Part shown: positions 1 to 26,370 of the stretch, piece by piece
Layout: every line of letters starts with the position of its first letter
Numbering within the stretch: the first letter of the stretch is position 1
Source of the DNA: a virus
Direction: 5' to 3' (one strand)
DNA: 26,370 nt
Virus genome (UHGV): UHGV-0117952
Program-made: the position numbers and the translations under genes
The notes under the pieces: generated by a model
Database searches by the model: none
The model's input: only the letters and a program-made list of their open reading frames with translations
What the model was told of the DNA's origin: nothing

Positions 1-41
1 ATTCGCAGGCCATCAAACTGCTGAAGATTGCAGCGGCGTAA
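1..41 (+). CDS. 3' end of an upstream gene (partial; probably last gene of the head module)
   Basis: Frame 3 is open from the window edge to TAA at 39-41 (...SQAIKLLKIAAA*). Frame 2 is alternatively open to TGA at 92-94, overlapping the next ATG as ATGA. The frame cannot be resolved from 40 nt. Confidence 0.25.
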   Translation, partial: SQAIKLLKIAAA

Positions 42-90
42 TCACTCAGGGGCGCGGAACCGCACCCCCTGTTCTGACGGGTGAAGAATC

Positions 91-291
91 ATGATCCTGA
101 AACAAGATCTGAAATGGTCACCGGACGGTATGCGTGTTGAGGTCATTCGGGCCGGTGAGTATGACGACGGGGCGCTTCCTGCCCGGGTGCAGGAGATTGC
201 ACTTCAGGCCGGGTTAGCAGAGCGCGGAATCAGTGCAAAAAGCAGTAAAGCGGCAAAAGAGAAAAAAGCCACGACCAGTAAAGAGGGCTGA
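91..291 (+). CDS. small hypothetical phage protein (66 aa) between head and head-tail joining genes
   Basis: ATG ORF, co-directional, stop 2 nt before the next start; Lys-rich C-terminal tail; no family recognised. Confidence 0.45.
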   Translation: MILKQDLKWSPDGMRVEVIRAGEYDDGALPARVQEIALQAGLAERGISAKSSKAAKEKKATTSKEG

Positions 292-293
292 GT

Positions 294-617
294 ATGCTTC
301 TGACAATGGAAGAGATTAAAGCCCAACTCCGGCTGGATGAGGATTTCGATGCTGATGACCGCCATCTGCAACTGCTGGCCTGTGCGGCGCAAAAGCGGAC
401 GGAAACGTATCTGAACCGGAAGCTCTATGCACCGGATGAAACCATTCCGGACAGCGATCCGGACGGGCTGCACCTGCCGGATGATATTCGTCTGGGGATG
501 CTGATGCTTATCAGCCATTTTTACGAAAACCGCTCGTCGGTTACGGAAGTGGAGAAACTCGACATGCCGCAGAGTTTTGGCTGGCTTGTCGGCCCGTACA
601 GGTACTTTCCGCAATGA
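294..617 (+). CDS. head-tail connector / DNA-packaging (gp6-like) protein
   Basis: 107 aa, acidic, position and size typical of gp6-like head-tail connector proteins; stop overlaps the next start (ATGA at 614-617). Confidence 0.65.
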   Translation: MLLTMEEIKAQLRLDEDFDADDRHLQLLACAAQKRTETYLNRKLYAPDETIPDSDPDGLHLPDDIRLGMLMLISHFYENRSSVTEVEKLDMPQSFGWLVGPYRYFPQ

Positions 618-1024
618 AAATTCGTCAGGCGCAGACCAGCGCAACCTACATTCTGCCGGACCCCGGTGAACTGAATAAACGCGTCCTGATCCGCCAGCGG
701 GTGGATATGCCCGCGGATAACTTTGGCGTGGAGCCTCAATACCCGGTTGCGTTCCGGACATGGGCGAAGGTTGTCCAGACCAGTGCCACCACCTGGCAGG
801 AAACCGCGCAGACCGGTGACGCCATCACCCATTACATCACCATTCGTTACCGCCGGGGGATCACCGCTGATTATGAGGTGGTCTGGGGTGACAGTGTGTA
901 CCGGGTGAAACGTCAGCGCGATCTGAACGGGGCGCGGCGCTTTCTGCTGCTGGAGTGTACGGAGCTGGGCGAATGTAGGCAGAGTCACGGAGGCAACAAT
1001 GACGACTTCCTTTTTGCACGTTGA
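614..1024 (+). CDS. head-tail adaptor / head closure protein
   Basis: 136 aa ORF translationally coupled to the connector; size and position fit head-closure (gp16-like) proteins; recalled similarity only. Confidence 0.6.
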   Translation: MKIRQAQTSATYILPDPGELNKRVLIRQRVDMPADNFGVEPQYPVAFRTWAKVVQTSATTWQETAQTGDAITHYITIRYRRGITADYEVVWGDSVYRVKRQRDLNGARRFLLLECTELGECRQSHGGNNDDFLFAR

Positions 1025-1505
1025 TTTTCAGCAGCCCGCGGAGATGCGCTTTAACCGCGCCCGTGTCCGGCGGGCGTTTGTCACGATTGGTCAGCGTCAT
1101 ATGCGTGATGCCCGTCGGCTGGTGATGCGCCGTGCGCGGTCGGCACCGGGTGAAAACCCCGGTTATCAGACCGGACGCCTGGCTCGTTCGATTGGTTACA
1201 TGGTACCCAGAGCCAGTAAACATCGCCCTGGTTTTATGGCACGTATAGCCCCTAACCAGCGTAATGGAGAGGGAAACCGCCGTATCACCGGTGATTTTTA
1301 TCCGGCTTTTTTGTTCTATGGCGTGAGGCGAGGTGCAAAGCGTCGTCGCAGCCATCATCGTGGTGCATCCGGTGGCAGCGGCTGGCGACTGGCTCCACGT
1401 AATAACTTCATGGTGGAAACGCTTGAAAAGAACCACAGCTGGACACGCTATTTTCTGGCGCGGGAATTGCGTAAATCACTGAAGCCGGAGCGACGACACA
1501 GATGA
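999..1505 (+). CDS. HK97 gp10-like tail-completion / neck protein
   Basis: 168 aa ORF with GGAGG Shine-Dalgarno at 985-989; Arg-rich; position between head closure and sheath genes. Confidence 0.55.
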   Translation: MTTSFLHVDFQQPAEMRFNRARVRRAFVTIGQRHMRDARRLVMRRARSAPGENPGYQTGRLARSIGYMVPRASKHRPGFMARIAPNQRNGEGNRRITGDFYPAFLFYGVRRGAKRRRSHHRGASGGSGWRLAPRNNFMVETLEKNHSWTRYFLARELRKSLKPERRHR

Positions 1506-2062
1506 AACTGACGCCTGTTATTGCTGCGCTGCGTGCCCGCTGCCCGTATTTTGAAAACCGGGTGGCAGGCGCGGCACAGTTCAAAAATCTGCCGGAGGTC
1601 GGAAAGCTGAGACTCCCGGCGGCGTATGTGGTACCGGGGGATGATTCTCCGGGAGAAAACAAAAGCCAGACCGACTACTGGCAGGAGCTGAAAGAGGGCT
1701 TCTCCGTGGTTGTCATACTGAGTAACGGGCGTGATGAGCGCGGTCAGTTTGCCTCGTATGATGTGGTGGACGATGTCCGGCAGATGCTCTTTAAGGCTCT
1801 GCTGGGCTGGAACCCGGAAGCGTGCGGTAACCCGATTACCTATGACGGCGGCACGCTGCTGGATCTGAATCGTCATGAGCTGATTTATCAGTTCGATTTT
1901 TCGGTCATCAGCGAGCTGACCGAAGACGATACCCGCCAGCAGGATGACCTGAACAGTCTGGATGAACTGCGAACGCTGGCGATTGATGTTGATTATCTCG
2001 AGCCCGGTAACGGGCCTGACGGCGATATCGAACATCACACCGAAATAACCCTTCCTTCCTGA
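1502..2062 (+). CDS. tail terminator / sheath-neck protein (family uncertain)
   Basis: 186 aa ORF, ATGA overlap with the upstream gene, immediately upstream of the sheath gene. Confidence 0.5.
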   Translation: MKLTPVIAALRARCPYFENRVAGAAQFKNLPEVGKLRLPAAYVVPGDDSPGENKSQTDYWQELKEGFSVVVILSNGRDERGQFASYDVVDDVRQMLFKALLGWNPEACGNPITYDGGTLLDLNRHELIYQFDFSVISELTEDDTRQQDDLNSLDELRTLAIDVDYLEPGNGPDGDIEHHTEITLPS

Positions 2063-2224
2063 GGATCCTCATGTTTGTCAAACCTGTTAAAGGGCGGTCA
2101 GTTCCTGACCCTGCCCGCGGCGACCTTTTGCCCGCTGAGGGGCGAAATGTTGACGAGAACAACTACTGGCTGCGCCGTGAAGCAGCGGGTGATATCCGGC
2201 GCGTGAATAAAAAGGTGAATACCG

Positions 2225-3721
2225 ATGACGATAAGATTTAACACCATTCCGTCGAATACGCTGGTTCCGATTTTTTATGCGGAAATGGATAACTCGGCGG
2301 CGAATACTGCACAGGACAGCGGAGCATCGCTGCTGATTGGTCATGCCAATAACGGTGCAGAGATTGTTGCCAACAGTCTGGTGCTGATGCCATCGGCAGA
2401 CTATGCACGCCAGATTTGTGGTGCGGGAAGTCAGCTGGCGCGTATGGTCGAGGCTTATCGCCAGACCGACCCGTTTGGTGAACTGTATGTGATTGCCGTT
2501 CCTGAATCCACGGGCGCGGCGGCAACAGTTACGCTGACGGTGACCGGCGCGGCAACCGAAACCGGCACGGTGAATGTTTATGTGGGACGTACCCGCGTGC
2601 AGGCACCAGTGACCAACGGCGATAACGTCGAGACGATTGCCAGCAGTATCAAAGATGCCATCAATGCCGTTCCGACCCTGCCGTTTACTGCCTCATCTTC
2701 GGCAGGCGTGGTCACACTGACCGCGCGTCATAAGGGGCTTTGCGGGAATGAAATTCCTGTCAGCCTCAATTACTACGGCTTTGGTGGGGGCGAAGTGCTG
2801 CCAGCGGGCGTACAGATTGCCGTGGCGACGGGTACCGCCGGAACGGGTGCTCCTGTTCTCACCGGCGCGGTGGCTGCAATGGCGGATGAGCCGTTTGATT
2901 ATATCGGCCTGCCGTTCAACGACACGGCCTCCGTTAACACGCTGGTGACCGAGATGAACGATACCAGCGGTCGCTGGAGCTATGCGCGTCAGCTGTATGG
3001 TCATGTGTATACGGCAAAGATCGGCACGCTGTCAGAACTGGTGACCGCAGGTGACCAGTTTAACCAGCAGCACATCACCCTGGCGGGATACGAAAAAGAG
3101 ACCCAGACGCCTGCCGACGAGCTGGCGGCAAGCCGTACCGCCCGCGCAGCGGTGTTTATTCGCAACGATCCGGCACGTCCCACGCAGACCGGTGAGCTGG
3201 TGGGTATGCTGCCTGCGCCGAAGGGGAAACGGTTCACGATGACCGAACAACAGACCCTGCTGTCTCATGGCGTGGCAACGGCGTATGTCGAAAGCGGGGT
3301 GCTGCGCATTCAGCGTGATGTCACCACGTACAGGAAAAACGCTTACGGTGTTGCGGATAACAGCTACCTCGACAGCGAGACGCTGCATACCAGCGCGTAT
3401 GTGCTGCGCAAACTGAAATCCGTCATTACCAGTAAGTACGGGCGTCACAAGCTTGCCAGCGACGGTACCCGCTTTGGTCCCGGTCAGGCGATTGTCACCC
3501 CGGCGGTGATCAAAGGGGAACTGCTGGCAACCTACCGTCAGCTTGAGCGTGCGGGGATCGTGGAAAACTACGAACTGTTTAAGCAGTACCTGGTTGTGGA
3601 GCGTGATGCCAGCGATCCGAACCGCCTGAACACGCTGTTCCCGCCTGACTATGTTAACCAGTTGCGTGTCTTTGCCGTGGTTAACCAGTTCCGTCTTCAG
3701 TATTCAGAGGAGTCTGCATAA
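2225..3721 (+). CDS. contractile tail sheath protein (Mu gpL-like)
   Basis: 498 aa; Gly/Thr/Ala-rich composition and length typical of Mu-type sheath proteins; followed directly by tube and chaperone genes. Confidence 0.85.
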   Translation: MTIRFNTIPSNTLVPIFYAEMDNSAANTAQDSGASLLIGHANNGAEIVANSLVLMPSADYARQICGAGSQLARMVEAYRQTDPFGELYVIAVPESTGAAATVTLTVTGAATETGTVNVYVGRTRVQAPVTNGDNVETIASSIKDAINAVPTLPFTASSSAGVVTLTARHKGLCGNEIPVSLNYYGFGGGEVLPAGVQIAVATGTAGTGAPVLTGAVAAMADEPFDYIGLPFNDTASVNTLVTEMNDTSGRWSYARQLYGHVYTAKIGTLSELVTAGDQFNQQHITLAGYEKETQTPADELAASRTARAAVFIRNDPARPTQTGELVGMLPAPKGKRFTMTEQQTLLSHGVATAYVESGVLRIQRDVTTYRKNAYGVADNSYLDSETLHTSAYVLRKLKSVITSKYGRHKLASDGTRFGPGQAIVTPAVIKGELLATYRQLERAGIVENYELFKQYLVVERDASDPNRLNTLFPPDYVNQLRVFAVVNQFRLQYSEESA

Positions 3722-4077
3722 TGGCCCGTATCGGGGGAACCTGTTATTTCAAAATTGACGGTCAACAGCTATCGCTGACCGGCGGCATTGAGGTGCCCAT
3801 GAACAGGACGGTCAATGATGACATCATCGGCCTGGACGGTTCAGTGGACCGCAAGGAAACTCACCGTGCGCCTTATGTCAAAGGGACTTTCAAGGTGCCG
3901 AAGAATTTTCCGGTGAACAAAATCACCTCGTCTGATGAGATGACTATCACTGCCGAGCTGGCGAACGGTCAGGTCTATGTACTGTCGTCTGCCTGGCTGC
4001 ACGGCGAAGCGAACCATAATGCCGAAGAAGGCACGGTTGATCTTGAGTTCCACGGTGAAGAAGGGGATTACCAGTAA
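3721..4077 (+). CDS. tail tube protein (Mu gpM-like)
   Basis: 118 aa ORF, TAATG overlap with the sheath gene; canonical sheath-tube pair. Confidence 0.8.
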   Translation: MARIGGTCYFKIDGQQLSLTGGIEVPMNRTVNDDIIGLDGSVDRKETHRAPYVKGTFKVPKNFPVNKITSSDEMTITAELANGQVYVLSSAWLHGEANHNAEEGTVDLEFHGEEGDYQ

Positions 4078-4346
4078 TGAAAGAGCTTGAGTTAAAGAAA
4101 CCGATTACTGCTCATGGCGAGACACTCTCCGTACTGGAGTTTGATGAGCCCACCGGGAAGGATGTCCGCGAGCTGGGGTATCCCTACCAGATGAATCAGG
4201 ATGAGTCAGTCAAACTTCTGGCGCATGTGGTGTCGAAATACATTGTGCGGCTGGCGAAAGTGCCGCAAAGCTCTGTCGACCAGATGTCTCCGGCAGACCT
4301 GAATGCAGCGGCGTGGCTTGTGGCTGGTTTTTTCCTCCAGGCCTGA
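4077..4346 (+). CDS. tail assembly chaperone (short, in-frame product)
   Basis: 89 aa ORF between tube and tape measure; overlapped at its 3' end by a -1 frame ORF (4313-4495) with slippery heptamer T_TTT_TTC at 4328-4334. Confidence 0.7.
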   Translation: MKELELKKPITAHGETLSVLEFDEPTGKDVRELGYPYQMNQDESVKLLAHVVSKYIVRLAKVPQSSVDQMSPADLNAAAWLVAGFFLQA

Positions 4347-4495
4347 CGGCTGAATACCTCACTGATCGCTTCTTTGACTGCGCCAGCTACTGGCGCATTA
4401 ATCCTTTCGAATTGCTGAATATGCCGATCAGTGAAATTCCCTTACTGGTCAGTCAGGCAAACAGGATAGAGCAGGAGAAACGCACACATGGCTGA
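4077..4495 (+). CDS. tail assembly chaperone, long product by programmed -1 ribosomal frameshift
   Basis: Zero-frame codons GGT TTT TTC at 4326-4334 contain X_XXY_YYZ = T_TTT_TTC. The -1 frame continues open to 4495, overlapping the tape-measure start at 4488. Classic G/GT arrangement. Confidence 0.55.
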
Positions 4496-6320
4496 ATTTG
4501 AGCTTAAGGCGTTGATCACCGGTGTCGACAGGCTTTCTCCCGCGCTGTCGAAAATGCAAAAGAAAATCCGGGGATTTAAACGCCAGGCGGAAGAAGCGTC
4601 ACAGGGTGGGCTGGCGCTTGGGGGCGGACTGGCAGCGGGTCTGACGCTTTCCCTGAAATCTTATGCCGATCAGGAAAACGCCGCCACCGGGCTGAAAGTC
4701 GCCATGATGGATGCGAACGGCGAGGTTGGAAAGAGCTTTCAGGACATCAATAAACTGGCTATTGGCCTGGGTAACCAGCTACCTGGTACAACGGCTGATT
4801 TCCAGAACATGATGCAGATGCTGGTGCGTCAGGGGATCCCGGCAGAAAACATTCTGGATGGTGTGGGTAAAGCGACAGCTTATCTTGCGGTACAACTGAA
4901 AAAAACACCGGAAGCGGCTGCTGAGTTTGCTGCAAAGATGCAGGATGCTACCGGAACGGCGTCAGAAGACATGATGGGGCTGTTCGACACTATCCAGAAG
5001 GCGTTTTATCTGGGCGTTGACGATACCAACATGTTGTCCTTCTTCACTAAAACCAGTTCTGTTCTGAAGATGGTGAACAAGGATGGTCTTCAGGCTGCAC
5101 AGAGCCTTGCCCCCATCAGCGTCATGATGGATCAGATGGGGATGAACGGGGAGTCGGCAGGTAATGCCCTGCGAAAAGTTATCCAGTCCGGATTAAGCGT
5201 TAAGAAAATCAGGGACGTTAATAAAGTCATGGCCCGCCAGAAACTCGGGGTACAGCTCGATTTTACTGACGGCAAAGGAAGTTTTGGCGGTCTTGATAAC
5301 ATGTTCAGGCAACTGGCAAAGCTGCGAAAACTGACCGACGTTAAGCGAACAGGTGTACTTAAGGCAATATTTGGTGATGATGCCGAAACCCTTCAGGTGG
5401 TCAATGCACTAATCGATAAAGGAAAGGATGGCTACGATCAGATCCAGCAGAAGATGAATAAACAGGCCAGCCTGAATAAACGTGTTCAGGCACAGCTTGG
5501 TACGCTGTCCAACCTGTGGGAGGCAATGACAGGGACCGCAACTAACGGCCTTGCGGCTATTGGCGGCGCATTTTCTGGTGACGCTAAAAATATCACACAA
5601 TGGCTGGGGGAGTTGGGGGAGAAATTCACGAAGTTTGCGGATGAAAATCCCCGGGTTATTCGCGGCGTCGTCGGGCTTGCTGCCGGTCTTGCGATTCTGA
5701 AACTGGGATTGATGGGCGTGGGCAGTGCCATCAGTATTGTCAGCAGGATTATGTCGATGACGCCGATTGGCATGATTGCGACGGCGATTGCTCTGGCTGC
5801 GGGATTAATTATCACTAACTGGGATGTTGTCGGACCTTATTTCAAGAAGCTCTGGGAAACCATTTGTCCTTATTTTGAGGCAGGTTGGGAACTTCTGAAG
5901 AAGGTTTTTGCCTGGTCGCCGCTGGGGATGGTGATCAATAACTGGGGACCGGTTGTTAAGTGGTTTCAGGATATGTGGGACAAGCTGAAGCCAATTATTG
6001 AGTGGTTTACCGACAGTTCCGGTGACACGGTCGATGCCATTAACTCTGCGCAGTGGGGCGCGGGTGCTTATGATGCTTATGGGACGGGAATACCGGCGCG
6101 GGGATACACACCTTATCCGGCGGTGGATCCGGCTCAGTCAAACAACGCCTCCGATGCCACAGGCTCGAATCCCTTCATGATTAACAAAGCTTCTGTGCCA
6201 AAAGTTGATGGTGAGATCAAGGTATCTTTTGTGAATTCGCCTCCGGGTATGCGGGTTATGGAAACGCGATCCAGCGGTTTTGATGTCAGCCATGATGTTG
6301 GCTATACGCGGTTCAGGTAG
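4488..6320 (+). CDS. tail tape measure protein (Mu-like module)
   Basis: 610 aa, Ala/Gly/Leu/Gln-rich helical composition with a hydrophobic GxxxG-like C-terminal segment; sits directly after the chaperone frameshift pair. Confidence 0.85.
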   Translation: MAEFELKALITGVDRLSPALSKMQKKIRGFKRQAEEASQGGLALGGGLAAGLTLSLKSYADQENAATGLKVAMMDANGEVGKSFQDINKLAIGLGNQLPGTTADFQNMMQMLVRQGIPAENILDGVGKATAYLAVQLKKTPEAAAEFAAKMQDATGTASEDMMGLFDTIQKAFYLGVDDTNMLSFFTKTSSVLKMVNKDGLQAAQSLAPISVMMDQMGMNGESAGNALRKVIQSGLSVKKIRDVNKVMARQKLGVQLDFTDGKGSFGGLDNMFRQLAKLRKLTDVKRTGVLKAIFGDDAETLQVVNALIDKGKDGYDQIQQKMNKQASLNKRVQAQLGTLSNLWEAMTGTATNGLAAIGGAFSGDAKNITQWLGELGEKFTKFADENPRVIRGVVGLAAGLAILKLGLMGVGSAISIVSRIMSMTPIGMIATAIALAAGLIITNWDVVGPYFKKLWETICPYFEAGWELLKKVFAWSPLGMVINNWGPVVKWFQDMWDKLKPIIEWFTDSSGDTVDAINSAQWGAGAYDAYGTGIPARGYTPYPAVDPAQSNNASDATGSNPFMINKASVPKVDGEIKVSFVNSPPGMRVMETRSSGFDVSHDVGYTRFR

Positions 6321-6419
6321 TGTACAAAATGATTAATGTGTTTTTGTCTGGCATAATTTGGGTTTTCAGCTTTAAGTAGTTAATATAATCATTCCTTACA
6401 AATGATTGAAGGGATGATT

Positions 6420-6914
6420 ATGCGTATCTTTGTTTTTTTTATATCTGCACTTTTATCTTTTAACTTGGCTGCGGAAGAGTGTAAGTTCAGCTTTAATGAG
6501 TCAGAATTAATCTCTTCTATAGGTATTGCACCAGTTAAGCAAGAGATAATAAAGGATGAAGGAATAACTAAGCGGCAATATGAATTCAGAAGAGAATTAT
6601 CTTCTGAAGAAATGCTTAGTGATGACGCTGATGAAAAATATGAGCCGCAGTTTTATATATCTGTTTATAATCCATCATGCCCACAAAAGGTTATTGTTTG
6701 GTTTTTCAAAGACAATAAAAACACAATGGATTTAAGTAATGAGGTCCTTGCTGGTAGAGCGTTCAAGTATTTAACTGGTGTTAATGAAAGTATTTTTGAA
6801 AATAAAATGAAAAAGTTTTTAAAGGTACAGTCATTTGAATCTTTTGATGAAAGGACAGATTCTAAATTTATAAAGAGTGGTGATATTTATTCCATTGATG
6901 TTCAACTCAGATAG
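6420..6914 (+). CDS. AT-rich moron: small secreted/periplasmic protein of unknown function (164 aa from ATG 6420)
   Basis: ORF track starts at 6402, but ATG 6420 has GAAGGG 6 nt upstream. N-terminus MRIFVFFISALLSFNLAA/EE is a Sec-type signal peptide. About 30-35% GC against about 57% in flanking tail genes. Own terminator downstream. Confidence 0.6.
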   Translation: MRIFVFFISALLSFNLAAEECKFSFNESELISSIGIAPVKQEIIKDEGITKRQYEFRRELSSEEMLSDDADEKYEPQFYISVYNPSCPQKVIVWFFKDNKNTMDLSNEVLAGRAFKYLTGVNESIFENKMKKFLKVQSFESFDERTDSKFIKSGDIYSIDVQLR

Positions 6915-6933
6915 TAATTAAAAATATTAGGTT

Positions 6934-6989
6934 CCCGCCACATCTTCTGCGATGTAAATAACTGACAAAGCAGATTTGGCGGGTTTTTT
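6934..6989 (+). terminator. rho-independent terminator after the moron
   Basis: CCCGCCA (6934-6940) pairs with TGGCGGG (6977-6983), imperfect extended stem, followed by TTTTTT (6984-6989). Confidence 0.5.
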
Positions 6990-7004
6990 GTATCCGGAGT
7001 TTAT

Positions 7005-8333
7005 ATGACGTGGAAAGACAGGCTTCAGGATGCGTCATTTCGCGGCGTACCGTTTAAGGTTGAAGAAGAAAGTGCGGGAACCGGTCGCCGTGTGGAAACA
7101 CACGAATATCCGAACCGCGACAAGCCCTATACCGAAGATCTGGGAAAAGTCACTTTCCGCCCGTCCATCACAGCTTATGTGGTGGGAGATGACTGCTTTG
7201 ACCAGCGCGATCGCCTGATTGACGCGCTGAATAAACCCGGTCCCGGCACGCTTGTCCACCCGACATACGGTGAGTTGAAAGTCTGTGTTGACGGGGAAGT
7301 TCGGGTCAGCACATCGAAGAGTGAAGGGCGTATTGTCCGCTTTGACCTGAAGTTTGTCGAAGCGGGAGATCTCTCTTACCCCACATCAGGCGTGGCGACG
7401 GCGCAGACGCTGATGTCATCCTGTTCTGCACTGGATGACTGCATCAGTGACAGCTTCAGCGGTTTCAGTATCGATGGCGTGGCAGATTTTGTGCAGAACG
7501 ACGTCGTCGGTAATGTCGGCACAATGCTTGGGTATGTTTCTGATGCGATGAAAGTGGTGGATTCTGCCGTATCGGATGCCGCCAGGCTGTTGCAGGGGGA
7601 TATCTCGGTACTTCTTCCGCCGCCATCGTCAGGCAAAAATTTCGTTGAGCAGGTGCAGAAAATGTGGCGTACCGGGAAACGCCTTTATGGTAACGCCAGC
7701 GACCTGGTCACCATGATCAAAACGCTTTCCGGTGTCAGCCTCGGCAGCGATCTGCAACCGCGCGGCGTCTGGAAAACGGACAGTAAAACCACCGCCACGG
7801 CGACGCAGCAGCGTAACGTGGTTGCCAGCACCCTTCGTACGACCGCAATCAGCGAAGCGGCGTATGCCGTCACCCGATTGCCTGCGCCAACAACTTCCGC
7901 GGTGATGCAGAATTCCGCAGTGGGGCAGGCAACAACACCCGCGCAGAGCACTGGCTGGCCTTCCGTCACGCATCCGGCACTGAACAATGCACCGGCGGTG
8001 AAAAACACGGTTGACCTGCCGACGTGGGAAGAACTGACTGACATTCGCGACACACTGAATACGGCAATTGATAAGGAGTTGTCCCGTACAACCAGTGATG
8101 CGCTGTTTCTGGTGCTGCGCCGGGTGAAAGCAGATCTGAATGCGGATATCAACACGCGCCTTGAACAGTCTGCACGGATCATTCAGCGCACGCCGGATGA
8201 GGTTTTACCCGCGCTGGTGCTGGCGGCGACCTGGTTTGATAACGCGGCGCGTGACGCGGACATTATCCGGCGTAATGCCATTACGCATCCCGGCTTTGTG
8301 CCGGTGATCCCTCTGAAGGTGCCAGTGCAATGA
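7005..8333 (+). CDS. Mu gpN-like DNA circularization / tail protein
   Basis: 442 aa ORF with GGAG Shine-Dalgarno; N-terminal region and position (tape measure, then N, then baseplate hub) as in Mu-type tails. Confidence 0.75.
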   Translation: MTWKDRLQDASFRGVPFKVEEESAGTGRRVETHEYPNRDKPYTEDLGKVTFRPSITAYVVGDDCFDQRDRLIDALNKPGPGTLVHPTYGELKVCVDGEVRVSTSKSEGRIVRFDLKFVEAGDLSYPTSGVATAQTLMSSCSALDDCISDSFSGFSIDGVADFVQNDVVGNVGTMLGYVSDAMKVVDSAVSDAARLLQGDISVLLPPPSSGKNFVEQVQKMWRTGKRLYGNASDLVTMIKTLSGVSLGSDLQPRGVWKTDSKTTATATQQRNVVASTLRTTAISEAAYAVTRLPAPTTSAVMQNSAVGQATTPAQSTGWPSVTHPALNNAPAVKNTVDLPTWEELTDIRDTLNTAIDKELSRTTSDALFLVLRRVKADLNADINTRLEQSARIIQRTPDEVLPALVLAATWFDNAARDADIIRRNAITHPGFVPVIPLKVPVQ

Positions 8334-9409
8334 ACGACAATGTCACGCTACGGGTAAATGGCCGGGAGTGGAATGGCTGGACATCGGTGCGCATCGGTGC
8401 CGGTATTGAACGGCTGGCGCGGGATTTCAGTGTGGAGATCACCCGCCAGTGGCCGGGAGATGAGGGTATCACCACGCTTCAGCCGCGCATTAAAAACGGT
8501 TCAAAAGTGGAGGTGCTGATTGGTGATGAGCTGGTGATCACCGGCTGGGTGGAGGCGACGCCCGTTCGTTACGATGCCCGTTCGGTCAGCACCGGTATTG
8601 CCGGACGTAGTCTGACGGCTGACCTGATTGACTGTGCAGCCGAACCGACACAGTTTAACGGACGCTCGCTGGTGCAGATTGCGCAGGCGCTTGCTGCGCC
8701 TTTCGGCATTGAGGTGGTGAACAGCGGTGCGCCGTCGGGTGTTATTCCTGATGTTCAGCCTGATCACGGTGAAACGGTGATTGAGGTAATAAACAAAATA
8801 CTCGGTCAGCAGCAGGCGCTGGCTTACGACGACCCGCACGGCAGGCTGGTGATTGGCGGTATTGGCTCAACGCGGGCACATACTGCGCTGGTACTCGGGG
8901 AAAACATCCTTTCCTGCGATACGGAGAAGAGTATCCGGGAGCGGTTTTCTGTTTACCAGGTGGCGGGGCAGCGTGCCGGAAACGACGATGATTTCGGTGA
9001 GGTCACCACCACCGCGCTGCGGGCCCGCACAGAGGACGCATTTATTGCCCGTTACCGTCCGATGTATATCAGGCAGACAGGGCAGGCTACGGGGGCAGGC
9101 TGTATTGCCCGTGCGGACTTTGAAGCCAGACAACGGGCGGCGCGGACGGATGAAACCACCTATGTGGTGCAGGGCTGGCGACAGGGTAACGGTACGCTGT
9201 GGCAGCCCAACCAGCGGGTGATTGTCTTTGATCCGGTCTGTGGTTTCGACAATACCGAACTGCTTGTTTCGGAAGTCACGTTTACTCAGGACCAGAACGG
9301 CACCCTGACGGAAATCCGTGTCGGCCCGCCTGATGCTTATCTGCCTGAACCCGAAGCCCCCGGCGCGCGGAAAAAGAAAAAAGCCAGAGTACAGGAGGAC
9401 CCGTTCTGA
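8330..9409 (+). CDS. baseplate hub protein (Mu gpP / P2 gpD-like)
   Basis: 359 aa ORF, ATGA overlap with the upstream gene; position and size match Mu P-family tail proteins. Confidence 0.75.
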   Translation: MNDNVTLRVNGREWNGWTSVRIGAGIERLARDFSVEITRQWPGDEGITTLQPRIKNGSKVEVLIGDELVITGWVEATPVRYDARSVSTGIAGRSLTADLIDCAAEPTQFNGRSLVQIAQALAAPFGIEVVNSGAPSGVIPDVQPDHGETVIEVINKILGQQQALAYDDPHGRLVIGGIGSTRAHTALVLGENILSCDTEKSIRERFSVYQVAGQRAGNDDDFGEVTTTALRARTEDAFIARYRPMYIRQTGQATGAGCIARADFEARQRAARTDETTYVVQGWRQGNGTLWQPNQRVIVFDPVCGFDNTELLVSEVTFTQDQNGTLTEIRVGPPDAYLPEPEAPGARKKKKARVQEDPF

Positions 9410-9957
9410 TGAGGACGATTGAAGCCATGCAGCGACAACTCCTCGGCCTGATTGGGCGGGCCGTGGTGAAAAGCATCAGTGCCGCCACGAAATGTCAGAC
9501 CGTGGATGTGTCCCTGATTGCCGGTGAACCCAAAGCCGGGGTTGAACATCTTGAACCCTACGGTTTTACCGCAAGGGCAAACAGCGGCGCGGAAGCGGTG
9601 GTGTTGTTTCCGGATGGCGACCGTTCTCATGCGGTGGTTGTTACGGTGTCGGACCGGCGCTACCGCCTGAAAGGGCTGCAGACGGGGGAGGTGGCTGTCT
9701 ATGACGATCAGGGGCAGTCCGTGACGCTGACCCGGGAGGGGATCGTGGTGGACGGTGCAGGTAAAACGATCACGTTTCGCAATTCACCTAAAGCACGTTT
9801 TGAAATGGACCTGGAAGTGACAGGACAGGTGAAAGACCTGTGCGACTCCGGCGGCACCACCATGTCAGCGATGCGGCTTGCCTATAACGGGCATCGTCAC
9901 AGAGAGAACGGTCAGGGCAGTAACACCGACAAACCGGATAAAGCGATGGAGGCATGA
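9409..9957 (+). CDS. baseplate assembly protein V / central spike (Mu gp45-like)
   Basis: 182 aa ORF, TGATG overlap; size and place in the gene order as for gpV-type spike proteins. Confidence 0.75.
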   Translation: MRTIEAMQRQLLGLIGRAVVKSISAATKCQTVDVSLIAGEPKAGVEHLEPYGFTARANSGAEAVVLFPDGDRSHAVVVTVSDRRYRLKGLQTGEVAVYDDQGQSVTLTREGIVVDGAGKTITFRNSPKARFEMDLEVTGQVKDLCDSGGTTMSAMRLAYNGHRHRENGQGSNTDKPDKAMEA

Positions 9958-10382
9958 TGGAACTGTGGCTGACGGTGAACGGTAAACGCACCTGCGCCAG
10001 CGCACCGCTGGATCCGCTGACCCGCGCCGTGGTGATTTCCCTGTTTACCTGGCGGCGGGCGGAGCCTGATGACAACGCCGACGTCCCGATGGGATGGTGG
10101 GGGGATACCTGGCCTGCGGTACAGAATGACCGTTACGGCTCCCGACTGTGGCTGCTTCAGCGCAGCAAATTGACCAATCAGCTGGTGCAGACGGTAAGGG
10201 GGTATATCCGCGAATGCCTGCAATGGATGATTGATGACGGCGTGGTGTCCCGTATTGATCTGGATATCCGCCGCACCGGGATTAATGAGCTGGGTAACAG
10301 TATCACCCTCTGGCGTCGTGACGGACCGGTAATGATTTCTTTTGATGATCTGTGGAGTGCGATAACGCATGGCGGACAGTGA
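9954..10382 (+). CDS. baseplate protein (Mu gp46 / P2 gpW-like)
   Basis: 142 aa ORF, ATGA overlap, between spike and baseplate J genes. Confidence 0.7.
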   Translation: MMELWLTVNGKRTCASAPLDPLTRAVVISLFTWRRAEPDDNADVPMGWWGDTWPAVQNDRYGSRLWLLQRSKLTNQLVQTVRGYIRECLQWMIDDGVVSRIDLDIRRTGINELGNSITLWRRDGPVMISFDDLWSAITHGGQ

Positions 10383-11427
10383 ATTTCAGCGCCCGACGCT
10401 GGCAGAAAATATCAGTATGCTCCGTAACGATTTATTCGCCAGGCTGGACGTCAGCGACACGCTCCGGCGCATGGATGAAGACGTGCGGGCAAAGGTGTAT
10501 GCGGCGGCGCTGCATACGGTTTACGGGTACATCGATTATCTGGCAATGAACATGCTGCCTGACCTGTGCGATGAGTCCTGGCTGGCGCGACATGCTGCGA
10601 TGAAACGGTGTCCGCGCAAGGGGGCCACGGCTGCCAGCGGGTATATGCGTTGGGAAGGTGTCAGCGATGGCCTGAAGGTGACCGCCGGGAGTGTTATTCA
10701 GCGCGATGACCTGGTTCAGTACACGGCAACTGCCGATGCAACCAGCTCCGGTGGTGTCCTGCGCGTGCCGATCGCCTGCTCAAGTGCAGGCGCGGTCGGT
10801 AACGCTGACGACGGTACGTCATTAATCCTGGTCACGCCGGTTAATGGTCTGCCGTCTTCCGGCGTGGCAGATACCCTTACAGGCGGATTTGATACTGAAG
10901 AGCTGGAAACGTGGCGCGCCCGCGTCATTGAGCGGTATTACTGGACGCCGCAGGGCGGGGCTGACGGGGACTATGTCGTCTGGGCTAAAGAAGTGCCCGG
11001 CATTACCCGCGCATGGACATACCGTCACTGGATGGGAACGGGAACTGTCGGTGTGATGATTGCCAGCAGTGACCTGATTAATCCCATTCCGGAAGAATCA
11101 ACGGAAACGGCGGCAAGACAACACATTGAGCCACTGGCCCCGGTGGCAGGCTCTGATTTGTATGTATTCAGGCCGGTGGCACATACGGTGGATTTTCATA
11201 TCCGCGTGACGCCGGACACACCGGAAATACGGGCTGCCATCACCGCGGAGTTGCGTTCGTTCCTGCTGCGTGATGGTTATCCGCAGGGAGAACTGAAGGT
11301 ATCGCGTATCAGTGAGGCGATTTCCGGTGCGAACGGGGAATACAGCCATCAGTTGCTTGCACCGGTGGACAATATCTCCATTGCGAAAAACGAACTGGCG
11401 GTACTGGGGACGATTTCATGGACGTGA
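10369..11427 (+). CDS. baseplate J-like protein (Mu gp47 / P2 gpJ-like)
   Basis: 352 aa ORF; length and position typical of the baseplate wedge J family. Confidence 0.8.
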
Positions 11428-12002
11428 CAAACGATGATTACATCCGCCTGTTATCGGCACTGTTGCCGCCCGGTCCGGCGTGGTCAGCCAGCGATCCGGC
11501 GATTGCCGGTGCGGCACCGTCATTAACCCGCGTTCATCAGCGTGCGGATGCCCTGATGCGGGAGCTGGATCCGCGCACCACCACCGAACTGATAAATCGC
11601 TGGGAGCGTCTGTGCGGCCTGCCGGATGAATGTATTCCCGCAGGGACACAGACCCTTCGCCAGCGTCAGCAACGACTGGATGCGAAGGTTAACCTGGCGG
11701 GCGGCATCAATGAGGATTTTTACCTTGCACAGCTTGCTGCCCTGGGCAGACCAGACGCTACCATCACGCGATACGACAAAAGCACTTTCACCTGCTCATC
11801 TGCCTGTACTGACGCGGTGAATGCGCCGGAATGGCGGTATTACTGGCAGGTCAACATGCCAGCCGCCACCAACACCACCTGGATGACATGTGGTGATCCC
11901 TGTAATTCCACATTGCGTATCTGGGGCGACACCGTTGTCGAGTGCGTGCTTAACAAACTCTGCCCGTCGCATACCTACGTAATTTTTAAATATCCGGAGT
12001 AA
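11418..12002 (+). CDS. tail protein (Mu gp48 / P2 gpI-like, YmfQ/DUF2313-type)
   Basis: 194 aa ORF immediately upstream of the tail fiber gene, Cys-containing C-terminus; position as for gpI/gp48. Confidence 0.75.
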
Positions 12003-12005
12003 TCC

Positions 12006-14867
12006 ATGCATCGTATAGACACGAAAACCGCGCAGAAGGATAAGTTCGGCGCGGGTAAGAACGGTTTTACCCGTGGCAACCCCCAGACCGGTACGCCTGC
12101 CACCGATCTGGATGATGACTACTTTGACATGTTGCAGGAAGAGCTTTGCAGTGTTGTGGAAGCATCCGGTGCCAGCCTGGAGAAGGGGCGGCATGACCAG
12201 CTGCTTACCGCGCTTCGTTCGCTGCTGTTAAGCCGCAAGAATCCGTTTGGCGACATCAAATTGGATGGCACGGTGAAAACTGCTCTCGAAAATCTTGGTT
12301 TAAGAGAGACAGGAAGCAGCGGTGAAAAGATCCCACTATTAAGCACAGAAAATACGTGGAGCGGCAGGCAGAGTTTCAATGGTGGTGTTGCTGGTGAACT
12401 GGACGGTAACGCAGCTACCGCATCAAAGCTTAAGACGCCAGTCAGGATTGACGGTGTTGAGTTTGATGGATCGGCGGATATTTCTCTGCGCCGCGACATC
12501 ATTGATTACGACGCCCTCCAGCATAAAGTAATTCATGATATCGACTACGCCGGTATTTTTGACGGCGCGGATAATATGAGCCAGGGGTTCTGTATCTGTG
12601 ATACGCCGCAGGGAACTAGAATGTTTCTGCATCAGCCTGTATCGGGTGGCGTAAGGATTGTTGAAACGATATTTAACCCTGACGGAGAAAACGAAAACCC
12701 GACGGTCATTTCGTTTTCTCCCGTTTTCGCTGATATTGGTCACCAGAGTATCGGGGCTGTATGTGAAGACGATCGCGTGATGCTGTATACCCCGACCGCT
12801 GACGGCAAGGGTGTGAATATCATCAACTGGAATGGGGCTGACACCAGTCTGACAGATGTCACCCGTACGGAGATTTTCACCTCTGACTTTTTTACCGGGG
12901 ATGAAATTATAACGGTGGCATTGTCGGCAGACGGAAGCCTGTTGATTGTTCAGTCAAGTAATGAAGCAGTTCATCTTCATTACAACATGGATGATCGCCG
13001 CACAGTTTATGTTTTCGATCGCGCCTCTCTGACGTTTAAACACCGGATTTATCTGTCCACTCAGCCAATGGTGTCGCAGGCATTTCAGGGGATGGCCAGC
13101 GATGGTCATTATCTGTTTGCTTATTACGGTTATACAGGCGTATTTCTGACTCACCGCATTGTTGTATATAACCTGTCAACGGGCGAAGTTGTCAGACAGT
13201 TCAATGTGGATGGCGTTCGTGCCAGGTATGGCCGCCAGAAAATGCTGGGGAATGCAGAGCTGGGGTATCCCGTTTTGCAGGAAGCCGAAGGGCTGGCTCT
13301 CCATAACGGAAAACTGTATCTGCTCGATATGGATTTCTGGTGTCAGACAGCCGATGTGGTTTCTTTTGAGGGGGCATACTTTGCAGCACGTGCAACAAAT
13401 TTTTCTGGCCGTTCCCCGGTGAATCCATCTTACTGGACGCCTACAGCATATGGAACGGCGGCTGCAACGAAATATGATGCCACGAAGTCTTATACGTGTG
13501 GCGTGGCGACAAAACGCAGCAAAGCTGTGGTTTCCGTGGAGGCTTACGACGGCACAGGCTATCTGGTGGACTCCGGCGTGGCGTTTCCTGACAGCCATGC
13601 TAGCCTTTTTCTGAGTCCCAATGCTGTAAATATTGCCCTGTCACCCAATGAAGACTTCCAGGTGGCAGCCTATGAGCAGAATCTGCGCTCGCATCGCCCG
13701 TTATTTGAGGTCAGAAAGGAGGCTCCGGATACAGACACTTCTGCTGCTGTTTTTCGTTTGTACGGGGATGCGTTCCGAACCGGAGAATACACAGGCCGCT
13801 TCGTTCAGTGGAAACACCGACTGAACACCGTGCACGATTGTCTGGAAATACGCGCTGACGTGGATTTGTTGAGCGGTGGCGGGATTAACCTTTACTCAAT
13901 GAACGATACTCAGTCGGCGGGGCGCACAAGGCTTTATTGTACCGATGGCAGTGAGACCTGGTCTGTATTATTGAGTCCGGTCTCGCCGGCATTTCATCCC
14001 GACCAGGACAAGGCAATGAATCTGGGGTCATCGCCAAATCGCTGGAATGTGGCATACCTGCAGGGCGTGAATATTAAATCGGATGACGAAACCCAGAAGC
14101 GCATGGCCATCAGCACCACGCTGAAGGCGGGAGCTTTCCAGGTATCAACAGCCGGGAATCTGGGTATTTATGACGATTCTGCTGACGCTTATGTAATTGC
14201 AGCCCGTAGTGACGGCACTGCATTCATGCAGATGGATACAGATATTAACGGTGCATTCCGGCCATCGGTTAACAATACCAGCGACCTGGGTGCGCCCAAC
14301 AAAGCGTTCCGGAGCGTGTATCTCTGCAACTCGCCGACCGTTGTGTCGGATGCGACGTTAAAGGATACACCGCGCGATGCGACGGCAGCCGAAAACGCGG
14401 CATTTGCAGAAATAGCACGGCTTCCGGGCGTGTGGCGCTGGTTACAGAGAATTGAGGAGGAGGGCGAGGACGCGCGTCTGCACGCCGGGCCGACAGTCCA
14501 GGCCGCGATAGCGGTGATGGAGAAACACGGTCTGGACTGGCGGAAATACAGCGCATTTTGTCTGGATTCGTGGGAAGCGGAGGAGGCACAGTACGAAGAT
14601 ATACCGGAAGAGTATGAAGATATTCCGGTTCAGCCAGAGATTTATTCGGATGAAGGGGAGCTGTTGAGCGGGACAACCCGTGTGCTTACCCGACAGGCGG
14701 AAAGGGTTCTTGTTCGCCCTGCAACCGAAGCAGGAAGCCGTTATCGCTTCCGGAAAGAGGAGCTTCTCTGGTGGTGTCTACGTGCTGTTGTCAGCCAGGT
14801 GGATTTGTTAATGGAACGCTTTGTTGACTTAAATCGTCGTTTGATGAAGTTGGAGACTTCAGAATAA
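12006..14867 (+). CDS. tail fiber protein (953 aa) with candidate C-terminal S74-like intramolecular chaperone domain
   Basis: GGAG Shine-Dalgarno before ATG 12006. N-terminus resembles baseplate-attachment domains of myovirus fibers. Lower-GC central region. C-terminus contains VSDATLKD...[13 protein letters not shown], reminiscent of the SDxxLK...HxGxIAQ pattern of peptidase S74 chaperone domains. Confidence 0.8.
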
Positions 14868-15010
14868 ACAAGCCTTAATGAGTATCTGCTTAAAATAGTG
14901 TTATCTACAGATCAAACTTTAGTTGATACGAGTCACTGTCCTCCCCGTAACAACTGGAGTTAAAAGATGTGATGGCATATAAATATAACATCAAATAATT
15001 ATTTTTTTTT

Positions 15011-15040
15011 GCCCCTCACCCTTAATTTAGGGTGAGGGGC
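15011..15040. repeat. perfect 11-bp GC-rich inverted repeat (hairpin) with 8-nt spacer, flanked 5' by T9
   Basis: GCCCCTCACCC (15011-15021), TTAATTTA, GGGTGAGGGGC (15030-15040); T-run at 15002-15010 is upstream on the plus strand, so not a canonical intrinsic terminator in either orientation. Confidence 0.5.
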
Positions 15041-15079
15041 GTCAGATACAAAGTTAGGAGTATCTGTAGTTAAGTGTTT

Positions 15080-16169
15080 TTATATTTTTTCGCAAAAAGA
15101 AGAATAATCTCCACAGATTAAGCAACTGACAAGCTCTCTTTGTGCGGGATATATTTGGGACTCATTTACAAGCCCTGTATATGGTAAGAGTGATTTATGT
15201 ATCAAGTTAAAAACGTGAGACTTCTCATTAGTTGTTAAACTTTTTTTGGATAATATGGATGCCAAGTGCTCAACGCAAATAACCAGCCATGCATTAAACA
15301 TTTTTACTATTTCTGCTTCATTTTTATTGCTTGATAAGATATAAATCAAACCTGTTTGTAATACCAAGGCTCTTTGTTTAATGGAGAAAGATGTTTTAGA
15401 TAGATGTGGTTCTTCATGGCGATTCAGAGAGTAGTAGCCCTTTCTTGCCAGTATAGATATCGTATTAGCTACAGTTAGGCTCTGGCAAGAAAAAAGCATA
15501 TCCTCATAGACTGAAATTGATGGGTTAAATAAGATGTTGTTATTGATTAGCAACTCTCTTTTAAAGAACTTGAAGATTTTTAATGATCTAAAAAGATGGT
15601 TTTTTATAATATCTGCTTTATTCGTGTCTGCCTTAAATGGGCGTACAGGAACCCCTCTCCCTGTAGAGGAAACCTGCTTGAAATATACAATGTCACTATT
15701 GTTTTTATAAGCTATCTGAATACCATCGGACAGTAAGTCAGAGTGAATGGAATCATCAGAGTCTAAGAAAAACACATAGCGACCTTTTGCGGATTTTATT
15801 CCCTCATTTCGCGGCGCTGATGCATTCCCTGAACCAACTGCTCTACGGATAATACGATAATTTATTTCTCTCGAAATGTTATATTCAATGGCGGCAATGC
15901 TCCTGTCAGTGGAACAGTCATCAATGAAAATAACTTCAAAACAATTTTTATCTATAGTCTGATTGTTTAAAGATTTAATGCATTCGAGAATAAGGGTTTC
16001 TCGGTTGTGAACCGGAATAACAACTGAGACATCAAAGGGATAAATAGAATTAATTTCATTAATTACCGTTGTGATTTTTAGAAGAGAAGTATGCAGGGCT
16101 GTTGTTAAAACAGCAGAAGATGAAATGTTTTCTTTTTTAGTGTTGCCTTTTATAGTATAATAAGGGCAA

Positions 16170-16198
<29 letters not shown>
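15080..16198 (-). CDS. family-2 (GT-A fold) glycosyltransferase body; probable phase-variable gene
   Basis: 372 aa in this frame, with GT2 hallmarks VSVVIPVHNRE, FIDDCSTD, FFLDSDDS. About 30% GC. Frame has only a GTG start at 16198 with no usable Shine-Dalgarno and is open upstream through the repeat tract to a stop at 16265-16267. Confidence 0.8.
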
Positions 16199-16409
<211 letters not shown>

Positions 16410-16523
16410 TATGCAACCTCTAACGTTAATAATGTTTATGAATATTCAGAATGCTATCTCATAACATGAAGCATTATATCTGAACATTGTGACATGATTT
16501 AATGAAGTCATCAGCACATCATG

Positions 16524-16539
16524 CTGCAATGCATTGCAG
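16524..16539. promoter_or_regulatory. perfect 16-bp palindrome CTGCAATGCATTGCAG upstream of the glycosyltransferase locus (candidate operator)
   Basis: Read directly; lies about 115-130 bp upstream of the leader ATG (16409), and about 50 bp upstream of a TATAAT-like element on the minus strand (plus-strand 16474-16479). Confidence 0.35.
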
Positions 16540-16685
16540 TATAACTAACACGAGGGATTGTTTGCATGGTGATAGTTTTGTTGGTGATAAAATCAGCATA
16601 ATTAAATATGTTGGCGTACATTTTGAACATTTTTAAGCAAAGCAAATTATAAGTATAAAAATAGTTAATGTGAAGTTGTACTCAT

Positions 16686-16717
16686 GTAAAAAGCCCCGCA
16701 TTCTCTCGAAGGCGGGG
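16686..16717 (-). terminator. rho-independent terminator, minus-strand orientation
   Basis: Minus-strand RNA: CCCCGC, 12-nt loop, GCGGGG, then CUUUUU (plus-strand stem arms 16694-16699 / 16712-16717, A-run 16688-16692). Confidence 0.5.
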
Positions 16718-16810
16718 AAGATTTGAAAATTAATGGTACAAATTGACGATTTCATATTCTATTCTGTATTAGAATAAAAGTGAATATAATTATTTATTTT
16801 AGGTGATTTT

Positions 16811-16838
16811 TTAAAAAAAGCCCGTGGAAGCAACGGGC
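16811..16838 (-). terminator. rho-independent terminator, minus-strand orientation
   Basis: Minus-strand RNA: GCCCGU, 7-nt loop, ACGGGC, followed by U7 (plus-strand stem 16820-16825 / 16833-16838, A7 at 16813-16819). Confidence 0.55.
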
Positions 16839-17452
16839 ATAAAACGCGGAATTGATTAAGATCTGTATAATTTAATTTTCTGATTCTATCATGCATATCA
16901 TTCACAGTGAAGTTGGTAATTTAGTAAAACTAGTGATAATGCCACTCGGTTTGATAACAAGAGAAACCACAGCGTGGTTTCGTCGAACAGTTTATGAAGG
17001 ATATTCCCCCCAAATATACACTCGCTTTGTGCTGTAGCAGCGCAGATGCTGGTTGCTATTCTTACCGGGAACTGGGCTTACAAGGCAATAGTAGTGTGAC
17101 ATTCTTCATCGCGCACGTGCATATCCTGGCTGAAAATCGATGGATAGAAAATATCCGCAAAGGGAAGCGGAGCAGCATACCGTGGTGGGGGGCACATGTA
17201 TGGGGTGTTGGAAGTCTGATGGATTTCTTTGTACCAGACAGCTTGTATTTTCATCTTTTCTTTGTTTCTTTGCAGGTAATTATGAGTAGCAACAAATCCT
17301 GAATGGCTGGGTATACCGCAATAAATAGAGGCGGGCAAGTTGCCCACTTTTTCTTTATCTGTTGTTTCATCCACTGCCCAGCCAGGTCAAATAGCGTCTC
17401 ATGCTTCGCACAACAGAAAATAGTTGCACCCATTAACCACGGAGTTAAACGG

Positions 17453-18643
17453 ATGAGTGACTATCATCACGGCGTGCAGGTGCTGGAGATTAACGACGGC
17501 ACCCGCGTCATTTCCACCGTATCCACCGCCATTGTTGGCATGGTCTGCACGGCCAGCGATGCGGATGCGGAAACCTTCCCCCTCAATAAACCGGTGCTGA
17601 TCACCAATGTGCAGAGCGCGATTGCAAAGGCCGGTAAAAAAGGCACGCTGGCGGCATCGTTGCAGGCCATCGCTGACCAGTCAAAACCGGTCACCGTTGT
17701 CGTGCGCGTGGAAGACGGCACCGGCGACGACGAAGAAACGAAACTCGCGCAGACCGTTTCCAATATCATCGGCACCACTGACGAAAACGGTCAGTACACC
17801 GGACTGAAAGCCCTGCTGGCGGCGGAGTCGGTAACCGGTGTTAAACCGCGTATTCTCGGTGTGCCGGGACTGGATACCAAAGAGGTGGCTGTTGCACTGG
17901 CATCCGTCTGTCAGAAGCTGCGCGCTTTCGGGTATATCAGCGCATGGGGCTGTAAAACCATTTCCGAGGTGAAAGCCTACCGCCAGAATTTCAGCCAGCG
18001 TGAGCTGATGGTCATCTGGCCGGATTTCCTCGCATGGGATACGGTCACCAGTACCACCGCCACCGCGTATGCCACCGCCCGTGCGCTGGGTCTGCGCGCT
18101 AAAATCGACCAGGAGCAGGGCTGGCATAAAACGCTGTCCAACGTCGGGGTAAACGGTGTTACCGGCATCAGCGCCTCTGTATTCTGGGATTTGCAGGAGT
18201 CCGGCACCGATGCTGACCTGCTTAACGAGTCAGGCGTCACTACGCTGATTCGCCGCGACGGTTTCCGCTTCTGGGGTAACCGTACCTGCTCTGATGACCC
18301 ACTGTTTCTCTTTGAAAACTACACCCGCACCGCGCAGGTGCTGGCCGACACGATGGCTGAGGCGCACATGTGGGCGGTGGACAAGCCCATCACCGCAACG
18401 CTGATTCGCGATATCGTTGACGGCATCAATGCCAAATTCCGTGAGCTGAAAACAAACGGCTATATCGTGGATGGCTCATGCTGGTTCAGCGAAGAATCCA
18501 ACGATGCGGAAACCCTCAAGGCCGGAAAACTGTATATCGACTACGACTATACACCGGTGCCTCCTCTCGAAAACCTGACCCTGCGCCAGCGTATTACCGA
18601 TAAATACCTGGCAAATCTGGTCACCTCGGTTAACAGCAATTAA
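17453..18643 (+). CDS. FI: P2-type tail sheath protein FI
   Basis: Track ORF starts at 17303, but ATG 17453 (MSDYHHGVQVLEIND...) has GGAG at 17441-17444 and matches the recalled P2 FI N-terminus; 396 aa. Confidence 0.9.
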   Translation: MSDYHHGVQVLEINDGTRVISTVSTAIVGMVCTASDADAETFPLNKPVLITNVQSAIAKAGKKGTLAASLQAIADQSKPVTVVVRVEDGTGDDEETKLAQTVSNIIGTTDENGQYTGLKALLAAESVTGVKPRILGVPGLDTKEVAVALASVCQKLRAFGYISAWGCKTISEVKAYRQNFSQRELMVIWPDFLAWDTVTSTTATAYATARALGLRAKIDQEQGWHKTLSNVGVNGVTGISASVFWDLQESGTDADLLNESGVTTLIRRDGFRFWGNRTCSDDPLFLFENYTRTAQVLADTMAEAHMWAVDKPITATLIRDIVDGINAKFRELKTNGYIVDGSCWFSEESNDAETLKAGKLYIDYDYTPVPPLENLTLRQRITDKYLANLVTSVNSN

Positions 18644-18655
18644 GGAGCCTGACCG

Positions 18656-19174
18656 ATGGCAATGCCGCGCAAACTCAAGTTAATGAACGTCTTTCTGAAC
18701 GGCTACAGCTATCAGGGCGTCGCGAAGTCCGTCACGCTGCCAAAACTGACCCGTAAGCTCGAAAACTATCGCGGTGCGGGGATGAACGGCAGCGCACCGG
18801 TAGACCTCGGCCTTGATGACGATGCGCTGTCAATGGAGTGGTCGCTCGGTGGCTTCCCGGATTCGGTTATCTGGGAGCTTTACGCCGCAACCGGCGTGGA
18901 TGCCGTGCCGATTCGTTTTGCAGGCTCTTACCAGCGCGACGATACCGGCGAAACGGTGGCCGTCGAAGTGGTCATGCGTGGCCGTCAGAAAGAAATCGAC
19001 ACCGGTGAGGGTAAGCAGGGAGAAGACACCGAGTCGAAAATCTCCGTGGTCTGCACCTATTTCCGGCTGACGATGGACGGTAAGGAGCTGGTCGAAATTG
19101 ACACCATCAACATGATTGAGAAGGTGAACGGCGTCGACCGGCTGGAGCAACACCGCCGCAATATCGGCCTGTGA
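18656..19174 (+). CDS. FII: P2-type tail tube protein FII
   Basis: 172 aa, AGGAG Shine-Dalgarno 8 nt upstream; N-terminus MAMPRKLKLMNVFLNGYSYQG recognised as P2 FII-like. Confidence 0.9.
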   Translation: MAMPRKLKLMNVFLNGYSYQGVAKSVTLPKLTRKLENYRGAGMNGSAPVDLGLDDDALSMEWSLGGFPDSVIWELYAATGVDAVPIRFAGSYQRDDTGETVAVEVVMRGRQKEIDTGEGKQGEDTESKISVVCTYFRLTMDGKELVEIDTINMIEKVNGVDRLEQHRRNIGL

Positions 19175-19231
19175 TTTTCATCCGGTCAGCCAGGCTGACC
19201 GGTTAACCCCCGATTCAGAAGTGAGAAAACC

Positions 19232-19507
19232 ATGAACAAAGAAAATGTGATTACCCTGGACAATCCGGTCAAGCGTGGTGAGCAGGTCATCGAACAGGTC
19301 ACGCTGATGAAACCCAATGCCGGGACGCTGCGCGGTGTCAGTCTGGCTGCGGTCGCAAACTCCGAAGTCGATGCACTGATTAAAGTGCTGCCGCGCATGA
19401 CGGCACCGATGCTGACCGAGCAGGAAGTCGCCGCGCTGGAACTGCCTGACCTTGTGGCGCTGGCCGGTAAGGTGGTCGGTTTTTTGTCGCCGAACTCGGT
19501 GCAGTGA
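19232..19507 (+). CDS. E: P2-type tail assembly chaperone gpE
   Basis: 91 aa ORF between FII and T; contains slippery T_TTT_TTG at 19480-19486 near its 3' end. Confidence 0.85.
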   Translation: MNKENVITLDNPVKRGEQVIEQVTLMKPNAGTLRGVSLAAVANSEVDALIKVLPRMTAPMLTEQEVAALELPDLVALAGKVVGFLSPNSVQ

Positions 19508-19659
19508 CGTTTCCGAAAAATCTGTCGGTCGATGACCTGATGGCGGATGTGGCAGTGATATTTCACTGGCCGCCATCAGAACTGTATCCCATGAGTCTGA
19601 CCGAACTCATCACATGGCGCGAAAAGGCGCTCCGGCGAAGCGGAAACACGAATGAGTAA
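19232..19659 (+). CDS. E': gpE+E' extended chaperone by programmed -1 frameshift
   Basis: After a -1 slip at TTTTTTG the frame stays open to TAA at 19657-19659 (...FHWPPSELYPMSLTELITWREKALRRSGNTNE*), overlapping the T start at 19652. Confidence 0.7.
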
Positions 19660-22099
19660 CAATGTAAAATTACAGGTATTGCTCAGGGCTGTTGACCAGG
19701 CATCCCGCCCGTTTAAATCCATCCGCACAGCGAGCAAGTCGCTGTCGGGGGATATCCGGGAAACACAAAAATCACTGCGCGAGCTGAACGGTCAGGCGTC
19801 CCGTATTGAGGGATTTCGCAAGACCAGTGCGCAGCTCGCCGTGACTGGTCAGGAACTGAAAAAAGCCAGACAGGAAGCCGCAGCTCTGGCTGTCCAGTTT
19901 ACAAATACTGAACGACCGACAAATGCACAGGCAAAGGCAATGGAAGCCGCGCGTAAAAACGCGTCTGAGTTACAGGCGAAATATAACAGCCTGAGATTGT
20001 CGGTACAGCGCCAGCGTCAGGAATTGAGTCAGGCGGGTATTAATACCCGTAATCTGGCGCATGATGAACGAGGGCTGAAAAATCGTATCAGCGAAACCAC
20101 CACACAGCTTAACCGTCAGCGTGATGCGCTGGCGCGTGTCAGTGCGCAACAGGCAAAACTTAATGCAGTAAAACAGCGTTATCAGGTCGGAAAGGAACTG
20201 GCCGGAAATATGGCCTCGGTGGGCGCTGCCGGTGTGGGTATTGCGGCGGCGGGAACGATGGCCGGAGTTAAGCTGCTGATGCCCGGTTATGAGTTTGCGC
20301 AGAAAAACTCAGAATTACAGGCCGTGCTCGGTGTGGAAAAAGACTCTGCCGAAATGGCCGCGCTACGCAAGCAGGCGCGCCAGCTCGGCGACAATACCGC
20401 CGCCTCGGCAGATGATGCAGCCGGTGCACAGATTATCATCGCGAAAGCGGGTGGGGATGTTGATGCCATTCAGGCGGCAACGCCGGTCACGCTGAACATG
20501 GCGCTGGCGAACCGCCGCACGATGGAAGAAAACGCCGCCCTGCTGATGGGGATGAAATCCGCCTTTCAGCTTTCAAACGATAAGGTCGCTCATATCGGGG
20601 ATGTTCTCTCCATGACGATGAACAAAACCGCCGCCGATTTTGATGGCATGAGCGATGCGCTGACCTATGCCGCACCTGTGTCAAAAAATGCTGGTGTCAG
20701 CATTGAAGAAACCGCCGCAATGGTCGGGGCGCTGCATGATGCAAAAATTACCGGTTCAATGGCGGGGACGGGAAGCCGTGCCGTGTTAAGCCGCCTGCAG
20801 GCACCGACGGGAAAAGCATGGGATGCACTGAAAGAGCTTGGCGTGAAAACCTCAGACAGTAAGGGAAACACCCGGCCAGTATTTACCATTCTGAAAGAAA
20901 TGCAGGCCAGCTTTGAGAAAAACCGGCTCGGTACTGCCCAGCAGGCTGAATACATGAAAACTATTTTCGGGGAGGAGGCCAGCTCAGCCGCCGCCGTGCT
21001 GATGACTGCCGCCTCAACCGGAAAGCTGGACAAACTGACCGCTGCGTTTAAAGCCTCAGACGGGAAGACCGCCGAGCTGGTAAATATCATGCAGGACAAC
21101 CTAGGCGGTGACTTTAAAGAGTTTCAGTCCGCTTATGAGGCGGTGGGGACTGACCTGTTTGACCAGCAGGAAGGCGCACTGCGTAAGCTCACGCAGACGG
21201 CCACAAAGTATGTGTTAAAACTCGACGGCTGGATCCAGAAAAACAAATCACTGGCGTCAACCATCGGACTTATTGTCGGTGGTGCACTGGCACTGATTGG
21301 TGTCATCGGTGCCATTGGCCTCGTAGCCTGGCCGGTTATCACCGGCATCAATGCCATCATCGCGGCAGCAGGCGCAATGGGGGCAATCTTCACGACGGTT
21401 GGCAGTGCTGTTATGACCGCCATCGGAGCGATTAGCTGGCCGGTTGGGGCCGTGGTGGCCGCCATTGTCGCCGGGGCGTTGCTTATCCGTAAATACTGGG
21501 AGCCTGTCAGCGCATTCTTTGGCGGTGTGGTGGAAGGGCTGAAAGCGGCATTTGCGCCGGTGGGGGAACTGTTCACGCCACTTAAGCCGGTGTTTGACTG
21601 GTTGGGCGAAAAGTTACAGGCCGCGTGGCAGTGGTTTAAAAACCTGATTGCCCCGGTTAAAGCCACCCAGGACACCCTGAACCGTTGCCGTGACACGGGC
21701 GTCATGTTCGGGCAGGCACTGGCTGACGCGTTGATGCTGCCGCTTAATGCGTTCAACAAACTGCGCAGTGGTATTGACTGGGTACTGGAAAAACTCGGTG
21801 TTATCAACAAAGAGTCAGACACACTTGACCAGACCGCCGCCAGAACTCATGCCGCCACGTATGGCACCGGTGGTTATATTCCGGCGACCAGCTCTTATGC
21901 AGGCTATCAGGCTTATCAGCCGGTTACGGCACCGGCTGGCCGCTCTTATGTGGACCAGAGTAAAAACGAATATCACATCAGTCTGACGGGCGGTACTGCG
22001 CCGGGGACTCAGCTCGACCGCCAGTTACAGGATGCGCTCGAAAAATATGAGCGGGATAAACGTGCGCGCGCCCGTGCCAGCATGATGCATGACGGTTAA
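19652..22099 (+). CDS. T: P2-type tail tape measure protein gpT
   Basis: 815 aa, coiled-coil-rich N-terminal half and hydrophobic glycine-zipper segment; follows E/E'. Confidence 0.9.
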   Translation: MSNNVKLQVLLRAVDQASRPFKSIRTASKSLSGDIRETQKSLRELNGQASRIEGFRKTSAQLAVTGQELKKARQEAAALAVQFTNTERPTNAQAKAMEAARKNASELQAKYNSLRLSVQRQRQELSQAGINTRNLAHDERGLKNRISETTTQLNRQRDALARVSAQQAKLNAVKQRYQVGKELAGNMASVGAAGVGIAAAGTMAGVKLLMPGYEFAQKNSELQAVLGVEKDSAEMAALRKQARQLGDNTAASADDAAGAQIIIAKAGGDVDAIQAATPVTLNMALANRRTMEENAALLMGMKSAFQLSNDKVAHIGDVLSMTMNKTAADFDGMSDALTYAAPVSKNAGVSIEETAAMVGALHDAKITGSMAGTGSRAVLSRLQAPTGKAWDALKELGVKTSDSKGNTRPVFTILKEMQASFEKNRLGTAQQAEYMKTIFGEEASSAAAVLMTAASTGKLDKLTAAFKASDGKTAELVNIMQDNLGGDFKEFQSAYEAVGTDLFDQQEGALRKLTQTATKYVLKLDGWIQKNKSLASTIGLIVGGALALIGVIGAIGLVAWPVITGINAIIAAAGAMGAIFTTVGSAVMTAIGAISWPVGAVVAAIVAGALLIRKYWEPVSAFFGGVVEGLKAAFAPVGELFTPLKPVFDWLGEKLQAAWQWFKNLIAPVKATQDTLNRCRDTGVMFGQALADALMLPLNAFNKLRSGIDWVLEKLGVINKESDTLDQTAARTHAATYGTGGYIPATSSYAGYQAYQPVTAPAGRSYVDQSKNEYHISLTGGTAPGTQLDRQLQDALEKYERDKRARARASMMHDG

Positions 22100-22113
22100 G
22101 GAGGTGACGAAAA

Positions 22114-22593
22114 ATGATGCTCGCGTTAGGTATGTTTGTTTTTATGCGCCAGACGCTGCCACACCAGACCATGCAGCGTGAATCAGATTATCGCTGGCCG
22201 TCAAATTCCCGTATCGGTAAACGGGATGCCTACCAGTTTCTCGGCGTTGGTGAGGAAAACATGACGCTTGCCGGTGTGCTTTATCCCGAACTGACCGGCG
22301 GCAAGCTGACGATGACCACGCTCAGACTGATGGCAGAGGAAGGCCGGGCGTGGCCGTTGCTGGATGGCACAGGCATGATTTACGGCATGTATGTCATCAG
22401 CAGGGTGAGTGAAACAGGGAGTATTTTCTTTGCAGACGGCACACCCCGGAAAATTGATTTTACGCTGTCACTCACCCGCGTGGATGAATCACTGGCCGCG
22501 CTTTATGGCGATATCGGTAAACAGGCAGAATCGCTCATCGGTAAGGCTGGCAGTATGGCGACTAAATTCACGGGGATGACGGGGGCGGAATAA
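22114..22593 (+). CDS. U: P2-type tail protein gpU
   Basis: 159 aa; position after T and conserved-looking core (PHQTMQRESDYRWPSNSRIGKRDAYQFLG). Confidence 0.85.
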   Translation: MMLALGMFVFMRQTLPHQTMQRESDYRWPSNSRIGKRDAYQFLGVGEENMTLAGVLYPELTGGKLTMTTLRLMAEEGRAWPLLDGTGMIYGMYVISRVSETGSIFFADGTPRKIDFTLSLTRVDESLAALYGDIGKQAESLIGKAGSMATKFTGMTGAE

Positions 22594-23756
22594 TGCTGGA
22601 TGCGCTGACATTTGATGCAGGCAGTACGCTGACGCCGGATTACATGCTGATGCTCGACAGCAGGGATATTACCGGCAATATCAGCGACCGTCTGATGAGT
22701 ATGACCCTGACGGATAACCGGGGCTTTGAGGCTGACCAGCTTGATATTGAACTGAACGATGCCGACGGGCAGGTCGGGCTGCCGGTTCGTGGCGCTGTCC
22801 TGACGGTGTATATCGGCTGGAAAGGTTTTGCCCTGGTATGCAAAGGGAAATTCACCGTTGATGAGGTTGAACACCGGGGCGCACCGGATGTGGTCACCAT
22901 CCGCGCCCGGAGTGCAGATTTTCGCGGGACGCTCAATTCCCGCCGTGAAGGCTCATGGCATGACACCACGCTCGGTGCGATTGTTGAGGCGATAGCCTCC
23001 CGTAACAGGCTGGAAGCCAGTGTCGCGCCGTCACTGGCAGGAATTAAAATCCCGCACATCGACCAGTCGCAGGAGTCTGATGCGAAATTCCTGACCCGTC
23101 TTGCTGAACGCAACGGCGGTGAGGTGTCGGTAAAAATGGGAAAACTGCTGTTTCTCAAAGCGGGGCAGGGGGGGACGGCCAGCGGTAAAAAAATCCCGCA
23201 GATTACCATCACCCGCAGCGACGGCGACCGTCATCATTTTGCGATTGCTGACCGCGGAGCCTATACAGGCGTAACGGCAAAGTGGTTACACACCAAAGAC
23301 CCGAAACCGCAAAAGCAGAAGGTAAAACTGAAACGCAAAAAGAAAGAGAAACACCTGCGCGCACTGGAGCACCCGAACGCGAAACCGGTCAGGCAGAAGA
23401 AAGCGCCTAAAGTACCGGAAGCGCGTGAAGGTGAATACATGGCCGGTGAGGCTGACAACGTTTTTGCCCTGACCACGGTATATGCCACGAAAGCGCAGGC
23501 CATGCGCGCCGCTCAGGCGAAGTGGGATAAGCTGCAACGGGGCGTTGCGGAGTTCTCCATCAGTCTGGCTACCGGTCGTGCTGATATTTACACGGAAACA
23601 CCGGTTAAAGTGTCAGGCTTTAAGCGCGTCATAGACGAGCAGGACTGGACAATCACTAAGGTGACACATTTTCTGAATAATAGCGGCTTCACGACGTCCT
23701 TGGAGCTTGAGGTCAGGCTTTCTGATGTGGAGTACGAAACAGAAGATGATGAGTGA
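22593..23756 (+). CDS. D: P2-type late control / tail protein gpD
   Basis: 387 aa, start overlaps the U stop; N-terminus MLDALTFDAGSTLTPDYMLMLDSRDITG recognised as gpD family. Confidence 0.9.
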   Translation: MLDALTFDAGSTLTPDYMLMLDSRDITGNISDRLMSMTLTDNRGFEADQLDIELNDADGQVGLPVRGAVLTVYIGWKGFALVCKGKFTVDEVEHRGAPDVVTIRARSADFRGTLNSRREGSWHDTTLGAIVEAIASRNRLEASVAPSLAGIKIPHIDQSQESDAKFLTRLAERNGGEVSVKMGKLLFLKAGQGGTASGKKIPQITITRSDGDRHHFAIADRGAYTGVTAKWLHTKDPKPQKQKVKLKRKKKEKHLRALEHPNAKPVRQKKAPKVPEAREGEYMAGEADNVFALTTVYATKAQAMRAAQAKWDKLQRGVAEFSISLATGRADIYTETPVKVSGFKRVIDEQDWTITKVTHFLNNSGFTTSLELEVRLSDVEYETEDDE

Positions 23757-23837
23757 TGTTTTTATTTTATCTGTTTGTTTTATAAGGATAAATTAACTAA
23801 AATGGCACCATCAACAAAACCGGAAGAGGTGCTCGCG

Positions 23838-24056
23838 ATGTTTCATTGTCCTTTATGCCAGCATGCCGCACATGCGCGTACAAGCCGCTATATCACTGAC
23901 ACGACAAAAGAGCGTTATCACCAGTGTCAGAACGTGAATTGCAGCGCCACGTTCATCACTTATGAGTCGGTACAGCGATACATCGTGAAGCCGGGAGAAG
24001 TCCACGCCGTAAGACCGCACCCGTTGCCGTCAGGGCAGCAAATTATGTGGATGTAA
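23838..24056 (+). CDS. ogr: Ogr/Delta-family zinc-finger late-gene transcription activator
   Basis: Track ORF starts at 23775, but ATG 23838 (MFHCPLCQHAAHARTSRYI...CQNVNC) has GGAAGAGG 8 nt upstream and gives the 72-aa Cys4 protein typical of P2 Ogr. Confidence 0.85.
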   Translation: MFHCPLCQHAAHARTSRYITDTTKERYHQCQNVNCSATFITYESVQRYIVKPGEVHAVRPHPLPSGQQIMWM

Positions 24057-24067
24057 TTACAAACAGG

Positions 24068-24093
24068 AAGCCCCTCAGTCGAGGGGCTTTTTT
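24068..24093 (+). terminator. rho-independent terminator downstream of ogr
   Basis: GCCCCTC (24070-24076), loop AGTC, GAGGGGC (24081-24087), then TTTTTT (24088-24093). Confidence 0.7.
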
Positions 24094-24157
24094 GTCGATG
24101 TGGTCAATGTGTGGACGTGACCAGAAATAAATCCTTTTATTTCATTGTATTATGCGT

Positions 24158-24244
24158 AAAAAATAAGCCCGTGTAAGGGAGATTACACAGGCTAAGGAGG
24201 TGGTTCCTGGTACAGCTAGCATTTTATGGGTTATGTTTTTCAGC
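24158..24244 (-). ncRNA. cyaR: CyaR (RyeE) Hfq-dependent small RNA
   Basis: Minus-strand sequence GCTGAAAAACATAACCCATAAAATGCTAGCTGTACCAGGAACCACCTCCTTAGCCTGTGTAATCTCCCTTACACGGGCTTATTTTTT matches my recollection of enterobacterial CyaR, in its expected place between ogr and yegQ; ends approximate. Confidence 0.75.
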
Positions 24245-24278
24245 GAAACGGATGATAACCTTAATAAATGCAGCTGTA

Positions 24279-24294
24279 TGTGATCGGTTTCTAA
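24279..24294 (-). promoter_or_regulatory. candidate CRP-binding site upstream of cyaR (class II position)
   Basis: TGTGA-N6-TCTAA (consensus TGTGA-N6-TCACA) centred about 42 bp upstream of the inferred CyaR 5' end at 24244. Confidence 0.4.
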
Positions 24295-24328
24295 GAATTT
24301 TCCATCCGGGAAAAATAATCGAAATTAA

Positions 24329-25690
24329 TCACTTACCGTGTGGGTTACGCGTGGTTTCCCCGGAGAAATTACGCATCAGCAGCGCGTAATTTAGCTCAAG
24401 ATCCTGCGGGACCGGGAGCCACACAGTATAACCATCGCCTGGTGCGACCGGCATCGCTTCACCTTTGGCGTTTTCCATGTGCTCAAGGGTAAAGTTAATG
24501 TTGCCTTGCGGCGTCATCAGCTCAAGGCTGTCGCCAACGGAGAATTTATTTTTCACCGCTACCGCTGCGAGGTCCCCCTTGCGCTCACCGGTAAACTCAC
24601 CAACAAACTGCTGGCGGTCAGAAACTGAATAACCGTATTCGTAGTTCTGATAATCGTCGTGAGTATGACGACGCAGGAAACCTTCGGTATAGCCACGATG
24701 CGCCAGACCTTCCAGAGTTTCCAGCAGGCTGGTATCGAACGGTTTGCCCGCAGCGGCATCATCGATAGCTTTACGATAAACCTGTGCGGTGCGTGCGCAA
24801 TAGTAGAAAGATTTAGTACGGCCTTCGATTTTCAGCGAATGCACGCCCATTTTGGTCAGGCGTTCTACATGGGCGATGGCGCGCAGATCTTTCGAGTTCA
24901 TGATGTAAGTGCCGTGCTCATCTTCAAACGCGGTCATATACTCGCCCGGACGCTGGGCTTCTTCGATCATAAACACTTTGTCGGTTGGCGCGCCGATACC
25001 TAGCGTCGGCTCAACATTTTGCACCGGAATCGGCTCGTACTTGTGTACGATGTTGCCAACGTCATCTTCTTTCCCTTCCTGGACGTTGTACTCCCAGCGG
25101 CAGGCGTTGGTGCAGGTACCCTGGTTCGGATCGCGCTTGTTGATATAGCCAGAGAGCAGGCAGCGACCGGAGTAGGCCATGCACAGCGCACCGTGAACGA
25201 AGATCTCGATCTCCATATCCGGCACCTGATTGCGGATCTCTTCAATCTCTTCCAGCGACAGCTCGCGAGAGAGGATCACGCGGGTCAGGCCCATTTGCTG
25301 CCAGAATTTCACCGTCGCCCAGTTTACGGCGTTAGCCTGCACCGAGAGGTGGATCGGCATTTCAGGGAAGTGCTCACGCACCAGCATAATCAGCCCTGGA
25401 TCGGACATAATCAGCGCATCCGGCCCCATTTCCACCACCGGTTTCAGGTCACGGATAAAGGTTTTCAGCTTGGCGTTGTGTGGTGCAATGTTGACCACGA
25501 CATAAAACTTTTTCCCCAGCGCGTGGGCTTCATTGATGCCGAGCTGAAGATTTTCGTGGTTAAATTCGTTGTTGCGCACACGCAGGGAGTAACGCGGCTG
25601 GCCCGCATAAACAGCATCTGCGCCATAAGCGAAAGCGTAACGCATATTTTTCAGCGTTCCCGCCGGGGAAAGGAGTTCCGGTTTAAACAT
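24329..25690 (-). CDS. yegQ: peptidase U32-family protein YegQ (tRNA ho5U synthesis, TrhP)
   Basis: 453 aa; sequence recognised from memory as enterobacterial YegQ (MFKPELLSPAGTLKNMRYAFAYGADAVYAGQPRY...), including the Cys-rich block; GAGAG Shine-Dalgarno upstream. Confidence 0.85.
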   Translation of the reverse strand: MFKPELLSPAGTLKNMRYAFAYGADAVYAGQPRYSLRVRNNEFNHENLQLGINEAHALGKKFYVVVNIAPHNAKLKTFIRDLKPVVEMGPDALIMSDPGLIMLVREHFPEMPIHLSVQANAVNWATVKFWQQMGLTRVILSRELSLEEIEEIRNQVPDMEIEIFVHGALCMAYSGRCLLSGYINKRDPNQGTCTNACRWEYNVQEGKEDDVGNIVHKYEPIPVQNVEPTLGIGAPTDKVFMIEEAQRPGEYMTAFEDEHGTYIMNSKDLRAIAHVERLTKMGVHSLKIEGRTKSFYYCARTAQVYRKAIDDAAAGKPFDTSLLETLEGLAHRGYTEGFLRRHTHDDYQNYEYGYSVSDRQQFVGEFTGERKGDLAAVAVKNKFSVGDSLELMTPQGNINFTLEHMENAKGEAMPVAPGDGYTVWLPVPQDLELNYALLMRNFSGETTRNPHGK

Positions 25691-25831
25691 AATTCTCTCG
25701 TTCTGATGACAGGTCAGATCCGCTTCACCTGATGAAGCGGTTAGGGGAGTGCCCCCACTTTAAGGGCGGGCATTGTAGCGCAATCGGCGGGGTTGGCTCC
25801 AGTGCAAATGTGAGGGAAAAGACTGGGGGAT

Positions 25832-25990
25832 TTATTTGTTACCGGCCTTCACTTTATGTAAAAACAGATCCTTTTCCCACGGTTGGGCTTCGCCACTGCG
25901 TAGTCCCTCGGCAAGTTTTTCTCGTAGCAAGCGTAAAGCTTCACGTATTGTTTCGTTTTGGTTCCGCTCGTCAGCAGGTACATTTGTCAT
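25832..25990 (-). CDS. hypothetical small protein (52 aa), not in the supplied ORF track
   Basis: ATG at 25990 to TAA at 25832-25834; MTNVPADERNQNETIREALRLLREKLAEGLRSGEAQPWEKDLFLHKVKAGNK. Charged helical composition; no clear Shine-Dalgarno. Confidence 0.3.
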   Translation of the reverse strand: MTNVPADERNQNETIREALRLLREKLAEGLRSGEAQPWEKDLFLHKVKAGNK

Positions 25991-26010
25991 CGTAAGTCTA
26001 TAATTCGAAG

Positions 26011-26370
26011 TTATTTAAAAGGAATGTAACCCCATAATCTGTTGTGAAGTTCCGGATTGCGGGTAAAAAGCGCCTGAAGTTGCTGACGCTGAAGAGCATT
26101 CGGTTGAATGCCCGAAAGATTGAAATTGCGTTGCCATATCGCGAGCTGTTTACCTGCAAATTCTTCAGTTAGCTTGTGTTGCGATTGAAGAAGAAGAATT
26201 AAACCGTCCCATTTGTTCAAGTTATGATACAGCCGACAATATGCGCAAGCATGTTTAACTGACGGCGCGTTTTCCTGCAACTGACGTATTTCCTCGAACG
26301 TGAGCGGAACGCGACACCGGTAATGACTCCAACTTATTGATAGTGTTTTATGTTCAGATAATGCCCGATG
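26011..26370 (-). CDS. 3' portion of an uncharacterised minus-strand gene; frame open to the window edge
   Basis: Track gives 26011-26280 from a TTG start, but the same frame has no stop up to 26370, so the gene probably begins outside the window. Product not recognised. Confidence 0.4.
   Translation of the reverse strand, partial: HRALSEHKTLSISWSHYRCRVPLTFEEIRQLQENAPSVKHACAYCRLYHNLNKWDGLILLLQSQHKLTEEFAGKQLAIWQRNFNLSGIQPNALQRQQLQALFTRNPELHNRLWGYIPFK

Follow-up and report, generated by a model that had tools for sequence, protein, structure and literature searches.

Two unrelated contractile-tail modules joined within a shared tail-fibre cassette on a metagenome contig from Escherichia coli prophages

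The window analysed here, i.e., the whole 26,370-nt stretch UHGV-0117952, carries sheath, tube, frameshifted chaperone and tape measure genes in two complete, mutually unrelated sets, one SfV-like and one P2-like, which meet inside a tail-fibre cassette common to both kinds of prophage. The window is one entire metaSPAdes-style metagenome contig (ERZ1756037 NODE_900, NODE_900_length_26370_cov_10.42) from short reads, and since short-read metagenome assembly cannot vouch for a join lying within a shared cassette, the picture of two tails on one molecule may reflect either real recombination or an assembly artefact. Our preferred reading, to which we give about an even chance, is that the join is a true product of homologous recombination, the switch having presumably occurred in a cell and not in the assembler. 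Genes were assigned with PHROG and Pfam, the CyaR gene with Rfam, and the sheaths were compared by BLASTP; the comparison sets were 5,426 complete E. coli genomes, 50,697 phage records, IMG/VR and 23 other contigs with the same cargo ORF, and the fibre protein was looked up among 153 billion gene positions. SNP typing relied on comparators L001, L002, L004, L005, L019-L039 and L108-L117, and the cassette boundaries were drawn from ungapped identity profiles. Every part of the window could be identified (Table 1).

Table 1. Features of the window (positions in nt; strand as + or -)
Feature	Position	Strand	Evidence or remark
SfV-like late module (HK97-type head, Mu-type tail)	1-12005	+	PHROG, Pfam, nucleotide identity
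Capsid gene 3' end	1-41	+	
66-aa ORF	91-291	+	
Head-tail adaptor	294-617	+	
Head closure	614-1024	+	
Neck	999-1505	+	
Tail terminator	1502-2062	+	
DUF2635	2071-2241	+	
Sheath, set 1	2225-3721	+	phrog_165, E 2e-231
Tube, set 1	3721-4077	+	
Tail assembly chaperone, Mu-type	4077-4346; -1 frame (4313-4495) to 4495	+	both products match PF10109, phrog_166
Slippery heptamer TTTTTTC	4328-4334	+	in frame with ORF 4077-4346; -1 fusion reads to 4495
Tape measure, set 1 (610 aa)	4488-6320	+	
Low-GC moron	6402-6914	+	
Mu gp43-like	7005-8333	+	
Mu gp44-like	8330-9409	+	
Mu gp45-like	9409-9957	+	
Mu gp46-like	9957-10382	+	
Mu gp47-like	10369-11427	+	
Mu gp48-like	11418-12002	+	
Tail-fibre gene, single, intact, mosaic (953 aa)	12006-14867	+	
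Fibre: SfV-family baseplate anchor	12006-12307	+	
Fibre: linker	12308-12515	+	elsewhere seen only in EC02-type prophages
Fibre: receptor-binding cassette	12516-14804	+	with Peptidase_S74 intramolecular chaperone (aa 781-843)
Fibre: last 21 codons	14805-14867	+	P2-prophage type
Crossover interval	13302-14637	+	SNP typing; widens to 12618-14637 against the L030-type P2 allele
P2 variable cargo slot	14868-17339	.	AT-rich, 35-40% GC; colinear in intact P2-like prophages; P2 annotation
Cargo glycosyltransferase (GT2)	15080-16409	-	PF00535, E 3e-28; PHROG GtrB-like
(CCAG)n tetranucleotide tract within glycosyltransferase gene	16201-16255	-	55 bp here
P2 F operon + ogr	17340-24056	+	95.7-96.7% nucleotide identity to P2, P22H1, fiAA91-ss, pro147; PHROG, Pfam, P2 annotation
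pF promoter region	17340-17452	+	
FI (sheath, set 2)	17453-18643	+	
FII (tube, set 2)	18656-19174	+	
E	19232-19507; E+E' to 19659	+	slip site TTTTTTG 19480-19486
T (tape measure, set 2, 815 aa)	19652-22099	+	
U	22114-22593	+	
D	22593-23756	+	
ogr	23838-24056	+	
P2 att core = attR of P2-like prophage	24158-24184	+	exact 27/27 match, 0 expected by chance
CyaR (RyeE) sRNA gene	24161-24246	-	Rfam RF00112, 100.7 bits vs gathering score 47
yegQ	24329-25690	-	
ParD-like antitoxin fragment	25832-25990		in chromosomal flank 24329-26370 (-)
Hypothetical ORF	26011-26280		in chromosomal flank 24329-26370 (-)
IS1, first 52 nt	26319-26370		contig stop

The preliminary description had recognised two different contractile-tail elements, one in Mu order and one a terminal P2 late block, and gene content, PHROG and Pfam assignments and identity to known phages all agree with it; every gene that it listed was recovered at the same position, and both sets consist of intact ORFs. 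The two sets are not paralogous copies, since their sheaths show no significant similarity (BLASTP E 1.5), their tape measures only marginal similarity (E 0.001), and a search of the window found no DNA repeats between the two modules. Set 1 runs in the order connector, terminator, sheath, tube, frameshifted chaperone, tape measure, gp43-48-like baseplate and fibre, with PF06890, PF07409, PF04865 and PF10076 and the Mu gp45-48 families among its Pfam matches, and the heptamer in its chaperone gene would direct a -1 frameshift. Nucleotide identity reaches 97-98% to SfI, SfII, SfV, SKA5 and vB_EcoM-689R6 (window 1-12301/12307) and 98.8%, ungapped over 1-14804, to a prophage of EC02 at dusA. The Shigella and E. 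coli phages SfV, SfI, SfII, SfIV and SKA5 have the same gene order as the window from the connector to the first ~100 fibre codons, but in nearly all SfV relatives the fibre is short and usually invertible and is accompanied by Caudo_TAP chaperones and a Gin-type invertase, whereas the window has a 2.6-kb S74-type distal fibre. Of the capsid gene, the contig includes the last 41 nt, and the usual right end of SfV-like prophages (dinI, int, dusA/prfC) is absent from the window; where the SfV group ends with dinI, int and attR at dusA, prfC or thrW, the window continues with P2 DNA.

Set 2, att core included, spans 17340-24184 and is 96% identical to the P2 genes FI-FII-E/E'-T-U-D-ogr, with the -1 slip site in E, the E/E+E' pair in its P2 place and the att core at the boundary between prophage and chromosome downstream of ogr. 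The exact 27-nt core bears out the view that this block sits at its usual right-hand attachment site by cyaR and yegQ; the core overlaps the cyaR 3' end, the P2 annotation places the attP core at the corresponding position, and P2 homology extends no further than 24184. Among the closest known systems are P2 itself and P2-like (Peduovirus) prophages at cyaR-yegQ, for example those of E. coli B/REL606, Z0117EC0062 and DETEC-P881; the 96% identity to P2 covers the block from pF promoter to att core, and DETEC-P881 is 99.7% identical to window 12516-25781. In contrast, P2-like prophages carry V-W-J-I and a PF12571 fibre anchor where the window has the SfV-like module: V, W, J, I, the H-type anchor and the head genes are present in all P2-like comparators reaching that far and absent upstream of the cargo slot in this contig, an absence that is real only if the contig is correct. 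The statement that P2 baseplate, fibre and head genes are all lacking holds for the baseplate and head genes but only in part for the fibre, whose codons 171-953 (the distal 783, including the last 21) share at least 99% identity with P2-like prophage fibres.

The place where the two elements meet lies within this fibre gene. The window aligns ungapped to the EC02 SfV-like prophage over 1-14804 and to intact P2-like prophages over 12516-25796, the two homologies overlapping at 12516-14804 (2.3 kb). Within the overlap, 20 sites in 12518-13301 of the window carry the SfV/EC02-type allele and positions 14638 and 14678 that of the P2 lineage; from 14805 on, the sequence is of P2 type. The switch, lying inside the fibre gene, has the signature of homologous exchange and not of site-specific integration, and neither att sites nor bracketing direct repeats are therefore to be expected there. 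The cassette itself is common, at 99% identity or more, to SfV-like (EC02), dacD-site myovirus-type (EC02) and P2-like prophages, and is preceded by any of three baseplate anchors, one of SfV type, one of P2 type and a third of tail-collar type. It occurs in 87 of the 5,426 complete genomes, only two of which hold two copies; in the one examined of these, EC02, the copies lie on the SfV-like and dacD-site prophages and not on a P2-like one. The only Pfam match in the window fibre is PF13884, and this fibre agrees with that of EC02 in essentially all but its 21 terminal residues, which follow the S74 match at the very C-terminus; judging from the family, such a C-terminal region may be cleaved off after folding. 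Among the members examined of its 90% cluster, the SfV anchor pairs with a 'B' C-end and the P2 anchor (PF12571) with a 'D' C-end, the latter being the type found in the window.

Downstream of the fibre, the segment 12516-17452, comprising distal fibre, glycosyltransferase cargo and spacer, is contiguous in dozens of intact yegQ P2-like prophages, including that of E. coli B, and colinear with P2 V-W-J-I upstream and FI downstream in L002, L005, L019-L027 and L108-L117. Since the stretch 14868-17452 is part of this colinear segment, the cargo is P2 cargo and not junction debris. Its assignment to the variable Z/fun locus of P2 proved right: according to the P2 annotation, fun(Z) occupies the same slot on the same strand, and homology to P2 itself resumes at 17340 (P2 17535), but the window carries a GT2 glycosyltransferase in place of fun(Z). 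This gene is a single 453-540-aa ORF in ATCC 11303, B-DolR and DETEC-P881, but here the length of a hypervariable (CCAG)n tract breaks it into two ORFs, an N-terminal one of 79 aa (16170-16409) and one of 370/372 aa with the GT2 domain (15080-16192/16198). The tract follows the start codon (16409) and precedes the GT2 domain, and unit numbers with n mod 3 = 0 give one ORF. The 55 bp seen here probably equal the assembler's k, hence the tract is probably collapsed and not of its true length. Five genomes of the E. coli B lineage have 7, 21, 34, 35 and 45 units, some of which may be affected by long-read assembly error, with 0 differences in 1 kb on each side. The tract looks like an ON/OFF switch, and the glycosyltransferase is a candidate phase-variable lysogenic-conversion gene. 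Repeat-driven switches are, as far as is known, rare in E. coli, and this lead may be more useful than the two-tail join, the unit number setting the frame among sub-lines of one laboratory strain (E. coli B).

Two other explanations of the arrangement have little in their favour. It had been proposed that a second prophage integrated site-specifically, or recombined illegitimately, just upstream of FI, with the junction in 14868-17452 and the cargo marking or resulting from it; this stretch is indeed AT-rich, of low coding density, on the opposite strand and a variable slot in P2. The proposal is refuted by the colinear 12516-17452 block, preceded by P2 V-W-J-I, of the intact P2-like prophages; in addition, SfV-type homology continues to 14804, the junction lies in the 2.3 kb of shared sequence, and a search of the window found no att-like direct repeats apart from the (CCAG)n tract and none bracketing the junction. 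We consider it very improbable. A single functional hybrid phage using both tail sets would agree with the intactness of all their ORFs, but its probability is close to negligible: the P2 block ends at an attR core joined to chromosomal cyaR and yegQ, which makes the window prophage-plus-chromosome DNA and not a packaged genome, none of the 50,697 phage records covers both tail sets, and a P2 set devoid of V, W, J, I and the H anchor would, judging from P2 biology, build no tail on its own.

The serious competitor, to which we assign a substantial but less than even probability, is an assembly chimera, in which metaSPAdes came from SfV-like sequence, followed the identical cassette and exited into P2-like sequence. 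The sample would then contain, in one strain or two, two normal prophages bearing the same cassette, one SfV-like (its fibre followed, as in EC02, by orf95, dinI and int) and one P2-like, complete and located at yegQ, and neither a composite element nor a P2 remnant would exist. Either half alone is an ordinary, widespread element, and contiguity rests on one short-read contig with a k-mer coverage of 10.4, in which at least 1.3 kb and up to 2.0 kb are identical between the parental types, exceeding any short-read insert, and cannot be spanned by read pairs. Within the searched sets the arrangement is unique: the join is absent from the 5,426 complete genomes (best single-place coverage 59%), from IMG/VR and from the 23 other contigs with the same cargo ORF, which show P2 baseplate genes upstream where long enough, and the exact 953-aa fibre protein was found on this contig only. 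A Logan contig of run ERR1620285, probably the run behind ERZ1756037, matches window 3616-7161 at 100% identity and measures only 3.5 kb, a hint that the assembly graph of that sample was branched, with multiple variants; two other metagenome contigs end within 50 bp of the right edge of the cassette (L030 50 bp past, L033 25 bp short), and the collapsed tandem repeat of exactly 55 bp suggests an assembler that passes through unresolved structures. Against a chimera, SPAdes normally stops at unresolvable repeats, as this contig does 52 nt into IS1, yet it runs straight across the cassette without Ns, as though the assembler saw no branching repeat there and had no other exits, or only exits of far lower coverage. 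Isolate assemblies with a second partial copy of the fibre 3' end (L112, L114-L116) do break in this gene. Moreover, SfV-like and P2-like cassette parents were not seen together in EC02, the one examined of the two double-copy genomes, and such a pair must be uncommon. A real exchange, in turn, is favoured by the intact hybrid ORF and by the circulation of the cassette among prophage types behind three anchors, with allele mosaics such as L030, which is of P2 type up to 12617 and of EC02 type beyond.

Taken part by part, the window comprises the right halves of two temperate E. coli prophages of myovirus type, both of them ordinary: a left part (1-14804) with SfV-like head-completion, tail, baseplate and fibre genes, and a right part (12516-24184) with P2-like distal fibre, glycosyltransferase cargo, FI-D, ogr and attR, in the usual site at the cyaR 3' end beside yegQ. 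In the preferred reading, RecA- or phage-mediated homologous recombination of a P2-like prophage with an SfV-like element of EC02 type, through their common 2.3-kb cassette, would fuse an SfV-type anchor to a cassette with a P2-type 3' end in one intact hybrid fibre gene, would bring the whole SfV-like tail module to lie immediately upstream of the cargo slot and F operon of P2, and would part this operon from the baseplate, fibre-anchor and head genes that belong to it. Deletion between tandem elements, Campbell-type insertion of the SfV-like element into the P2 fibre gene, or inversion between inverted prophages might each produce such a structure. Against the event, the SfV-like sites that were placed (dusA; a site next to prfC; and one bordered by genes of the autotransporter and xanthine-dehydrogenase families, which we take to be the thrW/CP4-6 region, a known SfV site) all lie far from yegQ, leaving simple deletion between neighbouring prophages without precedent. 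With the SfV-like element at dusA, gene orientations suggest that the fibre genes would be mutually inverted, and recombination would cause a ~2.1 Mb inversion including oriC, with strongly unbalanced replichores.

Comparable processes are known. Homologous recombination between prophages has yielded chimeric prophages or chromosomal inversions, for example in the E. coli O157:H7 prophage pool and in Streptococcus pyogenes. If the junction is real, the mechanism would be the same, kilobase-scale identity between co-resident prophages serving as substrate, but those cases mostly concern related lambdoids, whereas here unrelated families share only the fibre cassette and the event is unproven. 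Horizontal exchange of tail-fibre segments among unrelated phages was reportedly described by Haggard-Ljungquist, Halling and Calendar in 1992 (P2 H gene) and by Sandmeier in 1994. The likeness lies in one receptor-binding cassette behind three anchors with shuffled alleles; in those examples a tip was swapped, whereas in the window the cassette also joins two whole prophage modules.

As it stands, the finding is mostly cautionary, both tail modules being near-identical to those of textbook phages. A slightly less than even chance is given to the fuller reading, in which the contig is correct and the S74-type fibre cassette acted as a portable patch of homology fusing an SfV-like virion module to the P2-like F-operon/ogr end at cyaR, as a composite prophage or through a megabase inversion. 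A real join would document recombination between unrelated prophage families through a receptor-binding cassette, and would provide a defined case, in gut E. coli, of the origin of defective composite prophages or of rearrangements mediated by prophages. The product would be either a composite prophage, locked in and equipped with one hybrid fibre and two sets of tail genes, or a megabase-scale inversion between prophage sites, and fibre cassettes would, beyond host-range swapping, drive prophage fusion between families and rearrangement of the chromosome.

The window carries two contractile-tail gene sets at the positions proposed in the preliminary description, as borne out by the ORF map and by PHROG, Pfam and Rfam assignments, and each set belongs to a well-known family. 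The first (window 1-12301/12307) displays 97-98% identity to SfI, SfII, SfV, SfIV, SKA5 and vB_EcoM-689R6, which form the group with an HK97 head and a Mu tail. The second (17329/17340-24184) shares 95.7-96.7% identity with P2 and further genomes of Peduovirus; its P2 homology begins 20 bp ahead of the Ogr-activator site annotated in the pF promoter and stops exactly at the P2 attP core. Indeed, the 27-nt P2 att core is found without mismatch at 24158-24184, where it overlaps the 3' end of cyaR, so that the P2 part represents the right-hand end of a prophage at its normal place in the chromosome; no tRNA gene that could serve as an integration target was found in the window. Both chaperone genes contain one T-rich slippery heptamer in frame (TTTTTTC at 4328 and TTTTTTG at 19480), at which a -1 shift would lead into the overlapping ORF. 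The two modules are not duplicates or paralogues of each other, since the two sheaths show no significant similarity, the tape measures only a marginal one (E 0.001), and no DNA repeated between the modules was found in the window.

Features of the window, with strand and basis or remark
Feature	Position	Strand	Basis or remark
Capsid gene, last codons	within 1-12005	+	ORF map, PHROG, Pfam
Head-tail adaptor, head-closure protein, neck protein, tail terminator	within 1-12005	+	ORF map, PHROG, Pfam
Sheath, 498 aa	2225-3721	+	
Tube	3721-4077	+	
Chaperone	4077-4346	+	PF10109
Tape measure, 610 aa	4488-6320	+	
Putative moron, 164-170 aa	6402-6914	+	phrog_8976; low GC (~39%)
Mu gp43-48-like baseplate proteins	within 1-12005, after putative moron	+	
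Fibre gene, 953 aa	12006-14867		
Fibre anchor, codons 1 to about 100	12006-12307		common to all SfV-like phages
Fibre linker	to 12515		otherwise limited to both EC02 prophages
Fibre cassette with Peptidase_S74 chaperone domain	12516-14804		shared with P2-like prophages
Fibre, last 21 codons			P2-prophage type
GT2 glycosyltransferase	15080-16409	-	AT-rich stretch
Weak ORF	16994-17302	+	phrog_1443
Weak ORF	17078-17374	-	
P2 FI, FII, E/E', T (815 aa), U, D, ogr	from 17453		
CyaR	24161-24246	-	yegQ next
ParD-like antitoxin fragment	25832-25990		
Hypothetical ORF	26011-26280		
IS1, first 52 nt	contig end		

The ORF at 6402-6914 has no Pfam, NCBIfam or PADLOC match; it lies between the tape-measure and Mu gp43-like genes, is present in EC02 and in the SfV-like prophages L009 and L014 and missing in L012 and L013, and behaves as a moron. 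In addition, the ~0.9 kb of AT-rich DNA that separates the glycosyltransferase gene from the pF promoter (16410-17339), which holds weak ORFs only, is conserved among P2-like prophages with this glycosyltransferase cargo.

Among 5,426 complete E. coli genomes, the best coverage of the window at a single place was 59%, and the two best classes of genome matches overlap each other on the window. The SfV-like prophage at dusA of EC02 aligns without gaps to 1-14804 (98.8%), and intact P2-like prophages at yegQ (in Z0117EC0062, DETEC-P881 and E. coli B) align to 12516-25796, with P2 V-W-J-I and a P2-type fibre anchor directly upstream. The same 79-aa cargo ORF was retrieved on 23 further contigs, on which the order P2 I - fibre - glycosyltransferase - FI is kept wherever they are long enough, as it is on contigs retrieved with the glycosyltransferase protein. 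The preliminary description had seen a second prophage joined just upstream of FI, with the junction in 14868-17452. This is very improbable because that stretch is colinear in the intact P2-like prophages and therefore represents ordinary P2 cargo; the change from one element to the other falls within the fibre gene instead. Its further proposal that the region upstream of FI is the Z/fun cargo locus agrees with the P2 annotation, as the glycosyltransferase occupies the position of fun(Z) on the same strand. That a single phage would use both tail sets can be regarded as wholly implausible.

The fibre gene is a mosaic whose central cassette is, judging from sequence comparison, clearly mobile: it occurs behind three anchors (of the SfV type, of the P2 type and of a third, tail-collar type), EC02 has an identical copy of it in each of two different prophages, and the IMG/VR contig L030 is itself a mosaic of alleles. 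In EC02, the copies at dusA (L001, 21006-24151) and dacD (L004, 19443-22636) are followed by the same 95-aa ORF with the same WP accessions, and the two prophages are unrelated, the former being SfV-like and the latter of a myovirus type with a DUF3383 sheath, which suggests a recent exchange between co-resident prophages. The EC02-type fibre ends in …ALTESISALTRRVDLLEE, followed by the 95-aa ORF. Note that this EC02 gene is not split, as its PGAP annotation (pseudogene plus shorter CDS) would imply, but translates as one intact 951-aa ORF. No IMG/VR locus combined the SfV anchor with the cassette, the matches spanning residues 1-101 or 152/160-953. Most SfV-like prophages (L040-L106 from IMG/VR; L009-L018 and L123-L131) terminate with a fibre region that is short and invertible and has Collar/Gp53-like tips, paired Caudo_TAP chaperones and a Gin-type resolvase. 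Many viral contigs break off ~303 nt into the fibre gene, where the invertible segment presumably disrupts assembly.

Within the cassette, comparison to the common P2-type allele (>20 loci) shows 19-21 sites in 12518-13301 at which the window has the EC02-type base, and no further discriminating site follows until 14638. At 14638 and 14678, the window departs from EC02. These two bases are not private SNPs of the window, since both are found in L030, which has P2 baseplate genes upstream and a P2-type fibre 3' end, and they are thus alleles of the P2-linked cassette lineage; the sole base private to the window is 12988T. The switch therefore lies within 13302-14637, or within 12618-14637 if the parent was of the L030 type. 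Such a pattern is the footprint of homologous exchange and not of site-specific integration.

Whether this exchange took place in a cell or in the assembler is a closer question. Because the switch falls within 1.3-2.0 kb that are identical between both parental types, no read pair can span it, and the exact fibre protein was found on one contig only, the ENA short-read metagenome contig ERZ1756037 NODE_900_length_26370_cov_10.42, which is the whole window. We consider a real homologous recombinant to have about an even chance. An assembler chimera, in which the two parental sequences were joined across the cassette, is a serious contender at slightly less than even, since the arrangement was seen nowhere else (5,426 complete E. 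coli genomes, 23 cargo contigs and IMG/VR) and the SfV-like insertion sites that could be placed, namely dusA, one beside prfC and probably the thrW region, lie a long way from yegQ. With the dusA copy, the fibre genes are inverted, so that recombination would invert ~2.1 Mb including oriC. A chimera is also favored by a tandem repeat on the same contig that was apparently collapsed, its length being exactly 55 bp, and by a Logan contig of run ERR1620285, 100% identical to window 3616-7161, which extends for just 3.5 kb and suggests a branched graph; from this identity, ERR1620285 is likely the run behind ERZ1756037. However, the right end of the contig lies 52 nt into IS1, where a cautious assembler would be expected to stop, isolate assemblies with a second copy of part of the fibre region break inside the gene, and the contig crosses the cassette without Ns. 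Exact protein look-ups (57 blocks for the 370-aa glycosyltransferase, 532 for the gp47-like and 4,458 for the gp44-like protein) returned long isolate contigs only, and a homologue search with the EC02 95-aa ORF gave 562 small proteins of diverse kinds, with no exact match suitable for look-up. The sample accessions turned up nothing in the literature searched.

The 55-bp repeat is a perfect (CCAG)n tract at 16201-16255 (- strand), between the glycosyltransferase start codon (16409) and the GT2 domain. In simulation, the gene forms one ORF (453-540 aa) when n is divisible by 3 and is split in two otherwise. The tract is also present in the intact P2-like prophages L002 and L005 and in loci L118-L122. 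In five E. coli B-lineage genomes, whose 1-kb flanks are identical, it has 7, 21, 34, 35 and 45 units, and their gene is a single ORF only at 21 and 45, in agreement with PGAP annotation; inferred unit numbers in other strains range from about 8 to about 66, and the DETEC-P881 tract is impure (345 bp). In contrast, the tract measures exactly 55 bp (13.75 units) in the window and in every draft retrieved via the 79-aa ORF (L019-L028). A stable 13-unit allele was rejected, as all drafts share this length whereas closed genomes vary widely, and the 55 bp are most simply explained if assemblers working with k = 55 collapsed the repeat, this k being deduced from the tract length. The split into 79 + 370 aa may therefore be an assembly artefact, and it is uninformative on the true phase state. 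No description of the tract was found in the open-access literature searched. The tract resembles a repeat-driven ON/OFF switch, and the glycosyltransferase gene is a candidate for phase-variable lysogenic conversion.

Downstream of yegQ, the contig departs from the usual yegQ-yegP arrangement (25797-26370) and has the ParD-like antitoxin fragment, the hypothetical ORF and the start of IS1. The arrangement seen in the window occurs at 100% identity in 75 complete genomes; SCEC020023, the one examined, has no P2 prophage at yegQ.

It is established that unrelated phages exchange fibre segments and that co-resident prophages recombine with each other. If the recombinant is real, a crossover in the cassette would have linked the SfV-like late operon, together with an entire hybrid fibre gene, to the cargo slot and F operon of P2. 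This fibre would retain the SfV anchor and differ from the EC02 fibre only in its C-terminal 21 residues, which follow the S74 chaperone-domain match, so the mature fibre should be unchanged. The F operon would retain its promoter and ogr but, cut off from V, W, J, I, the H anchor and the head genes, could not make a tail alone. The reciprocal product (P2 baseplate, P2 anchor, cassette, then the 95-aa ORF and the SfV integrase) would be present elsewhere or deleted, according to topology. Altogether, the join is at worst an artefact and at most a new instance, in which a shared cassette would have joined two different families.

Follow-up and report, generated by a model that had tools for sequence, protein, structure and literature searches.

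An accessory gene for a predicted exported protein, with a hairpin over its ribosome site, in a cargo slot of an SfV-like prophage tail operon

The AT-rich segment that follows the tape-measure gene in the tail operon of an SfV-like E. coli prophage very probably comprises an accessory gene for an exported protein (ORF X, hereafter X), which is lodged in a cargo slot and preceded by a hairpin that sequesters its ribosome site. The tail gene on the far side of the slot is termed gene N. The window is the whole stretch of DNA that was analysed (26,370 nucleotides of the virus genome UHGV-0117952).

Segment and flanking tail genes

The phage is of the SfV-like E. coli prophage type with an SfV-like (Mu-type) tail operon. 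The slot is delimited by the following features.

4488–6320, + strand: tape-measure gene, 610 aa, left flank of the slot (from the ORF list)
6321–6345, + strand: left edge of the cargo cassette, about 25 nt past the tape-measure stop
6996–7007, + strand: Shine–Dalgarno GGAG and ATG 7005 of gene N, right edge of the slot
7005–8333, + strand: gene N homologue, DNA circularisation/tail protein, 442 aa, right flank

The segment between the two flanking genes (6321–7004) comprises 684 bp at 31.6% GC, in agreement with the AT-rich 685 bp insert of about 30–35% GC given in the preliminary description. The GC content of X is 31.3% (GC3 26%), compared with 51.5% for the tape-measure gene and 56.4% for gene N, and the drop in composition at 6321–7004 is clearly real and more than chance. 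The operon had been described as uncoupled only at the insert; this is essentially so across 294–14867, where the one other gap (4347–4487) is spanned by the tail-chaperone frameshift-extension ORF (4313–4495). Records of E. coli and of phage SKA5 that are identical here also bear the tape-measure label for 4488–6320, and PF10145 was detected in the tape-measure genes of homologous loci. Gene N matches PF07157 (DNA_circ_N; E = 4e-34). When the window was compared with the SfV junction and with other junction sequences, positions 6321–6345 still aligned with the phages that have empty junctions, and the CCGGAGTTTATATG motif at the start of gene N (6996–7007) was common to all junction types.

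Cargo slot between the tape-measure gene and gene N

The X insert is absent from SfV, SfI and SfII, and the corresponding SfV junction is empty (60 bp). Of 5426 complete E. coli genomes, 84 carried the whole insert and about 863 (about 16%) the junction type itself. A spread sample of 48 E. coli junctions was inspected, of which 29 were empty (about 60%), five held X and 14 held other cargo. The alternative cargos were a 176-aa membrane-anchored protein (eight junctions), an OB-fold membrane protein encoded on the opposite strand (four junctions) and a 225-aa lipoprotein (two junctions); a fifth cargo type, a bPH_1 protein, was found outside the sample. The slot is therefore used by at least five mutually unrelated genes, all of them AT-rich (31–42% GC) and four of them envelope-targeted. 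The flanks of junctions that lack X are 93–99% identical in DNA to those that bear it, and the presence/absence polymorphism of the insert between near-identical flanks is clearly more than chance. These observations show that X is dispensable to the phage and that the junction is a cargo hotspot. An accessory and compositionally deviant insert had been proposed, together with a survey of related tail operons for a different insert or none; both were found, in that 29 of the 48 junctions are empty and four other cargo types fill the slot in close relatives.

The OB-fold cargo, lying on the opposite strand, must be transcribed from a promoter of its own. Its PHROGs match is phrog_8545, ‘superinfection exclusion Sie-like’ (E = 1.5e-49), a label that is annotation only. 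None of the four alternative cargos matched the PADLOC defence models. To argue from the hotspot to the function of X is to assign guilt by position.

ORF X and its protein

The features of the gene are as follows.

6409–6414, + strand: Shine–Dalgarno AAGGGA of X, 5 nt before ATG 6420 (from the sequence)
6420–6914, + strand: ORF X including the stop codon, 164 aa (from the translation)
6420–6473, + strand: signal peptide of 18 aa, MRIFVFFISALLSFNLAA, with predicted signal peptidase I cleavage before EEC

The good Shine–Dalgarno sequence, the start at ATG 6420 and the 164-aa ORF were all located where the preliminary description had placed them. RefSeq/PGAP also starts the protein at ATG 6420 (WP_001219112.1), and the GGGAUG(R)UNAUG context of this start is kept in the Kosakonia and Atlantibacter homologues. 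ATG 6402, used in some records, was rejected as the true start, given that the Shine–Dalgarno sequence suits ATG 6420, that the homologues all begin MR... and that PGAP agrees. Between lineages the synonymous sites of X are saturated, and dN/dS values of 0.04–0.20 indicate purifying selection; X is clearly a real gene, beyond chance.

The claim of a Sec-type signal peptide was borne out. By heuristic analysis, on which all signal-peptide calls for the family rest, X has the characteristics of a Sec/signal peptidase I substrate: MRIFVFFISALLSFNLAA has an n-region Arg, Ala at −1 and a ten-residue Kyte–Doolittle maximum of 3.0. The n/h/c layout is kept in 16 of 17 family members despite varying sequence; the family signal peptides are 17–19 aa long, with Arg or Lys near the N-terminus, a Kyte–Doolittle maximum of 2.2–3.7 and Ala at −1 in 14 of 16. 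The A/x-x-C arrangement at the cleavage site is conserved across the family. A lipoprotein reading was rejected, as the LAA/EEC site puts the Cys at +3; the lipobox of the Cor, Llp and Ltp type (L-[AS]-[GA]-C with Cys at +1) is absent. Mature X comprises 146 aa (pI 4.9) with two conserved cysteines, C21 and C87, which presumably form a periplasmic disulfide.

The protein had not been recognised from its sequence, and structure prediction and remote homology searches likewise gave no relative in Pfam, PADLOC or the PDB, nor one in NCBIfam. The only PHROGs match is phrog_8976, of unknown function. No hit was obtained with the PADLOC-DB 2.0 defence models at E <= 1, and a profile search of PDB sequences returned noise only (best E = 0.03 over 40 residues). 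An exhaustive comparison of the X profile with 1.84 billion representatives, and another profile comparison with 5.8 billion clusters, gained no annotated or remoter relatives. No match to any virulence-associated family was found, nor any link in sequence or fold to characterised exclusion proteins. Searches of the literature for the X accessions, SfV-like morons and tape-measure/DNA-circulation morons yielded nothing on the locus. The AlphaFold2 model of X has a pLDDT of 88, and its sole significant structural neighbour is the BFVD model A0A8S5RVB8 (Foldseek E = 7.7e-6). X is predicted to be a Sec-exported, soluble periplasmic protein without a known fold relative.

Distribution and age of X

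Every one of the 55 phage loci that carry a homologue, at identities down to 27%, has the order tape-measure gene, X, gene N. These loci derive from E. coli, Salmonella, Kosakonia, Atlantibacter, Pantoea phage AH07, Yersinia ruckeri and metagenomes, and the E. coli carriers include APEC, mouse-gut and human isolates. Yersinia ruckeri is a fish pathogen. Hosts extend from the animal gut to the plant-associated genera Pantoea and Kosakonia, which speaks against a virulence role specific to one niche. Only about 20 clusters among 5.8 billion proteins belong to the family, and a scan of GTDB genomes gave one locus. The single non-phage copy (P0023) is a divergent, chromosomal family member that adjoins an autotransporter gene and has no signal peptide.

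The insert had been read as horizontally acquired. As a recent event this is contradicted by the constant position in 55 of 55 loci and by the divergence of X, which follows that of both flanking genes (Spearman 0.89 and 0.93). Low GC does not mark a recent arrival either; it is instead a stable property, present in every lineage that bears X. Conservation as a core tail-operon gene at typical GC had been named as a finding that would tell against a moron; X does keep a conserved position, yet it is not a core gene and its GC is not typical. Judged from these sequence comparisons, X is an old companion of the SfV-like tail module.

Leader hairpin

6384–6422, + strand: leader hairpin of 14 bp (inverted repeat I7), with 5′ arm 6384–6397, loop 6398–6408 and 3′ arm 6409–6422

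The 5′ arm contains TATAAT, and the 3′ arm contains the Shine–Dalgarno sequence and ATG 6420. The calculated free energy is −16.5 kcal/mol (z = −5.3), a value matched by none of 200 shuffles. The unpaired probability of the X ribosome site is 0.04, compared with 0.31–0.72 (median 0.56) for 16 other genes, and accessibility this low was reached in none of 100 nulls with shuffled upstream sequence. The ribosome site is likewise sequestered, by different sequences, in five further lineages (0.04–0.18 including the window). In the relatives the consensus structure of the hairpin has four compensatory pairs and is 86% paired, compared with 37–66% in slid registers; its covariation score is 0.367, compared with 0.05–0.20 in slid registers, and was equalled by three of 500 shuffles. 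The modelled accessibility of the ribosome site is 0.54 for a transcript that starts at 6396 and 0.04 for upstream starts. The modelling thus shows a hairpin that would sequester the ribosome site of X on read-through transcripts.

The unrelated bPH cargo has the same layout, with TATAAT at the 5′ arm. An RNA thermometer was considered and rejected, the hairpin remaining closed up to 60 °C in the model. No known RNA family was detected in 6321–7004 using Rfam. In four distant lineages (AH07, L059, Y. ruckeri and L064) X begins 10–30 nt past the tape-measure gene and its ribosome site is open. X is probably co-expressed late in these four, which stands against the model proposed below and fits a lytic-cycle role at least equally well.

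Promoter candidates

6329–6357, + strand: candidate promoter P1, with −35 ATGATT (6329–6334), a 17-nt spacer and extended −10 TGgCATAAT (6349–6357)
6363–6389, + strand: candidate promoter P2, with a weak −35-like TTTTCA (6363–6368), a 15-nt spacer and −10 TATAAT (6384–6389)

Promoters were sought using a position-weight-matrix scan. P1 scored 9.5, seventh on the + strand of the window and within the shuffles of the AT-rich region; transcripts from P1 would still carry the closing hairpin. P2 scored 10.6, fourth on the + strand, a score reached by 16% of shuffles of the 160-nt region, and its predicted start lies near 6396, just beyond the 5′ arm. Neither was listed by a consensus promoter scan. 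The TATAAT-like element that the preliminary description noted at 6384–6389 is an exact match, but it forms part of the hairpin’s 5′ arm, lacks both a usable −35 and a TG extension, and as a promoter match does not exceed chance; the same holds for the promoter matches upstream of X in general, which are no better than expected for such AT-rich DNA. The TATAAT may be present solely through the need to pair with AUGAUUAUG. In the other lineages that bear the hairpin, no promoter is evident within it. A promoter conserved across lineages was rejected, the upstream regions being unalignable beyond the hairpin and no best site beating the shuffles. Independent expression of X from a candidate promoter is plausible.

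Junction terminator

6934–6989, + strand: junction terminator, with stem CCCGCCA (6934–6940)/TGGCGGG (6977–6983) and T-run 6984–6989

The hairpin and T-run that had been assigned to X as its own terminator are present (−22.3 kcal/mol, z = −2.6), but they seem not to be proper to X. A homologous ACCCGC-TTCG-GCGGGT followed by T6–7 precedes gene N in all lineages and in the empty junctions, so that the element is not specific to cargo; in the window a 36-nt structured insert replaces the usual tetraloop. No terminator was found between the tape-measure gene and X. In a related prophage with an identical junction, an antitermination protein gene lies ahead of the lysis and late genes. An inverted repeat (6930–6948/7064–7082) was rejected as functional; its partner at 7064–7082 lies 3′ of the terminator and could therefore exert no antiterminator action during transcription.

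Proposed model and alternative readings

We propose that on read-through transcripts of the tail operon the hairpin would pair the Shine–Dalgarno sequence and start codon, leaving X poorly translated during late transcription. A transcript starting near 6396 would lack the 5′ arm and present an open ribosome site. This transcript would end at the junction terminator, past which Q-modified late transcription would read. The repressed prophage would produce small amounts of X, which in the periplasm would form an envelope-level block to superinfecting phages, possibly those with the same tail type. Promoter use and expression in lysogens are steps that we infer. The chain as a whole, in which a periplasmic X is translated only from its own transcript and excludes superinfection, is put forward tentatively, at slightly less than even confidence; exclusion as the function of X, taken alone, is held with more reserve.

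The alternative that survives best, although rather unlikely, casts X as an accessory protein of the late lytic cycle, whose gene is transcribed together with the tail genes and whose product is exported into the periplasm of infected cells, the hairpin merely throttling translation to a low level; X would then not be a conversion gene expressed by the lysogen. In this role it might bar superinfection, stop progeny from re-adsorbing to infected cells or debris, or condition the envelope before lysis. T5 Llp is an example of a protein that prevents the re-adsorption of progeny. Consistent with a lytic role, X shares the strand of the late operon and no terminator separates it from the tape-measure gene; its linkage to the tail module is strict, the two have co-diverged, and its promoter matches are at chance level only. 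In four distant lineages, moreover, X follows a gap of 10–30 nt and has an open ribosome site. Nearly full sequestration on read-through transcripts in the window and five lineages (0.04–0.18), closed to 60 °C, would nevertheless be an odd design for a gene expressed from them. Functional phages such as SfV also do without X, and the opposite-strand cargo in the same slot is certainly not driven by the late operon.

A further-reaching form of the proposed model is decidedly unlikely as a whole. Here the slot would be a dedicated bay for envelope-acting exclusion genes, and X would be a tail-type-specific injection blocker of new fold, co-evolved with the tape-measure and hub proteins that it recognises in the periplasm and excluding heteroimmune relatives that share the tail. 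The fold-back hairpin would limit translation to the lysogen transcript, and AT-richness would be selected, for example through H-NS-dependent control.

Less probable again is a lysogenic-conversion factor that benefits the host in ways unrelated to phages (stress, serum or colonisation), in the manner of lambda Bor and Lom. An exported protein from an AT-rich cargo gene in a late operon is the classic moron layout (PMC3594210, PMC5567305), and APEC, mouse-gut and human isolates are among the carriers. The family, however, spans niches as different as those of Pantoea, Kosakonia and Yersinia ruckeri and is tied to the tail module rather than to host type; X has no match to virulence-associated families and, unlike Bor or Lom, is neither a lipoprotein nor an outer-membrane β-barrel.

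It is very improbable that X serves the structure or assembly of the tail, as a core gene mistaken for cargo. Its invariant place after the tape-measure gene and before the hub-associated gene N (55 of 55 loci) and its co-divergence with both would suit such a role, but it is missing from SfV, SfI, SfII and about 60% of the E. coli junctions, in which the flanking genes are 93–97% identical in DNA; a core protein of the SfV/Mu-type tail would be expected in all functional phages with the module. Unrelated genes can replace it, and a cleavable signal peptide would take it out of the cytoplasm, where tails are assembled. An inert, decaying insertion in which ORF, hairpin and signals arose by chance in AT-rich DNA, as the chance-level promoter-like matches might suggest, is refuted by purifying selection (dN/dS 0.04–0.20 with saturated synonymous sites), the conserved signal peptide and cysteines, the confident AlphaFold2 fold prediction and the stability (z = −5.3) and compensatory changes of the hairpin.

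Comparison with known systems

X was compared with morons (HK97 gene 15, lambda bor and lom) using the criteria of Juhala and Hendrix (Juhala et al. 2000) as quoted in PMC5567305 and PMC3594210. Like these genes, X is non-core and of deviant composition, being wedged between structural genes with lower GC than its neighbours; it is preceded by a −10-like element and followed by a hairpin resembling a factor-independent terminator, and is present or absent in collinear relatives. It differs in that the family is no promiscuous, recently moved unit: no mobility between unrelated phage backgrounds was found (55 of 55 loci share one context), and X keeps to a single slot of a single type of tail module. 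The terminator near X, moreover, appears to belong to the phage backbone, and the promoter of X is a candidate only. If the proposed model is true, low GC would be a stable, probably selected trait of an old resident gene, and X would be a caution against taking AT-richness for recent transfer; if the ordinary parts alone hold, X is one more hypothetical moron protein.

The functional model for X is drawn by analogy from two exclusion proteins. Cumby et al. (2012 and 2015, cited in PMC10884400) are said to have described HK97 gp15 as a prophage exclusion protein that blocks tape-measure-dependent DNA entry. Ltp of Streptococcus phage TP-J34 is a prophage exclusion lipoprotein that acts on the tape measure (PMC3952083). 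Both are small prophage-borne envelope proteins, as X would be, and both act on the tape-measure protein; gp15 is encoded adjacent to the tape-measure gene. X shares no sequence or fold similarity with either. It is a predicted soluble signal peptidase I substrate that lacks a lipobox, whereas gp15 resides in the inner membrane and Ltp is a lipoprotein.

For the hairpin the closest parallel is IS10/Tn10, in which Davis, Simons and Kleckner reportedly described ‘fold-back inhibition’ of read-through transcripts in 1985. Computationally, the X leader has the same kind of sequestration: only transcripts that come in from outside can pair their ribosome-binding site with a segment upstream of it. 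In IS10 the element’s own −10 lies in the 5′ arm, so that its own transcript lacks the arm and is translatable, and the same layout is predicted for X. The two differ in that X is a phage cargo gene rather than a transposase, in that its internal start is predicted, and in that no antisense RNA partner is evident. If the model is true, X would be a clean natural case of a moron translationally insulated from its surrounding operon, which would explain how cargo can live in a highly transcribed late operon without over-production.

Hotspots of temperate phages P2/P4 were reportedly described by Rousset et al. in 2022. The slot resembles these in its fixed site and its alternative, unrelated AT-rich genes, sometimes on the opposite strand, and differs in its single small envelope-protein cargos without a PADLOC defence match. 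Moron positions 1 and 2 are known in P2 (PMC3573123); in SfV-like tails, the junction of the tape-measure gene with gene N was not found as a hotspot in the literature searched. If the model holds, it would be a previously undescribed cargo hotspot in a very common E. coli/Shigella prophage tail module, offering at least five uncharacterised small proteins (four envelope-targeted) as candidates for superinfection-exclusion screens.

The structural neighbour A0A8S5RVB8 (Siphoviridae sp. ctLeG9) is phage-encoded and similar in length to X, with TM scores of 0.65/0.60 over 163 columns at 13% identity. It carries the label ‘ABC transporter periplasmic binding protein’, which is an automatic annotation; typical binding proteins are much longer than its 180 aa.

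Tail module and the X segment

Within the window, the left 15 kb constitute the head–tail and contractile-tail module of an SfV-like E. coli prophage, with a Mu-type tail. X, the 164-aa ORF under study (6420–6914, + strand), lies between the tape-measure gene and gene N of this module. The landmark genes are as follows.

2225–3721, sheath gene of the SfV-like module
3721–4077, tube gene of the SfV-like module
4077–4346, chaperone gene of the SfV-like module, with a frameshift extension to 4495
4488–6320, tape-measure protein gene, left flank of X
7005–8333, gene N homologue, right flank of X; the baseplate genes come next
12006–14867, tail fibre (953 aa) with a C-terminal Peptidase_S74 intramolecular-chaperone domain

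The preliminary description had noted an AT-rich segment between the tape measure and the next tail gene. This segment (6321–7004, 684 bp) has a GC content of 31.6%, and the genes on either side have 51.5 and 56.4%. The TATAAT element (6384–6389), Shine–Dalgarno sequence AAGGGA (6409–6414), ATG (6420) and 164-aa ORF that it had reported were all confirmed, as was a hairpin with a T-run at 6934–6989 (−22.3 kcal/mol, z = −2.6). The start at 6420 was also chosen by PGAP. X is a real gene; its dN/dS is 0.08–0.20 among close variants and 0.04–0.16 between lineages, where synonymous sites are saturated in the deepest comparisons. Among the matches listed, at least eight complete E. coli genomes contain the 801 bp around X at 100% identity, and phage SKA5 contains them at 99.5%.

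Contents of the tape measure–N junction

The interval from the tape-measure stop codon to the gene N ATG (the slot) measures 45 bp in SfV and 60 bp in typical E. coli prophages of the SfV-like kind. For the census, both flanks were joined and used as the query against 5426 complete E. coli genomes with a coverage of at least 80%. The joined flanks matched 863 genomes, only 84 of which contained the whole insert. Contents were read from 48 full-length junctions sampled at even intervals.

Contents of the sampled junctions (n = 48), with example loci of the non-X cargos
Empty, 60 bp with terminator: 29/48
176-aa protein, N-terminal membrane anchor (L068 722–1404): 8/48, two checked directly and six assigned from span length and annotation
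X, Sec signal peptide: 5/48
148-aa OB-fold protein (PF12869), membrane anchor, opposite strand (L067 722–1310): 4/48
225-aa protein, lipoprotein with LLGGC lipobox (L069 731–1542): 2/48
125-aa bPH_1 protein (L012 2575–3067): another strain, outside the sample

Related tail operons, which the preliminary description had suggested surveying, thus carry no insert in 29 cases, another cargo in 14 and X in five. The five cargos are mutually unrelated and all AT-rich (31–42% GC); four of them have export or membrane signals, and none matched a PADLOC model. The OB-fold cargo, being on the opposite strand, cannot be expressed from the late operon, and it matches phrog_8545 ('superinfection exclusion Sie-like', E = 1.5e-49). 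X is a dispensable accessory gene in a conserved, polymorphic slot that is a cargo hotspot; nothing supports its description as a moron more strongly than this comparative pattern.

Age and linkage of X

The order tape measure–X–N was found in all 55 phage-context loci fetched, which came from E. coli, Salmonella, Kosakonia, Atlantibacter, Pantoea phage AH07, Yersinia ruckeri and metagenomes, with X identities from 100% down to 27%. Across 13 lineages, the identity of X follows that of the flanking proteins (Spearman 0.89 for the tape-measure protein and 0.93 for N), with X evolving faster than both. The GC content of X is 31–42% in every lineage, and that of its neighbours is 45–59%; such constancy marks low GC as a lasting feature of the gene and not a timestamp of transfer. 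The horizontal acquisition proposed earlier, if taken as recent, does not agree with this constant order, co-divergence and stable composition, and X is not a recent arrival.

The sole exception to the phage context is P0023, a divergent family member (33% identity; L073 4001–4471, also L074). Its chromosomal locus follows, at a distance of 60 nt, the gene for a 1079-aa pertactin-type autotransporter and the terminator of that gene. P0023 has neither the signal peptide nor the first cysteine, and its gene remains AT-rich, with 37% GC in surroundings of 52–59%.

The X protein

The Sec-type signal peptide noted in the preliminary description has a layout that is conserved in 16 of 17 family members, with variable residues. 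The predicted peptide comprises 17–19 residues, with Arg/Lys near the N-terminus, a strongly hydrophobic core and Ala at −1, followed by x-x-Cys. No lipobox was found in the family, and the mature proteins contain exactly two cysteines. X is accordingly predicted from its sequence to be a Sec-exported protein that is under purifying selection. One IMG/VR variant (L058 4998–5000) reads AAG at the equivalent of ATG 6420, which would move its start two codons upstream, to the in-frame ATG equivalent to 6414; the product, MIKRIF..., would still have a workable signal peptide.

X had no match in Pfam, NCBIfam, PADLOC or PDB sequences. The family is very small, with approximately 20 clusters at 90% identity (5.8 billion proteins searched) and 12 representatives at 50% (1.84 billion). 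The AlphaFold2 model is confident (pLDDT 88, pTM 0.79) and predicts an α+β domain in which a seven-stranded antiparallel sheet packs against helices. One structural neighbour was found among predicted viral structures (A0A8S5RVB8, TM 0.65, 13% identity), the label of which is an automatic annotation.

Junction terminator

Before gene N, a GC-rich hairpin with a tetraloop (ACCCGC-TTCG-GCGGGT) and a run of six or seven T form an intrinsic terminator, which the gene N Shine–Dalgarno sequence CCGGAG directly follows; in phages with empty junctions the stem is CCCAC/GTGGG. This arrangement was present in every lineage examined, whether the junction was empty or carried X or another + strand cargo (window 6934–7004; L001, L012, L013, L068, L069, L002, L004, L009, L061 and L064). 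This terminator is conserved, and changes in its stem preserve pairing (CCCGC/GCGGG, CCCAC/GTGGG, GGCCACC/GGTGGCC). Cargo enters the junction after the tape-measure stop and before the terminator. The terminator had been assigned to X itself; as the same element precedes gene N in empty junctions, it belongs to the junction instead.

In the window, a 36-nt structured insert (6941–6976) replaces the tetraloop, while the 7-bp closing stem and T-run are intact. The insert, which forms a small stem of its own (CUGC/GCAG), also occurs in all close E. coli relatives. The terminator 5′ arm (6930–6948) and a segment of the gene N coding region (7064–7082) make up an inverted repeat of 19 nt with 79% complementarity; it is probably due to chance, because the second copy lies downstream of the terminator.

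In a related prophage whose junction is identical, an antitermination protein gene lies upstream of the lysis and late genes. It is reasonable to infer from this that late transcription reads through the terminator and that ordinary transcripts stop there.

Leader hairpin of X

A conserved hairpin sequesters the ribosome site of X. In the window, a 14-bp pairing (6384–6397 with 6409–6422) places the Shine–Dalgarno sequence and AUG inside the stem and the TATAAT within its 5′ arm. It folds at −16.5 kcal/mol (z = −5.3), a value not matched by any of 200 shuffles. The mean unpaired probability of the site (−14 to +3) is 0.04, compared with a median of 0.56 and a minimum of 0.31 for 16 other structural genes of the window; with shuffled upstream sequence, 0/100 controls were as closed. 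Hairpins of different sequence close the site in L043, L048, L054, L049 and L006 (0.08–0.18) and, more weakly, in L009. The RNAalifold consensus has 11 pairs, four of them compensatory, and 86% of cells are paired versus 37–66% in slid registers. Only three of 500 shuffles reached its covariation score (0.367); with eight distinct sequences, this support is not conclusive. An RNA thermometer was considered and rejected, as the modelled hairpin is closed even at 60 °C.

In modelled transcripts from 6321 or 6364 the site is closed (0.04), whereas in one from ∼6396, about 7 nt past the TATAAT, the 5′ arm is absent and the site is as open as normal (0.54). In the unrelated bPH cargo, a TATAAT opens a 5′ arm that pairs with that gene's own ribosome site (0.23; 2/100 nulls).

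In the TATAAT candidate promoter, the −35 element is poor (TTTTCA, at 15 nt) and a TG extension is lacking. Transcripts from the other candidate, TGgCATAAT (6349–6357; −35 ATGATT), would still form the closed hairpin. Although the two rank high on the + strand of the window, fourth and seventh, respectively, equally good scores arise in 16% of shuffles of this AT-rich stretch of 160 nt, and a consensus promoter scan listed neither.

Proposed expression and function

Late read-through transcripts would be translated inefficiently for X, which would instead be translated from a short transcript starting inside the hairpin and ending at the junction terminator; with such a transcript of its own, X would be made in the lysogen. 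Such translation from an internally started transcript would follow the same logic as the fold-back inhibition of IS10, reportedly described by Davis, Simons and Kleckner in 1985.

Envelope-level superinfection exclusion is tentatively the most likely role of X, because the protein is probably periplasmic, most of the alternative cargos are envelope proteins (one annotated as Sie-like), X is tied to the tail module and not to a host niche, and HK97 gp15 and Ltp provide precedents. These two proteins block tape-measure-dependent DNA entry. Exclusion by X may be specific for phages that share the tail type. The chief alternative is a periplasmic function late in the lytic cycle, favoured by four distant lineages in which X is tightly coupled to the tape-measure gene (10–30 nt after it) with an open ribosome site (0.32–0.73).

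Cargo genes in late operons are a well known kind of element. In the literature searched, we found no description of the tape measure–N slot or its cargo repertoire, of the position-locking, co-divergence or stable AT-richness of X, or of its fold-back-type leader hairpin; some of the regulatory anatomy of the locus is unusual.

Other regions of the window

The prophages of strain M8 and phage SKA5, otherwise nearly identical to the one in the window, have a short fibre and an invertible fibre segment with a recombinase, not the 953-aa fibre. Directly 3′ of the tail-fibre gene is a second AT-rich island (15000–17000, 34–36% GC). It contains a family-2 glycosyltransferase gene on the opposite strand, which may be surface-polysaccharide modification cargo resembling serotype conversion. 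A second, P2-type tail gene set (17303–24056) follows directly.

15080–16198, − strand, family-2 glycosyltransferase
17303–18643, P2-type sheath FI
18656–19174, P2-type tube FII
19652–22099, P2-type tape measure
22114–22593, P2-type gpU
22593–23756, P2-type gpD
24161–24246, − strand, host sRNA gene CyaR/RyeE (Rfam RF00112, 100.7 bits)
24329–25690, − strand, peptidase U32

The P2-type set appears to be the remaining right end of a P2-like prophage, truncated and lying against the SfV-like element, and the CyaR/RyeE and peptidase U32 genes mark the chromosomal border beside this remnant. The border resembles the cyaR–yegQ locus, where E. coli K-12 keeps P2 remnants.

In the Atlantibacter prophage (L009 7980–9778), two extra genes (506 and 93 aa, with no Pfam match) lie between gene N and baseplate gene P, which may be a second cargo position of the SfV-like tail module.

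Follow-up and report, generated by a model that had tools for sequence, protein, structure and literature searches.

The question raised by this locus is how a large tail spike reaches its folded state when no tail-fibre-assembly (tfa) gene follows its own. The literature describes an intramolecular chaperone and a separate Tfa protein as alternative solutions (PMC11990801), and in the window (the whole stretch of 26,370 nucleotides analysed here) a domain homologous to the former was found at the C terminus of the spike itself. Taken as a whole, it is probable that the gene specifies a modular homotrimeric spike with an S74 chaperone, that its body and chaperone form a mobile cassette, and that its sequence here is an SfV/P2 hybrid allele at a likely misjoin.

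Domain layout and the C-terminal chaperone

The ORF (Table 1) encodes 953 amino acids and holds all of the motifs quoted in a preliminary description of this DNA. PHROG 19921, "tail spike protein," covered residues 153 to 953 with 1872 bits in the PHROG scan, and the NCBIfam scan assigned no family to the protein. A Mu gp48-like gene at 11418-12002 precedes the spike, whose first ~300 nt share 93 to 94% nucleotide identity with the orf21 "short tail fiber" genes of SfV, SfI, SfII, and SfIV. PHROG 1396 and PHROG 2617 matched the same N terminus, and residues 83 to 162 matched several unrelated tail-fibre PHROGs. A monomer AF2 model (pLDDT 83, pTM 0.76) supports the propeller that follows. Residues ~465 to 660, of which 549 to 659 had a pLDDT of about 75 to 90, aligned jointly with the propeller to the model of the GA-1 neck appendage. 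The pLDDT of the stalk was low, as expected of an obligate trimer modeled as a monomer, and this region aligned to the pre-chaperone regions of T5 pb1, 7y5s, 9vvr, and the endosialidases 4hiz and 1v0e.

Table 1. Positions of the spike gene, its domains, and neighbouring features in the window
Feature	Residues	Position	Strand	Basis or remark
Tail spike / receptor-binding protein ORF	953 aa	12006..14867 (including stop codon)	+	ORF list
N-terminal baseplate adaptor, SfV/Mu-like prophage type	1-100	12006..12305	+	Nucleotide identity, PHROG matches
Shaft/linker with common fibre motif (28 letters)	101-168	12306..12509	+	PHROG matches
Five-bladed beta-propeller, probable glycan-binding receptor domain	~169-464	12510..13397	+	Predicted
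Further all-beta domain(s)	~465-660	13398..13985	+	AF2 model, alignment to GA-1 appendage model
Stalk before cleavage site, expected trimeric beta-helix	~661-780	13986..14345	+	Alignments to pre-chaperone regions
C-terminal intramolecular chaperone domain (Peptidase_S74)	781-953	14346..14864	+	PF13884, PDB alignments, profile
Ser781 codon	781	14346-14348	+	Residue positions
Lys786 codon	786	14361-14363	+	Residue positions
Stretch identical in the EC02 (SfV-type) and REL606 (P2-type) copies		13353..14804	+	Three-way nucleotide alignment
GT2-family glycosyltransferase moron, GC 0.36 island		15080..16198	-	PF00535, E 3e-28; PHROG GtrB-like O-antigen conversion
(CCAG)13 tetranucleotide tract between leader ORF and GT2 frame		16201..16255	-	TRF
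Frameshifted remnant of small PHROG 1443 gene		17010..17236	+	tblastn

The preliminary description had likened the C terminus to the chaperone of S74-type fibres and proposed a Pfam comparison with Peptidase_S74. This comparison bore out the likeness: PF13884 matched residues 781 to 843 over the full model (1 to 58) with an E value of 1.9e-9 and 38.1 bits, above the curated cut-off of 22, and a precomputed PF13884 annotation is present on the same protein. A phmmer search of the PDB returned T5 pb1 (4uw8) as the best solved match (E 1e-14, residues 711 to 864), with further matches to 7y5s, 6eu4, 9vvr, the chaperone of K1F endosialidase (3gw6), and that of GA-1 (3gud). The family profile matched six solved chaperone domains with E values of 1e-22 to 7e-32, as far as the C-terminal helix. 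It also aligned residues 567 to 780 to the stalks of 7y5s and 9vvr, which leaves the last 173 residues as the chaperone.

In T5 pb1, Ser1264 is the scissile residue, Lys1269 activates it, and R1250 of the neighbouring chain, at position -14, helps to form the oxyanion hole (PMC4690869). The segment S781-D-A-T-L-K786 aligned with (S1264A)-DARLK1269 of T5 and with SDARLK of Kp7, with the Ser/Lys spacing of T5, and VVSDA(T/E)LKD was kept in all S74-bearing relatives aligned. The position of R1250 is occupied by Ala here; the nearest arginine is R769 at -12, an offset shared with the 6eu4 spike, so that one mechanistic residue, the oxyanion-hole Arg, appears to be conserved only approximately. Cleavage is predicted between V780 and S781. 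The resulting fragment of about 173 residues would fall within the 150 to 200 residues anticipated in the preliminary description, compared with 133 residues released in T5.

With K1F endosialidase and T5 pb1 as models, we infer the following course of assembly. Residues 1 to 100 would dock on a Mu/SfV-type baseplate and be followed by the short shaft, the propeller, the beta domains, and the stalk. Three C-terminal domains would start trimerisation and stalk folding. When the stalk has taken its proper shape, Ser781, with Lys786 as its activator, would cut the chain at the predicted site and free a fragment of ~20 kDa. Each chain of the mature spike, which would bind its glycan, would then measure ~85 kDa.

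Both model systems resemble the spike in part. T5 pb1 shares the scissile Ser, the Lys at +5, and a trimeric chaperone, which in T5 is removed after folding, but its receptor domain has a unique "bullet" fold and binds oligomannose, and its Arg is at -14 instead of -12. The endosialidases of K1F and phi92 (3gw6, 1v0e, 4hiz) have the same order of adaptor, propeller, stalk, and chaperone, likewise have no separate chaperone gene, and are homologous to the window spike in stalk and chaperone. Their propeller, a sialidase, has six blades, whereas that of the window spike is five-bladed and of the phi11 type. An endosialidase identity was rejected on account of this other type of propeller and of a sub-threshold match to Pfam End_tail_spike (PF12219; 15.1 bits versus a cut-off of 25) that spans only 27 residues (661 to 687).

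The propeller and its probable ligand

In the model, the propeller has five blades and the same topology as the phi11 Gp45-like receptor-binding proteins (RBPs). Its best structural matches were the phage RBPs of phi11, P68, NF5, and 80alpha, plus non-glycosidase propellers. The architecture of the phi11 RBP has been described together with a modeled GlcNAc cavity, and no enzymatic activity was reported for it (PMC4901313). The propeller most likely binds a surface glycan.

It is possible, if somewhat doubtful, that the propeller is instead an enzyme, i.e., a polysaccharide depolymerase or an esterase that breaks down the receptor, and not purely a lectin-like binder. The residues Q361, G375, E426, E428, and G429 are invariant, and the acidic pair E426/E428, set in a (Q)E-x-EGL motif, is kept across 50 relatives, which would suit a catalytic site; such acidic residues could equally bind metal or sugar. 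The layout parallels that of the endosialidases, propeller enzymes with the same chaperone, and the database label reads "tail spike." However, the closest folds are those of non-enzymatic RBPs and non-glycosidase propellers, the phi11 protein among them, and neither Pfam nor NCBIfam detected a glycosidase family in the spike. Glycan binding remains the reading that we prefer.

The likeness to the phi11 Gp45 group (80alpha, P68, NF5; 5efv, 6v8i, 6iab, 9m7x) is one of fold and not of family membership. These proteins belong to phages of Gram-positive hosts, share 11 to 15% identity with the window spike, and have an alpha-helical coiled-coil stem and C-terminal "tower" domains, with no S74 chaperone described (PMC4901313), whereas the window spike has neither helical stem nor tower. 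Profile searches yielded only E values of 0.03 to 0.06, to P68 and NF5. The closest whole-body analogue was the neck appendage gp12 of the Bacillus phage GA-1 (Q9FZW3), whose predicted structure aligned with the spike over 607 columns (E 2e-32, TMq 0.65, 20% identity). It ends in a C-terminal chaperone (3gud), as the window spike does, but is a podovirus appendage for a Gram-positive host with another N-terminal attachment, and only its chaperone has been solved experimentally. This fold link to appendages and RBPs of phages with Gram-positive hosts could repay experiments.

Base composition had been taken in the preliminary description as a sign that the central domain was exchanged. The AT-richer block is real, with a GC content of 0.489 at 12300-13400 versus 0.519 for the whole gene, and it roughly overlaps the predicted propeller. 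The difference is small, however, and lies within the spread of other phage genes, in which windows of 1,100 nt had a GC content of 0.549 ± 0.044 and 8.7% were at 0.489 or lower, so that the dip was rejected as evidence of domain exchange. What stands is that the central domain is a propeller of the receptor-binding type; what is exchanged, in contrast, is body and chaperone as a whole.

Host serotypes were also considered as a guide to the receptor. E. coli B REL606 has an O7 cluster, disrupted by IS1, one carrier of the SfV-type allele is O7:H4, and O86-family clusters occur in two independent GT2-type carriers. With carriers of both O7 and O86 and no single O-type, this approach was dropped.

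A mobile cassette and a hybrid allele

An exhaustive search yielded 141 representatives of the spike family. Body and chaperone (residues ~160 to 953) are exchanged as a single piece between unrelated phages, and only the N-terminal adaptor is swapped. This cassette was found behind SfV/Mu-type, P2-type, and N4-like N termini: residues 160 to 953 are 98% identical to the P2-type protein WP_000104717.1 of E. coli B REL606, residues 191 to 950 are 98% identical to the SfV-type protein of EC02, and gp75 of the N4-like phage Pollock shows about 80% nucleotide identity to the cassette. A literature search found nothing specific on the E. coli B prophage spike or on the function of Pollock gp75.

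The REL606 protein, labelled "phage tail protein" (PHROG 19921) and encoded in a defective P2-like prophage, has the propeller, stalk, chaperone, GT2 neighbour, and last 20 codons of the window spike, but a P2 gpH-type N terminus with the tail-collar domain PF12571, where the window protein is of the SfV type. PF12571 is carried by P2-type alleles of the spike, and P2-type homologues differ from the window spike upstream of about position 12516. Pfam gave no match to PF12571 (DUF3751) in the window spike, whose N terminus is of the SfV orf21 type, with no gpG after the gene. The EC02/P0001 protein shares propeller, stalk, and chaperone but differs in its final ~20 residues, and a PHROG 1443 gene follows it instead of GT2. 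The spike can thus be seen as a receptor-binding cassette used behind three virion adaptors, which would make it useful for host-range engineering, as it should need no partner gene. For annotation, a missing tfa gene is to be expected next to it and is not a defect, and the protein is essentially that of the E. coli B prophage.

The window is one whole short-read SPAdes metagenome contig (NODE_900, coverage 10.4), with a Mu/SfV-like tail module to the left of the spike and a P2-like tail module to the right. Up to position 13352, all informative sites are of the EC02 type, with one private SNP at 12988, and from 14805 onward all are of the REL606 (B) type. The 1.45 kb in between (13353..14804) contain only two private SNPs, and the parent switches somewhere inside. 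By this alignment, the 953-aa sequence is a hybrid of an SfV-prophage and a P2-prophage allele. No other contig was found with exactly this protein, while the cluster of the intact SfV-type allele P0001 counts 609 members.

It is more likely that the join of the two prophages is an assembly misjoin than that it reflects real chromosome structure, and the gene and its neighbours may therefore be an assembly chimera. The adjacency of spike and GT2 belongs to the P2-type parent and may be physically unlinked to the SfV-type 5' half. The alternative, which we consider unlikely, is a faithful contig and a genuine hybrid gene, produced by homologous recombination between two near-identical cassettes, one in an SfV-like prophage at dusA and the other in a P2-like prophage at yegQ, with an inversion of the DNA between them and hybrid prophage ends as the outcome. 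The shared 1.45 kb would be ample for RecA, and this identity implies past exchange between the prophage lineages. By the MG1655 gene orientations of the standard E. coli map, combined with the orientations observed in the prophages, the two spike genes point in opposite directions, so that recombination would invert the DNA and not cause a lethal deletion. The hybrid ORF, moreover, is intact. However, the join was absent from all 5,426 complete E. coli genomes, and none of them carries both cassettes, the 29 with the GT2 island excluding the three SfV-type carriers; a genome with both would have accounted for an inversion as well as for a misjoin caused by the repeat. Such an inversion would take in about 2 Mb and be asymmetric around the origin, the exact protein was found on a single short-read contig, and many draft assemblies break inside the spike gene, which marks it as hard to assemble. 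Under the favored reading of a misjoin, a short-read contig can cross from one prophage into another through near-identical receptor-binding cassettes, and arguments from the neighbourhood of such genes need read-level checks.

The absent assembly gene and the neighbouring glycosyltransferase

Fibre genes in the same slot after the baseplate wedge gene, i.e., P2 gpH with gpG, SfV orf21 with orf22, and Mu-type fibres with Tfa, need a Tfa encoded immediately downstream, whereas the window has a propeller spike with its own chaperone and no such gene. Pfam gave no hit at all for eight small ORFs of the window that lie after the spike and before the sheath gene (14868 to 17450), and PHROG and NCBIfam scans of selected small ORFs in the window found none. 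Four Tfa queries (P2 G, SfV orf22, and two from E. coli), compared by tblastn with the six frames of the window, reached E values of about 0.1 to 1 at best. A hidden tfa gene was rejected on these grounds, in agreement with the preliminary description, which had found no tfa/G/U-type gene and had correctly named the oppositely oriented glycosyltransferase as the next gene. A tfa gene follows the conventional fibre in SfV, in P2, and in an SfV-like prophage of APEC. Where the same prophage backbones bear this spike, tfa is missing, in three genomic contexts besides the window. Domain homology, the absence of Tfa, and this comparative context agree with the earlier proposal that a built-in S74 chaperone explains the missing gene. 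They support the view that no Tfa/gpG/gpU-type gene would be needed because the chaperone is part of the spike.

In the SfV-type context and in one of the P2 type, the spike is directly followed by a PHROG 1443 gene of 94 to 95 aa, and tblastn with the 95-aa ORF of EC02 detected its remnant in the window in two frames (E 2e-17). This ORF is unlikely as a substitute chaperone, as it has no family function, a hydrophobic, membrane-like N terminus by eye, and is frameshifted here. Very improbable, in our estimate, is a spike whose S74 domain is a non-cleaving relic and whose folding is helped in trans, e.g., by the PHROG 1443 protein or host chaperones: the small ORF does follow the spike elsewhere and the oxyanion-hole Arg is two residues off its T5 position, but the relatives keep both Ser and Lys, which are intact here, all 173 residues of the domain align to chaperone domains that are solved and functional, an Arg at -12 also occurs in 6eu4, another S74-bearing spike, and the small ORF, unlike known Tfa proteins, has no family annotation.

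The GT2 gene occupies the slot between fibre and sheath that is filled by fun(Z) in P2 (layout H-G-fun(Z)-FI). Its island was found in 29 complete genomes, always adjoining a P2-type spike. Spike and GT2 might form a functional pair, in which GT2, switched stochastically by slipped-strand changes in the (CCAG)n tract, modifies the surface glycan bound by the propeller, but we regard this as rather unlikely. If true, it would provide superinfection exclusion or keep progeny from sticking to lysogens, and the locus would be a prophage-borne simple-sequence-repeat contingency locus in E. coli. Classical phase variation in this species proceeds by inversion or methylation, and a literature search found nothing on switching by CCAG/CTGG repeats in E. 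coli. A repeat-switched glycosyltransferase beside a spike could repay experiments, and E. coli B itself carries the GT2/(CCAG)n locus.

The leader ORF upstream of GT2 (16170-16409) carries the ATG and Shine-Dalgarno (SD) sequence and is out of frame with GT2 in the window. As a separate observation, the (CCAG)n tract is hypervariable, with 7 to 66 units in eight genomes, in one of which it lies within a fused frame of 513 aa.

Gene context of the spike

The 953-amino-acid ORF that the preliminary description had called a mosaic tail fiber is present, with all motifs quoted for it inside the frame, and the oppositely oriented glycosyltransferase gene said to follow it was found as a GT2 gene. 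The protein, here called the spike, has a near-identical counterpart in E. coli B, catalogued as PHROG 19921, "tail spike." Upstream of the gene lies a complete Mu/SfV-like tail module and downstream, beyond the GT2 island, lie P2-type genes; within the window, the spike gene therefore sits between two different sets of contractile-tail genes. The window lacks the P2 baseplate genes V-W-J-I as well as the SfV-type integrase end. Two other assignments of the spike were rejected, namely a P2 gpH-type fiber, as tail-collar domain and gpG are lacking, and an endosialidase, for which the Pfam match fell under the threshold.

Features of the window and of compared loci, with GC content where calculated
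Feature	Coordinates	Strand	GC	Remark
Sheath gene	2225-3721			Mu/SfV-like tail module, upstream of spike
Tape measure gene	4488-6320			Mu/SfV-like tail module
Mu gp45-, gp46-, and gp47-like genes				Mu/SfV-like tail module, upstream of spike
gp48-like gene	11418-12002			immediately 5' of spike
Spike gene	12006-14867	+		953 amino acids
Spike, N terminus			0.522	
Spike, residues 160-560			0.499	
Spike, residues 561-782			0.532	
Spike, chaperone			0.547	
The two tail modules			0.54-0.56	
GT2 gene	15080-16198	-	0.36 (island)	opposite strand to spike
(CCAG)13 tract	16201-16255	-		perfect tetranucleotide repeat
Leader ORF	16170-16409			ATG with good Shine-Dalgarno sequence at 16409
PHROG 1443 remnant	17010-17236	+		frameshifted, displaced behind GT2 island
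FI, FII, E, T, U, D, and ogr	from ~17453			P2-type, beyond GT2 island
yegQ	24329-25690			chromosomal gene, after ogr
PHROG 1443 gene, L004 (EC02 locus)	23864-24151			directly follows spike
PHROG 1443 gene, L009 (compared locus)	5879-6163			directly follows spike
Spike copy, L004 (EC02 locus)	21006-23861			disrupted
O-antigen genes, L010 (GT2 carrier)	9342-10857			impaired
O-antigen genes, L011 (GT2 carrier)	16183-17581			impaired
O-antigen genes, L012 (GT2 carrier)	4545-5943			impaired

Chaperone domain and absence of tfa

Residues 781 to 843 matched the full Pfam model of Peptidase_S74 (PF13884) with 38.1 bits, at a curated cutoff of 22 bits. Sequence searches of the PDB aligned residues 711 to 864 with the T5 L-shaped fiber pb1 (4uw8; E = 1e-14) and also returned the Klebsiella phage fiber 7y5s, the spikes 6eu4 and 9vvr, and the chaperones of the K1F endosialidase (3gw6) and the GA-1 appendage (3gud). 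With a 50-member family profile, the chaperone matches rose to E values of 7e-32 to 1e-22, and the alignments to solved chaperone domains extended through the C-terminal helix, which at the sequence level indicates homology over the entire stretch from 781 to 953. Judged by these matches, the spike is a predicted member of Peptidase_S74, as had been proposed from its C-terminal motifs.

In T5, the bond cut is Thr1263-Ser1264, with Ser1264 activated by Lys1269, and cleavage needs a correctly folded trimeric stalk (PMC4690869). The spike segment VV-S781-DATL-K786 aligns to T5 (S1264A)-DARL-K1269; by analogy, cleavage between V780 and S781 would free 173 residues (~20 kDa) and leave a mature chain of ~85 kDa. 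The oxyanion-hole arginine of T5, 14 residues before the serine, aligns to an alanine; the closest spike arginine is at -12, the same offset as in 6eu4, and the residue thus appears conserved only approximately.

No relevant Pfam match was obtained for eight small window ORFs between the spike and the downstream sheath gene, and the whole window, translated in six frames, gave a best E value of about 0.1 against P2 gpG, SfV orf22, and two Tfa proteins from E. coli. The case becomes stronger by comparison with tfa-bearing relatives: conventional fibers are followed by tfa in SfV (orf21 and orf22) and P2 (H and G), and in an APEC SfV-like prophage a gp53-like fiber precedes two tfa genes plus an invertase, whereas backbones of the same kinds that carry the spike (REL606, EC02, and strain C7) have no tfa gene. 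All of these lines agree with the earlier claim that an assembly gene is missing. In sister phages of a phage collection, an intramolecular chaperone and a separate Tfa are described as alternatives (PMC11990801). Chaperone homology, absence of tfa, and comparative context together support the earlier reading of a built-in chaperone in place of tfa, with self-cleavage suggested by analogy. A C-terminal chaperone, presumably self-cleaving, without Tfa would be a solution shared with the K1F endosialidase, T5 pb1, and GA-1 gp12.

Predicted central propeller, mosaic structure, and contig join

An exhaustive search yielded 141 family representatives with 25 to 35% identity over residues ~183 to 700, and Q361, G375, E426, E428, and G429 were invariant in a 50-sequence alignment. 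The AlphaFold2 model of residues 160 to 782 (mean pLDDT 83, pTM 0.76; pLDDT mostly >90 across 169 to 529) is all-beta; its strands, about twenty, form five groups of four, and Foldseek structural matches agree with a five-bladed propeller. In a viral model library, the neck appendage of Bacillus phage GA-1, whose C-terminal chaperone is among the S74 structures that have been solved, gave an alignment of 607 columns (E = 2e-32, TMq 0.65). The phi11 receptor-binding protein is a fold-level relative only; its propeller "platform" is a proposed GlcNAc-binding site, with no enzymatic activity reported (PMC4901313). From the fold matches and the role of this platform, we read the spike center as a putative glycan-binding propeller. 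Catalysis is possible but unsupported, the pointer being the invariant acidic pair.

The AT-richer central block noted previously is real and lies roughly at the propeller, although such a dip is not unusual: GC is 0.489 at 12300 to 13400, and among windows of this size from the other phage genes, 8.7% have values as low. Homology shows the mosaicism more clearly. Over its first ~300 nt, the gene is 93 to 94% identical to SfV/SfI/SfII-type fiber genes, and from residue ~160 onward the protein is 98% identical to a P2-like prophage protein of E. coli B REL606 with a P2 tail-collar-type N terminus. The spike of an SfV-like prophage in strain EC02 likewise shares 98% identity with it, and in Pollock, an N4-like lytic phage, the same body stands behind yet a different N terminus. 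Since one body stands behind SfV-, P2-, and Pollock-type N termini, the alignments identify body plus chaperone as the predicted exchanged unit, with interchangeable adaptors. The central receptor-binding or enzymatic domain proposed earlier is thus retained as a propeller, but the exchanged unit is larger.

The window is the entire ENA contig ERZ1756037 NODE_900_length_26370_cov_10.4, and the exact 953-amino-acid protein was found on this contig only. In a three-way nucleotide alignment with EC02 and REL606, all informative sites up to 13352 were of the EC02 (SfV) type, except for a private SNP at 12988. From 13353 to 14804 the window matched both alleles, bar two private SNPs, and from 14805 onward it was of the REL606 (P2) type, a part that takes in the final ~20 codons, the GT2 gene, and the P2 tail genes. 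A survey of 5,426 complete E. coli genomes found the SfV-type allele in 3, P2-type alleles in about 80, and the GT2 island in 29, with a P2-type allele alongside every time; neither the allele combination of the window nor both cassettes together occurred in any. The spike gene often breaks short-read assemblies: in drafts, many contigs terminate inside it, which is consistent with repeated or near-identical copies. We consider the join to be probably a misassembly across the 1.45-kb exact repeat; the less likely alternative is a rare but genuine inversion involving the dusA and yegQ prophages.

The domain-level conclusions are independent of this question, as each parent allele exists intact elsewhere, the SfV type as P0001 (951 amino acids, 609 cluster members) and the P2 type in REL606. 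The physical linkage of the SfV-type N terminus to the downstream GT2 gene does depend on the join. The EC02 copy shares 99.9% nucleotide identity with the window over 12006 to 14804, and its annotation consists of a pseudogene fragment (stfP) and a 761-amino-acid ORF; other samples have P0001 intact. Dozens of NCBI E. coli drafts (proteins P0003 to P0049) carry a "partial" spike at a contig end, and the contigs cut within it are often 200 to 300 kb long.

GT2 gene and (CCAG)n tract

On the minus strand, the (CCAG)13 tract separates the start of the leader ORF from the GT2 frame, which has GTG starts only. Across eight E. coli genomes (loci L001 and L013 to L018 included) with near-identical flanks, the tract has 7, 7, 11, 12, 13, 20, 35, and 66 units. 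Seven of the eight, the window and REL606 among them, have it out of frame; only strain 4069 (66 units) has an in-frame allele, annotated as a single 513-amino-acid GT2 protein. Between laboratory derivatives of E. coli B, the tract differs by 4 and 40 nt, multiples of 4. By sequence, it looks like a slipped-strand contingency (phase-variation) switch on a prophage glycosyltransferase, and no description of this repeat-switched locus was found in the searched literature.

A PHROG 1443 protein of 94 to 95 amino acids, with an N terminus that by eye looks hydrophobic, is encoded directly after the spike in the SfV-type context and in one P2-type context. Its remnant behind the GT2 island suggests that insertion of the GT2 moron separated the spike from the PHROG 1443 gene.

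The inspected GT2-prophage carriers have impaired O-antigen genes, which may be coincidence or annotation artifact; IS1 adjoins wbbD in the O7 cluster of REL606, and wzy is annotated as frameshifted in two O86-family strains. In DETEC-P881 and PCP07014 (search matches H15 and H34), the IS21-like element ISEc12 (istA/istB) is annotated within the spike-GT2-sheath match.

Follow-up and report, generated by a model that had tools for sequence, protein, structure and literature searches.

In Escherichia coli K1, the neuO gene of prophage CUS-3, a P22-like phage, is known as a 'mobile contingency locus'; it encodes an O-acetyltransferase and contains a heptanucleotide repeat. In gtr operons, phase variation is exerted at the promoter by Dam and OxyR. 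Among small RNAs, OmrA and OmrB are encoded by tandemly duplicated enterobacterial genes. A crystal-structure paper is available for the neuO system (PMC3046976). The locus described here lies in a 26,370-nt stretch of viral DNA, the whole of which is called the window below. Like neuO, it has a prophage-borne gene for a surface-polysaccharide-modifying enzyme adjoining tail genes; length changes in a short tandem repeat within the 5' part of the coding sequence turn the gene ON or OFF, and the locus is linked to group-2 capsules. Unlike neuO, the enzyme is a GT2 glycosyltransferase, the repeat is the tetranucleotide (GCTG)n, and the gene is found not only on prophages of P2-like and P22-like type but also within kps loci. 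Paired promoter-terminator modules upstream of neuO are not known to us, and it is such a pair that is proposed for the present locus.

A mosaic segment between the glycosyltransferase gene and FI

The segment at 16410-17452 is flanked by the glycosyltransferase (GT) gene on one side and by the tail-sheath gene FI on the other. The family-2 GT gene occupies 15080-16409 on the minus strand (Pfam PF00535, E 3e-28) and has weak PHROG similarity to GtrB-like proteins. In the window it is split by a (GCTG)13 tract at 16204-16255, that is, it is in the OFF phase; n varies from 5 to 45 among otherwise near-identical copies, and the gene is a single ORF when n is a multiple of 3. The region upstream of the gene recurs in P22-like prophages and in kps group-2 capsule loci. 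A P22-like prophage repeats the order tail fibre, GT, AT-rich region and phrog_1443, and in kps loci the cassette is found at the kpsS end, accompanied by a short ORF annotated in RefSeq as a tail-fibre-assembly fragment and by the remains of a phrog_1443 gene. As these sequence comparisons show, the cassette moves among prophages of the P2-like and P22-like types and kps group-2 capsule loci. It thereby ties temperate-phage cargo to kps loci, as direct evidence of phage surface-modifying modules recruited into capsule clusters.

A reading made from the sequence alone (the sequence-only reading) had taken the segment for a single AT-rich, non-coding junction with no convincing coding signal. 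The AT-richness holds for 16400-17000 (GC 0.32) and fails for 16850-17450 (GC 0.40-0.46). The rest of the description is contradicted by a frameshifted plus-strand match to phrog_1443 at 16994-17302 (E 2.7e-12, residues 31-90 of the ORF) and by conserved backbone of phage P2 at 17293-17452. Three unrelated pieces are, with high probability, joined here: the control region of the GT cassette (16410-16913), identified by cross-lineage homology as the conserved non-coding 5' region of the mobile cassette and carrying minus-strand elements; a dead phrog_1443 gene (16994-17302, plus strand), identified by PHROG profile match and nucleotide homology; and a stub of phage P2 gene G with the FI upstream region (17293-17452, plus strand), identified by homology to P2. 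The segment is a mosaic recombination joint within the prophage, of ordinary mosaic anatomy. Matches to it occur in 963 E. coli genomes, mostly through 17329-17452. In E. coli B strains such as REL606 it is present at 99.9% identity, and strain 2D is identical to the window up to 16765 and divergent beyond. A literature search covering the GT, its repeat, the P2-like prophage of E. coli B and the BL21 TSS and sRNA maps returned nothing on this locus.

The middle piece is derived from a gene for a small membrane protein, of which an intact relative scores E 9e-54 against phrog_1443. Its nucleotide identity is 70-75% to genes of ~99 aa in 52 phage records, and 25 plasmid records also match; the widespread phrog_1443 family (~97 aa) comprises 657 protein clusters. 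In other phages the gene lies downstream of a tail-fibre or tailspike gene, and an intact copy is found at the same position in the P22-like lineage L022. In the window, the frame is disrupted at a poly-C tract (17006-17011), at a 1-nt deletion near 17099 and at a poly-G tract (17187-17192), which has 6 G here, 5 in REL606 and 4 in strain 2D; between the poly-C tract and the deletion, the N-terminal homologous residues are off-frame. REL606, strain 2D and lineage L014 carry different frameshifts in their copies, and in strain PCP07014 ISEc12 is inserted at 17120-17124. Because the frame is broken across the length of the family, 16994-17302 is filed as a pseudogene. RefSeq places three mutually inconsistent 'hypothetical proteins' over it in different genomes, an annotation that needs correction. 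PGAP calls a minus-strand ORF (17078-17374) opposite the phrog_1443 remnant; it matches neither Pfam nor PHROG and was rejected.

The perfect hairpin at 16963-16981 (8-bp stem, 3-nt loop), pointed out from the sequence earlier, was recovered by folding (-10.7 kcal/mol; z -3.8 on the plus strand and -2.8 on the minus strand), and it precedes the phrog_1443 start codon by 13 nt. In L022, in which the gene is intact, the 5' arm GAAATTAT pairs with GTGGTTTC on the plus strand via three U-G wobbles, and the same positions are three C-A mismatches on the minus strand. The hairpin is absent as a conserved feature in the kps lineages. It is probably the 5'-UTR stem-loop of the now dead plus-strand gene, not a third minus-strand terminator.

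At the right end of the segment, the last 32 nt of the P2 tail-fibre assembly gene G are retained (17293-17324, plus strand; 87.5% identity to the 3' end of P2 G), encoding NPEWLGIPQ and a stop codon where P2 G ends in NPEWPEMPQ and a stop codon. The P2 backbone with the FI upstream region follows at 17329-17452 (plus strand; 96% identity to P2 over 17329-17600), with a hairpin at 17331-17347 that has the form of a terminator on either strand and with the FI start codon at 17445. In P2 this upstream region presumably carries the Ogr-dependent late promoter PF. An exact TGT-N12-ACA, the approximate motif of the Ogr site near -55, is absent from 17329-17452. The sequence-only reading regarded the segment, lying between two modules, as the likeliest place for a prophage boundary or an att remnant. 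In a loose sense it is a recombination joint: the P2 backbone restarts at 17293, and the cassette adjoins int in P22-like phages. Against a prophage end, however, P2 structural (tail) genes lie on both flanks of the segment, yegQ, which flanks the P2-like prophage in REL606, sits at 24329-25690 of the window, and neither an integrase nor a tRNA is found nearby in the window. Comparison of the segment with the rest of the window, which does not extend to the left prophage end, gave no direct repeat longer than 12 nt (E > 1). A prophage end or att remnant is hardly credible at this place.

Terminators and promoter-like sites on the minus strand

The control region at 16410-16913 is 69-77% identical between lineages (the P2-like window, P22-like prophages and kps loci), whereas the four-fold degenerate sites of the adjacent GT gene are just 35-43% identical, that is, saturated, and the GT as a whole is 59% identical to that of L022. 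Since such identity is kept despite saturated synonymous sites in the GT, the region is taken to be under selection, although part of this identity could stem from control DNA having been exchanged more recently than the GT body. Conservation is higher over the 0.5 kb preceding the GT gene than in the enzyme itself, which argues that this non-coding DNA is functional. For lineage sampling, a GT protein scan of genome contigs added one more kps copy, and pattern scans of viral and metagenome contigs added two further lineages, L022 and L023; a looser pattern gave chance matches only.

One possible reason for the conservation is a small protein encoded in the AT-rich part, either by a 36-aa ORF (16621-16511) or by an ORF running through the terminator T1 (described below) to 16633. 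In every lineage such ORFs stay open in frame even though the DNA is AT-rich, and the 40-aa ORF at 16755-16633 has a hydrophobic C-terminus. However, mismatches in the small ORFs are spread evenly over the codon positions (17/16/18, 12/9/11 and 9/8/12), the amino-acid identity of ~40% equals the chance expectation at ~68% nucleotide identity, no Shine-Dalgarno sequence precedes them, one of them crosses a terminator and a promoter, and those tested have no Pfam or PHROG match. A small protein is therefore very unlikely. In a six-frame cross-lineage comparison for hidden protein genes, several ORFs were open in all lineages and none had codon-position bias.

Two minus-strand terminators had been proposed from the sequence, and both are borne out by their stems, U tracts and kept pairing. 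T1 (16688-16717) and T2 (16813-16838) are predicted intrinsic terminators of the minus strand, from folding, scanning and conservation, and a G+C-rich stem followed by a U tract is found at each on that strand only. T1 consists of a stem at 16694-16699 / 16712-16717 (CCCCGC / GCGGGG), an inner 3-bp UUC/GAA stem, a GNRA loop (GAGA) and then U5 at 16688-16692, with a folding energy of -15 kcal/mol. Its stem is kept in all lineages, with G-C replaced by G-U in kps and L023 and C-G by U-G in L023. These wobble changes are A-C or C-A mismatches on the plus strand and are valid solely in minus-strand RNA. The T1 loop changes from GAGA to GAAA among relatives, the stem is weakened in one sublineage (L014), and the tail has just five U. 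T2 has a stem at 16820-16825 / 16833-16838 (GCCCGU / ACGGGC), a 7-nt loop and U7 at 16813-16819 (-9.9 kcal/mol). Three kps-type sequences have C-G in place of its closing U-A pair, which is a full compensatory change, and the remaining five pairs are invariant. Over about four independent lineages, 98.1% of the stem cells are paired, a share that drops to 32-59% on sliding the partners, and the covariation score was reached by 15 of 500 shuffles; because the independent lineages are so few, support from covariation is thin. Both hairpins are independently predicted by RNAalifold, and a terminator scan of the relatives also called both of them in L022 and T2 in L008. Terminator-like sites in 15900-17700 number 8, against 1.3 +/- 1.2 in shuffled sequence. 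As T1 and T2 lie on the minus strand upstream of the GT promoter(s), insulation from leftward read-through, the role suggested for them earlier, is a reasonable one.

Four promoter-like sites of sigma-70 type accompany the terminators on the minus strand. The proximal site of the GT gene, P0 (16473-16502), was read from the sequence, with -35 TTAAAT at 16502-16497, an 18-nt spacer and -10 TATAAT at 16478-16473; it was missed by the promoter scan since its -35 has only 3/6 matches. P0 would give a 5' UTR of ~57 nt ahead of the GT ATG at 16409, and the spacing of its block, CATTAAAT.ATGT ... GATATAA(T/C), is kept in all four lineages. The distal site P1 (16646-16674) was found by the scan (TTCACA-17-TATAAT, 11/12 matches), and the stretch from it to the GT gene is free of terminators. 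The homologous position was called independently in L008 from kps (TTCGCA-17-TATAAT) and in the P22-like L022 (TTCCCA-17-TATAAT), and the -10 is invariant across lineages.

Farther upstream, each terminator is preceded by a promoter-like site of its own. Unit B (16686-16784), defined by scan, fold and alignment, comprises the promoter-like site P2 (-35 TTCACT at 16784-16779, -10 TAGAAT at 16761-16756), a predicted ~65-nt RNA from about 16750 to 16686, and T1. The 5' part of this RNA is predicted to be unstructured and holds a nearly invariant, unpaired 19-nt block, CAATTTGTACCATTAATTT (16745-16727). This promoter-like site was called independently in L022; in kps its -10 is TAAGAT, under the scan threshold. 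Unit A (16812-16911), defined by scan and alignment, comprises P3 (-35 TTCACT at 16911-16906, extended -10 TGATAGAAT at 16891-16883), a predicted ~65-nt RNA from about 16876 to 16812, and T2. An invariant 14-nt block, UUCCGCGUUUUAUG (16851-16838), lies immediately 5' of the T2 hairpin; UUUUAU directly precedes the hairpin and U7 follows it, and the tail of Unit B is 5 U. The homology between the window and kps ends at 16913, 2 nt past the -35 of P3. In an alignment of the two units, 1 of 500 shuffles was as good (z 3.57), so that they would be similar modules of ~125 bp, with weak mutual similarity. All four promoter-like sites keep their position and spacing in all lineages, and hexamers, 17-nt spacing and extended-10 TG are conserved as well. 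In three scans, matches numbered 4, 6 and 6 against 4.7, 4.3 and 3.4 in shuffled AT-rich sequence; since this density is at chance level, it is the positional conservation that argues for promoters.

Proposed working of the control region

Read from right to left on the minus strand, the region would consist of a P3-T2 module followed by a P2-T1 module, each with an intrinsic terminator ~60 nt after a sigma-70-type promoter-like site, and the tandem GT promoters P1 and P0 would come after both modules. Each module would yield an RNA of ~65 nt, unstructured at its 5' end and carrying a terminator hairpin. T1 and T2 would block leftward transcription from reaching the GT promoters, and expression of the GT would then be set only by P1/P0 and the (GCTG)n frame switch. 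Taken as one statement, the mosaic anatomy, the short minus-strand transcripts and the shielding of the GT promoters have about an even chance of being right.

A simpler possibility is that T1 and T2 solely stop read-through, P3 and P2 being non-functional look-alikes and no discrete small RNAs being made. Read-through could come, for example, from int or early leftward transcripts where the setting is the ancestral P22-like one, or from region 2 in kps, and in both contexts minus-strand genes lie to the right of the cassette. The chance density of promoter-like matches in AT-rich DNA and the failure to find a complementary target for the putative RNAs in the neighbouring GT leader also fit such an insulator; duplexes of the predicted RNAs with the GT leader and start region were no better than shuffles (z -1.2 to +1.0). 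However, a pure insulator leaves the hexamers, 17-nt spacing and extended-10 TG of P3/P2 unexplained, given the saturated synonymous sites, and likewise the near-invariant blocks at 16727-16745 (19 nt) and 16838-16851 (14 nt). In the setting of phage P2, moreover, no leftward transcription comes from the right, as the FI operon is on the plus strand, yet both elements are intact. We regard the pure insulator as unlikely, though it deserves serious consideration.

It had also been suggested that the segment may encode small RNAs, and this idea is strengthened by the conserved promoter-like site ahead of each terminator. The nearly invariant unpaired block of Unit B, and the U-rich stretch and U7 tail of Unit A, are as expected of the seed and the terminator end of an Hfq-type sRNA. 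A covariance-model scan of 15900-17700 with Rfam 15 at E <= 1 found no known family, only chance-level matches; the best scores were 20-24 bits against gathering thresholds of 50-90 (E 0.36-0.59), and none fell on T1 or T2. Tentatively, Units A and B may be two paralogous, previously undescribed sRNA genes that travel with the phase-variable GT and act in trans, a proposal that we consider doubtful. If it is true, their putative targets would be host or phage transcripts, for example those of surface-polysaccharide or receptor genes, and the cassette would bring its own riboregulators besides the enzyme.

The order promoter-terminator-promoter-terminator-gene on one strand would also suit an attenuated leader, in which the GT is transcribed mainly from P3 and its leader of ~470 nt contains T2 and T1 as regulated attenuators, read through under some condition, e.g., by an antitermination factor. 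In kps loci, upstream transcription is RfaH-dependent, and RfaH would suppress such terminators. However, no ops/JUMPStart element (GGCGGTAGnnT, <=1 mismatch) is found in 16410-17452, and the nearest match, an exact one on the minus strand (17974-17984), is inside FI. Furthermore, no alternative (antiterminator) structure is predicted in the leaders, in which only the terminator hairpins fold, and P1 (11/12) and P0 lie downstream of both terminators, making read-through unnecessary. An attenuated leader is thus improbable.

Comparison with known systems

The segment alone is ordinary: it holds predicted terminators, promoter-like sites, a dead gene and phage backbone. Modestly new here are two candidate small RNA genes beside a hypervariable (GCTG)n phase-variable GT. 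As in OmrA/OmrB, two similar units are adjacent, each with a promoter-like site of its own, a predicted intrinsic terminator with a U-rich tract, and a conserved 5' or central block. Unlike OmrA/OmrB, Units A and B are known from sequence alone, have no Rfam match and resemble each other weakly (z 3.57).

Among phage cargo loci, the P22/Sf6-type gtr operons for O-antigen conversion lie in the interval between tailspike and int, and the cassette occupies the same slot in the P22-like relative. It shares with them an orientation opposite to the tail gene, AT-rich cargo and the weak GtrB-like PHROG similarity. Unlike gtrABC, it has a single soluble-type GT2 enzyme, and unlike gtr, it has no conserved GATC cluster and switches by repeat slippage.

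Phage P2 has non-essential cargo slots of its own, Z/fun between G and FI as well as old/tin, and the cargo here, as in such slots, lies just upstream of the FI late operon. Its bounds are the G stop codon with the conserved hairpin and the FI upstream region. Unlike in P2, the Z/fun slot is empty, 17325-17328 joining the G stop codon straight to the FI upstream region. Unlike the cargo of P2 slots, the tail-fibre/GT/phrog_1443 module took the place of almost the whole of G and of the 3' portion of H, a loss that is possible because the new fibre has its own Peptidase_S74 chaperone domain.

Composition and distribution of the segment

The segment between the family-2 glycosyltransferase (GT) gene (15080-16409, minus strand) and FI (16410-17452), taken for a non-coding junction in the sequence-only reading, is composed of a conserved control region, a pseudogene and phage P2 backbone. 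It lies in a P2-like prophage adjoining yegQ (24329-25690). Its sequence is 99.9-100% identical in E. coli B (REL606, ATCC 11303) and in some 20 further E. coli genomes, and at least 80% of it is present in only 28 of 5426 complete genomes, chromosomal in every case. In RefSeq records, the AT-rich part carries no annotated feature, and the right-hand part has received three differing and mutually inconsistent "hypothetical protein" calls. The segment had been described as AT-rich throughout, which holds only to about 17000 (GC 0.32); GC then rises to 0.40-0.46. It had also been said to lack coding signal, which is present in the right third as a match to the PHROG family phrog_1443.

The GT gene with its upstream DNA (15222-16913) recurs in two further settings, giving about four independent lineages. 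The first is kps capsule loci, where strains AF16, AST215 and Escherichia sp. E1V33, and also two metagenome contigs, have copies of about 68% identity (L008 2668-4906, L009 2513-4752, L011, L020 and L023). These copies are flanked by kpsS and by ORFs annotated as a cytidylyltransferase/SDR enzyme and a CDP-glycerol glycerophosphotransferase. L023 and loci of the AF16/AST215 type have a phrog_1443 remnant adjoining the cassette, and in those of the AF16/AST215 type a short ORF beside it is annotated in RefSeq as a tail-fibre-assembly fragment, with weak similarity to phage P2 G (E 0.21). Since the GT gene and its control region, the phrog_1443 remnant and the annotated tail-fibre-assembly fragment all stand in kps loci, a phage-derived cassette seems to have been recruited into the capsule cluster. 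The second setting is a P22-like prophage (L022 and strain CUVM3), in the order tailspike, GT, AT-rich region, intact phrog_1443 and intS. An IS3-family element interrupts GT in strain CUVM3. From these comparisons, the left half of the segment (16410-16913) can be assigned to a mobile GT cassette. This cassette linking phage and capsule loci, and two candidate small RNA genes within it, are the modestly new elements here.

Inside GT lies a (GCTG)n tract (16204-16255, minus strand), which reads (SQPA)n in the protein and is missing from the kps and P22-like homologues. Among copies that otherwise are almost identical it is hypervariable (n = 5, 6, 7, 11, 13, 13, 18, 19, 21, 35 and 45, besides one compound array of 28+6+6+33), and within the E. 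coli B lineage n is 7 in REL606, 21 in ATCC 11303, 35 in strain "B" and 45 in the drug-selected derivative B-DolR. GT is annotated as a single ORF in three copies with n a multiple of 3 (18, 21, 45), and as split in four with other values (7, 11, 13, 35); the window, with n = 13, is in the OFF state. The gene has the look of a genuine E. coli contingency locus. A literature search found no paper on it.

Control region upstream of the GT gene

Across about four independent lineages, the upstream DNA retains 69-77% identity with few indels, compared with 66-76% at GT codon positions 1+2 and a saturated 35-43% at GT four-fold degenerate sites. Against L022, the upstream DNA is 77% identical and GT only 59%. 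On these values the left-half non-coding DNA is under selection. Part of the conservation is explained by recent exchange, since no difference separates the window from strain 2D as far as 16765, beyond which the two diverge. The DNA is not protein-coding: several small upstream ORFs are open across all lineages, but they were rejected as genes because mismatches are uniform over codon positions (17/16/18 in the 36-aa ORF 16621-16511) and amino-acid identity equals the chance expectation from nucleotide identity.

The conserved elements are all on the minus strand. The outermost promoter-like site, P3 (16911-16883, TTCACT-17-TGATAGAAT), keeps its hexamers, spacing and extended-10 TG in all lineages, and homology between the window and kps copies starts 2 nt outside its -35. 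An invariant block UUCCGCGUUUUAUG (16851-16838) precedes terminator T2. The second promoter-like site, here called site P2 (16784-16756, TTCACT-17-TAGAAT), has the -10 variants TAAAAT, TGAAAT and TAAGAT, and is followed by a nearly invariant 19-nt block CAATTTGTACCATTAATTT (16745-16727). Then come terminator T1, the promoter-like P1 (16674-16646, TTCACA-17-TATAAT) with an invariant -10, a less conserved spacer of about 140 nt, the conserved promoter-like P0 (16502-16473, TTAAAT-18-TATAAT), and the conserved SD and ATG of GT (ATG at 16409). Promoter-like matches occur at chance density in the AT-rich DNA of the segment; a scan re-finds P3, P1 and T2 in both L008 (kps) and L022, and site P2 and T1 in L022. 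Between P1 and P0 the leader contains a perfect palindrome of 16 nt, CTGCAATGCATTGCAG (16525-16540, minus strand), whose pairing survives in sublineage L014 by two U-G wobbles, valid on the minus strand only; the kps and L022 lineages do not conserve it.

Two minus-strand terminators and an 8-bp hairpin had been predicted, and all were found in place. T1 (16688-16717) has the stem CCCCGC/GCGGGG (16694-16699/16712-16717), an inner 3-bp stem, a GAGA loop and U5 (-15 kcal/mol). T2 (16813-16838) has the stem GCCCGU/ACGGGC (16820-16825/16833-16838), a 7-nt loop and U7 (-9.9 kcal/mol). Terminator-like sites are enriched (8 vs 1.3 +/- 1.2 in shuffles). The closing pair of T2 changes from U-A to C-G in kps-type copies, this being the one pair altered on both sides. 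In T1, the changes G-C to G-U and C-G to U-G are valid in minus-strand RNA only, and the loop varies from GAGA to GAAA. In the named structures 98.1% of stem cells are paired, vs 32-59% with partners slid, and RNAalifold recovers both hairpins unaided. T1 and T2 are intrinsic terminators, both of them conserved and strand-specific, and stand upstream of the GT promoters.

Unit A (P3 to T2) and Unit B (site P2 to T1) are equally long, and their alignment scores above that of shuffles (z 3.57, 1/500), which suggests that they arose by tandem duplication. T2 and T1 would each end an RNA of about 65 nt begun at its own promoter, predicted by folding to have an unstructured 5′ part and then the terminator hairpin. 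The two modules would jointly stop leftward transcription before it reaches P1/P0, and GT output would be set by P1/P0 plus the frame switch of the repeat tract. The earlier idea that the terminators would insulate the GT promoter is reasonable. No Rfam match came from the covariance-model scan, no pairing of the predicted RNAs with the GT leader was found, and no ops element was found in 16410-17452. An exact ops core GGCGGTAGnnT lies at 17974-17984 (minus strand), inside FI and some 1 kb to the "upstream" side of the cassette; with 9 matches of at most one mismatch in the window vs 4.8 expected, it is probably due to chance.

The phrog_1443 pseudogene

In a distant DNA search, 17019-17270 is 70-75% identical to a gene for a "hypothetical protein" of about 99 aa (52 phage and 25 plasmid records). 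Lambdoid, P22-like and Uetakevirus genomes have this gene directly after the one for the tail fibre or tailspike. The plus-strand ORF 16994-17302 matches phrog_1443 at E 2.7e-12 (9e-54 for an intact member). This family comprises 657 protein clusters from enterobacteria and beyond, without a Pfam domain, and its product would be a small membrane protein because two or three hydrophobic segments are seen by eye. The window encodes the N-terminal homologous residues (NIHSLCAVAAQMLVAILTGNWAYKAIVV) in another frame, entered through one surplus C in the poly-C 17006-17011 and left again by a 1-nt deletion near 17099. The window and REL606 differ by one G in the poly-G 17187-17192, further frameshifts occur in strain 2D and in L014, and ISEc12 is inserted at 17120-17124 in strain PCP07014. 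Since near-identical copies carry different, independent lesions, 16994-17302 is a pseudogene under relaxed selection. Both homopolymers vary in length among near-identical genomes (C6, C5 or CCCT; G6, G5 or G4), which could reflect real slippage or assembly error.

The perfect 8-bp hairpin lies at 16963-16981 (-10.7 kcal/mol). In L022, where phrog_1443 is intact, its 5′ arm is altered to GAAATTAT, which pairs on the plus strand via three U-G wobbles and not on the minus strand. From this one lineage, the hairpin is read as a putative 5′-UTR stem-loop of the plus-strand gene and not as another minus-strand terminator.

The joint with the phage P2 backbone

The segment had been proposed as the most likely site of a prophage boundary or att remnant. 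It has P2 tail genes to either side, no repeat longer than 12 nt joins it to the remainder of the window, and the host gene next to the prophage in REL606, just past ogrK, is yegQ, about 7 kb rightward of the segment. Rather than an end, this is a mosaic joint within the prophage. Relatives of this prophage decay variously (L001 from REL606, 6246-7025; L010 4301-6603; L003 1-397; L027 4519-5747): a deletion in REL606 fuses the tail-tube gene to gene D, and in DETEC-P881 ISEc12 adjoins a truncated tail-fibre gene.

Towards the C-terminus of the 953-aa tail fibre (12006-14867), residues 781-843 form a Peptidase_S74 intramolecular-chaperone domain. The tail-fibre 3′ part, the GT cassette and the phrog_1443 gene resemble one imported module (12006-14867, 14868-17292). 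A P22-like prophage has the same gene order, with a tailspike whose C-terminal region is 29% identical. Where the tail-fibre and GT genes converge, they are separated by a 15+15-nt near-perfect palindrome (GCCCCTCACCCTTAA/TTTAGGGTGAGGGGC, 15011-15040), probably a bidirectional terminator.

The backbone resumes at 17293-17324 with the final 32 nt of gene G, encoding NPEWLGIPQ* vs NPEWPEMPQ* in phage P2, and 17329-17600 is 96% identical to the FI upstream region and FI start, with a hairpin (17331-17347) that reads as a terminator on either strand. Apart from these 32 nt the prophage is without gene G, and the chaperone domain of the tail fibre accounts for how this gene could be dispensed with. 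In phage P2, the slot between G and FI holds Z/fun, whereas the same slot is empty in the window.
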